DNA of 51,424 bases from a virus. Its lineage: Duplodnaviria; Caudoviricetes. Made by a program: the position numbers and the translations under genes. The stretch is from positions 1 through 51,424 of IMG/VR virus record IMGVR_UViG_3300044878_000243; one strand, 5' to 3'. Shown here one piece after another: positions 1 to 51,424 of the stretch. The notes beneath the pieces are model-generated. The model ran no database searches. It was not told where the DNA came from and was given only the letters and a program-made list of their open reading frames with translations. Numbering within the stretch: position 1 is the first letter of the stretch; the number at the start of each line of letters is the position of its first letter.

Positions 1-170
1 TTTGAATCAGAGTTCAAGCTTGAGAGGCTGGAATGGCTTCCTCGGCTCGATAACGCCTTCATCGGCGAGTACATCCATTTGTTTCGACAGCGCCACCATC
101 TTTTCAATCATGAACTCTGAGTAACCTGGGACAACCTTAGCAACGATATCCTCAGCAGGTTGGTCAGGAT
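1..170. repeat. Terminal overlap (copy 1), indicating a circular contig
   Basis: Identical to 51255-51424 except C43 vs T51297. Confidence 0.95.
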
Positions 171-1356
171 AGTAAGTTATCGCTCCACGCTTCTCACGAC
201 CTGGCTTGATGCCAACATTTACTCCGAACAGCGCCATGATCAACTTGATGATGGCCTCAACGATTTCCATGATCTCCTTGTGCGTCATTACCTTGTCCGT
301 GCCATTCTTCGCCTTCCTTGCTTTTACTCTGAGTCGGAAGACGTTGAATCGCGGTGACTCCGGGACGCAGGTGATGTAGTAGTAGCCTCGGATTGCTCGG
401 AATTTGGTTTGTCCGTATCCATCTCTTTCAGAAAGCGCTTTGTAGCCTCTATGTCGCTTTCCAATCTCAACCTGAAGCTCTTGAAGTCTGGTTTCGTCAT
501 ATCTGATGCCCTCTTGTTGGGTTAGTTTTGAAAATGTCAGCCTAGTGGCCTTGAGAAGACTGCCAGGGATTATCTTGTCATCCAGTTCGTATTTTATCCC
601 AGTAGGCTTGCCTCCCTTATTGTATGTCAGATGGATGTATACATTCTTTTTCCTAAGTAATCGTACCAGATCAAACATGTCACCGTTTTGCTCTTGTACA
701 TATTCAACAGTACCACTTACTATTCCAAGCAACTTGCGCTTAACCGAAAGTTCATCTTTAACTAGGGAGCCATATGCTTCAGCTCTTGTCATGTTCGTAT
801 TCCAAGTTTCAGTTGGTTTCGCTGCCTTAACCAGACCAAACATGTCTTCGATCTCGCTAGCAAGTTCACATGCCTTTAAGTTCTCTCTTTGGGTATTACC
901 GGCCAGATTGTATCCAAGCTCTAACTTAATTCGATTTGCAGTTATATGTATGTGGTGATTGTTTGTGTCAGTGTGTAGCGCCACATAATACTTATTTGTT
1001 TTCAAATTAAATCCAAGTCCAACTAACATATGCTCTGCTGCTTTAGTCCATTGCTCCTGGGTGAGCCTCTCACCCGGCGCCAGCGAGAGGGACATGTGGA
1101 AGACTGGCTTCACCACGCGGCGGTTGCCGAACTCCAGCTCGCGGAGCTTGGTGGCCGTGTCGATCTCGTTGAAGACGTCGTCAGCGGACTTTGAGGTGCC
1201 CTTGACGAGGTCTCCGAACTGCAGAGTGCTGATGCAGTTCGATGTAATAAAGTGAGAGTTGGCCGCCTTGTATGGATGGTCGTGCTGGATACCCATAATG
1301 TAGTAGACCCGGTTTTTTGAGCGACCTGTGTTGCTCTGGTAGATTTTAGGAATCAT
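7..1356 (-). CDS. mobA: MOBP-family relaxase (MobA/VirD2-like)
   Basis: Motif II KPVFHMSLSLAPGE, HUH motif III HTDTNNHHIH, N-terminal Tyr (VYYI); directly downstream of mobC. Confidence 0.9.
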   Translation of the reverse strand: MIPKIYQSNTGRSKNRVYYIMGIQHDHPYKAANSHFITSNCISTLQFGDLVKGTSKSADDVFNEIDTATKLRELEFGNRRVVKPVFHMSLSLAPGERLTQEQWTKAAEHMLVGLGFNLKTNKYYVALHTDTNNHHIHITANRIKLELGYNLAGNTQRENLKACELASEIEDMFGLVKAAKPTETWNTNMTRAEAYGSLVKDELSVKRKLLGIVSGTVEYVQEQNGDMFDLVRLLRKKNVYIHLTYNKGGKPTGIKYELDDKIIPGSLLKATRLTFSKLTQQEGIRYDETRLQELQVEIGKRHRGYKALSERDGYGQTKFRAIRGYYYITCVPESPRFNVFRLRVKARKAKNGTDKVMTHKEIMEIVEAIIKLIMALFGVNVGIKPGREKRGAITYYPDQPAEDIVAKVVPGYSEFMIEKMVALSKQMDVLADEGVIEPRKPFQPLKLEL

Positions 1357-1357
1357 G

Positions 1358-1756
1358 TTATGCGTCCTCCCCTTGGTACTCCAGTGCTTCCATTTCGTCG
1401 TCTGCTTGATTGATTTCGTACTGCCTGATCGATGGCAGAATCTTTTCCTGGATCACGCTCAGATGCCTTCTGATGTCGTCCTTGACCTTACATTCAGGCA
1501 GTGGCCCCATAATGGTTTGCGCCAGGTAGTCGAACTCATTTTGCAACAAGAGCACATCCGGTATTACTAACTTGCGCTGCTTTGGTTGTGCATTGATTAC
1601 GTAGTCCCGGATGAATTCTGCTGAACTTTTAGCGCCAGCTTCGTCCCTCTTACGCTCCAGTATCTCTCTTTCTCTGTCTGATAGTCTCAACATGATGCTC
1701 CCAGTTTTGCGCTCTTTCTGAGCCTTTTTGCCTTCGGTTTCTGTTACTTTTTTCAT
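1358..1756 (-). CDS. mobC: MobC-like ribbon-helix-helix relaxosome accessory protein
   Basis: SIMLRLSDREREILERKRDEAGAKSSAEFIRDYV RHH pattern; stop 1 nt before the relaxase start. Confidence 0.8.
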   Translation of the reverse strand: MKKVTETEGKKAQKERKTGSIMLRLSDREREILERKRDEAGAKSSAEFIRDYVINAQPKQRKLVIPDVLLLQNEFDYLAQTIMGPLPECKVKDDIRRHLSVIQEKILPSIRQYEINQADDEMEALEYQGEDA

Positions 1757-1763
1757 TTTATTT

Positions 1764-1892
1764 ATCCTAGTTATCTTTTTGTTTTTTGCTTATATAACTA
1801 GGATGCCTACGGAGATTCTTCCAGCGCAATACCCGAAGGGTGTGAGCAGTAACATTTTTCACGAGAGTGTATATCACTCTCCCACCTTGCTT
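1764..1892. promoter_or_regulatory. Predicted oriT / mob regulatory region
   Basis: 11-bp inverted repeat 1764-1774/1794-1804 over the mobC RBS; IR GAGAGTG-tatat-CACTCTC (1863-1881) followed by CCACCTTGC, resembling MOBP nic sites. Confidence 0.55.
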
Positions 1893-2433
1893 CCGTATAT
1901 CAACCTCCCTTTTTCTTCACCGGCTTCTACCATAAAGAGCGGTACTAAAAGCACAGTTTGAAGGGTCTAAAAAGGATCTAAAGAGCGTCAAAAGGCTTTG
2001 TTTTCAAGTGTTTTAGTTTGTAAATTGTCGCTTAGACAGTCTGCGACGGATTTAGTATACTTTTTGGTGTTTTAGGCCCGATTTAGAGCCCTCCACGGTC
2101 TCAAAAATGACAGTGTTTTGACCTGAAAATATTTTCATTTAATTGCAAAATAATTTGCGTGAGGATGACTCTGGCCATGAAATCTTTGTTAGCCGTCACC
2201 TGCGGTGCCGAAGAAACGATCTCTCTTGAAGGCTAGGGCCCAGGAGTGGATGAATTTCGTTGTTCAACAGAAATCAGTCGAGGGGATCAGTAGTGGTGAG
2301 TCGGAAACGAGGCATGGAGCTCCCCTGGTCGCCGTATACGACTCAAAAGGGCTTAGAGGTTGGACAGGGAAGGAAGTCTCTTGGAAGAGCAGGAGCGAGG
2401 CCCCAGGAGCTCTTCCAGGATCAGGAAGTCGGC

Positions 2434-2814
2434 TTAGTCGTAGGTGTGGTTGGAAGCGATCAGCATGCAGAATTTGAGTGACGCCAGCATCGACTTGTAA
2501 CGCTCGGCCTCTTTGGAGTAATTGCCATCACACCCGTGACGGTCGATCTCTTTCGAAATAAAGCTAAACATCGAAATTACTGTCGGATGGAAGTCATCCG
2601 TGAACTTTGCCTGCCTGTAGGAGCCTATGCCGCCGTTGAGGAGGCGCGTGGCCTTGTTGGCACTGTTGAGCCTCTCCTTCACTGAGCGTGGCTTACCGGT
2701 CTCCTGGAAGGTGCCCATGTTGCCCTTTGGCTTCTTGCCGAGCACGTGCAGCTTGTAGTGCTCCATCCGGCGCAAAAGATACTTGACCGTAAGTTGATCA
2801 CCGTTCTTGAACAT
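2434..2814 (-). CDS. Hypothetical basic protein
   Basis: 126 aa ORF, ATG preceded by GAGGTG RBS. Confidence 0.7.
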   Translation of the reverse strand: MFKNGDQLTVKYLLRRMEHYKLHVLGKKPKGNMGTFQETGKPRSVKERLNSANKATRLLNGGIGSYRQAKFTDDFHPTVISMFSFISKEIDRHGCDGNYSKEAERYKSMLASLKFCMLIASNHTYD

Positions 2815-3159
2815 CTAAATACACCTCTATTGACATATATTGAGATGTTGTCGAATTTTCACTTAACTGTCAACTCTAATTACTGATGTATTGACATACG
2901 AAGATATTGTCGAACATTGACATGATGGTAGATAACGATCTAATAAAATGAATTGACTTTCTGTATTTAATATTCAATTGACTTTGAAGTTTGCACTTCT
3001 TTTGATTTGTTTTTCTATTTTATTTCTTTATATTTTAGTTTAAAGCTTGTTTTGTATTTAAGTTCCTAAGATCTTCTAAAGCTTCTTAAGCTATTCAAAT
3101 GTCTCATGGCTGGTCAGCCAAGATCCATTTTTACTGCAATACTTGCACTTGCTTTGCAC

Positions 3160-3590
3160 TTTTAATACGCAGATCAGGAGGTTCCGGTTTGTCTTCAGGC
3201 AAACTCGCCCTTACCCAGCTAGCCCCCAGGGGACAAATTAATGTCCTCATCTGGGTGACTGCTGGGTAAGGGCTTTTGATGATTCAGAGATGGGCTTCAG
3301 CTTTTACGCGTGACCTATCGGATCTCGGAATAAATCAGTGGAACGCATGATGTCTTCACCGTTCCTCGCAGGTGCCCGGAATGACATTCCGGATCGTCTA
3401 GACCACCTGCCATCGTTGATGGCTATGCGACCGAGGGTTTCCCCAACGTAGTCGCTCTGCAAATCAACGATCCCTCCCGTCTATGAAGCTTTGACGTACC
3501 TAGTAACCTCCTCACAATCACGACTTCGCAAAGCTAGCGTCTGTATACCGCCCCTCGCTCACCGACCTGGCATTAACCAGATATTGCCAT
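3160..3590. ncRNA. Structured non-coding tract (RNA or ssDNA element)
   Basis: At least four nested stem-loops, including a perfect 13-bp stem 3207-3219/3261-3273; no credible ORF. Confidence 0.5.
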
Positions 3591-3617
3591 TCTGCAAAAG
3601 GTATAACGCCTTGTCAA
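3589..3617 (-). promoter_or_regulatory. Sigma70 promoter firing into the structured tract
   Basis: TTGACA-N17-CAGAAT on the minus strand. Confidence 0.6.
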
Positions 3618-3778
3618 CCCCACCCCTAAAAATATCATTAATTGTCACAATGGCGATAAAAAGGCTTGATTTACAACAAATTGTCGAATTTATGATAAAT
3701 TTCATAAAACTAACTGTTGACAATATCTTTGAAAATATTTTACTATTTCTTCAGTACAACCTTTTTGAGTAAATCAAA

Positions 3779-4390
3779 ATGACCACAACAGAAGAAGTCA
3801 TCGACACCATCGAAACCCCCGTAATCCCTGACGTCCAAGCCATCGACCCTGCGCCAGAGCTCGATTCAGCGACAGCCGAGCCAACCAAACCAGCCAAGCG
3901 TCGTCGCGGTCGCCCACAGGTTGAGCGCCCTGCAGGAATGACAAAAGCTCAATATTACGAGCACCGTAAAAATCTCGACGGCTACGTCAAGGCAATTCTC
4001 TGGATCACGCCGGAGGAGATCGAGCTACTCAAGATCTTCCTGGAGAAGCACAGGGCCTATGGCATACTGAAGAACAAGGCTAACGTCATGCCTCGTCGTG
4101 CTCGCATTACCAAGCCGGATAGTGAGCTGAGGGCCAAGCAGGAGGCGGAGATCGCCGCTGCGAAAGAGCTCCAGATCAAACTGGACGCCGAAGCACTGGA
4201 AGCAGAGCAAGCCTTGGCAGCCCAGGAAGCCTTGGAAGCCGAGCGAGCCGCCGCTGAAGCCATTTCCCTATCTGTCCAACCTGTTGCCTTCTGGGAGCCT
4301 CCAGTGACTCTCCAGGAGCTCCGGGCATTGGAGTACACACCAGACGACGACAGCGCGATCATCACTCTGGTGTCCGAGCAATTGATTTAA
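3779..4390 (+). CDS. Hypothetical protein with AT-hook-like RRRGRP motif and coiled coil
   Basis: 203 aa ORF followed by terminator GCCAGGC-tatt-GCCTGGC-TTTT (4404-4428). Confidence 0.75.
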   Translation: MTTTEEVIDTIETPVIPDVQAIDPAPELDSATAEPTKPAKRRRGRPQVERPAGMTKAQYYEHRKNLDGYVKAILWITPEEIELLKIFLEKHRAYGILKNKANVMPRRARITKPDSELRAKQEAEIAAAKELQIKLDAEALEAEQALAAQEALEAERAAAEAISLSVQPVAFWEPPVTLQELRALEYTPDDDSAIITLVSEQLI

Positions 4391-4494
4391 ATTGACAGTC
4401 AACGCCAGGCTATTGCCTGGCTTTTATTTTGCTCCCAAAAGCCAGGCCTTTTGCTCTCAAACCTAAAGGCAGGTTGGCCAGGAAAGGAAATATC

Positions 4495-5010
4495 ATGAAT
4501 ACCCAGCACGTGCTTGGCGAACTTATCGACATTGCCGAATACCAAGAGAACCACGCAAGGCTAAGGACACATATCGTCATGGATGATTCGCTCTTGGCCT
4601 GTGGTGACGATGACTTCCTTGCATTCAAAGCGGCAGTTCGCCATCACTGGGACGTAAAGATGGAGCTGGAGAGCCTTCTTGATGAGTACCTGGTGCAGTT
4701 TGGGTTCAGATATAAGCTAAAGCACAATCACTTCACAAAACTCCACCCCTGGTTTGAGCCTCCACGGTCAGAGCCAAAGTCTCCAAAAGAACTGCATGCG
4801 CGTGACACGCTGAGGCGGGCTTACCTAAGGTCTTGGGACGAAAGAGCAGACGCAATATCGGCAAGGCACATCGACCGAAACGAAAGAACCCAGGCAGAAT
4901 ACAAATATCGTCGGGCCGAATTTCGAGCAATAAGCCGAGAGTGTGAACGCAGGTTCGGCTACTTTAGGGAGTTTTTTATGTTTGCAGACGAAGCAAGGGC
5001 CTCGCGATGA
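4495..5010 (+). CDS. Hypothetical protein
   Basis: ATG 4495 after AGGAAA; ATGA overlap with the next gene. Confidence 0.7.
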   Translation: MNTQHVLGELIDIAEYQENHARLRTHIVMDDSLLACGDDDFLAFKAAVRHHWDVKMELESLLDEYLVQFGFRYKLKHNHFTKLHPWFEPPRSEPKSPKELHARDTLRRAYLRSWDERADAISARHIDRNERTQAEYKYRRAEFRAISRECERRFGYFREFFMFADEARASR

Positions 5011-5990
5011 AGCAGGTCAAGAAATCGGTATTCAACATGTACTCCAGCATGCTTGCGAGCACGCTAAAAAACATCAGCAGGAAGCTTGGGCCCAAGGTCA
5101 ACGCCCTCCATCACATCGGGCACTTTATCGCCAAAAGTCCGGAGGTATCGAGCTCCATAGGGCTTGAGGTGTCGATTTACACAGAAGAGCACTACTGGGC
5201 ACGCAACGGTCGCAACGTGATCTTCCCTGAGTCGATCTCAGTGATCGAGAATCTTATGCGAGCGAAGTATGAGATCGATGACACCGAGGGCTTTACCCTG
5301 CCATTCCTGTCTTTCGCCGTGGCCATGCCAGCCGGTGTAACCAGCAACGGCTATCGAGTCCCTGGGTTCCTTGCCTCCCTCTCCCCTACCGAGCATGCCG
5401 AAGAAAAGCTTCATCCGTTCATCGAGAGCATCAATCTTGATCGTTCGATGTACCAGGCCGTCAACAGGGTCGCGGGACGAGTTCTTGTTGTTCAATACAA
5501 GAACCCAACTGACGGAAGCCATGGCAAGATGGGCGTTGAGGAAAAAGACCTTCCTCGTCTCCTGAGGTGTCGTACTGTTGCTGAATATTCGGCAGAGATG
5601 CGTGAGTACACCGGACTGCTCGCAAGCAACACCGTGAGCACCGAGGAGGACATGGCAATCCAGTTTTACGCGCTGAAGCTGGTAGCAGCAATCGGCGTTT
5701 ACAATATGGCCACTGACGGCAAGCGACTCATTGACGGCTTTCCTGGTGCCTCCATACCAAAGTTAATGGGGCACGATGGATCGAGTGGCTTGCGACTCAG
5801 CACGCTCCAAAACGTCGCTCAGGCGACCAAGGGAAGTCCGGAAAGCCATTACCGCACCTGGCACTTCCGGCATCTCAGGGCACCCTGCTACTACCGTGGC
5901 CAATACGCCGATGTGCCGCAGGGGTCGAGGTATGTGTTTGTATCTGATGCCGTTGTGGGGCAGACCATCGACCCGTCGACCGTTCATTAA
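5007..5990 (+). CDS. Hypothetical protein, possibly distant AcrVA2/FinQ-like family
   Basis: 327 aa; C-terminal SPESHYRTWHFR..VFVSDAVVG resembles the PHxRRGHW..W.P..V motif; family call is tentative. Confidence 0.5.
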   Translation: MKQVKKSVFNMYSSMLASTLKNISRKLGPKVNALHHIGHFIAKSPEVSSSIGLEVSIYTEEHYWARNGRNVIFPESISVIENLMRAKYEIDDTEGFTLPFLSFAVAMPAGVTSNGYRVPGFLASLSPTEHAEEKLHPFIESINLDRSMYQAVNRVAGRVLVVQYKNPTDGSHGKMGVEEKDLPRLLRCRTVAEYSAEMREYTGLLASNTVSTEEDMAIQFYALKLVAAIGVYNMATDGKRLIDGFPGASIPKLMGHDGSSGLRLSTLQNVAQATKGSPESHYRTWHFRHLRAPCYYRGQYADVPQGSRYVFVSDAVVGQTIDPSTVH

Positions 5991-6082
5991 TCAATAATTA
6001 TCAATTATTAATCATGGATTAATAATTATTGATCCATGATTAACAATCAGTAATCAACAATCAACAATTAATAATCAACAAG
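5987..6082. repeat. AT-rich heptamer array A (AATCAAY/AATCATG), putative centromere
   Basis: Near-palindrome AATCATGGATTAATAATTATTGATCCATGATT at 6010-6041 plus tandem AATCAAC. Confidence 0.7.
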
Positions 6083-6091
6083 GATTAGATA

Positions 6092-6415
6092 ATGACAGAC
6101 CACCAAGAAAGCTTGCTCATGATGACTCGCGAAGATGCCTCCCTCCGGGTTCAAGAGCTCATTAATAATCAGCGTGAGAAACAAGAAGGAGCGAACAAGG
6201 AAATCACGCTAGGTAGTCTGTCCGTCGAAGATCAGTCGCGCTGGGTAACCCACATGATTAATCAGATCGCAGCGAACAAGATATTGGGCACGCCTAACAC
6301 CCCAAAGCAAAACGAGTTCGAGGAACATATGAATCGGATCATTCGGGAAAAGAAGGGTGAAGAAAACAGCAATCATGGGTTGTTGCTTGTTGATTACTGC
6401 ATTGTTGATTGTTGA
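6092..6415 (+). CDS. Hypothetical protein between inverted heptamer arrays
   Basis: 107 aa, AAGGA RBS; C-terminus runs into array B. Confidence 0.6.
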   Translation: MTDHQESLLMMTREDASLRVQELINNQREKQEGANKEITLGSLSVEDQSRWVTHMINQIAANKILGTPNTPKQNEFEEHMNRIIREKKGEENSNHGLLLVDYCIVDC

Positions 6416-6460
6416 TTGTTAATCATGGATCAATAATTGTTGATCCATGATTATTAATTC
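6371..6460. repeat. Heptamer array B, an inverted copy of array A
   Basis: GTTGATT tandem plus near-palindrome AATCATGGATCAATAATTGTTGATCCATGATT at 6421-6452. Confidence 0.7.
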
Positions 6461-6797
6461 AGGCACGTGGGTTGCCGAAGTCAGCGATCATGCAGATCTG
6501 CATCAAGATGCCACTACGGCGCTCATGACGCTCAAGCAAGGCATCCAGGTCATCAAGCTCAACGCGCCTCGGCTTGTGGCCCTCAATCGCCCTGGAAAGG
6601 ATCTGGTGCACCCGGCGCAACACGATGAACCGAAAATCGTAATCGTCACCACGCGATTTCTTGATGAATTCAACTGCCTGGCTGTACGGCATGTCATAAC
6701 CTGAGCCACGAAGGATCTCAGCGGAGTATTCGACTGCCCAGCCGTCACGCATCTCTTTCGTCATTTCATCAAGACTCATTTCGTTAATGCTACTCAT
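6459..6797 (-). CDS. Hypothetical protein
   Basis: 112 aa, GGAGGT RBS. Confidence 0.7.
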   Translation of the reverse strand: MSSINEMSLDEMTKEMRDGWAVEYSAEILRGSGYDMPYSQAVEFIKKSRGDDYDFRFIVLRRVHQILSRAIEGHKPRRVELDDLDALLERHERRSGILMQICMIADFGNPRA

Positions 6798-6920
6798 TTT
6801 CTACCTCCGCTAAGTCGATGGCCCATCTCTAATTGTAGGAATGGAGCTTAGACCGAAACAAGCATTGTTTGAAGGCAAGAAAAAGCCGACTCAGATGGCC
6901 GGCTATTTTCTTAGATAGGG

Positions 6921-7205
6921 TCACAGAACCCCAGTGTCACGCAATGCCTTGAGGATGATGGCGGTCACGGACTTCTCGCCATTCTTGGTGCGTTTGTTGG
7001 CTGCCGCCAGATCCTTAAGCTTCCAGGAGTCCGCCTCACTCAAGCAAAATGACATTGTGATGACCTTTTCCACTGTAGGTGCGACCTCAGTGACCTTCTT
7101 GATCTTCTCGCCAGGCTTGGCCGCGACGACTAGGTCTGCCTGCTTGCCTATGAGGATATCTCGCTCAGCATCGCTCATTTTCGGCTTTTCTTTGACTTCA
7201 TACAT
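6921..7205 (-). CDS. Small RHH centromere-binding protein (ParG/ParB type Ib-like)
   Basis: Overlaps the parA stop; flexible N-terminus and C-terminal beta-alpha-alpha (ITMSFCLSEADSWKLKDLAA..SVTAIILKALR). Confidence 0.7.
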   Translation of the reverse strand: MYEVKEKPKMSDAERDILIGKQADLVVAAKPGEKIKKVTEVAPTVEKVITMSFCLSEADSWKLKDLAAANKRTKNGEKSVTAIILKALRDTGVL

Positions 7206-7857
7206 GGCTCAGTACCTCTTTAACGAAGTCTCGCATTTCTGCTTTGGCCATGCGGTTCTGCATCTCGGTTACGCCCAGGCCGCTGTAGGAGGTGTCGATG
7301 TAGGCTTGACGATGGGAGCTGATCGACTTCATCAACTCTAGGCCTTCGAAGCCTGACGTGGAAACCACGAAGTTCTGGCGCTCTTTGTGCCGAATAACGT
7401 GATTCGTGGTCGCCATGGTCTGATAGATCAGCGTCTTGAGCTTGTCGTTGCCGATGGTATTGACTGCGATGTCGACTTGATCGTAAAGCGCGCTGATCGT
7501 GTCGGTGTCGTACCCGGAACACTTATATGGGGCAACAAGGATGTCCGCGATGGCCATGGCCGTAGACAATTCCCTGGTGACTGCACCCTTTACGTCAACG
7601 ACGCAAAAATCGTATTTGCCTTCAAGACTACGGATGAATGGAGACAGGTTGCCGTCCCGGTAAGCGACTGTGACCTGGGCGAGAGAATCATCGCCAAGCG
7701 CCTCACGCTTCTTGCTCCATTTGCTTGCTGATAGCTGGTCGTCAGCGTCCAGAAGGAAGACGCTACTCCCCGCCTGGGCCAGTGCGACTGACAGGCATGT
7801 GGCGGTTGTTGTCTTCGATGCGCCGCCTTTATTGCAACCCACAATGATCGTTTTCAT
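7198..7857 (-). CDS. parA: ParA partition ATPase (short, type Ib)
   Basis: Deviant Walker A KGGASKTT, LLDADDQ, FCVVD; 219 aa with no N-terminal HTH. Confidence 0.92.
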   Translation of the reverse strand: MKTIIVGCNKGGASKTTTATCLSVALAQAGSSVFLLDADDQLSASKWSKKREALGDDSLAQVTVAYRDGNLSPFIRSLEGKYDFCVVDVKGAVTRELSTAMAIADILVAPYKCSGYDTDTISALYDQVDIAVNTIGNDKLKTLIYQTMATTNHVIRHKERQNFVVSTSGFEGLELMKSISSHRQAYIDTSYSGLGVTEMQNRMAKAEMRDFVKEVLSHV

Positions 7858-7870
7858 CTCATATCCTTTA

Positions 7871-7988
7871 TGTTTATTGATTGTTAATCCATGATTACTA
7901 ATTATTGATTCATGATTGTTAAACCATGATTATTAATTAATAATTATTGATCAATAACCCATTATGGCATGGAGCACAGCTCAGTCAA
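7871..7988 (-). promoter_or_regulatory. parA promoter with heptamer array C (autoregulatory centromere-like site)
   Basis: TTGACT-N16-CATAAT with extended TG (7961-7988); repeated CATGATT/ATTGATT between promoter and RBS. Confidence 0.7.
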
Positions 7989-8083
7989 CCCTTGTTTGTA
8001 ATATATTTTCGTTGATCACAAAAAAAGCCAGAACCCGCGCAGGGACTGGCTTCTAGACATTCACGTCGACGTGGAGCAGGGCT

Positions 8084-8476
8084 TTATGACGCAGTGGTGC
8101 AGGATGGGGTGACGTTCGGATTGAGCTGACGCAACTTGTTGGAGCCGATGATTTTGAATGCGTAATTCTTGGTGACGCCGGCAAACTCGGCAGCCTGCTC
8201 AGTCGTCATGCCCTTGAGCATCGCTGTTCTGAGGCTTGCGAGCGTCCTGGCGCCCTTGTCACGAGTGGAGTTGTACTGACTCGGGTTACGCTTCTTTTGC
8301 TGATCGTGGTTGGTGAACGGGATGCTGCCATGCATCTTAGCCAGGACTTCCTTGGATGACGTTGCGCCGATCTCAACTTCCTGGATCTTGCCACCGGAGG
8401 CAAGGAAGGCTTCGACGGCTTTGTCGAGCTTTGCCCGACCGGTTTCCTGCATTTCTACGTAAGCGCTATTGAACAT
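8084..8476 (-). CDS. Phage protein with C-terminal HTH
   Basis: FLASGGKIQEV N-terminal motif; GMTTEQAAEFAGVTKNYAFKI HTH-like segment. Confidence 0.7.
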   Translation of the reverse strand: MFNSAYVEMQETGRAKLDKAVEAFLASGGKIQEVEIGATSSKEVLAKMHGSIPFTNHDQQKKRNPSQYNSTRDKGARTLASLRTAMLKGMTTEQAAEFAGVTKNYAFKIIGSNKLRQLNPNVTPSCTTAS

Positions 8477-8530
8477 ATATATGCACCAGAGCGCACCATT
8501 GCTGATGCGCTTTCAGCAGAGGCCTAGGAC

Positions 8531-8977
8531 TCAGGAGAGGTAATGGCGGGGAGCGAAGGGGATGTCGTCATCTCCGGGGCCATCAACGCCTTGCTGATTT
8601 TGCGGTGCTGGAGTTGGCTCCGGGCTGCCTGCTTCAGCTTTGTCGCCGGTCGCTTCCTCATTGTCTTTGCCACCACCTGCGAATTTGACGTCGATGCAAC
8701 GAGCAACCAGGTTATAGGCCATCACGCCATCTTTGCGCTCATACGGCTCAACGTGGACGTCAGCGGCGGTAAAGTAGATTTGCTTACCAACAGTCATATA
8801 AGGAAGCAGGCCTTCAGCTTGCTTGCCCCACACGGTGAGTTCAAGCCACTGAGTTGGACGTTTGCCGTCCTTCTTAATGCCGTACTCATATGCCACGGGG
8901 ATCGTCATAACTGACAACCCAGCAGCGGTCTTATTAAGCTTTGGCTCACGGCCAACACGTCCGAGATCGGAAATCAT
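8531..8977 (-). CDS. ssb: Single-stranded DNA-binding protein
   Basis: GRVGREP, TQWLELTVWGKQAE, acidic tail DDDIPF. Confidence 0.93.
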   Translation of the reverse strand: MISDLGRVGREPKLNKTAAGLSVMTIPVAYEYGIKKDGKRPTQWLELTVWGKQAEGLLPYMTVGKQIYFTAADVHVEPYERKDGVMAYNLVARCIDVKFAGGGKDNEEATGDKAEAGSPEPTPAPQNQQGVDGPGDDDIPFAPRHYLS

Positions 8978-9007
8978 TGTGTAATCCTATAGGGGGTAAA
9001 ACAGAGG

Positions 9008-9169
9008 TTAAACAGGAATAGAAGTATGGGATGCTTTGCGCTCGAGAATACGAATCTTGTCGTAAGCACTTTGAGCGGATATGGCAAAACCGACGCATCG
9101 TTTGGTAACGGCATCGAATATATGGAAGAAGTCAGGGGATGCAGCAGTTGCGAAATAATGCTGGGTCAT
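9008..9169 (-). CDS. Small phage hypothetical protein
   Basis: 53 aa from ATG 9169; first gene of the leftward operon. Confidence 0.6.
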   Translation of the reverse strand: MTQHYFATAASPDFFHIFDAVTKRCVGFAISAQSAYDKIRILERKASHTSIPV

Positions 9170-9382
9170 TTTTATAGTCCAGAAGTCATTGTGTGGCCGT
9201 CTATTCCGACCTGTCATTTGCTCTTTCGGCAACTGGCGCAACCACCAGGATGGATGTCTCAGCCTAGCAATTTACTGACGTAATGGGCGCTTGCTCATCC
9301 AGTGAGCTGGGCCGAAGGTAGAGCCCGCTAACCCACCAGTGCTCCCGAACCGCCACGGTGGCAACAATCTTCACTCCAGGCC

Positions 9383-9518
9383 AACATAGCACCTATTTCA
9401 GCCTTGTCAATATATGCATAATGTTTTTGATGTCAAATAAAGCTCTGATTCGACTGAAAAAATACTTGAAATATTTTTGAAATAGGTGTTGCACTGGCCT
9501 GGCGAGAGTATGTAATAT
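9383..9518. promoter_or_regulatory. Divergent promoter / switch region
   Basis: Leftward TTGACA-N16-TATGTT (9383-9410); rightward TTGCAC-N18-TAATAT (9489-9518); inverted 11-mer CACCTATTTCA 9390-9400 / TGAAATAGGTG 9478-9488. Confidence 0.65.
9411..9438 (+). other. dif-like XerC/XerD site
   Basis: TATATGCATAA-TGTTTT-TGATGTCAAAT matches E. coli dif at 20/28 with the correct 11-6-11 layout. Confidence 0.4.
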
Positions 9519-9550
9519 GTCCATATGGTCACTAGAAAAAGGAAAACAAT

Positions 9551-9856
9551 ATGAACCACCTAGTACATTTCAGGGAAAAGGCAGGAATCTTCCAGGCTGA
9601 CCTGGCAGAGGAATCGGGCGTGTCGCAGACTGCTATCTCGCTCTACGAGCGCGGAATCAGGAACCCTCGAGAGAAAACAGCCGTTCGCCTGATTAATGTG
9701 CTCGTCAAGCACGGAGTCTCATGCACCATCGCTGATGTCTTTCCGTTCCTGTTGCCACATGCTGAGACAATGCGGATCATGCTCATCAGACGTGAGCACA
9801 CGCGCCAGGAAAACATCAAGAAGAATAAAGGGATCCGTGGTACTGTAAGTGCCTGA
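9551..9856 (+). CDS. Cro-like XRE HTH regulator
   Basis: FREKAGIFQADLAEESGVSQTAISLYERGIRNP. Confidence 0.88.
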   Translation: MNHLVHFREKAGIFQADLAEESGVSQTAISLYERGIRNPREKTAVRLINVLVKHGVSCTIADVFPFLLPHAETMRIMLIRREHTRQENIKKNKGIRGTVSA

Positions 9857-9865
9857 TTTGCAGAC

Positions 9866-9998
9866 AAAAAGAAGCCCGGAAGAACCGGGCTCTAGCAAGA
9901 TTTACTGCTCTGGAGTTGACGCTCCTCGGCAGTGGAAGACAAGTAAATAACCACCAAGCCACTTAAATGTCCCAACAACAAGGAATACCCTGATGTCA
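9866..9998 (-). ncRNA. Predicted antisense (countertranscript) RNA to the rep leader and start
   Basis: Minus-strand TTGCAT-N17-TAGAGT with extended TG (10005-10033); minus-strand terminator hairpin plus U-tract at 9866-9893. Confidence 0.55.
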
Positions 9999-11531
9999 AG
10001 TACGACTCTAGCAAGTAATATCATCGAATGCAATATTACACACAAGGCCGTCGAGAAAAAACTTGAGCGCCGCCACGACAACCAGTACATCCCTATCGGT
10101 GTGTGGCTCCATAAAGACCTGTCCATAGCCGAGAAGGCTCTCCTGGTCGACATCAACGCATACGCCATTGAGCGTGGGTACTGCTGGGCCCCTAATGGTC
10201 TCCTGGGCGAATCCCTCGGCCTCTCGATCTCAAGGACATCTGAGCTCGTCGCTAGCCTGCAAGCAAAGGGCCTGATATCCATCGAGTACATCAAGGATGG
10301 CAAACAGCACCTGGAGCGTCAGATCAAGGTCAACCCTGAATTCGACTTCCGTGCGCCTCCTGAGTGGTACGAGGAAGACGAGTCGAATCCGACCGCCCAC
10401 AAGTTCACTGGCGTCAACATTCCCCTCTACATCTGGGAGAACAAGGCTCTGAGCATTGGTCAACGCATGATGCTTGGCCAGATCGCCCTGCTCGAAGGAA
10501 AGATCAAGGGATGCTTTGCGGGCAACCAACACTTCTCAGAGCTGTTCGGCCTGTCAATCCGCCAGGTATCAAGGATCATCTCGTCCCTTTCAGAAAGCGG
10601 CTACATCATCATCCAACAGATTCGGGCCGACAAAAAGTGCGTAGAGCGCAGGATCTACACGGTTCGAGTGCCTGTGGATAAGTCGACTTCAGGACATAAT
10701 CCGAATACCCCCCCCTCTCCGGAAAATGACGTGAACCCCTTCGGAAAACGTCCTGAACCCCTTCGGAAAGTGTCTCGACCCTCTTCGGAAAATGTCCAGG
10801 ATAAAGATGCAGTTAAAGAAAAAGATAAAGAAACAGATAAAGACACAGGCCGCGCTGCGCTTGCCGGCCTCAGGAATAAATCTTTTCTGATCTCTTCTAA
10901 AAACGAAAATCAAAAACCAGAGCAGGAGGTTGGACAAGCAAAGGAATCAGTGAAGCAGAGCAAGATCAACAACCAGCCATCCCTTCGGGATGAAGGGACG
11001 ATCTCTCATGAAGCAAAGGGCCAACCGGCTCCAAGCAAAGCGATCACACCGCGCCAAGTCAAAGATCTGTACGACAAGGTACTGGGCAAGACTCTGTCGA
11101 ACTCAGGAGCTCTGACCACTCAGAAGAAACAACAACTCCTTTCGCTGATCAACCTGCCAAGCTTGAAAAATCAACACACGGGTTCCGCCGTCGCTGAGGC
11201 CGCGTTCTGGGCCGAGCTGTTCAACGCAGTCAAGGCAACCCCTTACCTCATCGGTCGTAACAACGACTCAGGATGGGCTGCAGACTTCGCCTGGCTGACC
11301 CAGGAGCGCAACATCATCAAAGTCCTCGGCGGTGTGTACAACAAGCGTGACAACGCCTTCTACGCTTCGGAGAAGGCCCCAAAGCACGTTGCGCCTTACA
11401 GCCCTGACGGTGTCGATCACTCCCGCGCTGGTCTCAAATCGGCTGGCAAGATCGCCGAGGGTGTCTTTAAGCGTCAACTGACTGATGCCGAGATTCTGGA
11501 AATGGCTGAAGCACAGGCCAGCGGTTACTAA
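9993..11531 (+). CDS. Phage replication initiator (lambda O-like position) with tandem wHTH domains
   Basis: Two similar IP..W..K.LSI...C.A.N..L.E.GLS..S.L...G.I units; internal iterons; C-terminal GRN..GW.ADF.WL motif. Confidence 0.85.
   Translation: MSSTTLASNIIECNITHKAVEKKLERRHDNQYIPIGVWLHKDLSIAEKALLVDINAYAIERGYCWAPNGLLGESLGLSISRTSELVASLQAKGLISIEYIKDGKQHLERQIKVNPEFDFRAPPEWYEEDESNPTAHKFTGVNIPLYIWENKALSIGQRMMLGQIALLEGKIKGCFAGNQHFSELFGLSIRQVSRIISSLSESGYIIIQQIRADKKCVERRIYTVRVPVDKSTSGHNPNTPPSPENDVNPFGKRPEPLRKVSRPSSENVQDKDAVKEKDKETDKDTGRAALAGLRNKSFLISSKNENQKPEQEVGQAKESVKQSKINNQPSLRDEGTISHEAKGQPAPSKAITPRQVKDLYDKVLGKTLSNSGALTTQKKQQLLSLINLPSLKNQHTGSAVAEAAFWAELFNAVKATPYLIGRNNDSGWAADFAWLTQERNIIKVLGGVYNKRDNAFYASEKAPKHVAPYSPDGVDHSRAGLKSAGKIAEGVFKRQLTDAEILEMAEAQASGY
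10708..10845 (+). repeat. Replication origin: four 22-bp iterons plus A-rich tract
   Basis: CGGAAA cores with GG at 10721, 10743, 10765, 10787 (22-bp period), followed by a strand-asymmetric A-rich run. Confidence 0.85.
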
Positions 11532-11640
11532 TCGATATGAAATCCAAGCCGGCTCAAAAGTCGGTTTTATTTCATACGTGTAACCATTTATGGCGACAAA
11601 GCCCATTTAACCTTTTATATACTCGTGTCAATACCCAAAG

Positions 11641-11913
11641 GTGCTTGACATGGTTATCGCTACAAATGACTCCGGATATTGCATCGTATGTCGAATGCAG
11701 GAACAAGAAACGACTGGTGACGTAAAGCCACACATCCTCAATGGCAAGTCCACCCTTATCAATTATCCAGGCCCATGTCCTGTGTCCTTGTGTGATACCC
11801 ATGGCGATATTGAAAAGTTTCTGGATGCTCAAGGCCGTTACGTATTTATCGACATTTTTGGCCTGGATCAGGATCTGATCAACGTGCTTAACGGTATGCC
11901 AAATGAATACTGA
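11641..11913 (+). CDS. Hypothetical protein
   Basis: ORF overlapping the next gene; start uncertain. Confidence 0.45.
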   Translation: MLDMVIATNDSGYCIVCRMQEQETTGDVKPHILNGKSTLINYPGPCPVSLCDTHGDIEKFLDAQGRYVFIDIFGLDQDLINVLNGMPNEY

Positions 11914-12079
11914 ACCAATGGGCAAGCCTTGTCAACACTGCGGCGAACCACTTATCAGCTTTTCCAGTTTGTATCTGCGCATATGCAGCGGCTGCCGTCG
12001 TGAGATGGCCTGGATGCTTGATAAAGGCCAGGTGCCGAATATTTCGTCTTCCAGAGATACCAGGAAATCCAAAGAATGA
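11903..12079 (+). CDS. 58 aa Zn-finger protein (NinF-like pattern), absent from the ORF track
   Basis: MNTEPMGKPCQHCGEPLISFSSLYLRICSGCRRE...; ATGA overlap with the next gene. Confidence 0.7.
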   Translation: MNTEPMGKPCQHCGEPLISFSSLYLRICSGCRREMAWMLDKGQVPNISSSRDTRKSKE

Positions 12080-12351
12080 AAGCACACGAGTTCTTGCAAA
12101 AGGGCCTGGATCACATGCGTGACCGAGCTGTGACTTACGACCAGCCAGAGGGCGAACGCTCCATGGAATCGACCGTGGGCCTCTTCCAGGCAGCAACAGG
12201 CATCGACATGACGCCAGAACAAGGTTGGCTGTTCATGATTCTCCTCAAAGTCGTCAGAAGCCAGCAAGGCGCCTTCAAGGCCGACAATTACGAAGACCTA
12301 GCTGCCTACGCTGGCTTGATGGGTGAAGCCGCTCACGAGCGTCGTGCATGA
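12076..12351 (+). CDS. DUF6378-like phage protein
   Basis: RAVTYDQPEGERSM...GWLFMILLKVVR...DNYEDLAAYAGL. Confidence 0.7.
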   Translation: MKAHEFLQKGLDHMRDRAVTYDQPEGERSMESTVGLFQAATGIDMTPEQGWLFMILLKVVRSQQGAFKADNYEDLAAYAGLMGEAAHERRA

Positions 12352-12728
12352 GTCCCGGCGAAAAGGCCCTGGCGCGCCATCTCAGAGCCGCTGGGATCGA
12401 ATACACCCAGGAGTTCAGATTTGCCGCTGAGTCCGTAGGAGGCCCTGGAGAGGGCGTCAGAGAGCGCTTGGCGACATATGGCCTCAAGGATTGGCGTTCC
12501 GACTTCCTGATCCCGCAGATCGATCTCCTGGTCGAAATTGAAGGTGGTGGGTGGCTGAAGAAGGGCCGGCACACCACAGGCGAAGGGTTTGAAGAGGACA
12601 TGAGGAAGTACGACGCGGCAATGCGAATTGGTTACAACGTTTACCGATGCTCGCCTGAGATGGTCAAAAACAAGATGGCGATCAAAACAATTCAAATCCT
12701 TATCCGGAGCAATTCAAATGGCGGTTAG
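12348..12728 (+). CDS. PD-(D/E)XK endonuclease-like protein (DUF559/Vsr-like)
   Basis: EFRF..WRSDF..LVEIEGG.W..GRH..D..KY. Confidence 0.75.
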   Translation: MSPGEKALARHLRAAGIEYTQEFRFAAESVGGPGEGVRERLATYGLKDWRSDFLIPQIDLLVEIEGGGWLKKGRHTTGEGFEEDMRKYDAAMRIGYNVYRCSPEMVKNKMAIKTIQILIRSNSNGG

Positions 12729-13851
12729 AACAATTAGTGATGAATTGCTCAAGGAGACGCTTGCGCAGATGTCAGTCGCAAAGGCGGCCATCAAACTGGG
12801 CATCACCGAGCGCAATATCTACACGCGCAAGGCAAAGATGGCACGCCAGGGCTGGAGTCCTGACCACGGCATGACAAAGACCGTTCCGGACGGATTTCAC
12901 TTAAAGGGCACCTCGACCCTCTACGATGAAACCGGTGCGATCAAGGCGCAATGGGTCAAAACGAACATCGACCACGAGCGTCAGGAAGAGTTGTTCCGTG
13001 CAGTAATTGAAGCGATGTCCGAGGAAATCCCTCGATTGTCGCCGATCAAGGCTCCTCTGAAGACAAGGTCGGATCTCTGCAATCTGTACACCCTCACCGA
13101 TACCCACGTCGGAGCGCTTTGCTGGCAAAAAGAGGGTGGTGCGGACTGGAACCTCGAGATCGCGGAAAATACCCTCGTCGAGTCGTTCCGTCAAATGATG
13201 GCCGGCTCACCCGATTCGAGCACTGCGGTGCTGTGCCAGCTCGGAGATATGCTTCATTACGACTCGCTGGATTACGTGACCCCCACGTCAAAAAACTTGG
13301 TCGATGCTGCCGGCAATTATTCACAAATGGTCGCTGTTGCTATCCGTATTATTCGTAAAATTGTCGATATGGCGTTGTCGAAGCATGACAATTTACATGT
13401 AATTATGGCCGAGGGTAATCACGACCTGGCCAGCTCGGTTTGGCTGCGCCAGATGTTCGCTGCCCTGTACGAAAACGAGCCTCGGATCACCGTAAACAAC
13501 TCAGAATTGCCGTACTACGTGTACCAACATGGGTCGACAATGCTGGCCTTTCACCACGGCCACAAAAAGAATAATGGCTCTCTGCCACTGTTCTTCGCCT
13601 CGCAGTACCCTCGCATCTGGGGCGACACCACCAAGCGATTCATCCACACCGGCCATCGCCATCACCTTGAAGTCAAAGAACATTCCGGCGCCAAGGTCGT
13701 GCAGCACCCTACCCTCGCAGCACGTGACGCGCACGCTTCCAGGGGTGGTTGGCTGTCGGATCGCCAAGCGTACTGTATTACGTACCATGTACAGTACGGT
13801 GAGGTTGGTACGAATACCGTGTGCCCGGAAATGATCGAGGCGCTTGCATGA
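12718..13851 (+). CDS. Calcineurin-like metallophosphoesterase with N-terminal HTH
   Basis: DTH, GD, GNHD, HGH and GHRH motifs in canonical order. Confidence 0.85.
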   Translation: MAVRTISDELLKETLAQMSVAKAAIKLGITERNIYTRKAKMARQGWSPDHGMTKTVPDGFHLKGTSTLYDETGAIKAQWVKTNIDHERQEELFRAVIEAMSEEIPRLSPIKAPLKTRSDLCNLYTLTDTHVGALCWQKEGGADWNLEIAENTLVESFRQMMAGSPDSSTAVLCQLGDMLHYDSLDYVTPTSKNLVDAAGNYSQMVAVAIRIIRKIVDMALSKHDNLHVIMAEGNHDLASSVWLRQMFAALYENEPRITVNNSELPYYVYQHGSTMLAFHHGHKKNNGSLPLFFASQYPRIWGDTTKRFIHTGHRHHLEVKEHSGAKVVQHPTLAARDAHASRGGWLSDRQAYCITYHVQYGEVGTNTVCPEMIEALA

Positions 13852-14192
13852 AGGACGCAAAACACGTTCTGAGCCAGTGGGGTCGGTGGACTTGGGAGTC
13901 GACGGGTGTGCCACGGTACGTCTCCCCTACCCTCATCGCGATGCAAGCCAACCAGGTCAAAAGTCCGACGAAGTCGCAGATTGTCGACTGTGATGCTGAG
14001 CGCATTTCGGCTATCATTGCCCGTCTTGATCGTGCCCACCCGAAAGTATCGGAATGCCTGCACCTGCACTACAGGTACGGCCTGACTCAGCTTGAGGTGG
14101 CGGAGAAGTTGGATCTTGGCCGCCAGAAAGTCCGAGACCTGCTAATCCAAGCAGACTGGTACATCCAGTCCGAACTTGATCGTCTGTCGTAA
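13848..14192 (+). CDS. Q: Antiterminator Q family protein
   Basis: LSQWGRW N-terminus and sigma region 4-like HTH; last conserved gene of the nin-like block. Confidence 0.8.
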   Translation: MKDAKHVLSQWGRWTWESTGVPRYVSPTLIAMQANQVKSPTKSQIVDCDAERISAIIARLDRAHPKVSECLHLHYRYGLTQLEVAEKLDLGRQKVRDLLIQADWYIQSELDRLS

Positions 14193-14228
14193 GAAATTTT
14201 GACTGCAAAATATTTCAAGGGAAATAAA

Positions 14229-14669
14229 ATGTGTCGCAAGTGTGATGAGCTCAAGGCGCGTGGCATCGTGATGAAGCCATTTGATATGGACAAGGCGACT
14301 CGTGATGCCGCAGACAAAATGGCGGAAATGATCAATAACAGTGTCCTGAAGGATCTGATGGATGCTGCCGACGCCCTTGATGCGCAACCTGTGCCATCTT
14401 CGGGTCGCATTGTTTTCGATCCAGCCGGGAAACTTCTCGGCATGCGTGCGGCAAATCCGTACAGCCACATCCCGAACTACAACCCATTCAAGCGGAGTCA
14501 AAAAGTGACTGAAGAAAAAGCCGTACCCCCAACCACTTCCCTTCCTGTCCAACCTCTGCCGGAGGCGCTTCTGACTGATGAGGAAGAGGATTTCCTGGCT
14601 GCTGTGTCGGCCCAGGAAGTTCCCAAGGCCTGCGATATGGATTCCCAGGGTTGCGAGAGCTGCCAGTAG
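14229..14669 (+). CDS. Hypothetical protein with CxxC at both ends
   Basis: MCRKC... and terminal VPKACDMDSQGCESCQ. Confidence 0.7.
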   Translation: MCRKCDELKARGIVMKPFDMDKATRDAADKMAEMINNSVLKDLMDAADALDAQPVPSSGRIVFDPAGKLLGMRAANPYSHIPNYNPFKRSQKVTEEKAVPPTTSLPVQPLPEALLTDEEEDFLAAVSAQEVPKACDMDSQGCESCQ

Positions 14670-14857
14670 TGCTAAAGTAAAAATGTACGCAGAGCATAGG
14701 TTCCGATACCCCATCATCGGGATGACTGCTAGGTTGCGAAAGAAAGCAAAAGTGATAAAGTAAGGCCTGTTTCCACGAGTTGGAAACAAAAGCTCCGGCA
14801 CCTGAATGGACTGTCGGAAGCGATTCCTGGCGTAAGCCGGGGAAGCAGCGCAAAAAG

Positions 14858-14884
14858 AACGGCCACTTCGGTGGCCGTTTTATT
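14858..14884 (+). terminator. Intrinsic terminator ending the rightward region
   Basis: AACGGCCAC-TTCG-GTGGCCGTT-TT. Confidence 0.85.
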
Positions 14885-14898
14885 GTCTGCAGGTCGCA

Positions 14899-14930
14899 AA
14901 TTATTAATCAATAATCAATAATCAATAATC
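14899..14930. repeat. Heptamer array D (TAATCAA x3)
   Basis: Same unit as the par-associated arrays. Confidence 0.6.
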
Positions 14931-14938
14931 TGTAACGT

Positions 14939-14976
14939 AAAAAACCCCCGGTAACATTGCCAGCGTTACCGGGGGT
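14939..14976 (-). terminator. Terminator of the late operon
   Basis: 12-bp stem ACCCCCGGTAAC/GTTACCGGGGGT with a U-tract on the minus strand. Confidence 0.85.
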
Positions 14977-14982
14977 GAAGTT

Positions 14983-15016
14983 GTGTTACAGGTGTTACAG
15001 GTGTTACAGGTGTTAC
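14983..15016. repeat. 9-bp tandem repeat GTGTTACAG x3.8
   Basis: Seen directly; overlaps the stop codon of the giant gene. Confidence 0.9.
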
Positions 15017-18000
15017 TTGTTGGCTTCCTTGAGTTTCGCCGGGATTACCAGCTTCTTGGCCGCGATCTCTGACAGGTTATTTTTGATCAGTTGGAGACGA
15101 TCAAGCTCCCGGCGCTTGGCATCGGAATCAAGGTCGCTATGCTTGATATCTTCCTGGGCCTTGCTGATCTTCGACATCTTCGAGGAGACCCCTGCGAGGA
15201 TCTTGTACTGGCCCATTTTGTCTTTGTGCTCTTGTGCGTATTCCAGCGCCTCCTTGGCCTTGCCCTGGTCACGCAATTCCGTGGCTGTGACGTAGGCACG
15301 CTGGGTTTCGGTCAGCGCATCGTAGAACATGCCGGTGTAACGGTTGTAAGCCTCTGGCTTGCTCGTGTCACGGTAGAAACGCTTGAATGGCTGGTACTCA
15401 AACACGCTCTTCGACGCGCCCTTTTTGCCGGAAGCTGCATCCCAGATGGCGTCGACCATACCAGCTCCCCAGCCACCGACCTGGCCCAAGTAGCCGTTGA
15501 TCAATGCATCAGCCTTGACCGGCGAGATCGTGTCGCCAGATAGCTTGGAAAGCCCTTTTGCGACACGGGTTGTGTCCAAACGAGAGCGCATATCCACATC
15601 CATTTTCTGCATGTTTGGCGTTTCGATTGGGCGGCCACTGAACGAGTTGTAGTTAAAGTAGGACTCCATTGCTGGGCCAACCGCCTGAGGCACAGGACTG
15701 AAACCAAAGGTCTGCGTAAGGGTAAACCACATGGCCTTACCGAAATCTTTCGGAGTAGCCTCATCGTCGATTACTTGCTCGAGCAACCTCTCAGTCAGAG
15801 TGGCGATAGAGCCAACCTCGAACGGTTTCGGGATGAAATAAGCATTGTCGCCGGCTCGGATGAACCAGTACGAATCCTTTTGCCAGTCATCCAGCTTTTT
15901 GTATTCCTCGTCGTCTTCGTTGACCATTCGCAGCATCATCGAAGCAATTGACAGTGCGCCAGTGACAACAGAGAACCTGGCTGCTGCAGCTTTGTCGCTC
16001 GCCGTGCCTTTGCCGAAGATTGTCTTAACGGTTGGCACAACGCCACCACGATACAGCTTGTCGAGGCCTTGGATACGGGCGTTCAGGAACGGTACGGTGC
16101 GGATCAGGAACCTGGTTGCTGCCCACGAACCGTTTGCCGAGAAGTCCATCAGATCTCGGGCCTCAAATGCAGCAGCCAACTTGCCCTTGGAAAGGTTTTG
16201 CTCCCAGATTGCTGCACGGGAAGCGTTTTCCGTTGCCTCCATGATCGCCCCGTAGGAGTGATCCCAGCCCTTTTGCAACATCTCACCGACTTTCGATGTG
16301 TCTTCCACGATCTGTGCTTTCGACATCGAGTCTTTCATCGTTTTTCGGATGGCCTTAGCATCCGTCGACGATGTGTTGCCATAGTGGAATGAGGCGCCAG
16401 AGACGATCATGCGAGCGCGTTTCTCACGGTCTTTCCACACAGCGATACCCTGTGCAGTGTTCTTCAACGGGTTAAACCCTACCTTCGAGGCAGCCGGCGC
16501 AGCCAGGGCATCACGGATAAGGTTGGCCACGATGAACTGCGGTGTGACGGTGGTCGACTGTGTGAACACCCGCTTGAACCCTGCCATGGCGTTCACGACC
16601 TTGCTATTAGACCCAGGGTCGATCATGGCAGCGATGGCTTCGAAAACCAGTGGGTCGTTCACTTCGTAAAACACGCGCTTTCCGTCACGCATGATGTACG
16701 TACTGGTATCCCAGTCACGCTCGTCAACCGTGACTTCCTTGGCGATTCCGAGCTTTTCAGCGTTCTTCAGCGCCTGAGTTGAAGCCACGTTACGCAGGCT
16801 GTTATCGACCAAGTGGTGGAAGTTGTTGATAGTGTTTGTCAACAAATCGTTAAGGTGCTCGGTGCCGCCTTTAAGTTGTTTGATGGCGTCGGTACGAGTC
16901 AGGCCTTTTTCAGCGGTTGGGCCGTTGTATTCAGGCTTCTCCGCAACCCGATAGAACGGCACGTAGAACTCATCGCGCCACATCGCACGGGTTTCAGCTG
17001 AGATGACACCGGTATTCTCAGCCATTTCCAGGACGTCGTCGCGATACTGTTTGAATTCGCTGTAGACATCACGGTACAGGCTTGCACGATCAGCACCGGA
17101 CTCCGTTTTGCCAGCGTGGTAGTTCTTGAGGACGGCGATTTCCTGATCGTTCAGGAGGTTTTCACGACCCTGTTCCTTGAGGATTTCAGCACGGTTGCCA
17201 GCAATCCAACGGAAGAACCTGTCGATTTCGTGAGCATCGCCCAGGCGATTGAGCACAGAGCCAAGGCCAAGGCTGCCATCCCCGCGCATGTCCATGACCT
17301 GCTCATTTGCGTCCCACTTGACGCGACCGTAGTTCAACATGCCTTCAATGACGCCGGCAGCAGTCGGAGACATGCGGGCACGTACCCAGGCGCTTGAGTG
17401 GATAGCTTTCGACAGGAACTCCGTACCGTGGAGTTTGATGTCCATTTCCTTGAGCGCAGCGTATTTGTCGACAACGCCTTGGCGGAATTTCAGGCCGGCG
17501 CGGTCAGCTTTCCTGCGGAAGTAGTCGAGTGCAGACTCTTTGACAGGGGTGCCACCGGTCTTGCGCCAAACCTCGCGCTCCAGCTCGGTCATGTCCGACT
17601 CAGCGTTGCGGAACGAGGCTTCGTTCTGCTTTGTCAGCCAGCGGCGGGAGCGCTCAGCCAGGGACAGGATGTCCGTGTTCGACCAGCGTACTTTGTTCGG
17701 AAATACGGAGCGCAGGGCTGAGCGCATGCCGGCGATGAACCGATCTACGACAGTGGCTCTACCGCCTTTTTCGATGATGCCAGCAACGTATTCCTCAGCG
17801 ATGATCGAGCGTTGCTCAGCCATCGTCTTGCCCTTGAGGCTCGATGCGTATTCGGCACGAATCCTGTCAAGTTCCGCCTTTCCAGCAGCCTTGCTAGCTG
17901 TAGAGCTGTAGATGCTATCCATCACCGGGGTAATGGTTTCTTTCAGGACGGCATGGATACCACGGTGGCCAACCTCTTCATGGACAACGGTCATGATCGC

Positions 18001-20799
18001 GTCGTCGAGGGTCTTGTGCGAGTTGGCAATCACATAGGACGTGCCTTCGTGATAAACACCTTTGACTCCATTATGCAGGCCGTCAGCGAGAGCCTTTTCA
18101 CGCACCTTTGCAGGCAAGGCGTCGAACGATGGGACGATGTGTACGGCCTCCAGTTCTTTTTTGCCCTTGATCGCTTCGCGCAGCTCTTTATCCTTGCCTA
18201 CGCCATCGCCCTTGGTTTCACCATCAGCCCGACGATAGCGTGCGATTGTTTCGTCTGTTGGACGAATGAAGAACTCACGACCAACTTTGACGACTTTGTG
18301 GGTGTCCTTGAGGCCGAGCATTCCCATGGCATCCTTGGCGGAATCCTCGTTTTTGTACCGGTTTTTGCTGGCTGCATCAAAACTGTCGGCCCTGGCTTCA
18401 TCGCCCAGCAGGTCTGCTGCAGATTTGGTTTTCATGGACTCAGGCGATGCTTCTTTTGCCGCTTTGCTTCCAAAGAATGGCTTTTTGGTATCACCTTCTT
18501 TGAGCCAGGTTTTAAAGCTCTCTGCAGGCAGCTCGGATACCTTGCCTACTTTCCAGCCGGCGTCGAAATTCGAGCGATAAGCCTTAATGGCCGCTTCTTT
18601 GGAGTCGTAGCCCATCATGACTTTGTGTTCGTCGAACTTGCCATCAGCCTGGTGGATCTGATCAACGATGTAGACTTTGTCCGAGCTCGGGTTTTTGCCG
18701 ACGTACACGTCGACGTGATCGCCGTCCGCGCCAGTGGTGCCGCGAATGTACCCATAATGATCGGACATTTTGTGCGACCAGACCTTGCCGTTGCCGTCGA
18801 TTCCGCTTCGTTTCGAGCCAGCCGGATTTTCTACAGAGACATTGAGGCCATGGACACTGACTTTGCCTTTTTTGTAGTTGCCAGCCTCGATCTGCGCCTG
18901 CGTAGGTGCGGATACATCATTGCGATCAGAGGTCGCCGCCTGGTGCGCCGCAGCATCGAACTCGTCGGAAGCAACCTGGGAGTTGATGACGTCACGCAGC
19001 TCAGGCATTTTCATTTCGCCAGGCTGGATGCCAAGGTTTTTGGCGTATTGGCGAGCGACCACCAGGTTGCGATCCCAGCCCTTTGGAGCTTGGATGAGCT
19101 CGACCTTCGGCGCAGCCGGCTGCTCTACCGCAACTTCTGGGGTAGCTTCCGGCATTGAAGAAGCTGTATCCACGTTATCGACAGCGAGATCGTCAATTGA
19201 TTGGGAATCTTCTGGAATGCTTTGTGTTTCCAGTGTTTTGTCATCAATTGACGGCTCTGCAATTTCAGGAATCGCGCCGGCCTCAGCAGTTGGCTTGGCA
19301 TCGATTTCTTCTGGGTTCATGGCCTGAGTATCGACCGCAGGAGCAGCCTCAGTTTCTGGCGCGATCTCGGATGTGACGTCGTCAGCTGCCGGAATATCCT
19401 GATTTTCCTGGGCGACAGCAGGCTCTGCAGTGGTCTCAGGGGTCTCAGGGGTCTCTGCAGTCCCTTCGATGTCGAAACCATTGGCGATTGAGTAGCGAGA
19501 CAATGCGTCTTTTACAGCTTGATACTCTTCATCGCTGATGCCTTTATCTTCCTCGGAAAACAAAGCGTCCAGGTCTGCGTCGGACAGGGTTTCGCCGGAG
19601 TCGACCTTTTGCATCACGTCGGCAATAACTGGATTTTTACCCTGTACAACCTCTGGGGTTTCAGCGGCCTGAGCCGGCCCTGCCGAAGAATCAACAACAG
19701 GAGGTTGGTCAGGAGAGGAAGTGGTCTCTTCTTCGAACAAGTCCGACACATCCTGAGCAGGAGCGGCATCAGTCGACGGCTTGTGCTTGTTGAGTGGGTT
19801 TTTGTTCGCAAAGTCGATGATTTTGGATTCGATGGAATGCTTTGCCGAAGTTGCGCCACCCATAACGCCACCAGCTACGGCACCCTTGGCACCTTGGTCG
19901 AGCGCCTTGGCCTGGTCAATCTCCCGTTCCATTGCGACGTCACCGGCAGCAGACTGACCATAGCTCTCTACGGCTTCAGCAGGCGTATCCGCAGCGACAC
20001 CTTTTACCACGGCCTTGATCAAGCCTTCCGTGCCAGCACCGACCTTAGCGGCACCACCCAGACCTGCAGCACCAGTCACCGCAGTCAGCGGCGCGACGAT
20101 CAATGCAGCTGTGTTGGCCCGTTCGGTAGCGTAGTCGTCGAGTTCCTGACCCTTGAGACCATTGGCCTGACCTTCGACCAGTGCTTCCTTGTATGTGTCA
20201 TGGTACGACTCTGGCGTCGACATGAGCGAGTTCATCGCGCCGTAACCAGCTGGAACTGCTGCTTTTGCTCCCAAACCGGCTTTTACCAGGCCCTTGCCGA
20301 TCAAACCACCACCGACAAGCATTTGCGGGATCTGCGGCAGGGTTTCGAGGACGAGGCCGGCAGCCTGGCCAACGCTTGGCGCGCTGAGGGTAATGTCGCC
20401 ATTTTCGTCTTTGCCGACAATTTCCTTGTTTTTCATCGCCCGATAGCTATCAGACTCGAGGGTGTCAGCGTACTCGAGGGAGTCGTCGATGATACGCTTG
20501 GCTTTGCCGGTTACTGGGTTAGGCGCAACCATTTCAACGGCATCAGGAATCCACTTGATCGAGTGGATAGTGCCCTTTAGGGTGTCCATCGCCAGGCCAC
20601 CAGCCATTTGGCCAGCAGTGATCTCGCCGTCAGCAGAATTGTCTTCGAACTTCAGGCCTGTAACGCCAGGGTCTACAGGATTTTTGGAGTCCTCGGCGTA
20701 CATATCCCAGGGTGCGCGCACTTCTTCGGTGCCAGCGCTGGACACCGGGGCCTCTGAAGGCCCTTCTGTTTGTTGATATTGCTCCCACGGGCCGCTCAT
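15013..20799 (-). CDS. Large polyvalent internal virion protein (inorganic PPase-like, zincin-like and LPD38-like domains)
   Basis: AQIEAGNYKKG..HYGYIRGT.GADGDHVDV; VHEEVGH; C-terminal NARIQGLDK / IPKPFEVG; start MSGPWEQY follows GGAG. Confidence 0.85.
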   Translation of the reverse strand: MSGPWEQYQQTEGPSEAPVSSAGTEEVRAPWDMYAEDSKNPVDPGVTGLKFEDNSADGEITAGQMAGGLAMDTLKGTIHSIKWIPDAVEMVAPNPVTGKAKRIIDDSLEYADTLESDSYRAMKNKEIVGKDENGDITLSAPSVGQAAGLVLETLPQIPQMLVGGGLIGKGLVKAGLGAKAAVPAGYGAMNSLMSTPESYHDTYKEALVEGQANGLKGQELDDYATERANTAALIVAPLTAVTGAAGLGGAAKVGAGTEGLIKAVVKGVAADTPAEAVESYGQSAAGDVAMEREIDQAKALDQGAKGAVAGGVMGGATSAKHSIESKIIDFANKNPLNKHKPSTDAAPAQDVSDLFEEETTSSPDQPPVVDSSAGPAQAAETPEVVQGKNPVIADVMQKVDSGETLSDADLDALFSEEDKGISDEEYQAVKDALSRYSIANGFDIEGTAETPETPETTAEPAVAQENQDIPAADDVTSEIAPETEAAPAVDTQAMNPEEIDAKPTAEAGAIPEIAEPSIDDKTLETQSIPEDSQSIDDLAVDNVDTASSMPEATPEVAVEQPAAPKVELIQAPKGWDRNLVVARQYAKNLGIQPGEMKMPELRDVINSQVASDEFDAAAHQAATSDRNDVSAPTQAQIEAGNYKKGKVSVHGLNVSVENPAGSKRSGIDGNGKVWSHKMSDHYGYIRGTTGADGDHVDVYVGKNPSSDKVYIVDQIHQADGKFDEHKVMMGYDSKEAAIKAYRSNFDAGWKVGKVSELPAESFKTWLKEGDTKKPFFGSKAAKEASPESMKTKSAADLLGDEARADSFDAASKNRYKNEDSAKDAMGMLGLKDTHKVVKVGREFFIRPTDETIARYRRADGETKGDGVGKDKELREAIKGKKELEAVHIVPSFDALPAKVREKALADGLHNGVKGVYHEGTSYVIANSHKTLDDAIMTVVHEEVGHRGIHAVLKETITPVMDSIYSSTASKAAGKAELDRIRAEYASSLKGKTMAEQRSIIAEEYVAGIIEKGGRATVVDRFIAGMRSALRSVFPNKVRWSNTDILSLAERSRRWLTKQNEASFRNAESDMTELEREVWRKTGGTPVKESALDYFRRKADRAGLKFRQGVVDKYAALKEMDIKLHGTEFLSKAIHSSAWVRARMSPTAAGVIEGMLNYGRVKWDANEQVMDMRGDGSLGLGSVLNRLGDAHEIDRFFRWIAGNRAEILKEQGRENLLNDQEIAVLKNYHAGKTESGADRASLYRDVYSEFKQYRDDVLEMAENTGVISAETRAMWRDEFYVPFYRVAEKPEYNGPTAEKGLTRTDAIKQLKGGTEHLNDLLTNTINNFHHLVDNSLRNVASTQALKNAEKLGIAKEVTVDERDWDTSTYIMRDGKRVFYEVNDPLVFEAIAAMIDPGSNSKVVNAMAGFKRVFTQSTTVTPQFIVANLIRDALAAPAASKVGFNPLKNTAQGIAVWKDREKRARMIVSGASFHYGNTSSTDAKAIRKTMKDSMSKAQIVEDTSKVGEMLQKGWDHSYGAIMEATENASRAAIWEQNLSKGKLAAAFEARDLMDFSANGSWAATRFLIRTVPFLNARIQGLDKLYRGGVVPTVKTIFGKGTASDKAAAARFSVVTGALSIASMMLRMVNEDDEEYKKLDDWQKDSYWFIRAGDNAYFIPKPFEVGSIATLTERLLEQVIDDEATPKDFGKAMWFTLTQTFGFSPVPQAVGPAMESYFNYNSFSGRPIETPNMQKMDVDMRSRLDTTRVAKGLSKLSGDTISPVKADALINGYLGQVGGWGAGMVDAIWDAASGKKGASKSVFEYQPFKRFYRDTSKPEAYNRYTGMFYDALTETQRAYVTATELRDQGKAKEALEYAQEHKDKMGQYKILAGVSSKMSKISKAQEDIKHSDLDSDAKRRELDRLQLIKNNLSEIAAKKLVIPAKLKEANK

Positions 20800-20800
20800 A

Positions 20801-22312
20801 TCAGATTTTGCTCCAGTTGGATTGTCTTGCTGGGTCTCCGCCGTGATACTTAAATCCATTGATTACTTCGCCTGGATTTGGAGTTTTCAAGGGCGCAGAT
20901 CGTTTCGGGGCAGCAATAGCTGGGACATCAATCCTAACAGATGCACTATCGTCCTGTTGAGCGGCAGAACCGTCGTATTTACCGTAAATTGACTCTTTCT
21001 GAGCTCGCAATGCATCAGACTTAGACTGATTGGCTTTCTTTTCCTCGTCAGACATTGTCCATGCGTTGTCTTCAAGATTTTTATCAACACCCTTCAGTTG
21101 CGCATTGATATCTTTCAGGCGTGCATTGTCGATAGCAGATATCTTGACCTGACCTTCTGCTTTGGCTGCGGCGGCTGCCTTAGCTGTTACGCCAGCCTTC
21201 CGCTCACCAGTCAGCGAGTTTTCTTGGTAGCGAACACCATCTTCGTCAACGCCTTGAATCCACTTGCCTTTGTCTGTAGGCGAAGTTGTCTTATTGCCAG
21301 TATTTCCTAGCTTAAGTGCCAGAGGACTGTCCGGATGTTCGTCGATAAACTTCTGACGTGCCTCGAGCGTCTGAAGCTCACGATCAGCAGGGCTCACGGT
21401 CGCTCTCGAGGATCCCTGGCGGCCAAGACTAGGCTTGAATGCGGCCTGGTAAGCCTGCTCGTCAGACATGCCGTTTGCCCGCAGGAAGTCAAAGTTCTGC
21501 TGCTGAGCAGTACCCCTTTGAACTGGAGCTCGGCCAAGGACTGGATACAACTTGCCATCCTGGTCGCGCTGCATGACCGAGCCATCAGGGCCGTCCACTT
21601 GCTCATACGACTTTGTCTGAGGCGCCATGCCAATAGCTCTTGCATATGCGAGCTCATTTGCTGACAAACCTCCTTGCTGGCTCCTCCTGGCCTGAATCGC
21701 AGGAGCCAGGGTCGATTGCAACGATCTGGTGGCCTGAGCCGTATTGACGAGGTCAGCGATAGGGATCTGCATGATTTCGTCGTCGGCATCTGCGCTTCGA
21801 CGCTGAGTCATTGGCGCATGACGCTTGTTGCCGTCAGCGTCGGTAACTTCGAGATCCAGCACAACGGTGTCCGGGGTCTTGCCTGGGAAAATGCCAGAGA
21901 CACGGCGATGCAGGCCATCGTCTTTTTGGATTAATGGCTGATAAAGTGCGTCGAGGTGCTGCGCGGTTTCGTCGCTAAATAGCGTGCCCTTGCCCTCGGC
22001 CAAGCCCTGGGCATAGTCCGTGGCCGCGATGGTTTTGTCGTCTGCGAGATGATCGAACTTCATCATCGGATTGCGCTTGTAAAAGTCCTGAACCTGCGGA
22101 TCATTCTCGTCCACATTGATGCCATTCATTTTTGCGGCGATCAGTTGGGTGCCGAAATCCTTGTCCAGTTTACGCTGTGCAGCGGTCTTTTGGATGTCAT
22201 AGTTTTCCTTGCGCATTTGCTGCTCGGTGTTTGCACGAGCATTTTGTTCGCGGCCACGGATAAACCCGTCAGCCATTTGAAAACCCTGGGTGAAGCCTTC
22301 CAATCCAGCCAT
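20801..22312 (-). CDS. Putative DNA ejection / internal virion protein
   Basis: 503 aa, GF.QGF N-terminus, GFKYHGGDPARQSNW tail; position before the giant gene. Confidence 0.65.
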   Translation of the reverse strand: MAGLEGFTQGFQMADGFIRGREQNARANTEQQMRKENYDIQKTAAQRKLDKDFGTQLIAAKMNGINVDENDPQVQDFYKRNPMMKFDHLADDKTIAATDYAQGLAEGKGTLFSDETAQHLDALYQPLIQKDDGLHRRVSGIFPGKTPDTVVLDLEVTDADGNKRHAPMTQRRSADADDEIMQIPIADLVNTAQATRSLQSTLAPAIQARRSQQGGLSANELAYARAIGMAPQTKSYEQVDGPDGSVMQRDQDGKLYPVLGRAPVQRGTAQQQNFDFLRANGMSDEQAYQAAFKPSLGRQGSSRATVSPADRELQTLEARQKFIDEHPDSPLALKLGNTGNKTTSPTDKGKWIQGVDEDGVRYQENSLTGERKAGVTAKAAAAAKAEGQVKISAIDNARLKDINAQLKGVDKNLEDNAWTMSDEEKKANQSKSDALRAQKESIYGKYDGSAAQQDDSASVRIDVPAIAAPKRSAPLKTPNPGEVINGFKYHGGDPARQSNWSKI

Positions 22313-22337
22313 TAGTTGCCTCCCGGCAATGTTTTAT

Positions 22338-22604
22338 TCACATGAAGCTGCCGAGAAGGAAGCCGATACCTGCGCCGATGCCGCCACCGGCAGCCTGCCC
22401 CATCATTGTGCTGCCGAAGGAACTACCGATCATGGCGCCACTGGTGGCCAGGCCGATCTGAGCCTGCTGCTTCTGCTCTTTACGAGCGTCTTCTTGCGCC
22501 TGATTGAGCTGTTGCTGCTGCTTCTGCTGAGAGGCGAGATTGGTGAGCGAGTTCATGGTCTCGCCCTTGAGTTGCTGATTGAGGCCTAGCAGTCCGAAAC
22601 CCAT
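22338..22604 (-). CDS. Small virion protein with glycine zipper
   Basis: Q-rich coil plus GAMIG..GGGIGAGIGFLLG. Confidence 0.65.
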   Translation of the reverse strand: MGFGLLGLNQQLKGETMNSLTNLASQQKQQQQLNQAQEDARKEQKQQAQIGLATSGAMIGSSFGSTMMGQAAGGGIGAGIGFLLGSFM

Positions 22605-23026
22605 TAGTTCATTCCTGTAGTAGGTACGTTACTCATGCCACCAGAGCCCGCCAGGACTTGATCCTGCAGGTCACGAGCCGCGATCTTGGCTTGGTTGTAC
22701 GCACTGATGGAATCAGCCGCACGGCCCACAGCAAGGCCCCTGGTTTCGGCTTGTTGCTGTGCACCATTTAGCGCCAGGCCCATGCCAGCACGTTGCATCT
22801 GCAAAGACTTGGCCGTGTTGACGCCGGCAATGTTGGCAGCGTTGGCTGCAATAGCGCCCTGCTTGTCACCGTAAGTGGTGTCACTCGCGAAGGCAGCCGC
22901 CTTTTTGGTATAGGGTGCGTAGCGGGCTTTCCAATCGTCCCATTCCGCCCTATACATCACGCCCAGCAAGTTCTGCGCGCCATCATCGCCGCTAAACGCG
23001 GCGTTTGGATCCAAATAAAAAGCCAT
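22604..23026 (-). CDS. Putative internal virion protein
   Basis: A/Q-rich helical ORF tightly packed in the late operon. Confidence 0.65.
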   Translation of the reverse strand: MAFYLDPNAAFSGDDGAQNLLGVMYRAEWDDWKARYAPYTKKAAAFASDTTYGDKQGAIAANAANIAGVNTAKSLQMQRAGMGLALNGAQQQAETRGLAVGRAADSISAYNQAKIAARDLQDQVLAGSGGMSNVPTTGMN

Positions 23027-23029
23027 GGA

Positions 23030-23680
23030 TTAGTTGCCTCCCAGGTTCAGGCCAGCGCCCAGCTTGCTGTTGTTGTAAGCATTCTGTGCAGTCTCGCCAA
23101 GCCAACCATTACCGGCAGCTGCAAGGCCCACACGGGTTGCTCCACCGGCCAGAGTACCCAGCAACTGCAAGTTGGATTGGTTGCGGCTAAATGCCTGTCT
23201 GGAGTCGGCCATGGCGTCTTTGGACGAGGCGTTTGCAATGTCGCCCAGGCCGTTGGTGGCCATGGTCTCTTTGCCAGCACCGAGCGCGATGACGTTCTGC
23301 AGACCCTTGGTCTTTTCGATCTGCTGCTGGAATTGCGCTCGGCCCATGGTCTCACCGCCGTTGCTTGCGGACTGATCTGCGAGCTGGGTTTGAGTGCCAA
23401 TGAACCGACCGGAGTTCGGATTGATGCCGGCCTGGCCGAGCTGTTGCGTGACCTTTTGCGTGTTATTGCCAAGGCTTGCCTGGTTCGCTTGGTTGGTCAC
23501 ACCGCGCAAATAACTGTTACGTGAGGCTGAGTCGAGGTCGTCGACACGCTTCATGTACAAGTCTTCTAATGGAGCCAAATTGTCTTGCGCAAAATTCCAC
23601 TTTTCAGCCGCAATCTGCGCCATATAGCGCTGCTCAGGCGTGTCCGTGATCTTGGTGTCGTCGTCGCCGCCGCCGCTCAT
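23030..23680 (-). CDS. Putative internal virion protein
   Basis: MSGGG start, GINPNSGRF motif. Confidence 0.65.
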   Translation of the reverse strand: MSGGGDDDTKITDTPEQRYMAQIAAEKWNFAQDNLAPLEDLYMKRVDDLDSASRNSYLRGVTNQANQASLGNNTQKVTQQLGQAGINPNSGRFIGTQTQLADQSASNGGETMGRAQFQQQIEKTKGLQNVIALGAGKETMATNGLGDIANASSKDAMADSRQAFSRNQSNLQLLGTLAGGATRVGLAAAGNGWLGETAQNAYNNSKLGAGLNLGGN

Positions 23681-24144
23681 GAGCGATCTCCCGTGTTTAG
23701 TTTGTCGATGTAATCAACCAGGGTTTCGTCGTGAAAAAAGCGGCGGATCTCAACCGACACTTCCTGCATCCAAACGTACCCACCAACGATTCCGGCCACC
23801 TGGACAACCACGCTTGTTAGCTGGTCGCGAAGCACGTAGGCCAGGGTCTTGCCGTGACGGTCACCTTCACGCTCAAGGTCGACTGAGTCTTTCCAGTCTT
23901 GCAGGGCGGAGGCCATCATTGCGCGCAAATGAACGTCGTTCGCTCGGTAAAAAGGATTCGAGGGGAGATCGATGAGGGCCAGAAAAAAGGCGTGATGGAT
24001 CGTCGAATCTGCGACGGGTTTGTCCCTGTCGATCAGATCGTCGAGGGTTTGCGAGATGCGAAACAGGCTCTCGCAAAAGACGACAGCGGACATGTCGTTT
24101 TGCAGCACACCGCGCAGGAAAGTGCGTTCTCTGGAGTCTTGCAT
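23677..24144 (-). CDS. Phage hypothetical protein
   Basis: TLDDLIDRD..LPSNPFY; GGGAG RBS; ATGA overlap with the next gene. Confidence 0.7.
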   Translation of the reverse strand: MQDSRERTFLRGVLQNDMSAVVFCESLFRISQTLDDLIDRDKPVADSTIHHAFFLALIDLPSNPFYRANDVHLRAMMASALQDWKDSVDLEREGDRHGKTLAYVLRDQLTSVVVQVAGIVGGYVWMQEVSVEIRRFFHDETLVDYIDKLNTGDRS

Positions 24145-24186
24145 CAATGTCTCCCGACATGGATTTACTACACATTGACAAGTGTA

Positions 24187-25137
24187 TCAGATGTGTATTT
24201 TTGTGAATATTGAAATATCAGATATATTTGCAGTGACGTCTGGGCATTGCCACTCAATTGACAACATATAAGTCCCCGCAGGAACCGATTTTGCAAATGC
24301 CATTTTAGGCGAATAATTGACATTGACGGTAAAGTCAGAGGATACCGATACCCCGTTTAGGAGCAGTCTAACGTCGTGCGGAGTGGCATCAGGGCCGCCG
24401 ATCTTGGTGTTTGCGATGACTTCCAGGATGCCTGGAGAATCGACTGTCACGACCTGCGAGACCAGCTCGACAAAGGCGCCCGTGCCGGCCACAGGCCCTG
24501 GGATCTCCTTGATCGTCGGGGCCACGACCCGCTTACCAAGTTGCTCCGTCAGATGTTCGAAAGAGATCTTTTTTACGAGAGCGCTAAGTATCTGAGTCGT
24601 ATCGTCATTTCGTGTCGCAAGTACGCCACTCGAAGCATTAAATGAGCCCTCCACTCCCGCAGTGGTAGTAAAGGAAATCCAGTAAAAGAACTCTGAATGA
24701 TCATCAAAAGGAGGAATAAAGTCAGCAGATTGGCCACCAAGGGACTTTGCCACGATTCGGGCGGTTGATTGATTGTTTTCGGTCGAGCGATAGATGTTCG
24801 TGCAACCGTGGTTTTTGTAGGTCGGCAAGGCCCAACTGAGGTTGATCAGGCCAAAGGATCCGGGTGTAGCGACAAGGCCCTCAGGCGCCGGTGGAGCCGT
24901 AAAATTCTTGGTCAGATCATCAACTGTAGGCGCGACCAGGCCGGCCTTGGTATTACCCGCAACCTTAGCCTTGGCGAGGCCGAAATCGACGAGATCACGG
25001 TGCGTGACTTTACGATCCAAAGGGTCGCCACGGACGCCCTCAGAGATCTCGAGATTCTCGACAATTGACTGCAATAACGGCCTAAGTTCCTGAGGGATTT
25101 TTGCCGAAACTGCAGGAAAAGATGTTTTCTTTGCCAT
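24187..25137 (-). CDS. Tail-associated protein with FN3-like domain
   Basis: PPAPEGL..INLSW..NIYRS..FYWISF; TGATG coupling to the upstream gene. Confidence 0.65.
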   Translation of the reverse strand: MAKKTSFPAVSAKIPQELRPLLQSIVENLEISEGVRGDPLDRKVTHRDLVDFGLAKAKVAGNTKAGLVAPTVDDLTKNFTAPPAPEGLVATPGSFGLINLSWALPTYKNHGCTNIYRSTENNQSTARIVAKSLGGQSADFIPPFDDHSEFFYWISFTTTAGVEGSFNASSGVLATRNDDTTQILSALVKKISFEHLTEQLGKRVVAPTIKEIPGPVAGTGAFVELVSQVVTVDSPGILEVIANTKIGGPDATPHDVRLLLNGVSVSSDFTVNVNYSPKMAFAKSVPAGTYMLSIEWQCPDVTANISDISIFTKIHI

Positions 25138-27533
25138 CAAACAAGCTCACTTGGGGACGATGCAACCTGGATGGACTTGATCTCTACATTGCCGGCGAGC
25201 TCAATTTCGATATCCCTTACCCCTGAAAAACCTGGTGGCAGTCGGAACATATCCCGGCTGGTGACCTGGGCCTCGAAGAACTTCTGTCCGTCACCGTACA
25301 GGCGAAACGTCGCTGGATACTGCGTTGCAATGAGCTTGCCACACGTCAAACCCGATGCGCCAGGCGGCACTTCGTAGATCTTGGATTTCCAGCGCATCTT
25401 CATTGCGCCGCCCTTTCTCCAGCCATAAATCTTGCCGGCGTCAAGGATGTAGAGGTCGTCCTTGTACAGGTCGTAGTACCCGTAATCTGCCTTGATGTCG
25501 TAGAACTGGAAGCCTTCATTTGCGGCAAAGCTAAAGCACCCTCCCTCGTAAAATGCGAGGTATTTGCCATCGTGGCGATAGGCATGGATGGTTTCTGGCT
25601 TGAGCTCTTTCCACTGATCCGCCGTCATCGCTGCCGCCGTCATCAGGCTTGCATCACCACCACTGATGGCAACCAGGCCTTCGGTGCTTGCGTACACCGC
25701 AAAGTCGCCCATGTCGACGATGGATCGGCCAGAAACGCAGGGGAAATCGCAATCGATGATGTTGTCCGACATTGCCGAAGGGGACGACCCGGAGATCACG
25801 TGTGGCCGGCCCTTGGTTGCGACGATAATACCGCCCGAGACGGCGCAGATGCCCATGATTTCATCGGTAAAGGCGAGCTGGTAAGGCACCGGCCATGCGT
25901 GGGGGTAAAAGGCCTCACTGAAGCACAGAGTGTTGTCGAAATACCCCGCCAGGAATCCACCAGGAATGTCCTTCAGGCCAACCATCCGAGCATCTGGCGG
26001 CGCCCAGTCCGTTGATGGCAGGTTTGTCCCCAAATCTTCGCTTTTAACGTCGTCTTTGAACGTCAACTGCGAAGCTGGGACGTCGGCAACGAATTGAAAA
26101 ACGCCGGACGTTTCGGTGCGGTAGATCCTCTTCGTCACGATGTTTTTGTAGCCTTCCGGGATCGCTGGAAGGTTTAGATTTACATAGCCGCCTGCCGGCG
26201 AAGTGGCGACTGAATCCCAGCGCTCCGCTCTCTCGCTTGGCGCAGATGGAGGGCCCTCCTCACCGAATCGGGTGATGTACGTAATGACGTAAGCGGTTTG
26301 CACTGACGTCAGTTGGGACTCGACTGCTGGGCGATCCGGGTAAGTAAACGAGACGACGCCGCGCACCTGGGGCACGCCAACGGTATCATCACCACCTCCG
26401 CCGCCTGTGGACAGAGTGGCGCCCAGGTTGGCAGTATCGACCGAGTCGGTAAAGTACGATTGCCAGAATTCAAGCTGGGCCACGAGCCTGTAGAAGCCGG
26501 AGAGTTCGGCCCTGTAGATTCGCTTGTAAGCAACAGACGTGTAGCCAGCCGGGACTAACGGGAGGTTAAGAAACACGAAACCGCCAGTCGCTCGACCAGA
26601 AACGTCATCCCAACGCTTAACTGAAGCGCTCGCGCTGGATGGTTCACTCTCCTGGCCGTTTTTGCCCACAAATGTCATCACATACGTGGCGTCAACAGAA
26701 TAAGCTTCAGTCTCTTCGCCACGGTCTGGCGTAGTTGTTGTGATCTGGCCGCTGACCTTCTTGGGGATCTCCGTTGATGGGTCAACAACGGGCTGTGCGG
26801 GCAGTTCAGCGCCAAGGCTCGCAGTCGGAATGTCGTCGACATAAGTCATCTGAGACGCCGGCACGGACGCCACGAACTTGAAGACACCATTGCCCTCGGA
26901 ACGGTAGATCTTCTTCGACGTAATCGTTGAATTTCCAGCAGGAACTGCGGGCAGCTCGAGGTTGACGTAGCCGCCTGCGGGGTTTTCCGCATTGGTATCC
27001 CAGCGCTTTGCATCGGCACTTCTGAGCGATGCGACACCCTCGACACCGCCACCAACAAAGGTCATGACGTAGGCCGCTGTGACGCCAATGTTGGTCGATG
27101 TGGAGCTGCGATCAGGGTAGTAAAATGTGACGATTCCATCGGCGTAAGGGACGCCAAGGTCAAAGCCAGACCCGTACACTGGGTACGAGCCAGCGCCGGC
27201 CACCATTTCCGGCAAGCTACCGATCTTTGGAGCTCCATCGCCCGTCCAATAGACGCGCTTATGGATATCATCGGCCAGGGGTGACTTGACCACGTCGACA
27301 TGCTTGTTCCACGAAAACCAATAGTCCTGTGAACCAGAGCGATTGAGGTAATGGAACACCGATTTTACGTTCGGCACCAGGTTCAGGCCGGTAATCTCTT
27401 TTGTGCCCAACTCTGGCTTCAAAGTACCCTTTTTCAGGTAGGCATTACGGGCCTCCTGGGCATTGATATCAGGCAACATCGTCGGGTCGACCGCAGGCAG
27501 TTGGCCACGGAATCCGGCTATGGCAATTTTCAT
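25137..27533 (-). CDS. Tail nozzle / stabilization protein with three internal repeats
   Basis: RVYWTGDGAPK, LCFSEAFYPHAWP, MRWKSK; three ~115-130 aa repeats. Confidence 0.75.
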   Translation of the reverse strand: MKIAIAGFRGQLPAVDPTMLPDINAQEARNAYLKKGTLKPELGTKEITGLNLVPNVKSVFHYLNRSGSQDYWFSWNKHVDVVKSPLADDIHKRVYWTGDGAPKIGSLPEMVAGAGSYPVYGSGFDLGVPYADGIVTFYYPDRSSTSTNIGVTAAYVMTFVGGGVEGVASLRSADAKRWDTNAENPAGGYVNLELPAVPAGNSTITSKKIYRSEGNGVFKFVASVPASQMTYVDDIPTASLGAELPAQPVVDPSTEIPKKVSGQITTTTPDRGEETEAYSVDATYVMTFVGKNGQESEPSSASASVKRWDDVSGRATGGFVFLNLPLVPAGYTSVAYKRIYRAELSGFYRLVAQLEFWQSYFTDSVDTANLGATLSTGGGGGDDTVGVPQVRGVVSFTYPDRPAVESQLTSVQTAYVITYITRFGEEGPPSAPSERAERWDSVATSPAGGYVNLNLPAIPEGYKNIVTKRIYRTETSGVFQFVADVPASQLTFKDDVKSEDLGTNLPSTDWAPPDARMVGLKDIPGGFLAGYFDNTLCFSEAFYPHAWPVPYQLAFTDEIMGICAVSGGIIVATKGRPHVISGSSPSAMSDNIIDCDFPCVSGRSIVDMGDFAVYASTEGLVAISGGDASLMTAAAMTADQWKELKPETIHAYRHDGKYLAFYEGGCFSFAANEGFQFYDIKADYGYYDLYKDDLYILDAGKIYGWRKGGAMKMRWKSKIYEVPPGASGLTCGKLIATQYPATFRLYGDGQKFFEAQVTSRDMFRLPPGFSGVRDIEIELAGNVEIKSIQVASSPSELV

Positions 27534-29461
27534 GAAATGCTCCCGACAATCTGACCATGGTTTTCGATGTTGATAACCGCGCCATTAATGGTCTTGGTGA
27601 CTTTTGATGGCAAGGACGGAGTATATAGTGTAACTACCATGTTTGTGTATGGCGCAGGGGCCTCGATCAACGTACAAGTACCTGCAAGGCCAGGCTGGTT
27701 TGCGTTGCCGCCATTGCCGCCTGTAATAGCCCCAGCGAAATACTCTTTGACATTGCCGGATACGAGCTTATACAGGCGAACAACCGGGCCATTACCGCCA
27801 TTGGTCAACGTGTTATATGTCCCAGGATATGTGACCTCGGCATATACGTTGTTTACAGCATCGCTAAACAAAGTGCTTCCGTAAAAGTCGCCACCCATAG
27901 GAGTTGCGCCGGCACCATGACCACCACTTACTCCAACATCGACCGTGGCTCCGCCAGGCTTGGTGAACCTAACTTTCACACCAGATCCTGCACCACCGGA
28001 CACAGATATGGTGCCGTTGTTGACGACATTAACAACCGATGGAGACGCACTCGCATAAAGGAGCGGTTGAGTAGTTACTCCGTTACCAATATCGGATCGT
28101 GGGGAATACCCGTAAATTGCGCCGTCGTTTACGATAGTAAGCACCAGGTCTGGATAGGTGTTCGCCGGGATCGGGTAATTTATCGCCTGAGTCAAAATAC
28201 CTTTGTTTGCAAAAACGTATTGACCAGGCACGTCTCCTCGAAGGAAATTCTTGGAGCGAACGTAGTCAATAAAGTCGGTGCGGAAGCCGTCAACGCGCCT
28301 TCCTGCTGGGATCTCAATGTAGAAATTCGACAGAGGGGTGGTTACTTTTGTAACTGTGCCCATGGTCTTCTTGAAGTATTCGATACTTCCTGACTGCCAA
28401 TTGTAGAAGCCAACATGGGTATCAGCGTCAAGGATACAGGACGTATAGTACGACTTACCCTGGGTCTGTGATCCGTCAGCATTTTCAACCAATGGCCAGA
28501 ATGTATGAATGGACATAAAGCCGTCATAGGTGACAAATAGGCCAAGGTTAGATCTGATTACCGCAAAGTCACCAATAGCAAGGCCATCCATAAAACCATT
28601 GATGTTGTAGATGGTTTTGTAGATCGTGTCAGCAGCAATGTCGTACCTGACAATACAGGTACTTTCGTACATGTAGATGTACTTATCACCCACACAGATC
28701 ATCCCACCAGTAGAAGTAATCGACGAAATTAGCCTTGTCGAGCCGTCAATGAACATCTCATACAACCTGTAGTTGATGCTTACAAACAGTCGGCCATCAG
28801 GCGTTGAGCCGCATGTTGATTTGCCAAAGTTGTCGGACGAAGCCTGCAGCAGACCAGGGAAATTTCCTGGGATAGCCACATCGCGGACGGCCAGGGATAC
28901 CGGATTGATAACTTTGAAGATACTGCGCCCGGTGCTGAACACGACATCCTCGGCGCCAATCGAGGAGATGATTGGAATATAGGCGCCGCTGGCCAGGTTA
29001 ACGACGATATTGGTCTGGGTGCCATCATAACGGTACAGTCGATCAAAGCCTGTCGCGCTATCAATACCCCAGAAGTATACCGTATGGTTTGTCTTAATGA
29101 TCCCGTACCCATAAATGGTCGGGTTGTGAATGTTGTAGGTGATTTTGTTGGCAAAACCACTTGGCGGCACAACATCCACCTGACTGTAACGGTGTACGAT
29201 CAGATAACCGTTAAAATACATGGCCCAGATCTTGTTGGTGCCAGTTGGGGTGACGACCTTGTCGGCAGGGCCGTTATCCAGGTTGAGCAGGTCGGTAATC
29301 CCGATCCACGACGACGGCTCCTCGTACTCATCCCAGACTTTGTGCCAGATCGAGTTTTTCTTGACGAACATTTGATCAGCTTTCTTCCAGACGTTGCTCA
29401 CCTTTACGTGAACAACCTTTGTCTCGTGGAATGCGCCGCCTGCTTTAACAAGTAGAGTCAT
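27530..29461 (-). CDS. Receptor-binding adhesin with Gly-rich gp38-like C-terminus
   Basis: Trp-rich N-terminus (NVWKK..SIWHKVW), VNNGTI..GGAG..GGNGG motifs; lower GC; ATGA overlap with the fibre gene. Confidence 0.65.
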   Translation of the reverse strand: MTLLVKAGGAFHETKVVHVKVSNVWKKADQMFVKKNSIWHKVWDEYEEPSSWIGITDLLNLDNGPADKVVTPTGTNKIWAMYFNGYLIVHRYSQVDVVPPSGFANKITYNIHNPTIYGYGIIKTNHTVYFWGIDSATGFDRLYRYDGTQTNIVVNLASGAYIPIISSIGAEDVVFSTGRSIFKVINPVSLAVRDVAIPGNFPGLLQASSDNFGKSTCGSTPDGRLFVSINYRLYEMFIDGSTRLISSITSTGGMICVGDKYIYMYESTCIVRYDIAADTIYKTIYNINGFMDGLAIGDFAVIRSNLGLFVTYDGFMSIHTFWPLVENADGSQTQGKSYYTSCILDADTHVGFYNWQSGSIEYFKKTMGTVTKVTTPLSNFYIEIPAGRRVDGFRTDFIDYVRSKNFLRGDVPGQYVFANKGILTQAINYPIPANTYPDLVLTIVNDGAIYGYSPRSDIGNGVTTQPLLYASASPSVVNVVNNGTISVSGGAGSGVKVRFTKPGGATVDVGVSGGHGAGATPMGGDFYGSTLFSDAVNNVYAEVTYPGTYNTLTNGGNGPVVRLYKLVSGNVKEYFAGAITGGNGGNANQPGLAGTCTLIEAPAPYTNMVVTLYTPSLPSKVTKTINGAVINIENHGQIVGSIS

Positions 29462-30783
29462 GTGTATTTGATCCAAATGTCGCCATTCTGACCGTCGCCG
29501 GCAACCGGGTCAGCCGTGGAAATCGTCACGTGAGGAATCACGAGGTTGCTGATTTGAGTCAGCGCGGTCTGGGCCTTAGTGTCTGCTGCAACAGCCTTTG
29601 CGTCGGCAGCGACTGCTTTGGCATCAGCGGAGTTGGCCTTGGTCTGAGCAGTTCCTGCGCCGGTCAGAGCGTTCTCGGCGGTCTCCTCAACGTCAGTCAG
29701 GCGCTGAAGCACTTCGGTCAGATCAGTGCCCTCAAAGTCCCCTGGTGCCGGAGGCGTTGTGCCAATCGTGCCGGCAGGGCCGTCGATGGTGTACATACCC
29801 TGAGGCGAGATCCAGATTTGGGAGACGTGAGTGCCATCCAGGACATGGATGATTTTGTAGCGGATGACGTTGATGCCATCGGCATTTGGGCCCTTGTCCT
29901 TGGATTCGAAGTAGTAGAACCCGGTCTTCTGAGTCGACGCGTCAGTGAGGGGCTGCAGGGCTCCACCGAGACCGAATGCTCCTACTTTGAGCAACCTTTC
30001 ATCAGTGCCATCGTAAGTGCTGGTCTGGACGTCGCGTGTCGCAGCCGTGCCTAGTTCCAGGATGTCGCGCATGGCCTCAGCCGTCTCGGCTTTGCTTAGG
30101 AGGTTGGCCAGATCGGAGGCATCTGCAAGCTTCGCCTCGATGTCGATAACCTCGGCCTCGAGATCATCAACTCGACTGCCAATGTCGACCACTTCGGCGG
30201 TGATTTGCTCAAGGTTTGCAATCAAACCAACGACTTTGTCTGCCTCGGCTTTTGAGTCGGCAGCACTTGCGGCGCTTGCCAGTTCTGAGGCCAGGGCAGC
30301 GGCAGCACTTGCGGCAGACTCGGCTGCGCTGGTAGCGCTTGCGAGTGCAGAGGCCATGGCGTCGAGAGCAGCCTGGACGGCTTCGTCCCTGGCGTGCATG
30401 GCGTTGACCTTGGCGTCGATGATGATCTTGATCGCTTCGACATCGTAATACTTTGTCGACGGAGGCGGCAGCAAGATGATGTCGTGCAGCCAAATCGGGA
30501 AGTCGACATCAGGAACGGAAACCAGCTCATCGAAGAGTTTGCTACCGTCCGGATTTCGGGCAACGATCTGGTATTCGGCGCCGGTGGTGCCTTCGATGCT
30601 TGGCCACAGTTGCAAATCGCACTCACCGAGGGCATCGGTCGTGGCGCTCTCGACGGTACGGTCAACAAAGCCGATGTCGCGGGTGGTGATACCTACGGTC
30701 TGCAGGCGCGCAGTGACCGTAATGCCCTCAGTGAGGGTATTTTCTGGGCCGTATACACGGACTTTGACCGTAACGTTTTTCAT
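29458..30783 (-). CDS. Tail fibre 2
   Basis: Ala-rich coil, LGTAATRDVQTS.YD...RLLKVGAFGLGG fibre motif, GDIWIKY end. Confidence 0.8.
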   Translation of the reverse strand: MKNVTVKVRVYGPENTLTEGITVTARLQTVGITTRDIGFVDRTVESATTDALGECDLQLWPSIEGTTGAEYQIVARNPDGSKLFDELVSVPDVDFPIWLHDIILLPPPSTKYYDVEAIKIIIDAKVNAMHARDEAVQAALDAMASALASATSAAESAASAAAALASELASAASAADSKAEADKVVGLIANLEQITAEVVDIGSRVDDLEAEVIDIEAKLADASDLANLLSKAETAEAMRDILELGTAATRDVQTSTYDGTDERLLKVGAFGLGGALQPLTDASTQKTGFYYFESKDKGPNADGINVIRYKIIHVLDGTHVSQIWISPQGMYTIDGPAGTIGTTPPAPGDFEGTDLTEVLQRLTDVEETAENALTGAGTAQTKANSADAKAVAADAKAVAADTKAQTALTQISNLVIPHVTISTADPVAGDGQNGDIWIKYT

Positions 30784-30877
30784 GGTGACTCCCGTCAGAC
30801 ATAACGCAATTATGCATTAATTGACAATATTAAGAAAGGCGATATATCGAACAAGCGGGCATCCTTGCCATTATGTC

Positions 30878-33800
30878 CTATGTCTTGACGTAGTAGGATG
30901 CGCCTTTGACTGGAGATGGGGCCTGGCCAATCTCAAAGAAACCAGATCCAGTTACGTTCATCGCGTAGTAGGTCAAGTTGCCGTTTACGCCACCAGTCGA
31001 CCCACCAACTCCACAATCGCCGAAAACTAGCATGTCGTTGATGTTAAACAGCACTTGGCTGACCATCGTCGTCATTTTCGGTGTATCAACCCACGTTTTG
31101 CCGTAATCGAACGAAACATAGCTGTTTGCTTGCAAACTCTTGTTGAAGTTGATCCAGAGGCAGTTATCACGACCTTGACACTTATAGTTTGCTGCGTTGA
31201 ACGCTGTTGCCGATGGCGCAACGATGGTGTCAGTCGTATAGGTCGACGTGTTCATCGAAAACTGCAAGCCATTGTTGCCAAAATACAACGTCCCGCTGGC
31301 CCTGGAGCAAGTTCCAACGTTCATGTCCGAAGCTGACGAGTAGCGCTGAGTCCAGGCATTGGTGGTCGGGTTATACTCGTAAATACCCTTGCCATTGGCA
31401 GTTGTAGTGCCACCAGCGAAGATTTTCCCGTTCTTGTCTGCTTGGATCCAGTGGCAGGCAGTAAGAGGGTTGGATGGCGTCAAAACAGCTCCGGCAGCGC
31501 CAGTGGATACAACAATCTTTTGCATCGCACCGGTCGTAACAATGACAAGGTCATTGCTATCGTCGATGGACACATAACCTGCAATTGTGCCAGCTGGTTT
31601 CGCAACTGCACGATAATTGATGGCCGCCTTCCCGAGCAACAGCGGGTACGAATACGAGGTTGTGCCATCATCCATGTACGCGGATGTTTTGGTCGTTTTG
31701 AATGTCGAAAAGGTGTTCTGCTGGCCATATGCCAACGTTTGGTTCTCATATACCGCAATCAACTCGGACGTTTTGTTCGTCCGCATAGTGAGATAACCGC
31801 CGACAATATCGCAATCAAAAATTGTCGCAGTTGCCGCACCGATGTTGACCCGGTTTTCGCTGGCAACGTTGACACTGGTCGGAGTGCCTTTTTCGCCAAA
31901 TGCCGCACATAACTCAGGATATGTAGCTTTAGAGTATGTTTTGCCGGTTTCCAGCCAGCCGGTATGCGTGCCCGTCAATTTGAGAACAAAGTCTCCTCGC
32001 TCGGCCCCACTGACTGGCTCGCCTGACCCACCTCCGGTTTCTGCAAGTGCGTAAGCTGCATCTGCCCTGGCTTGGGCAGTGTTTGCCGCAGTTTGGGCGG
32101 TGGTCGCCTTGGTATCAGCCGTATCGGCTTTAGTGTCAGCTGTATCGGCTTTGGCCTGAGCTGCGGCGATGGCGGCGTTGACTGCAATAAAAGTTGATTC
32201 GGCGTCATCAACGGCGTACTCAACGGCGATAATGCGATCCAGCAATCCGCTATCAGCTACTTGCAAATTGTTGATGGCAGTCTGAAAGCCCGGAACTGCA
32301 GCAGCGGCTCCCGCGCCGATGTTGTAGGCGGTTACGACATCAGTCTGAAGTTGCGTCACTTCGGCATCCATAGCCACGACATCGACACTTCCGTCGCCGT
32401 CTAAGGCATTTACACGGATTGTCAATGTCGAGACATTTGTATCCAAAGAATCGACTTCGATGCGAAGGGCGTTGACGTCGGAATTCGCAAAGTCTTCTTC
32501 AACTTGGGTGGCTTTTGCCAGTGCCAAGTCAGCCGACGCCTTCGCCGTATTCGCTGTTGCCACCGCGCCGTCAACGACCAGCTCCAGGGCGTCAACCTCG
32601 GCCTGGACGGTCGAGGCGTCGACAATGCTCAGTAGGGTTTTTATCTCTGCTGGGGTTTCAGCAGTGACGATGCTCCAGCCCTGAGTGGTGATGTCGTTAA
32701 CCCGTGGATCGCTGCCACCTCCGCCACCGTTTGTTTGCAGCTCCAGGATGTCAGCGGCGTTGGCCTGAGACATTGTCAAAGCAGAGTCTGCGATGCCCTT
32801 GGCTTCTGCGATCTTTGTTGTGTGATCTGTCAAAGTCGAGTCGTGCGCAACAGTGCTTGCCTTTGCTTGGCCGGCGATGACTTCAACGGCGTCGACTTCG
32901 GCTTGCATGGCCGTAAATGCATCCGACGTGGCCATGTTCGACACTTGATCAGTCAATGTCGCGACGTTGGTCGTCAGCAGGATCACGTCCTGTTTTGTGT
33001 TATCAGCAGTGGTCTGAGCCGCATCGGCGCGCTGGCGAGCGTCTACGATTGCAGCGCCATTGGCAGTGACAGCAGCGGTCGCAGCGTCTGCTTTCGCATT
33101 TGCTGAGTCAGCGGTTCCGACAACGGAATCCACCTGCGTTTGCAGGGCAACGATATCTTCCGGGCTAGCAAAAGTATCAGGCAGGGCGTCCATCTGAGCC
33201 TGGATGATCGCTGCGGTGGACTGAGCAGATCCTGCTGCAAGCAAGGCCGCTTCAGAGTCAGTCTTTGCTTGCCTGGAGGTCGTGTCAGCAGTCTCAGCCA
33301 TGGCCTCGGTTGCGACCATTTGCGCCGTCATTGTGACGACGGAGGTATTCGCGTTATTGGCAGCTGTTGTTGCCAAATCAGCCGCTTCATAAGCTGCGAT
33401 GGCACCTTCGTTGGCCACTTCTGCAGAGGCCTGGGCAGCGTTAGCTGCGGCAATTGTGGCAGCGATGGCGTCGGTCACGCGGGTGCTGGAATCGCTTGCA
33501 AGCAACGAGTAGTTCTTCGCTGCGTTCTCTGATGCCTTGGCGGCCACTTCGCTGTTATGAGCCCCGGTCGCGCTCAAGGCGGCGGCAGCAGCACTGGCAG
33601 CCGCTGCATCTTCGCTTACGCCGGCGTTGGTCTCGGAAAGCTGAGCGGCATCACGGGCCAACAGCGTTTCATCACGTGCAGCGACGGTTACGTCTTTGGC
33701 CGCAACAGCAATGTCTTTTGCCGCGACAGCCTGGTCACGCGAGTTGGCCGCACTGATCTTAGCTGCCTGGATTTCAGCGATTGCCGCCTCGTCGTAGTCC

Positions 33801-34132
33801 TTCGGCACCGGTGGTGGCAGCAGCAGAATATCGTGCAACCAAACAGGCACGTCGGAGGCTGGGACGGTGACCCTGTCGTTAAAGACGACCAAGCCGGTCA
33901 CCGAGTTTTTCGCAGTGATCCGGTACTGAGTTTCAGAGGCACCCTCGGTGTTTGGCCACAACTCAATCGAGGCCACACCAGTCGCATCTGTCTCACCTGT
34001 GACAAGGCTGCGATCAATGAACCCATCAGTCAGGTTCACGCCGGTCGCCAACAATCGGGCCTGCAGAACGACGTGCTGAATGAGGTCTCCATCGGGGTCT
34101 TGCACCCTCATCTTTACTACTGTTTTTTGCAT
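30878..34132 (-). CDS. Tail fibre 1
   Basis: 1084 aa; long Ala/Thr coiled coil, collar-like GWLETG..YSKATYPEL, beta-rich C-terminal domain. Confidence 0.8.
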   Translation of the reverse strand: MQKTVVKMRVQDPDGDLIQHVVLQARLLATGVNLTDGFIDRSLVTGETDATGVASIELWPNTEGASETQYRITAKNSVTGLVVFNDRVTVPASDVPVWLHDILLLPPPVPKDYDEAAIAEIQAAKISAANSRDQAVAAKDIAVAAKDVTVAARDETLLARDAAQLSETNAGVSEDAAAASAAAAALSATGAHNSEVAAKASENAAKNYSLLASDSSTRVTDAIAATIAAANAAQASAEVANEGAIAAYEAADLATTAANNANTSVVTMTAQMVATEAMAETADTTSRQAKTDSEAALLAAGSAQSTAAIIQAQMDALPDTFASPEDIVALQTQVDSVVGTADSANAKADAATAAVTANGAAIVDARQRADAAQTTADNTKQDVILLTTNVATLTDQVSNMATSDAFTAMQAEVDAVEVIAGQAKASTVAHDSTLTDHTTKIAEAKGIADSALTMSQANAADILELQTNGGGGGSDPRVNDITTQGWSIVTAETPAEIKTLLSIVDASTVQAEVDALELVVDGAVATANTAKASADLALAKATQVEEDFANSDVNALRIEVDSLDTNVSTLTIRVNALDGDGSVDVVAMDAEVTQLQTDVVTAYNIGAGAAAAVPGFQTAINNLQVADSGLLDRIIAVEYAVDDAESTFIAVNAAIAAAQAKADTADTKADTADTKATTAQTAANTAQARADAAYALAETGGGSGEPVSGAERGDFVLKLTGTHTGWLETGKTYSKATYPELCAAFGEKGTPTSVNVASENRVNIGAATATIFDCDIVGGYLTMRTNKTSELIAVYENQTLAYGQQNTFSTFKTTKTSAYMDDGTTSYSYPLLLGKAAINYRAVAKPAGTIAGYVSIDDSNDLVIVTTGAMQKIVVSTGAAGAVLTPSNPLTACHWIQADKNGKIFAGGTTTANGKGIYEYNPTTNAWTQRYSSASDMNVGTCSRASGTLYFGNNGLQFSMNTSTYTTDTIVAPSATAFNAANYKCQGRDNCLWINFNKSLQANSYVSFDYGKTWVDTPKMTTMVSQVLFNINDMLVFGDCGVGGSTGGVNGNLTYYAMNVTGSGFFEIGQAPSPVKGASYYVKT

Positions 34133-34185
34133 CTTTTGACTCCAAAAATGAGGGCAAGGTTGGTCAGGGTGGAAGTCCCGGTTCT

Positions 34186-34752
34186 TTAAGCGAAGGGTCT
34201 CGTTTTGGCTCGTACAGATCCGTACTGGTAGCCGTTTTGAGCCTGGTCGCGAGCGGCGGATTGCTGATCCAGGAATTTCCGGTTATAGAAGTCGGCCAGT
34301 TGCGGGTCTTTCCATGGCTGTGGCAGCAGCAGGAGTTTGTACCTGGCCCCATCCATCAATGATTCGCTCCAGCGGGTGATCAATTCGGCTGGCATGTCCA
34401 GGCCGATCTTCGGGCGACAGATCATTTGCCCCCAAATGACCTTGGTCTTGGGCTTCGTTCGGAACTCGATCTCGGTCGGGCTGAGCTGGATGTAGTCGAT
34501 GCCAGGTTTGTATCCCCTGCCGTTTTCGTCCAGTAGACCCATGACGGTCACGGCCTCACCGGTGGCCGGCGCTTCCAGTTCTGCATAGTCGGTGTCGGCT
34601 GCGGTGACACATGGAGCGTCACGCACTACCCAGATGTTTCCCTCGTAGCACAGCGTGCGCTGGGCCCAACGGATCATGTCTCGGATGGTTGCCAATGGGC
34701 ACGCCGGGAACTCGGTGCTGAGCGTAATAGCCAGTTGCGCGGTCGTGGTCAT
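34186..34752 (-). CDS. Head-tail adaptor / tail tubular protein
   Basis: Position after the adaptor; GARYKLLLLPQPWKDP. Confidence 0.65.
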   Translation of the reverse strand: MTTTAQLAITLSTEFPACPLATIRDMIRWAQRTLCYEGNIWVVRDAPCVTAADTDYAELEAPATGEAVTVMGLLDENGRGYKPGIDYIQLSPTEIEFRTKPKTKVIWGQMICRPKIGLDMPAELITRWSESLMDGARYKLLLLPQPWKDPQLADFYNRKFLDQQSAARDQAQNGYQYGSVRAKTRPFA

Positions 34753-35405
34753 TTCTGCACCTTCATCGGATTACTTGACTCGATGCCCTGGATTTTCAGG
34801 CCCAATGCGGAGCTTGCGGACTGCCCGTGGATCTGTGCGCGCTGGGCGTTGGCTTGGCCTTCGGCATCTTTCAGGAATGCTCGGGACAGGATCAGGTCGA
34901 GGATGATTGGCGCGTAGGTATCCTGGAGCATGATCGGCTCAACAGAGTCGGGATATGCCTGCATGAAGATGTCGTGCGCCGGCACCTTCGAGTACATGAT
35001 CTCGAGCTTTGCGTCCAAACTTGCCGGTGGGTAGACGTAGAAACTGCGAGGCGACAGCTCATCGAAGATGTAGTTTTCAATGGTGTCGGTCTCAGGCTCC
35101 GAGTGCCAGGTACGCCTCGACAAGTTCATCGCTTCACGGCTGGCCTTCGTGACGATGGCGCCATTGATGTTTCTGATCACGTCGACCAGGCGCTCAGCGC
35201 CCTCTGGCAGGTACTGCCTGGTGCCTTTGACGCACTGGAACTCGGCAGTGACTGTGTACGCAGAAGGGTACGCGTTGAGGATCGTGGCGTAGGATTCGTT
35301 GAGCCAATCCAACAGCTCAGCGTTCGTCCAGCGCGTGCCCTCGTTGGTGACTTCCTGCAGGATTGCGCGGGCACGGGTGAGGATGTCACCAACAGTGGTC
35401 GTCAT
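34749..35405 (-). CDS. DUF6682-like head-tail adaptor
   Basis: RWTNAELLDWLNE..FYVYPP..RAFLKDAE. Confidence 0.75.
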   Translation of the reverse strand: MTTTVGDILTRARAILQEVTNEGTRWTNAELLDWLNESYATILNAYPSAYTVTAEFQCVKGTRQYLPEGAERLVDVIRNINGAIVTKASREAMNLSRRTWHSEPETDTIENYIFDELSPRSFYVYPPASLDAKLEIMYSKVPAHDIFMQAYPDSVEPIMLQDTYAPIILDLILSRAFLKDAEGQANAQRAQIHGQSASSALGLKIQGIESSNPMKVQK

Positions 35406-35406
35406 A

Positions 35407-35874
35407 TCAAATCTCGCGGAAATGGGCCAATTTCGCCAGCTGCGGAGTCCATAGGAACACGACTCCGGTCTTGGTGTTTACGAGGATGCGGTTGGTGATT
35501 TCGGGCTCGATATGCTCGACTTCATCAACACTGTCAATTTCCGGCAAAATAAACTCACCGGCAGCGCCGATTACGGTTGCTGGCAATGGGTCTGCAACCA
35601 ACAAAACCCCATCAATTGCCGCCTGACCAACCTCTCCTGTCAATTCAGGCAGAACAACGTTTGTGGCCAAAAAGGACAGTTCGTCCTCATCGCGCCGGGT
35701 CGGAATCGATTCAAGTTCAACCTGGCCTTCCAGGACGTCGAGGATCTCGTCCTTCAGGGTTCCCAGGGCTTTTCTCTTGTCGATTGCGATGTGTGGAAGA
35801 TCGATCAACAATGCTTCGAGTTCGATCTTGGATTCGGCATTATTGACAGCTTGAATCAATTCTGCAGCAGTCAT
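35407..35874 (-). CDS. Hypothetical acidic protein
   Basis: 155 aa ORF after the capsid gene. Confidence 0.7.
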   Translation of the reverse strand: MTAAELIQAVNNAESKIELEALLIDLPHIAIDKRKALGTLKDEILDVLEGQVELESIPTRRDEDELSFLATNVVLPELTGEVGQAAIDGVLLVADPLPATVIGAAGEFILPEIDSVDEVEHIEPEITNRILVNTKTGVVFLWTPQLAKLAHFREI

Positions 35875-35942
35875 TTTCTCACTCTCAGTTCATTTGATGT
35901 CAAAATGCCGCCCCTTGCGGGGCGGCGGTGTTACCGGGCCTA

Positions 35943-36881
35943 TCAGCCGCGAGCGGCGTAGAGGTGGCCGATGGCTTTCGGGTCGATGACCTTGCTGCCG
36001 TACACGTTCAGGCCGCGAACCAGCGAACCGAAGTCGTTAGGGTTCTTCAGCGTTTCCATCTGTGTCATTTGGGACGCAAAAGTCAGCGCCTTTTTGTGAC
36101 CGAAGATGACGTTGGTGGCCTTTTTCGAAGCCGCGACGTCGTCAACAACGCTCAGGTTGTTGGAGATGTAGACCATGAAGCGATCCAGGCGACCAACTTT
36201 GCCGTTGCGGAACACCGAGGTGGTGTCGCCCATTGCGTTTGCGTCACGCAGGTCGGACTTTTTGAGCATGCCGTTCATCCACGCGGGCAGAACGACCCAA
36301 CGGTTTTCTTCCGGAACGTTTTGTTCGTCCAGGATGCTGCCGCAGTCCACGAGCACGTCCAGGATGTTGTCTTTGGTGATTGCCACGGGAGCGCCGGCCT
36401 TGCCCATGTTGTAGGAGCCCGACTTGGCGCCTGCGACATCACCTGCGTTGGCTGCGTCGACGTCGGCGTAGTGTTCGCCGAGGATGTCGGTGTCGATTTC
36501 GACCTTCATTTGCTCACCGCCAGCCTTCGAGAACTCGTCCATCAGCTTGATGTCGGCCTGGAAAGCATCGACGTCAAACACTTCGAAAGCGAAGTATTTG
36601 GCCTTGTTGATCTGCAGCTCGACCTTGTCGGAAGTCGGCTTTTGGTGCACCAGACCACCACCCACGGTGTAGTCGCGGATGACGATGCCTGGAACGGTGC
36701 GGATCTGAACGGTGTCGCCCTGGCCCTTGATCTCGCCTTCATAATCGGTGTTGGCAATCTCACCGAAGCAAGTGCTGGCATATAGAGCAGCCGACATTTT
36801 TCCGCTCCAGATCTCTGGAACAAAGCCTACGGTGCCAGTAGAACCGTAATTTGGAACACCACCTGCGCGTGCAACACTCAT
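35943..36881 (-). CDS. Major capsid protein (P22 coat-like, HK97 fold)
   Basis: FVPEIWS..NTDYEGEI..GDTV.I..VRGLNVYG.KV; followed by hairpin 35906-35928. Confidence 0.9.
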   Translation of the reverse strand: MSVARAGGVPNYGSTGTVGFVPEIWSGKMSAALYASTCFGEIANTDYEGEIKGQGDTVQIRTVPGIVIRDYTVGGGLVHQKPTSDKVELQINKAKYFAFEVFDVDAFQADIKLMDEFSKAGGEQMKVEIDTDILGEHYADVDAANAGDVAGAKSGSYNMGKAGAPVAITKDNILDVLVDCGSILDEQNVPEENRWVVLPAWMNGMLKKSDLRDANAMGDTTSVFRNGKVGRLDRFMVYISNNLSVVDDVAASKKATNVIFGHKKALTFASQMTQMETLKNPNDFGSLVRGLNVYGSKVIDPKAIGHLYAARG

Positions 36882-36918
36882 ATTTACTACTCCAAAAACG
36901 TGATGGGGATCCGCCTAC

Positions 36919-37800
36919 TTAGCGAATTCGACCCTGGGATTGGGCTGCGAAAATGTCAGCCTCAATTGCGCTGGCCTCTGACGGAGTCATTGACGAGCGC
37001 TCCCGGTAGAACTTGCTGATTTCGTCTCGAGACCAGGTCTTTTGTCCTGTGACATCAGTTACCGTGGCGCGAGATTGCTTTGGCTGAACAAGTTCTGCGG
37101 GGATTTCCTGCTTAACTGCTGGTTTGCCCCCAAACGATTTAAAGATGGCGACTACGCGATATGCATCACGAGCTTTTTCGGCATCTGTCAAAAGTTGTTG
37201 GCGTTGTGCGCCGCTCAGCATGTCTGTGCCACTTAGCCACTCGAGGAATGCTGGGTCTGCGTTGATTTCGCGCCAGTTGGGAAGTTGAACTTCCAGGTCG
37301 GTCATGAATCGTGCATATGCGTCTTGATGACGCTCATCACGCATTTGCGCAACTTCGGCTTTAACGTCGTCGAAGTTATCGCTCTTGCCTGCGATGGAAC
37401 CGGCAACCTTTTTGATCAAGTTCACCAAATCAGGGCCGTACTCTTCGATCTCTGCCGGGGTCAGTTCCTGCATGGCGGTCTGTGCGCGTTGCACTGCACT
37501 GCCTTCGGTAGACTGCTCGGCGAGCTTTTGAGTGAGGGTCTTGATTTCTTGGCGCAGCGCTGGGATCTCTGCATTGTATTTGCCTTGAAGGACGTCGAAC
37601 CGATGGCGCCAGTAAGTGGCGTCTTGGGTCGGAGCCTGGGCTTGTACTTGCTCTTGAACCGGGGCGGATTGCACTTGTTCTGCAACTACTTCGGCAGCGA
37701 CGGTGGACGCCGGATTACCTTCTTCGCTTGCAGGTTTGTTGATCTGAGCTTGCAACGCATTGGCGTTGTCAATTTGGGCTTGCACTGATGCTGGAAGCAC
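36919..37800 (-). CDS. Scaffolding protein
   Basis: LQGKYNAE, W..IN.DP.F..WL; located between portal and capsid. Confidence 0.75.
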   Translation of the reverse strand: MLPASVQAQIDNANALQAQINKPASEEGNPASTVAAEVVAEQVQSAPVQEQVQAQAPTQDATYWRHRFDVLQGKYNAEIPALRQEIKTLTQKLAEQSTEGSAVQRAQTAMQELTPAEIEEYGPDLVNLIKKVAGSIAGKSDNFDDVKAEVAQMRDERHQDAYARFMTDLEVQLPNWREINADPAFLEWLSGTDMLSGAQRQQLLTDAEKARDAYRVVAIFKSFGGKPAVKQEIPAELVQPKQSRATVTDVTGQKTWSRDEISKFYRERSSMTPSEASAIEADIFAAQSQGRIR

Positions 37801-37944
37801 TATTTAGATCCTTACGTCATCTCGACGTTAGTTGTGAGCCAGGGGTGCTGGGGTTCACGTTTTTGGGTTTGGATTCAAAGTCTATCGGCCATAAGACTTT
37901 GAGCAGACTTTAAGGTATAAAAGGTATAATGCACTTGGCAACTA

Positions 37945-38190
37945 TTACCTGCGTTCATTCATTTCGTGGAGAGCCTTTCGGCTCTCCGATATTGCAATTC
38001 TGAGGTCGGACAGGAAGGAAAGTCTTCCTTGAAGGCGGTAGAGCAACTCCGGTGTTGCCCCCTCCTCCAACTTATCCCGTTCAACCTCACGCATATTGCT
38101 GAGCAGGTTCTTGAATGCCTGCCATTCCGGGCTGTTGTTGGACTCCAGGCGCGCCAAGTCCCTGATCTGCTCCGGGGTTAAGTCCAGCAT
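37945..38190 (-). CDS. Phage hypothetical protein
   Basis: 81 aa, LYRLQGR motif, GGAG RBS; overlaps the portal tail by 104 nt. Confidence 0.7.
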   Translation of the reverse strand: MLDLTPEQIRDLARLESNNSPEWQAFKNLLSNMREVERDKLEEGATPELLYRLQGRLSFLSDLRIAISESRKALHEMNERR

Positions 38191-40417
38191 TCGGCATTAC
38201 TCCAAGTTGCGATAGTTGGGCAACCATTCCCTGGATTTGCAGGAGAATCTGTTGTGTTTCAGCTTGAATCTTTTCAGCGCTAGCAGTCTTAACTTCCGAC
38301 TCTGCCTGCGACTTTTGTGCCTGCGCCTGCATTTGAGCCTGCTGAGCCTGACCCTGGGCCTCGGCGTCCTTGGCTTGCTGCTCTTGCTGCTCAGCCATTT
38401 TTGCTTTCAAAGCGTCTTCGTCTGGGATCAGGCCAGGCAGATCAAGCGACTCGGCAACCGAGCGAAGCAGGCGTGCGCGGCCTTCCATACCAATGATTTG
38501 CATGTCGAGGTCATTGGCCGTTCCAACCAGGAATTGCTGACGTGCCTGCTGGGTTTGGTCGCGGAGCAGTTGGGCCGTGGCGCCTTTGGGGATGACCTTG
38601 CAGTCGCCCTTGATGCTGACGTCGTCGCTGTATTTCATGTTGTGCAACCAGAGCGAGTAGATCACACGGCGGGTCACACCACGGTCGATGTGGCGTATGG
38701 CGTCTTTGATGCCTTTGTTGGCAGACTCAAAGAGCATGGACAAGCCGCCCATTGTGCTGCCGGCGCCGCCAGCCTGGGCATTACCGTAGGCATACCGTGG
38801 AATACCGGTTGCGTCGTCACTCCTGGACTCCCATTTGTCGTACACGCCCATGAGTTCGCCGGCGTTGGACTGTGGTTGAAAGAACTCCACGACAGGTCTG
38901 GTTGAGCCGGTGCCACTGCGGTCGGTCTGCACTTTCCAGCGCTTGTACGGATAGATTTCATTCGGGTTTTCATCACGAGCCAGGCGGTCTGTCGCCACAA
39001 CGAATTGCGGGCCGCTCGAGAAGGCCATGTTGTTGATCTGTGCGCGTGCAGTGGCGCAGCAAACGTCCTGGATGTCGGCCATCAGCTCGGGGATCGACAT
39101 ACCCCAAAATGAGCCTGGGATCAGCTGGAACGAGGCCTTATGGTACGGACGCGACCCCATAGGATTCTTGTTGATTACGCAACGAATCACGTGCTGACCG
39201 ATCAAGATGGCGTCGATTTCGTACTCGCCGAGCGGGTCGGTGATCTGCTCTGCACTCAAGCCCCACTGCAGCAACATCAGGCCCTGGGCGCCGCCCCAAT
39301 AATGGATGCCTTCAATGGTCTGGCCAGAGTTGTTGAGCCATTCGCTTTGTTTGTCCTCAAGCCTTGCACGCTCGTTGTCGCTGGCCAGCCAGTCGCGCAA
39401 GCCGCCCCGGCCATACGCCTCGAGCACTGCTTCAACAGCCTCGGTCTTGTATCCTGGCACACCTCGCAGGCGGTTCAGCGAAGCGCGGGTGTAGCGCTCC
39501 CTTTCCATGATGTACGAGCCGTTGTCGACGTCAGTGGCATCTGGAGATGGATAGATGTCGAATGGCGATACCCGGTCGAACATCGGCTTGATGGCCTCAA
39601 CCTCAGTTGGCTGCCAGCCATCTTGCCAGGCGAGTTCGGTGACCTTTTGCAACATCGGGCCACGGATAAACGCTGCCGGGAAGATGCAGAAGTCGTCGAT
39701 GAACTCTTCGAGGCACTCGTACCAGCCGCCTTCCGTCAATTGATCGTCAATTACCTTTTCGTGGCGATCTGCGACCTGGCGAGCCTTTTCCTGAACCAAA
39801 GCCCTGATCTTGGCAATCGCGGCCTCCTCGTCAATCTGAGTCGGGTTTGCAACCAAACTGCCATTGCCGGCAACAGGAAGCTGAGGTTGGCCAGGGGAAG
39901 GAATCTGCTGACCTTGTTGCGGATCGACACCTTCCTGAGGCTGAGCCTGGGCTGCTTGAGCCGCCTGCATCTTCTGGAACTTCTCGTCCTCCTCGGCCTG
40001 CATCTTCAGCACAAATGCCTGGACGAGCGCGGGTGGGATGTCGGCCACGGGCGTTGGGTCTAGGCCCCATGGGCGGCCAAGTGCTGGCATAAGAACATCA
40101 CGAATCCAGGCAGCGGCTGCGCGGGTTTTGGTCGTGGTGATCTTCGGGTAGATGGTGGTGCCACCCTCCTCCGCGATGGTGCGCAGTTTGTCGTCATCGT
40201 AGACGCCTTTGTGTCTGCGCTGGCAGTCCAGCAGCCGGCGTTCAATCGGCTCCTTGGCAACCTTGGCGTCACTGAAACACCGGCGAATGTGCGATGCCAG
40301 AGAGCTTTCGACGAGAGCAGTTTGCCTTGCAAGGTCGGATTCCTGGCGTGCTGCTTGATCCTCAGCGTGCAGGTCGCTAGCTGATTTGTATTGTAGTAGA
40401 CCCAGGCCCATTGCCAT
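38087..40417 (-). CDS. Portal protein
   Basis: 776 aa after terminase; RVSPFDIYP, GSFWG..I, ATGIP..G, Q/A-rich barrel. Confidence 0.85.
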   Translation of the reverse strand: MAMGLGLLQYKSASDLHAEDQAARQESDLARQTALVESSLASHIRRCFSDAKVAKEPIERRLLDCQRRHKGVYDDDKLRTIAEEGGTTIYPKITTTKTRAAAAWIRDVLMPALGRPWGLDPTPVADIPPALVQAFVLKMQAEEDEKFQKMQAAQAAQAQPQEGVDPQQGQQIPSPGQPQLPVAGNGSLVANPTQIDEEAAIAKIRALVQEKARQVADRHEKVIDDQLTEGGWYECLEEFIDDFCIFPAAFIRGPMLQKVTELAWQDGWQPTEVEAIKPMFDRVSPFDIYPSPDATDVDNGSYIMERERYTRASLNRLRGVPGYKTEAVEAVLEAYGRGGLRDWLASDNERARLEDKQSEWLNNSGQTIEGIHYWGGAQGLMLLQWGLSAEQITDPLGEYEIDAILIGQHVIRCVINKNPMGSRPYHKASFQLIPGSFWGMSIPELMADIQDVCCATARAQINNMAFSSGPQFVVATDRLARDENPNEIYPYKRWKVQTDRSGTGSTRPVVEFFQPQSNAGELMGVYDKWESRSDDATGIPRYAYGNAQAGGAGSTMGGLSMLFESANKGIKDAIRHIDRGVTRRVIYSLWLHNMKYSDDVSIKGDCKVIPKGATAQLLRDQTQQARQQFLVGTANDLDMQIIGMEGRARLLRSVAESLDLPGLIPDEDALKAKMAEQQEQQAKDAEAQGQAQQAQMQAQAQKSQAESEVKTASAEKIQAETQQILLQIQGMVAQLSQLGVMPNAGLNPGADQGLGAPGVQQQPGMAGIQEPAQQYA

Positions 40418-40771
40418 TTATTTGCTCCCAAACGCTTTAATCAGAGATGACGCTTGCTGGTGTACGCCGTTACGACGTTCCATGGCGCTGTGTCGGATGC
40501 CGTTGAGATTGGTCAGCAAGTCGCGCATGTAGCCGATTGGGTCTGCAGCGAATTCTGACAATTTAACGACAATGGTGACGCCCATGTTTTCCTGGAGCTC
40601 GAATTTGAACTGGACGGCAGGGATGTCTTTGATGCCCTCGGAGACATTGACGAAGTCGATCTGCACAGGGCCAACGTCGTTGCGGATTCCCAGCGCTGGA
40701 TAAGCGATCTCGCGCAGTTTGGTTGCGATGAATACGGCAATTTGCTTTGGATTTACAGTAATAGTTGTCAC
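40418..40771 (-). CDS. Hypothetical protein
   Basis: GTGA-coupled to the terminase stop. Confidence 0.65.
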   Translation of the reverse strand: MTTITVNPKQIAVFIATKLREIAYPALGIRNDVGPVQIDFVNVSEGIKDIPAVQFKFELQENMGVTIVVKLSEFAADPIGYMRDLLTNLNGIRHSAMERRNGVHQQASSLIKAFGSK

Positions 40772-42420
40772 GTATGTGCGCCCCAACGGCCTCTGCCGCG
40801 TTGTGTATTTTGCTGTTTGGTGTTTGGTGCAAACGAATTATTCAGTTCGAAAAGACCACTTCTTGCCAGGGTTTCGAACCCTTTTACACCGTGGGATGCC
40901 CAGTCATGACGTGGGGTGTCCTTAAACACGCCAAGTTTCTCGTCCCATTCTTTACGATAGCTATCGAGACAATCAACCAGTCTGTCGACCGTTACGATCT
41001 TTCCTACACCCGGAACTGGTGGAGCCTTAACCTCTGCAAAGTAGCACTTCGGAAGGAATTGCCTGACCGCCTCGATACCTTCCGCAAGCTTGCTAATGCG
41101 CGGAACGAGTTCAAATTTGATCCCAAAAGTCGCCGCAGTGTCGAATCGAGACATGCCAGTACCCAACTCTCTAACAGCCAAGTCGTGTGGGCCATAGTGA
41201 GCCCCGTATACGTATTTCTTTTCACTAAGCTTCTCGGCGTAGTGCGCAAGGCCATATCCGGATGCCTCGTAATAATCGATGACATGAACTTCTCGACCAA
41301 CGATCTGAGCAAAGACGATGGACGTGGCGTCTGACATTCCCAAATCCCAACCGGTGATGACTGGGAGTGCAGGGTTGTATTTCACCTTTGGAGTGATTCG
41401 TCCATTCTCGCGGAGCCAGGTCATCTCGGTGGCGTAGTAGGCCCCCTCGATGTTTTGCTCAAACGCTTCTTCAGGCGTAGTCGGGTATTCCCGCTTCATG
41501 TCGTCGCCAAGCGTCTTGTCTTTCATGGCGTACCAGGCCTGTTGCTCCTTTGTAAGATCAACGCCCCACTTGGCTTTTACCTGACGGAAATATTCGTGCA
41601 GACGGCTTGGGATTTCGACTTCAGCGGCATCCAGGCGGTAGCTTGGCTCTTCGTACCAAGGGAAAAAGTGAAACTTCCACTCCATCTCGGATGGCGCCTT
41701 GCCCATCTCCTTCATCTTTTTGGCGTCGTCACAGTATGTGAAAAAGTACCCTTCTCGACCCTCTGCAGTTGACTCCAAAGTCACTTGGCCGCCGAGGCCA
41801 ACTGCTTCAAACGCACCAGTTACAATCTCTTTCGCCTTTTCCGGGTACTTCTTGCAGATCTTCCCAAATTCGGAAACATGGAGGCGCTGAAGTGTGCCAC
41901 CACGGTAACTTGTGGACACGCGGATTGACGATCCGTTGTCAAACACATAGCTGTCACCCTTGTCGTTCGCAGGGATCGGCATTCTCAGGCCAATCTCCAT
42001 GAAGATCGCCTGCCACTGAGCACTTTGACGCAGTTGATCGTAAGCGAACTTGACTTTATTCCTGAAAATATCCTGGGCGTCAACTAAGGTGTGGGCAATA
42101 CAACCAGCCGAGAAGTTTGGTGTCCAAAGGACGTCGTCTAAGGCGTCAATCATCTCAAAGGTCGTGAAGCCAAGTTGTCTCGCCTTCAAGATTATATCTC
42201 GATTATGGCGATCAACAAATCGCTGACGCTGCTGAATATTCGGCTTAAATGTCTTGACCAGGCCCTCTTTGATCTTGATTTTGTATAAGGCATTCAAGCG
42301 ATACCACTTGTTGCCGAGTGCCCGGATCAAGTCTGCACGCGCAGTGAGTTTCCTGGCTTTATGCAAGGCCAGGTAGGCTTCTCCTTCTTTGAGGATCTGG
42401 TAGCGCGTCTTATCGGTCAC
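40768..42420 (-). CDS. terL: Terminase large subunit
   Basis: ILKARQLGFTT, LHVSE, ESTAEG, WDLG..D, HDWASH. Confidence 0.95.
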   Translation of the reverse strand: MTDKTRYQILKEGEAYLALHKARKLTARADLIRALGNKWYRLNALYKIKIKEGLVKTFKPNIQQRQRFVDRHNRDIILKARQLGFTTFEMIDALDDVLWTPNFSAGCIAHTLVDAQDIFRNKVKFAYDQLRQSAQWQAIFMEIGLRMPIPANDKGDSYVFDNGSSIRVSTSYRGGTLQRLHVSEFGKICKKYPEKAKEIVTGAFEAVGLGGQVTLESTAEGREGYFFTYCDDAKKMKEMGKAPSEMEWKFHFFPWYEEPSYRLDAAEVEIPSRLHEYFRQVKAKWGVDLTKEQQAWYAMKDKTLGDDMKREYPTTPEEAFEQNIEGAYYATEMTWLRENGRITPKVKYNPALPVITGWDLGMSDATSIVFAQIVGREVHVIDYYEASGYGLAHYAEKLSEKKYVYGAHYGPHDLAVRELGTGMSRFDTAATFGIKFELVPRISKLAEGIEAVRQFLPKCYFAEVKAPPVPGVGKIVTVDRLVDCLDSYRKEWDEKLGVFKDTPRHDWASHGVKGFETLARSGLFELNNSFAPNTKQQNTQRGRGRWGAHT

Positions 42421-42935
42421 TCTTCGTCGACCTCGGCCATCAAGTCCGCCAATGAACGGCCTGCTTCTGACTTGTTCTCGGCGTCCATGTTGTAGGCCTG
42501 GCGCTCACCCTTAATAACCTTGAGAGTTGCGTCAATACCTGCGTTAAGCGACTTCGAATAGTCGCTGTGGTTATCTTCGTCGACGTCGATCAGCGCCAGG
42601 GCGTCGTGCAACTTTGTAGACAAAGTCCTCCACTGCCGCAAAGCCTTACGGTGGTTCATGACAATTGACGCGGCTTCTTCAGCGGCGTCTTCGATGATCT
42701 CGGCTTCGGTCTTGTCCTTGCCGGCCAGGGTCACTGGAGTGCCATTGAGCTTCGAGTTGGTCGACTGGCGCACCTGCTCGGTGAGGTCGCGGTTGATGCC
42801 GTGACGCTTGCAATGATTCCGAATCGCGGTGTCACTGATGCCGTGGCGCTCAGCGATAGTGCGGATGGACAAAGACCCGGCGCGGTACTCAGCCTCGATC
42901 TTTTCCCAGTCCGGTTTTGGGTATACGAGTGTCAT
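42417..42935 (-). CDS. terS: Terminase small subunit
   Basis: PDWEKIEAEYRAGSLSIRTIAERHGISDTAIR HTH; directly upstream of terL. Confidence 0.8.
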   Translation of the reverse strand: MTLVYPKPDWEKIEAEYRAGSLSIRTIAERHGISDTAIRNHCKRHGINRDLTEQVRQSTNSKLNGTPVTLAGKDKTEAEIIEDAAEEAASIVMNHRKALRQWRTLSTKLHDALALIDVDEDNHSDYSKSLNAGIDATLKVIKGERQAYNMDAENKSEAGRSLADLMAEVDEE

Positions 42936-43381
42936 TTGGCCTCCTTCGGCTTCATCAGGCAAACCTGCGTTACATAGGCCTGCAGTCCAGCCAGCTGAGA
43001 TTCTTTCTCGATTATTGAGGCTCTGAGATCGTGATAATCCTGTCGAGCTGATTCAGCGAGCTCGGCGTCTCCACCATCAGCCAGGCGGGGGGCTGAGGTG
43101 GGGTTTGACACAGAGGGGCATGTTGCTTTGATGCGCAGCCGCTTGCTACCAGAGGCAACAGCATCGCGAAGAGTGTCGTTTTCCAGCCGCGCATGAAGGA
43201 GATCCTTTGCATATTGAGAGTCAATGGCATCACGGGCATCCATCGCCTGGGCAACCTGAGCAGCCTTGGCTTCGTAGTCAAAAACCTTTGCTACCAAATC
43301 AGCCCTCTCAGAGCGGAGGTTGTCCAGGTAAGGAATCATCAGGGCCACAGCAAGGGCCAAGGCAATTGTCAGATATTTCAT
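42932..43381 (-). CDS. rz: i-spanin (Rz)
   Basis: N-terminal TM, coiled coil, SG.KRLRIKATC, LQAYV. Confidence 0.88.
   Translation of the reverse strand: MKYLTIALALAVALMIPYLDNLRSERADLVAKVFDYEAKAAQVAQAMDARDAIDSQYAKDLLHARLENDTLRDAVASGSKRLRIKATCPSVSNPTSAPRLADGGDAELAESARQDYHDLRASIIEKESQLAGLQAYVTQVCLMKPKEAK
43012..43194 (-). CDS. rz1: o-spanin (Rz1) embedded in Rz
   Basis: Lipobox VASGC, PPQPPAWLM, AAGGA RBS. Confidence 0.85.
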   Translation of the reverse strand: MRGWKTTLFAMLLPLVASGCASKQHAPLCQTPPQPPAWLMVETPSSLNQLDRIITISEPQ

Positions 43382-43941
43382 GCCTTGAGCTCCAAGTCAT
43401 GGCGTGCGCCACCTGCCCGACGACGCCCAAGCGTGCGGTCATCGTCATTGAAGGCGATCTTCTTGGGAGCAGGATTGAGACCTTGCTCACACAATGCGCG
43501 CTCTTTAGCACGACGCTTGACGAGACCCGAGAAGATGCGATCACCGGCATACACCCAGCGGCTCAGCTGAGCGCAGGCACCCTTGAAATCCCTGGCATTC
43601 AGCATCTTCAGCATCGTAGAACTGGAGAAGTTGCCGACCCCAGCGTTGTATGTGAACGAAGTCATGGCGGCCTCGATATGAGGATCCAATTCGACTTTGA
43701 GTACGGATCGAACGCCCTTGTTTGCTATCAAAAGATCTCCCCTGAGGAGTAGTTCGCAACGCTCAACAGTGCTGACTCGACCAACGATTGCGCCCGCTGT
43801 GTGGCCGTAGCACTCAGTCGGGATTCTTATCGGGTCGTAGTAGCCGGTGAGTGCCAGGCCCTCGGATTCCTTGACGACTGGCTCTGCAAGGGTGATGGCA
43901 GCGATAATGGCGAGAGTGGTGGCTTTAGTCCGGTTGTCCAT
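43378..43941 (-). CDS. GH24 lysozyme (likely SAR endolysin)
   Basis: E-x8-D-x5-T triad (EGLALTGYYDPIRIPT), CYGHT, hydrophobic N-terminus. Confidence 0.92.
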   Translation of the reverse strand: MDNRTKATTLAIIAAITLAEPVVKESEGLALTGYYDPIRIPTECYGHTAGAIVGRVSTVERCELLLRGDLLIANKGVRSVLKVELDPHIEAAMTSFTYNAGVGNFSSSTMLKMLNARDFKGACAQLSRWVYAGDRIFSGLVKRRAKERALCEQGLNPAPKKIAFNDDDRTLGRRRAGGARHDLELKA

Positions 43942-44176
43942 TCTCGGACTCCCTCAATGCAGCAGCCACCTGGGCAGCGGCGACCTTGGCTTCACGGCGG
44001 TCTTTGCGCCAGATGAAGTAAGCCTGAAATACGATGTAGATGATCGTGGCAATTGGCACAAGATCAGTGGTGGTGAGGCCAGAGATGACCGCACCGGTTG
44101 CAACAACAGGAGGCGCCGAGCGCACGAATTCCACCAGCGAATTTGCATTGTCTTGAATGTAACTGGCGATGGACAC
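43925..44176 (-). CDS. Holin (T7 gp17.5-like class II)
   Basis: GTG start after AAGGA; APPVV...ATIIYIVFQ TM segments; basic tail. Confidence 0.75.
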   Translation of the reverse strand: MSIASYIQDNANSLVEFVRSAPPVVATGAVISGLTTTDLVPIATIIYIVFQAYFIWRKDRREAKVAAAQVAAALRESENGQPD

Positions 44177-44340
44177 GTCGGCGATTCCTTGAAAAAGGTG
44201 CCAGGACTGAACCCGGCGTGTGTGACCCACGTCTCACGACGTTGGTGCGTCTACGTCTCACGACGTTGTTTAGATTCGGTGGCCATTGCCCAAGGCCAAA
44301 GGCATTAGCAAAGCTACAAGGGTGGCCACCGAAAACTCAT

Positions 44341-44429
44341 AAAAAAACCCCGCCGAAGCGAGGTTCCTTTGTTCTGAGCGGTAAAACCGCAATATGACTT
44401 AATATATCTATTTCATGGCGACACGTCAA
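44341..44429 (-). promoter_or_regulatory. pR'-like late promoter with immediate terminator
   Basis: TTGACG-N17-TATATT (44401-44429), then hairpin CCTCGC-TTCG-GCGGGG plus U-tract (44341-44364). Confidence 0.7.
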
Positions 44430-44436
44430 TACACGA

Positions 44437-44823
44437 TTATTTCATTGATCTCAAAATCGTGGCTTCATTGATTCCGTCGTTAATGGACAGAACAATAGAT
44501 GCATAATCAGTATCGTCCAATTTCAGGCCGTCGTGAGGGTACTTCCGGATGTGCTCGATAGCACGCTCCATTGTCTTGAGCTCGGCATAGAGGCCAATGG
44601 TGACGGAGACCATTTCACGAGGATCTCGGCCAGGCACATCCTTAGCCTTTGTCATCTCGTAAGCGCGATCAATATTGAATGCAAACGATGTCTGTTGCGA
44701 TATCGCTCGGATGACAGCCTGGGCATCAAGGGCCTTTTGCATGTCGCCAAAGGAGAGATATGCAGGCTTTTCATTTTGATTGATGACGATATTGAAGGCG
44801 GTGTTTCTGAAGAACTCGAGCAT
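44437..44823 (-). CDS. Hypothetical protein
   Basis: ATG after AAGGG. Confidence 0.7.
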   Translation of the reverse strand: MLEFFRNTAFNIVINQNEKPAYLSFGDMQKALDAQAVIRAISQQTSFAFNIDRAYEMTKAKDVPGRDPREMVSVTIGLYAELKTMERAIEHIRKYPHDGLKLDDTDYASIVLSINDGINEATILRSMK

Positions 44824-44833
44824 ATCAATACCC

Positions 44834-45085
44834 TTAAGCAGGACATTCCTGTCTGGAAAGCACATTCATCTTATCAATGAACAGCCAATCGATTTCTTTG
44901 GCGATGTCGTCAATTGTGACGCCGCCGATGTCGTCGGCAAACTCTGGGCTTGCTTGCATGAGGTCGACGATGCGGCCAACGGTAGCGGTCTGAACGGCGG
45001 CCTTGGCTTGGGCCAGGGTAATGTCGGACTGAGTGCAGATGGTGTCGATTTCTTCACGGATCGCGGTGCGAACGTCTTTGTGCAT
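44834..45085 (-). CDS. Hypothetical protein
   Basis: Packed in the operon. Confidence 0.6.
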   Translation of the reverse strand: MHKDVRTAIREEIDTICTQSDITLAQAKAAVQTATVGRIVDLMQASPEFADDIGGVTIDDIAKEIDWLFIDKMNVLSRQECPA

Positions 45086-45097
45086 GACAATTTCCAA

Positions 45098-45421
45098 TTA
45101 ATATTTGATATCAGTCAATTCGATGTACGCGGCGTCGTAAGCATCACGCGCATTGCGAAACGCCGGGAACGGATAGGCTGATGGGTTTGCGATGATCTCA
45201 AGCTTAAGCGCCTCAAGACGACTCATCTCGGCCAGCAACTCACGGGCTCTGGTAACGATCTCGCTCTCACGATCCGAGATGATGCCCGTGGCGTCTGGGA
45301 GCAAAGCCCCGAGGTAAGCATGGGCTTCGCGGACGCCGTGCGAGGCTTTTAGTGCAGTAATAGCAGAACCGTCTGATAGATTGTCCCAAATGCAGACGTT
45401 TGGCAAACTGTCAATACTCAT
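45098..45421 (-). CDS. Hypothetical protein
   Basis: ATGA-coupled to the upstream gene. Confidence 0.7.
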   Translation of the reverse strand: MSIDSLPNVCIWDNLSDGSAITALKASHGVREAHAYLGALLPDATGIISDRESEIVTRARELLAEMSRLEALKLEIIANPSAYPFPAFRNARDAYDAAYIELTDIKY

Positions 45422-45870
45422 AGAATCCCATTGGAAAGATCGAACATTTTCAGCATCGCGGCGCCGGCTTCGTCCTGCACTGCAAGACGCTCAACATCGC
45501 TGTATTTGCTGGCATTATATCGCATATCTTCGAGTCGTCTATCGACTTCGGCCATCTCAAAAAACACGTCTTTTGCCTTGGATTCGAACACCAGGAAGCC
45601 TTGCAAAGCTACCCGGCGCCACTGGACAGCTTTTGGAAGCAAAGCGATGCATTTGGCGGCAAAATCTTTGTCATCAAAATAGTCGATGAACTCAGCGCGG
45701 ATCTGCTCGGCCTCACGCTTCTGCAACGGATCTTTGCCAAGGAGTGGCCTGCCACCCAGGGTAGCGGCCTTGGCCTTGAAGCCAATCACAGGGTCTTGTG
45801 CTTGCGAATCCATCGTCACCCCAAAGGTCAGAGCAGGCCCGAGTATTTCTCTTGCCTTGGAATATAACAT
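45418..45870 (-). CDS. Hypothetical protein
   Basis: AAGGA RBS; promoter TTGCAC-N17-TAATAT at 45897-45925. Confidence 0.75.
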   Translation of the reverse strand: MLYSKAREILGPALTFGVTMDSQAQDPVIGFKAKAATLGGRPLLGKDPLQKREAEQIRAEFIDYFDDKDFAAKCIALLPKAVQWRRVALQGFLVFESKAKDVFFEMAEVDRRLEDMRYNASKYSDVERLAVQDEAGAAMLKMFDLSNGIL

Positions 45871-45943
45871 GACTGGTTCCTTGGCGTTGATGACCGATAT
45901 TACACTCTGACTTTCGGGTGTGCAACAATTTATGCTAATTTAC

Positions 45944-46372
45944 TCAATCATCCCGAAGCTCTGATCGACGAATCCAGTCGCAGCCGGTGTATATGATTAT
46001 GTCGTCTTCGTCGACCCTGACGCAGTTGTCTATTGCCTGGCCGAAAAATATGTTTGTACCCAAACCGGCTTTGGCATATTCGTAAAACATGTCGCCATCC
46101 GAGGACTTGACTGTATTCATGGAGATCTGTTTGCCAAGGATGCTGGAAACGGTATGGAAACCGTATTCTGTTACGAATTGGCTTGTAAGGAAGGCGATGA
46201 AGGCGTGGGCCCTGGTGCTCCTGGCATATATCTCACGGTTGTCCGCAAAAGAGTATATGCCGGTGCATGGCTCGAGTTGGATGGCTTTGATGTCTGGGAT
46301 GATCTCACCTAGAGCGTAACCTTCGGCCACTGCATTTTTGAGGATTTCGGTAATCTGTTGATATGCGTTCAT
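45944..46372 (-). CDS. Hypothetical protein
   Basis: 142 aa, AGGAAA RBS, own AT-rich upstream region. Confidence 0.75.
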   Translation of the reverse strand: MNAYQQITEILKNAVAEGYALGEIIPDIKAIQLEPCTGIYSFADNREIYARSTRAHAFIAFLTSQFVTEYGFHTVSSILGKQISMNTVKSSDGDMFYEYAKAGLGTNIFFGQAIDNCVRVDEDDIIIYTGCDWIRRSELRDD

Positions 46373-46540
46373 TTGTGCTTTCCTATTATTGTTCTTATTG
46401 CTTTAGTTTGTATTATCACAAATGAGAAAAGCCTGCGTCAACAGGCTTTCAGTTAATATAAGAAATATATTTAAGTCTATTTCGAGAACATTATGTGCGA
46501 ACATTTTTATTCGCTCAGGATATTCTTATTACTTGATGAG

Positions 46541-47023
46541 TTATAAAAGACGCGTATAAACCCTACATGTGAATTGTGGGTCGCGCTTAATGATATCAGT
46601 TGCGAATCGTTCTCGGATGTATTTGAAGAATGATGGGGCCATCTTTACCGAGGCCGGGCCGTCATAATCAACTGCACTCAGGATGGCAGAGTCGGCAACC
46701 TTGATGGCTTCCTTGAAAAGCTGTTTGCCGCCAATAACAAAGATGCCGGTGAAGTCCTTGTAGGCCGCCAAGGCTGCGTCCAGTGATTTGTGGACGTCGG
46801 CACCATCGAACTGGGCCTTGGGCTTGGATGAGATCACGACGTTCGTGCGCCCTGGCAGAGGCCCCCTCAGCGACTCCCAGGTCTTGCGACCCATGATTAC
46901 AACTGCCCCCTGGGTAACCTGCTTGAAAAGCCTCAGCTCCTCAGGGATGCGCCACGGCAGAGCGCCTTTGAGGCCGATTTGGCCGCGAGTACCATGTGCA
47001 GCGATGACGCAGATATTGTTCAT
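46541..47023 (-). CDS. dfr: Dihydrofolate reductase
   Basis: IG..G.LPW.IPEE...FK, VIMGRKTWESL.GPLPGR.N.V, FVIGG. Confidence 0.93.
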   Translation of the reverse strand: MNNICVIAAHGTRGQIGLKGALPWRIPEELRLFKQVTQGAVVIMGRKTWESLRGPLPGRTNVVISSKPKAQFDGADVHKSLDAALAAYKDFTGIFVIGGKQLFKEAIKVADSAILSAVDYDGPASVKMAPSFFKYIRERFATDIIKRDPQFTCRVYTRLL

Positions 47024-47149
47024 GTCAAGCCTAAAGCCAGAGGTTGGACAGGGAAAGGAGTTGGTGATGCTTCCTTTCTGGAGGCTTGTCAATTTACACG
47101 AAAACACTGGTGAATGGCAGGGCGTGAAAAAGGCCCCGCAGGGCCTGGT

Positions 47150-47455
47150 TTATTCGCTGAGTGTGACCCTGATGTTATCGTCTCCCCAGATCCGGAGAAC
47201 ATCGAAAGCCAACTCCTTGGCCTCACCCAGGAAGCGAAGCTGTTCGTCGGTAAGGGCCTTGCCGCTGTCCATGATGTAAGCCACAACGTGAATCAGGGAC
47301 TTGGGGCCAAACGCAATCCTCGAGGTTACCGGCAAGTCACCGGGAGGAAAATACTCACGAAAGACAGAATGCAGAACCTGCTTGTCAAAGCCATCAGCAT
47401 TGATGTGGTTGCCGTGAATGGTTTTGTGGGTGATCGAGATCTTTGTGTACATCAT
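47150..47455 (-). CDS. Hypothetical protein
   Basis: AAGGA RBS; terminator at 47128-47148. Confidence 0.65.
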   Translation of the reverse strand: MMYTKISITHKTIHGNHINADGFDKQVLHSVFREYFPPGDLPVTSRIAFGPKSLIHVVAYIMDSGKALTDEQLRFLGEAKELAFDVLRIWGDDNIRVTLSE

Positions 47456-47505
47456 GGTTCCTTCGTTGGAGAGGCCCCTCGTGAGGCCCATGGGTGCTTG
47501 TGTTA

Positions 47506-47883
47506 TTAGATCGACATCATGAGGTCGTCATAGTCTACAGACTTGAAGCTAGAGTCCAGAAGATCGTCTATTTCGCCCTGACTGAGTTCATCGCCATCCT
47601 CGTCAACAACAATGAATCCATCGAGCGTATACGGACTATCAAGACCATGACTTGTTGCTATAAATGAATTCTTGTCGCCCTCGTTGTATTGGTAGCCTTC
47701 CTCGTAGGTGACCTTCATTTCACCCAGGATTGACTCGACTCGGCCACCACCGCAATTGATCTTGATGTCATCACCGCGTGAATTTTCAAGGATGTGACTT
47801 TCGAGGTGCTCATAAGAGCTGGTGTGGTGCCATTCAAATGATTCAACCATGATTTTGAATGATTCAATTGTGAAGGTTTTCAT
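47506..47883 (-). CDS. Acidic hypothetical protein (paralog family A)
   Basis: 125 aa, very D/E-rich; similar to 48539-48883. Confidence 0.75.
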   Translation of the reverse strand: MKTFTIESFKIMVESFEWHHTSSYEHLESHILENSRGDDIKINCGGGRVESILGEMKVTYEEGYQYNEGDKNSFIATSHGLDSPYTLDGFIVVDEDGDELSQGEIDDLLDSSFKSVDYDDLMMSI

Positions 47884-48113
47884 GAGGATTACCTGATTTC
47901 ACTCCGAGGTCTGTGTCGCCTCTTCATGTTTCTAATATCTCATATTACAAACTGGAACGCAACACTTATTTTCAAATATTTCATAATCTTTTTTATTCAG
48001 AAATAGTGTTAGAAAAATATCAGAAAAAATGTGAAATTAATGTATCACAGGTGATATCTCCATAGGCACACTGGAATTAGTTCACATCGACTAAAATTAT
48101 AATAAGGAGTCGA

Positions 48114-48431
48114 ATGATGTCCAGAGACCTCTACAAACTCAAAGAGGCACAAACTACGGAAATTGGAGATGTCACGGTCGACCAGATTACCGAGTGGGCT
48201 CGCGCCCGTGCGGAGTTCCTTTACGAGAGGATAAAGAGGTCTCCAACACTTGGCAAAACCCGATCCATGGACACTCGGGAGTTGCATATCATCAGCAATG
48301 CCCTGGAGGGCGTAAGTCAGCTAGCAATGGCCGCCAAGCTCGACAGTCCCGCCATCCTGGACAGCCTCGAGCGCCTGCGCGCTACGCTCATCGAAAAATC
48401 CAGCGCCTACCAGACACCTGAGATAAGATAA
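48114..48431 (+). CDS. Hypothetical protein
   Basis: TAAGGAG RBS; bidirectional terminator at 48497-48521. Confidence 0.75.
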   Translation: MMSRDLYKLKEAQTTEIGDVTVDQITEWARARAEFLYERIKRSPTLGKTRSMDTRELHIISNALEGVSQLAMAAKLDSPAILDSLERLRATLIEKSSAYQTPEIR

Positions 48432-48538
48432 AAACAAAGGACGGGGGCTTTAGAGGGCTGGACTGCCACAAAAGGATCTGAGCCCCCACAAACAAGAAGC
48501 CCCTGCATGCAGGGGCTTTTGTCTACAAACGCTCTGTC

Positions 48539-48883
48539 TCAAGGCTTGAGATGGGCGTAATCCAGGTATTCGTGAGTCACGAAGTGATCAGGAAGTAACT
48601 CGGCCAGGTCGCTGAAGGACACGATGACGTTGTTGTCGATGACCAGGGCGCCAACAAAGCGGACGTTGAGGCTTACTGATGGCATTACCCTGAGCGACCT
48701 CGCCTTCTCTTCGTTTAGTTTGTAGTGCTGGTGAGAGATGATAGTTACACCATCTTTCTCAGATGTAATAGTCGAGGTGCCGAACTTTACATCACCATCA
48801 ATCCTGATAGTTTCGTATTCCTGACTCTGTGCCCAAGTCTCGGCGAGCATTGCTTTGAATTCGTTGATGTCGAGGAGTTTCAT
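48539..48883 (-). CDS. Hypothetical protein (paralog family A)
   Basis: MKLLDINEFKAML..W vs MKTFTIESFKIMV..W. Confidence 0.7.
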   Translation of the reverse strand: MKLLDINEFKAMLAETWAQSQEYETIRIDGDVKFGTSTITSEKDGVTIISHQHYKLNEEKARSLRVMPSVSLNVRFVGALVIDNNVIVSFSDLAELLPDHFVTHEYLDYAHLKP

Positions 48884-49068
48884 TGCTTTGTTCCTTTTCT
48901 TATTAGATCGCATAAGACCATAGTGTCAGAGTGTAATATGGAGAGTCAATACATTGATAATAAATATTTAAATTATTTTCATGTATTGTCAGAGTAGATC
49001 GTTATCTACTTTGGATTTGCCCTTGAATACAAAAGGCCCCTGACGGGGCCTCCTGGAATTGCTGGTGA

Positions 49069-49866
49069 TTAGTGGAGCAATGCGCGCTTGCGATCATACC
49101 TGCACTGAAAGCACGGGCATGGAGAAGAGTCGCCCTCCTCGGCCTTTTTGAGATGCATTCGATGTTCGTGGAATCCAAGCCGCTGGCTTAGGACGAGTTC
49201 ATTGCCGTCTTCGGAGGCAAAGAAGTCTGTCATAATGGAGATGAATCCTTCACCTGGGATTTTTCTGTTTTCCTCATGTGCCCGCTTATGCTCAGCCATG
49301 CGCGCCTGCAACGAGTCGGTCACCGACTTCATGATCTCCTCGTACCTGCGCTCGATCTTGTCTTTTATGACTTCAGATTTCATCCGATTGTAAGCGTCGC
49401 GTGCGGCCCTGGACGTAAATCGGCCATCCCTGCCAATCCGCAGAATGCGTTCCTGCGGGTACTTATTCAGATAGTCGACAGCATCGGCAAAGCTCGTTGG
49501 AATGCCGGTTGCGCTGTTGAAGTCAAAATAGGTGATGCCGTCGATCTCAGCGATTTCAAGGCGGAGCATGTTGCGTGGGTCATTGCTCGTTAATACATCA
49601 CCAAGGCGCTTATTGGCCAGGTCGTAGCCCTGCTCATCTTCAACGACAATCTTGGAGATCAATCCGCCGATGAAAGCGTCAGTGAAATCTTCCGAGGCAA
49701 AGAAAATATCCCCGTCGTCGTTGACGAAGCGAATGGTCTTGGCCTCTATGACCTTGTTGGTGTAGAAGCTCTTCCAGAGACCCTGGGCTACCTCGTTAAC
49801 CGTTTCAAGCATGGAGCGCCGCAGGAAGCGATTTACACGGTTTGGCTTGTGACGTGAATAGGACAT
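49069..49866 (-). CDS. Hypothetical protein (paralog family B) with terminal CxCxxC
   Basis: AFIGGL..GITYFDF..FADAVDYL..GRF. Confidence 0.75.
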   Translation of the reverse strand: MSYSRHKPNRVNRFLRRSMLETVNEVAQGLWKSFYTNKVIEAKTIRFVNDDGDIFFASEDFTDAFIGGLISKIVVEDEQGYDLANKRLGDVLTSNDPRNMLRLEIAEIDGITYFDFNSATGIPTSFADAVDYLNKYPQERILRIGRDGRFTSRAARDAYNRMKSEVIKDKIERRYEEIMKSVTDSLQARMAEHKRAHEENRKIPGEGFISIMTDFFASEDGNELVLSQRLGFHEHRMHLKKAEEGDSSPCPCFQCRYDRKRALLH

Positions 49867-49881
49867 CAGATGTACTCGAGA

Positions 49882-50406
49882 TTATGAAAAGAGGGCTGAG
49901 CGACATTCCGGGCAATGGCAGCGGCTGTCCACTTCAGGGTCGGCAGGCTTTGTGTATCGACCTGGTGCGAAGCGCCCCCTGTCGTCCATGACCCAAATCA
50001 TGTCTTCCGGGAACGCTTTAAGGTAATTGACTGCATCGCAGAAATTGAGCTTCACGCCGCCATCCCGCTTGAAGTCAAAATAGGTCTCATCGCCGACCTG
50101 GACAATATTGAGGCCCATCATGTCTCGCCGGTCGTTTGTCATCCAGGCGTGGATGAGTGACTTGCTACCGAAATCACTTCCAGACTTTGACGCCTCATAA
50201 AGCTTGTGCAGCAGGCCATAGATGAAGGCCCTGGTGAAGCTCTGGCAGCCGTTGAAGTCAGTGTCCGATGGGATCTCGGGAGGCTCAGACTTGTCATTGC
50301 GATACTTGCTCACGAGCCCTTCGGCGGTCTCGGAGACGGTGAGGCCCTCGCGTAAGGCCCTCATGAGGAATCGGTTGATGCTTGTTGCTTTGGGGCTGGA
50401 AAACAT
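49882..50406 (-). CDS. Hypothetical protein (paralog family B) with terminal CxCxxC
   Basis: AFIYGL..ETYFDF..FCDAVNYL..GRF. Confidence 0.75.
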   Translation of the reverse strand: MFSSPKATSINRFLMRALREGLTVSETAEGLVSKYRNDKSEPPEIPSDTDFNGCQSFTRAFIYGLLHKLYEASKSGSDFGSKSLIHAWMTNDRRDMMGLNIVQVGDETYFDFKRDGGVKLNFCDAVNYLKAFPEDMIWVMDDRGRFAPGRYTKPADPEVDSRCHCPECRSALFS

Positions 50407-50507
50407 CCTGGGTACTCGATAGGGGTGGATTTGAATTTGAATATATTGACACGTTGCGCCAGGCCGATAAAGACCCCTTTCGGGGCCATTATCCTGCGTT
50501 TTATGGC

Positions 50508-51062
50508 CTAGTGTCCCTGATAGGGCGCATTACGCCACTGCATGATGAATTTCATGCGCTCATCGGCGTCCTTGTAGGTGTCGGCCTCTTGATACATGCA
50601 GGATGTGAACTCACCGTCGAGCATTTGATAGATGAGATAGTCGTCGTCGATGTCGTACTCAGCGAGGTCTTGGAAATCCACAAAATGACCAATCTCACGG
50701 CTGACATCGAAGTCGTAGTACATCACGCCATCAAGCATGGCTCGCTGCATGGATAGCTTGTCGCGGTCATCAATCGTGGTGTAGACGCTTCGGAGCTTCA
50801 CAAATGCAAATTCGTATGCGTGCCTCTCGGCTTCCCGCATATGACCGTTAAGGCCGCACAGAAAGGCGTAGATGATGTCATCGTGAGAAGTGACTTGGTG
50901 CCCACATTCGTCAACAAAAACCACAGTCTTGGTCTGGATAACCTGACCGCGCTGGAACCTGTCAAGTATGCCCTTCCAGGTCTCAAAGACCGTTTTGTCA
51001 GCAGCCAATGCCTCTTTAATTGCGTCCCGTAACTGTTTCAGGCGCTCTTCTTGGTTGATCAT
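50508..51062 (-). CDS. Hypothetical protein (paralog family B)
   Basis: KTVVFVDECG, AFLCGL, DGVMYYDF; GAGGT RBS. Confidence 0.75.
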   Translation of the reverse strand: MINQEERLKQLRDAIKEALAADKTVFETWKGILDRFQRGQVIQTKTVVFVDECGHQVTSHDDIIYAFLCGLNGHMREAERHAYEFAFVKLRSVYTTIDDRDKLSMQRAMLDGVMYYDFDVSREIGHFVDFQDLAEYDIDDDYLIYQMLDGEFTSCMYQEADTYKDADERMKFIMQWRNAPYQGH

Positions 51063-51223
51063 CTCTATTTACCTCAGGTTAGCGATGCAACGCATCAATA
51101 CAGACATATTGCCAATGAGTAATATTGTGGTCAATAGTGCTCGATGAAATATTTTCAAGTGCCCGTAATTATTGAGCCAACTCGCATAGGATAATGATTC
51201 GAGAGGAATACTTGATAACAAAC

Positions 51224-51245
51224 AAAAAGCCCCTTTCGGGGCTTG
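51224..51245 (-). terminator. Terminator downstream of the relaxase, across the circular junction
   Basis: AAGCCCC-tttc-GGGGCTT with a U-tract on the minus strand. Confidence 0.75.
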
Positions 51246-51254
51246 GTGTTGAGC

Positions 51255-51424
51255 TTTGAATCAGAGTTCAAGCTTGAGAGGCTGGAATGGCTTCCTTGGC
51301 TCGATAACGCCTTCATCGGCGAGTACATCCATTTGTTTCGACAGCGCCACCATCTTTTCAATCATGAACTCTGAGTAACCTGGGACAACCTTAGCAACGA
51401 TATCCTCAGCAGGTTGGTCAGGAT
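51255..51424. repeat. Terminal overlap (copy 2)
   Basis: Matches 1-170. Confidence 0.95.

Follow-up and report, generated by a model that had tools for sequence, protein, structure and literature searches.

The C1 operators of the phage-plasmid P1 are asymmetric sites of ∼17 bp, which are scattered at about one per 5 kb and overlap promoters. The stoperators of Cluster A mycobacteriophages are described as asymmetric 13-mers present at more than 20 places and oriented with transcription; flipped stoperators are non-functional, and contact between the repressor and the polymerase may be needed (PMC9283540). In phage tf, 14 nicks located in a 9-nt word are all found on one strand, and nick positions of this type are similar in four related phages, while the consensus of the phiKMV group is bipartite, spans 20 nt, and occurs on the non-coding strand (PMC3517423). 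The nick consensus of MOBP relaxases is YATCCTG followed, after the nick, by C or T; the RP4 oligonucleotide given in the same source includes CTATCCTG, and nick-core specificity survives very low relaxase identity (PMC3772185).

The element analyzed here is a phage of ∼51 kb also bearing plasmid genes, and it looks temperate and plasmid-borne (ParA, Rep, XRE). The window, i.e., the whole stretch of 51,424 nucleotides that was analyzed, harbors dispersed copies of AGGTTGGHCAG. The same motif is present in two distant IMG/VR relatives, G001 and G002, with several copies in the same genes, even though their proteins are 30–60% identical to those of the window.

The motif and its copies

The window contained 12 matches to AGGTTGGHCAG. 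Positions 51255–51424 repeat positions 1–170 with one mismatch, and hence the unique genome comprises 51,254 bp with 11 copies. The coordinates of the exact copies given in the original prediction were all correct: plus-strand copies start at 157, 2357, 4471, 19702, 30101, 34157, 39884, and 47041, and minus-strand copies end at 4282, 14555, and 35633. The predicted enrichment over ∼0.07 expected copies was reproduced with 100 dinucleotide shuffles (mean 0.07, maximum 1), and when one mismatch was allowed, 25 matches were observed against 2.43 expected (maximum 8). Codon-preserving shuffling over 56 gene calls (n = 500), with the 4 intergenic copies held fixed, yielded 4.45 copies on average and never more than 8, as compared with the 11 observed, corresponding to ∼7 coding copies against ∼0.45 expected. 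The near matches at 10927 and 24839 were as previously described, and a weight matrix added sites at 9005, 11155 (minus), 19652 (minus), 38003, and 43317. The copies are as follows:

157–178, plus: exact core; antisense, 3′ end of the relaxase gene (gene frame TYYPDQP); opposite strand CTATCCTG followed by A, fitting the MOBP nick-core word; position also occupied in G001 (38968) and G002 (10880)
2357–2378, plus: exact core, high score; 680-bp gap upstream of the NikA-like/relaxase operon; tail followed by an 8-bp inverted repeat (GGAAGAGC ... GCTCTTCC)
4261–4282, minus: exact core; antisense inside plus-strand gene 3779–4390 (ISLSVQP)
4471–4492, plus: exact core; sense, between a predicted terminator (4404–4421) and the ATG at 4495; purine tail in the expected place of the ribosome-binding site; variant kept at the same place by a relative in run X2
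9005–9026, plus: near match (AGGTTAAACAGG...); antisense, junction of minus-strand genes 9008–9241 and ssb (8531–8977)
10927–10948, plus: near match with CAA in place of CAG; within rep, sense; position also occupied in G001 (28988) and G002 (19332)
11134–11155, minus: near match with GA in place of GG; within rep, antisense
14534–14555, minus: exact core, high score; antisense inside plus-strand gene 14199–14669 (TSLPVQP), a gene backed by synteny with G001 and G002
19631–19652, minus: weak near match; sense within the polyvalent-protein gene; the next copy lies 50 bp away in divergent orientation
19702–19723, plus: exact core and top score; residue 380 of the polyvalent-protein gene, antisense (TSSPDQP)
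24839–24860, plus: near match with GA in place of GG; within gene 24187–25140, antisense
30101–30122, plus: exact core, weak tail; antisense, tail-fibre-like gene 29458–30783
34157–34178, plus: exact core, tail shifted by −1; 53-bp gap between minus-strand genes 34186–34752 and 30878–34132
35612–35633, minus: core only, no purine tail; sense in gene 35407–35874; may be a chance match or a decayed site
38003–38024, plus: near match (AGGTCGG), full tail; antisense in gene 37945–38190; position also occupied in G001 (1313)
39884–39905, plus: exact core; antisense, portal gene (IPSPGQP), inside a Pro/Gln-rich insertion of ∼50 residues lacking in 24 of 26 aligned portals; copies in the same part of the gene in G001 (47856) and G002 (2259)
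43317–43338, plus: near match with GT in place of GG; antisense to the Rz-like spanin gene at its 5′ end and ∼350 bp upstream of terS; position also occupied in G001 (44241) and G002 (5904)
47041–47062, plus: exact core with a +1 tail shift; located between the dihydrofolate-reductase gene (minus; 5′ end) and plus-strand ORF 47114–47509
51411–51424, plus: incomplete duplicate of the 157 copy from the 170-bp end overlap; not independent

The complete site spans ∼22 nt and reads (G)AGGTTGG-H-CAGG, a purine run and then T. It is asymmetric, with a 12-nt invariant block and a loosely spaced purine run, and position 8 was G in none of the 38 sites above one common score (16 in the window, 12 in G001, and 10 in G002). 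The predicted purine tail was clear in 8 of the 11 exact copies but partial at 157 and 30101 and missing at 35633, and it was displaced by one base at 34157, 39884, and 47041. No hairpin common to the sites, no flanking inverted repeat except at 2357, and neither a −10-like element nor flank conservation was found at the sites. The motif is best explained as a cis-acting site of ∼22 nt that is read as plain sequence and not as a hairpin.

Relatives, hosts, and orientation

The gene positions shared with the relatives comprise the 3′ end of the relaxase gene, the portal insertion, rep, the 5′ end of the spanin gene, and gene 37945, whereas the motif was missing from the other 78 of 80 portal-related loci. 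Neither 401 sampled Gammaproteobacteria nor the species collection revealed a host-genome word: the 12-mer reached at most 35 copies in 6.5 Mb in the former as against 9 in 51 kb here, and the 21-nt pattern showed only single matches in 57 stretches of the species collection (uniform-model expectation ∼70) and in 88 metagenome stretches. These observations show that the motif is specific to the lineage of the element. The proposal that selection acts on the whole replicon gained support from the conservation in G001 and G002 and from the excess over the codon-preserving null, and the motif is accordingly a real DNA-level signal.

Sites on the same strand accounted for 11 of 16 in the window, 12 of 12 in G001, and 7 of 10 in G002, the favoured strand being the non-coding one for most genes. 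The original prediction that the copies mostly oppose local transcription was borne out by our gene calls, in which 9 of the 11 exact copies, or 14 of the 18 when near matches are included, run antisense to the gene around them; this trend is inseparable from the one-strand trend as 8 of the 11 exact copies are on the plus strand. The copy inside rep has sense orientation in the window, G001, and G002. Most sites lie within genes, and intergenic regions hold four of the exact copies. The spacing of 4–5 kb noted earlier is loosely true; even spacing was seen in G001 only, with a lenient score threshold (CV 0.31, P about 1e-4), and was absent in the window and lost at stricter thresholds.

Candidate proteins and competing explanations

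The proteins considered in relation to the motif are as follows:

7–1356, minus: MOBP-type relaxase, candidate nicking enzyme (PF03432, E 2.3e-19; HUH three-histidine motif HTDTNNHHIH)
1358–1756, minus: small gene upstream of the relaxase gene, with weak NikA/MobC/ribbon-helix-helix matches, all below curated cut-offs; product a possible relaxosome accessory protein
8084–8476, minus: 130-residue protein (PF20661, E 2.5e-9, above cut-off) with a SutA-like RNA-polymerase-binding segment and a C-terminal helix-turn-helix, candidate motif-binding roadblock protein; helix AGV(T/S)(K/R)NY kept in G001 and G002
9551–9856, plus: XRE/HTH_3 regulator upstream of rep, candidate repressor
12348–12728, plus: DUF559/Vsr-like small nuclease, second candidate nicking enzyme; 54–60% identical in G001 and G002
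42417–42962, minus: terminase small subunit (TerS), candidate motif-binding protein in packaging

The relaxase belongs to the MobA/VirD2 superfamily; its best NCBIfam match is TraI/MobA(P), below the cut-off of that family, and its nearest plasmid homologue is typed MOBP. The statement that no CI is evident was not quite right, as 9551–9856 encodes an XRE/HTH_3 protein. Genes 3779, 2434, and 4495 had no tblastn match at E ≤ 1e-5 in G001 or G002, which share the motif; hence, their products, of which the first two had been proposed as motif-binding proteins, are unlikely to read it. Partition repeats and replication iterons are sequences distinct from the motif, and those roles are therefore accounted for. 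The simplest reading is that the motif is recognized by a protein whose gene belongs to the non-structural part of the lineage. The earlier suggestion of binding sites for an element-encoded protein is retained in this form; its stoperator-like mechanism is weakened, since no site overlaps a promoter predicted in the two regions scanned, the orientation fits a one-strand rule about as well, and the sites are mostly intragenic.

Our best guess, a tentative one, is that the copies are strand-specific nicking sites as in phages phiKMV, tf, and T5, with a stoperator-like roadblock as a near-equal rival. In this view, nicks would be introduced into one strand at the copies when the DNA undergoes late replication or packaging, and they would resemble the ‘localized single-strand interruptions’ known from T5 and from the Pseudomonas phages phiKMV and tf. 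Cutting at the sites, the strand cut, the enzyme, and the purpose of the nicks are all inferred. The nicking reading is backed by the asymmetric ∼22-nt site, the strand bias, and the shared gene positions in genomes with only 30–60% protein identity, a pattern matching that described for proven nick sites (PMC3517423), and also by the lack of overlap with promoters predicted in the scanned regions and by the separate partition and replication repeats; it is weakened as the known nicked phages are virulent while this element looks temperate and plasmid-borne, and as the strong copies at 4282 and 14555 lie on the other strand, unlike in tf and T5. The most concrete candidate enzyme is the MOBP-type relaxase of the element itself. 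The opposite strand of every strong site carries YYCCTG followed by the invariant block, and YATCCTG is found in the relaxase-gene copy of each of the three genomes as against 2 of 35 other sites. Relaxases only 35% identical share the motif, which fits because nick-core specificity outlasts low identity. Against the relaxase, full YATCCTG occurs in only 5 of 38 sites, about one occurrence of CAGGATAG is expected by chance among the 38 sites given the spacer composition, C follows CCTG in none of the 38 unlike in the MOBP consensus, and flanking inverted repeats are absent from all sites but 2357. The location of the best-conserved block also counts against the relaxase, as it falls on the side of the putative nick that is usually not read by such enzymes. 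The alternative candidate, the small Vsr/DUF559-like nuclease, is weakened by its homologues: the 40 listed of 142 records comprised Acinetobacter, Vibrio, Ralstonia, Bordetella, and Aeromonas phages, and the known nicked phages were absent among them.

In the roadblock alternative, which we regard as possible though somewhat doubtful, a DNA-binding protein of the lineage would occupy the copies and act on RNA polymerase in an orientation-dependent manner, keeping the ∼35-kb lytic block quiet in the plasmid-prophage state. The 8084–8476 protein, or alternatively the XRE protein 9551–9856, would be the candidate. The asymmetric, dispersed sites, many per genome, and the temperate appearance of the element suit this explanation, as do the antisense majority, to which both strong minus-strand copies (4282 and 14555, within plus-strand genes) conform, and an encoded protein that combines a polymerase-binding segment with a helix-turn-helix; the recognition helix of the latter is conserved in all three genomes with the motif. 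However, none of 32 predicted sigma-70-like promoters (regions 1–15200 and 43000–51424) overlaps a site, so there is no operator-at-promoter copy of the phage L5 kind, and the sites lie mostly within genes rather than in intergenic gaps. All 12 sites of G001 keep to one strand even though 3–4 are then sense in minus-strand genes, and the rep-internal copy is sense throughout; a one-strand rule fits about as well as an against-transcription rule. The antisense bias could also reflect avoidance in mRNA of the two Shine-Dalgarno-like words of the motif. Repressors of 30–43% identity rarely keep one operator, and the candidate repressors show only this identity across the motif-bearing genomes; the ±1 tail shift is likewise awkward for a two-headed duplex binder.

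It is unlikely that the sites serve packaging or genome organization, i.e., that they are pac-like sites of TerS or another architectural protein which, in one orientation round the genome, start or guide headful packaging or DNA condensation. TerS does track the motif (54–55% identity in G001 and G002 versus 28–38% in 31 motif-less relatives), and it is the only structural-module protein clearly closer to the former, the TerL, portal, and capsid proteins of motif-less relatives being as close or closer. A copy whose position ∼350–400 bp upstream of terS is conserved across the three genomes, the one-strand bias, which suits a directional process, and the lenient-threshold even spacing in G001 also favor it. 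On the other hand, the TerS pattern may only mark a terL/terS recombination boundary, the whole left-hand block (spanin, early genes, and plasmid genes) behaves like TerS, the even spacing does not extend to stricter thresholds or to the window, and we are aware of no phage in which a dozen pac sites are maintained by selection. Still less probable are promoters of a phage-specific polymerase or sigma factor, or complementary-strand priming sites used after single-strand transfer. Promoters of single-subunit polymerases are contiguous, ∼22 nt long and end in a purine-rich run, as do the sites; the copies at 4471 in the window and 34417 in G001 directly precede start codons with the tail as ribosome-binding site, and a relaxase implies single-strand transfer. 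Yet the majority of copies point against genes, a scan of 64 different ORF translations revealed neither an RNA polymerase nor a sigma factor or primase, a −10-like element and flank conservation are lacking, and no hairpin resembles known single-strand initiation signals. A host-genome word (uptake, Chi-like, or repeat) or a coding by-product (x-S-x-P-[DVG]-Q-P peptide or codon usage) is close to refuted by the codon-preserving null, the intergenic copies, and the low host frequencies. Five antisense window copies share one frame and encode P-x-Q-P peptides in disordered linkers, and the complementary word CTGGCCAACCT is frequent in GC-rich relatives via Leu-Ala-Asn-Leu codons; nevertheless, the synonymous positions are fixed, with CCT ... 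CAA CCT in every copy.

Comparison with described systems

Like the C1 operators of P1, the motif is an asymmetric dispersed site in a phage-plasmid, though without promoter overlap in the scanned regions. With Cluster A stoperators (L5 gp71 and the TipsytheTRex repressor) it shares the asymmetry, the genome-wide distribution, an orientation linked to transcription, and the setting of a temperate phage; the stoperators differ in being 13-mers in short intergenic gaps, with an operator at the early promoter and actinobacterial hosts (PMC9283540), whereas the window sites are 22 nt long, mostly intragenic, and never at a predicted promoter. As with the MOBP oriT (RP4 TraI/VirD2), the relaxase is MOBP-like and has a NikA-like neighbour, CCTG occupies a fixed place on the opposite strand, and the relaxase-proximal copy reads YATCCTG (PMC3772185). 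An oriT is single, with an inverted repeat 5′ of the nick and C or T after it; here, there are a dozen copies, only the one at 2357 has a repeat, CCTG is never followed by C, and conservation is strongest on the 3′ side of the putative nick. Phages phiKMV, tf, and T5 are virulent with terminal repeats and physically shown nicks, whereas assembled contigs were analyzed here; the element is plasmid-like, two strong window copies deviate from the majority strand, and the motif has no sequence relationship to the nick sites. What it shares with the nick sites of phiKMV/phikF77, tf/LUZ24, and T5, whose function is described as still unsettled, is a short asymmetric consensus (9–20 nt in those phages) in several to 14 copies per genome, on one strand and at similar positions in related phages (PMC3517423).

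Occurrence and anatomy of the dispersed site

The motif, a dispersed asymmetric site of ~22 nt, consists of the core AGGTTGGHCAG and a purine tail. The coordinates originally given for every copy were found to be correct; the core occurs 12 times in the window, including an extra occurrence at 51411 that duplicates the copy at 157 through the end overlap, leaving 11 unique copies. The original prediction put the chance expectation at ~0.07, and dinucleotide shuffles returned the same value (0.07); with one mismatch allowed, 25 matches were found in the window against 2.43 expected. The enrichment also survived a codon-preserving null. In 500 synonymous-codon shuffles, which preserved the 56 proteins and the per-gene codon use and left the four intergenic copies fixed, the 7 coding copies fell to a mean of 0.45, and the total was ≤8 copies in 500/500 shuffles against 11 observed.

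Alignment of 38 sites, 16 from the window, 12 from G001 and 10 from G002 (two distant IMG/VR relatives that also bear the motif), showed G at position -1 in 27 sites and T there in none (0/38). The core runs as invariant AGGT, T and GG, followed by A, C or T at position 8 (G in 0/38 sites) and then CAGG. The tail comprises eight mainly purine positions, with a pyrimidine never present at 15 or 18, and a T at 21; across the aligned sites no conservation was seen beyond the ~22-nt span. The purine tail that had been claimed is present at most copies, with the exception of 35633 (absent) and 30101 (degenerate), and sits one base out of place in three of the exact copies. Folding of the 81 nt around each of the 11 copies was no better than that of shuffles (z −1.67 to +1.75), and a common hairpin was absent. 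A complement of ≥6 nt to the site's own purine tail was observed within 45 nt downstream of 9/38 sites and upstream of 1/38, the downstream number exceeding the 3.1 expected by permutation (P 0.002; 38 sites in the window, G001 and G002), a faint indication that hairpins could form locally. The motif is real, statistically robust, and evolutionarily conserved.

Comparison with host chromosomes, proposed as a check in the original prediction, revealed that the motif is not a host word in the genomes sampled (401 Gammaproteobacteria and a species collection). The 12-mer core reached a maximum of 35 occurrences, in a genome of 6.5 Mb, in the 401 Gammaproteobacteria, among which the true host may not be represented, as compared to 9 times in the 51 kb of the window. 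The 21-nt pattern matched 57 stretches of the 185,579-species collection, one match apiece, where uniform-model arithmetic predicts ~70, and its 88 matches in metagenomes were all single. In GC-rich genomes, the core matches represent mainly a word driven by codon use, which has C at position 8 and lacks the tail. Five antisense copies in the window share one common frame encoding x-S-x-P-[DVG]-Q-P in linkers; this peptide is regarded as a by-product, since synonymous positions are fixed and four copies are intergenic. The word is retained even within essential genes, and in the portal gene within an extra disordered insertion; selection is strong enough for its upkeep within essential genes. 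That the motif is a host-genome word or a coding artefact is considered extremely improbable.

Gene content and other repeats of the element

The final 170 bases of the window (51255–51424) repeat bases 1–170 with one mismatch (position 43, C/T), and one contig from the run that is the likely source spans the junction of the ends and has T at position 43. Owing to this end repeat and the spanning contig, the genome was taken to be circular or circularly permuted, with a length of 51254 bp; the IMG/VR record is listed as linear, despite the end overlap. Family scans, along with inspection of repeats, identified the following features.

Genes and repeats of the window (strand where noted)
7–1356, minus strand: MobA/VirD2-type relaxase (PF03432, E 2.3e-19, above its cut-off)
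1358–1756, minus strand: NikA/MobC-like gene before the relaxase gene (weak match, family scans)
5982–6080, 6364–6473 and 7866–7966, flanking the par genes, and 14899–14930, 7 kb away: AT-rich 7-bp-period repeats (ATTATTAATCATGGAT-like)
6921–7205: small gene, putative ParA partner by position alone (0 family matches)
7198–7857: ParA (family scans)
8531–8977: SSB (family scans)
9551–9856, plus strand: XRE regulator (family scans)
9993–11531: Rep-like winged-helix protein (family scans)
10714–10797, inside the rep gene: three 22-bp direct repeats with exact 22-bp spacing (CCCCTTCGGAAAACGTCCTGAA-like)
12348–13851: DUF559-like nuclease and SbcD-like exonuclease (family scans)
15013–20859: polyvalent protein of 1948 residues with InPase and LPD38 domains (family scans)
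46541–47107, minus strand, early region: dihydrofolate-reductase gene (PHROG 316, E 5e-42), also present in G002
Podovirus-type block for virion and lysis, minus strand: internal virion protein, tail fibres, capsid, SU10-type portal, TerL, TerS, spanin and lysozyme

The best NCBIfam match of the relaxase was TraI/MobA(P), with a score below the cut-off of that family, and its nearest plasmid homologue is typed MOBP. The presence of the virion block together with relaxase, ParA and Rep genes marks a phage-plasmid-like element. The portal relatives of the window carry the names Pseudomonas, Stutzerimonas, Halomonas/Vreelandella and Marinobacter, and the portal of the nearest cultured phage shares only 38% identity with that of the window. 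The lineage is one of uncultured gammaproteobacterial phage-plasmids, in which relaxase, ParA, Rep and anti-defence genes accompany a podovirus-type virion module.

The AT-rich 7-bp-period clusters are probably a partition centromere, partly dispersed, and the 22-bp repeats resemble replication iterons lying inside the initiator gene. The motif itself was rejected as an iteron or centromere, being neither clustered nor similar to these iterons and par-flanking repeats. A perfect 15-nt inverted pair, ATATTACACTCTGAC, was also observed at 45897–45911 and 48925–48939 with 3 kb between, possibly as operator sites. Three near-identical GC hairpins (49032–49049, 50469–50486 and 51225–51242) have the look of terminators used repeatedly between early genes.

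Conservation, orientation and candidate readers

Megablast of both window halves against 50,697 phage records detected no close DNA relatives, and a locus search with the single portal protein also returned none. A search with a 26-sequence portal alignment yielded 80 portal-homologue loci, of which only L041 and L025 bear the motif (4 and 3 matrix matches above 20, respectively); the remaining 78 showed zero matrix matches above 20. The two motif-bearing loci belong to G001 (49374 bp, including an assembly overlap of 127 bp) and the fragment G002 (29213 bp), each with 7 exact cores; matrix sites above 17 number 12 in G001 and 10 in G002. Protein identity of G001 and G002 to the window is 30–60% overall (relaxase 34–35%, Rep 30%, ParA 50–52%, portal 59–60%). 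Site positions are equivalent in two or three of these genomes at the relaxase 3′ end, the portal insertion, rep, the spanin 5′ end and gene 37945. Homology of the relaxase to that of the window stops shortly past the 3′-end site. The portal (38087–40417, minus strand) houses its copy in a Pro/Gln-rich insertion of ~50 residues at residues ~150–200, which is missing from 24 of the 26 aligned portals; otherwise only the homologue P0021 has it, with the peptide MPSPDQP. Between the window and its relatives the 22-mer is 72% identical and the 60-nt flanks 59–61%, the latter by gapped global alignment with no random baseline. In a low-coverage relative from a second sediment run, the sequence departs just before 4471, but AGGTTGACCAGG is retained there.

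The motif is specific to this lineage. Searching with a relaxase alignment found none in the species genome collection and only G001 and G002 in IMG/VR. A pattern scan of IMG/VR for more motif-bearing genomes gave 9 matches, all single, and a looser pattern gave at least 116 stretches; among those listed, two besides that of G001 (3 sites) were two-site stretches, neither with the expected kinship. Six species or metagenome stretches with two weight-matrix sites had no match to any protein of the window, and no motif-like or YATCCTGY site was present near the nearest plasmid relaxase homologues (27–29% identical). The closest portal relatives, G003 and G004 (64–65% identity, 60–62% G+C; both incomplete records), are without the motif and without plasmid-type genes. 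The sites were also considered as recombination breakpoints at mosaic junctions, for which tblastx boundaries gave no support beyond variable linkers.

Other repeats were encountered in the relatives. A tandem AGGTGG... array of 9-bp period in G003 was taken as coding, and the AGGTGG... repeats of the portal-homologue loci L038–L040 and L059 form a clustered iteron-like array; neither is a homologue of the dispersed motif. The latter consist of a non-coding AGGTGGGGCC(AG) repeat cluster (1136–1305 in L038–L040, 2190–2246 in L059) with 12- or 23–24-bp spacing, which sits ~9 kb upstream of the portal in these GC-rich relatives and is origin- or iteron-array-like. A de novo search for dispersed words in the 22-kb relatives was dominated by GC-rich codon words. 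In another branch of the family (L056, L065, L066, L070, L073, L074 and L085), the word GCYGTGARGC was observed in sense orientation (in L070 at 5223, 6938–7089, 12476 and 13477, for example), often directly upstream of ribosome-binding sites and also in a cluster of four to five. Its positions 3 and 8 covary (C with G, T with A) about a GTGA loop, pointing to a small RNA hairpin of the GNRA type, boxB- or start-associated-sequence-like.

The original prediction held that the sites mostly oppose local transcription. Antisense placement was indeed found for 9 of the 11 exact copies and for 14 of the 18 copies in the window once near matches are included, although over three genomes it is inseparable from a same-strand rule. 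Sites scoring >17 lie on the same strand in 12/12 cases in G001, 11/16 in the window and 7/10 in G002; three or four of the 12 one-strand sites of G001 are thereby sense, in oppositely oriented genes, and the site within rep reads in the sense direction in the window, G001 and G002 alike. The strong minus-strand copies 4282 and 14555 both lie inside plus-strand genes. On pooling the three genomes, the same-strand rule fits 30/38 sites and the antisense rule roughly 26/38, sites that include several orthologues and so are not independent; the two rules are inseparable with these sites. The weight-matrix site list showed no replichore-type switch of orientation around the iterons. As for the claim that copies are often 4–5 kb apart, even spacing was obtained in G001 at a lenient threshold (CV 0.31, P ~1e-4), and did not hold in the window or at stricter thresholds.

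The protein reading the motif should be common to the window, G001 and G002, which rules out the products of genes 3779 and 2434, both named originally as candidates, as well as that of gene 4495, all without a match at E ≤ 1e-5 in G001/G002. The remaining candidate readers are the relaxase, its small neighbour, the 8084–8476 protein, the XRE protein, the DUF559 nuclease (54–60% identity in G001 and G002) and TerS, whose identity to that of the window is 54–55% in G001/G002 versus ≤38% in 31 motif-less relatives. The only regulator-type matches in family scans were XRE and SutA-RBD/HTH. The latter, the 130-residue protein of 8084–8476 (minus strand), contains a SutA-type RNA-polymerase-binding segment (PF20661, E 2.5e-9, above cut-off) joined to a resolvase/HTH_23-like helix-turn-helix with the conserved helix AGV(T/S)(K/R)NY. 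Such a pairing is unusual for a phage regulator. The most conserved protein of unassigned family common to the three genomes is gp5007, the 327-residue product of gene 5007–5990 (plus strand), which has no Pfam or PHROG match, 51–52% identity in G001 and G002, and 23 homologues in all in a set of 5.8 billion proteins. Its AlphaFold model, with a pLDDT of 81.5, is similar to AcrVA2, an anti-CRISPR protein (7ci2; E 3e-4, TM ~0.4). It was rejected as reader or nickase in view of this AcrVA2-like model and a 29%-identical homologue in an 85-kb phage without the motif.

Possible functions of the sites

Tentatively, the sites may be putative nicking sites for a nicking enzyme of some kind. Sections of one article describe 14 nicks in phage tf within a word of 9 nt, confined to one strand and at similar positions in four related phages, and, for the phiKMV group, a bipartite 20-nt consensus located on the non-coding strand; the same sections give the function of localized nicks, including those of T5, as still unknown in 2012 (PMC3517423). 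Like the nick sites of tf, phiKMV and T5, the sites of the window, G001 and G002 are conserved in position among relatives; set against the one-strand placement of nick sites, G001 is fully one-strand and two strong copies in the window are on the opposite strand. With all explanations counted together, the relaxase as the putative nicking enzyme is doubtful. The phage-plasmid's own conjugative-type (MOBP) relaxase would act genome-wide on a dozen-plus border-like sites instead of one oriT, and its action would leave strand-specific nicks in the genome of a tailed phage or yield single-stranded segments of the T-strand kind there; a MOBP relaxase working at a dozen-plus dispersed sites is likewise rather improbable. 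Read on its opposite strand, every strong site has YYCCTG (general consensus YYCCTG|D), and the relaxase-proximal copy has YATCCTG in 3/3 genomes, as compared to 2/35 other sites (5/38 in total). YATCCTG is the MOBP nick core, and an RP4 oligonucleotide in an excerpt of the literature contains CTATCCTG (PMC3772185). As in MOBP oriT regions, a cognate-type relaxase is encoded nearby in the window; unlike them, its sites do not follow the full core YATCCTG|Y as a rule, C after CCTG occurring in 0/38 sites, and they lack a shared 5′ inverted repeat. No inverted repeat at the relaxase-proximal site is common to the three genomes, 2357 being the only site with an 8-bp inverted repeat, and the invariant block falls on the wrong side of the putative nick for a relaxase. 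CAGGATAG was present in one of the 38 sites, about as many as spacer composition predicts. The relaxase is an attractive candidate nickase with a partial fit.

Roadblock or regulatory sites, similar to stoperators, form a minority possibility. Stoperators are described in part of a paper as asymmetric 13-mers in >20 places, oriented with transcription, the orientation being required (PMC9283540). The sites of the window resemble those of Cluster A mycobacteriophages in being asymmetric, many and dispersed, and differ in that none of 32 predicted sigma-70-like promoters (consensus scan of 1–15200 and 43000–51424) overlaps a site or carries an operator-like copy; within the motif and after it there is also no −10-like element. 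The missing promoter copies, the mostly intragenic placement and the strict one-strand rule of G001 cause a slight lean toward nick sites, while the temperate, plasmid-like gene set and the flipped window copies 4282 and 14555 pull toward stoperators. Stoperator-type silencing outside actinobacteriophages may operate through the fusion of SutA segment and helix-turn-helix, on par with the reading of dispersed relaxase sites. A role in packaging or genome organisation is unlikely. Promoters or priming sites are very unlikely, since T7-type promoters would be sense before genes, whereas most copies are antisense, and no RNA polymerase was found among 64 different ORF translations scanned. The rest of the probability falls to some explanation besides nicking, roadblocks, packaging, promoters or priming, and host or coding words.

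Dispersed asymmetric words are among the few known genome-wide phage signals, such as stoperators, P1 operators, T7 promoters and nick sites; every one of these has uncovered a mechanism. The present example is clean and conserved. Nicking by the relaxase, if true, would name an enzyme class for localized nicks and link phage nicks to HUH relaxase chemistry; roadblocks, if true, would carry stoperator-type control into a phylum and a protein type that are new for it. Under either reading, the motif offers a direct handle on a gene set that is mostly unannotated. A dispersed asymmetric phage word is a known kind of feature, and the sequence, length, host group and gene context of this one set it apart from every type known.
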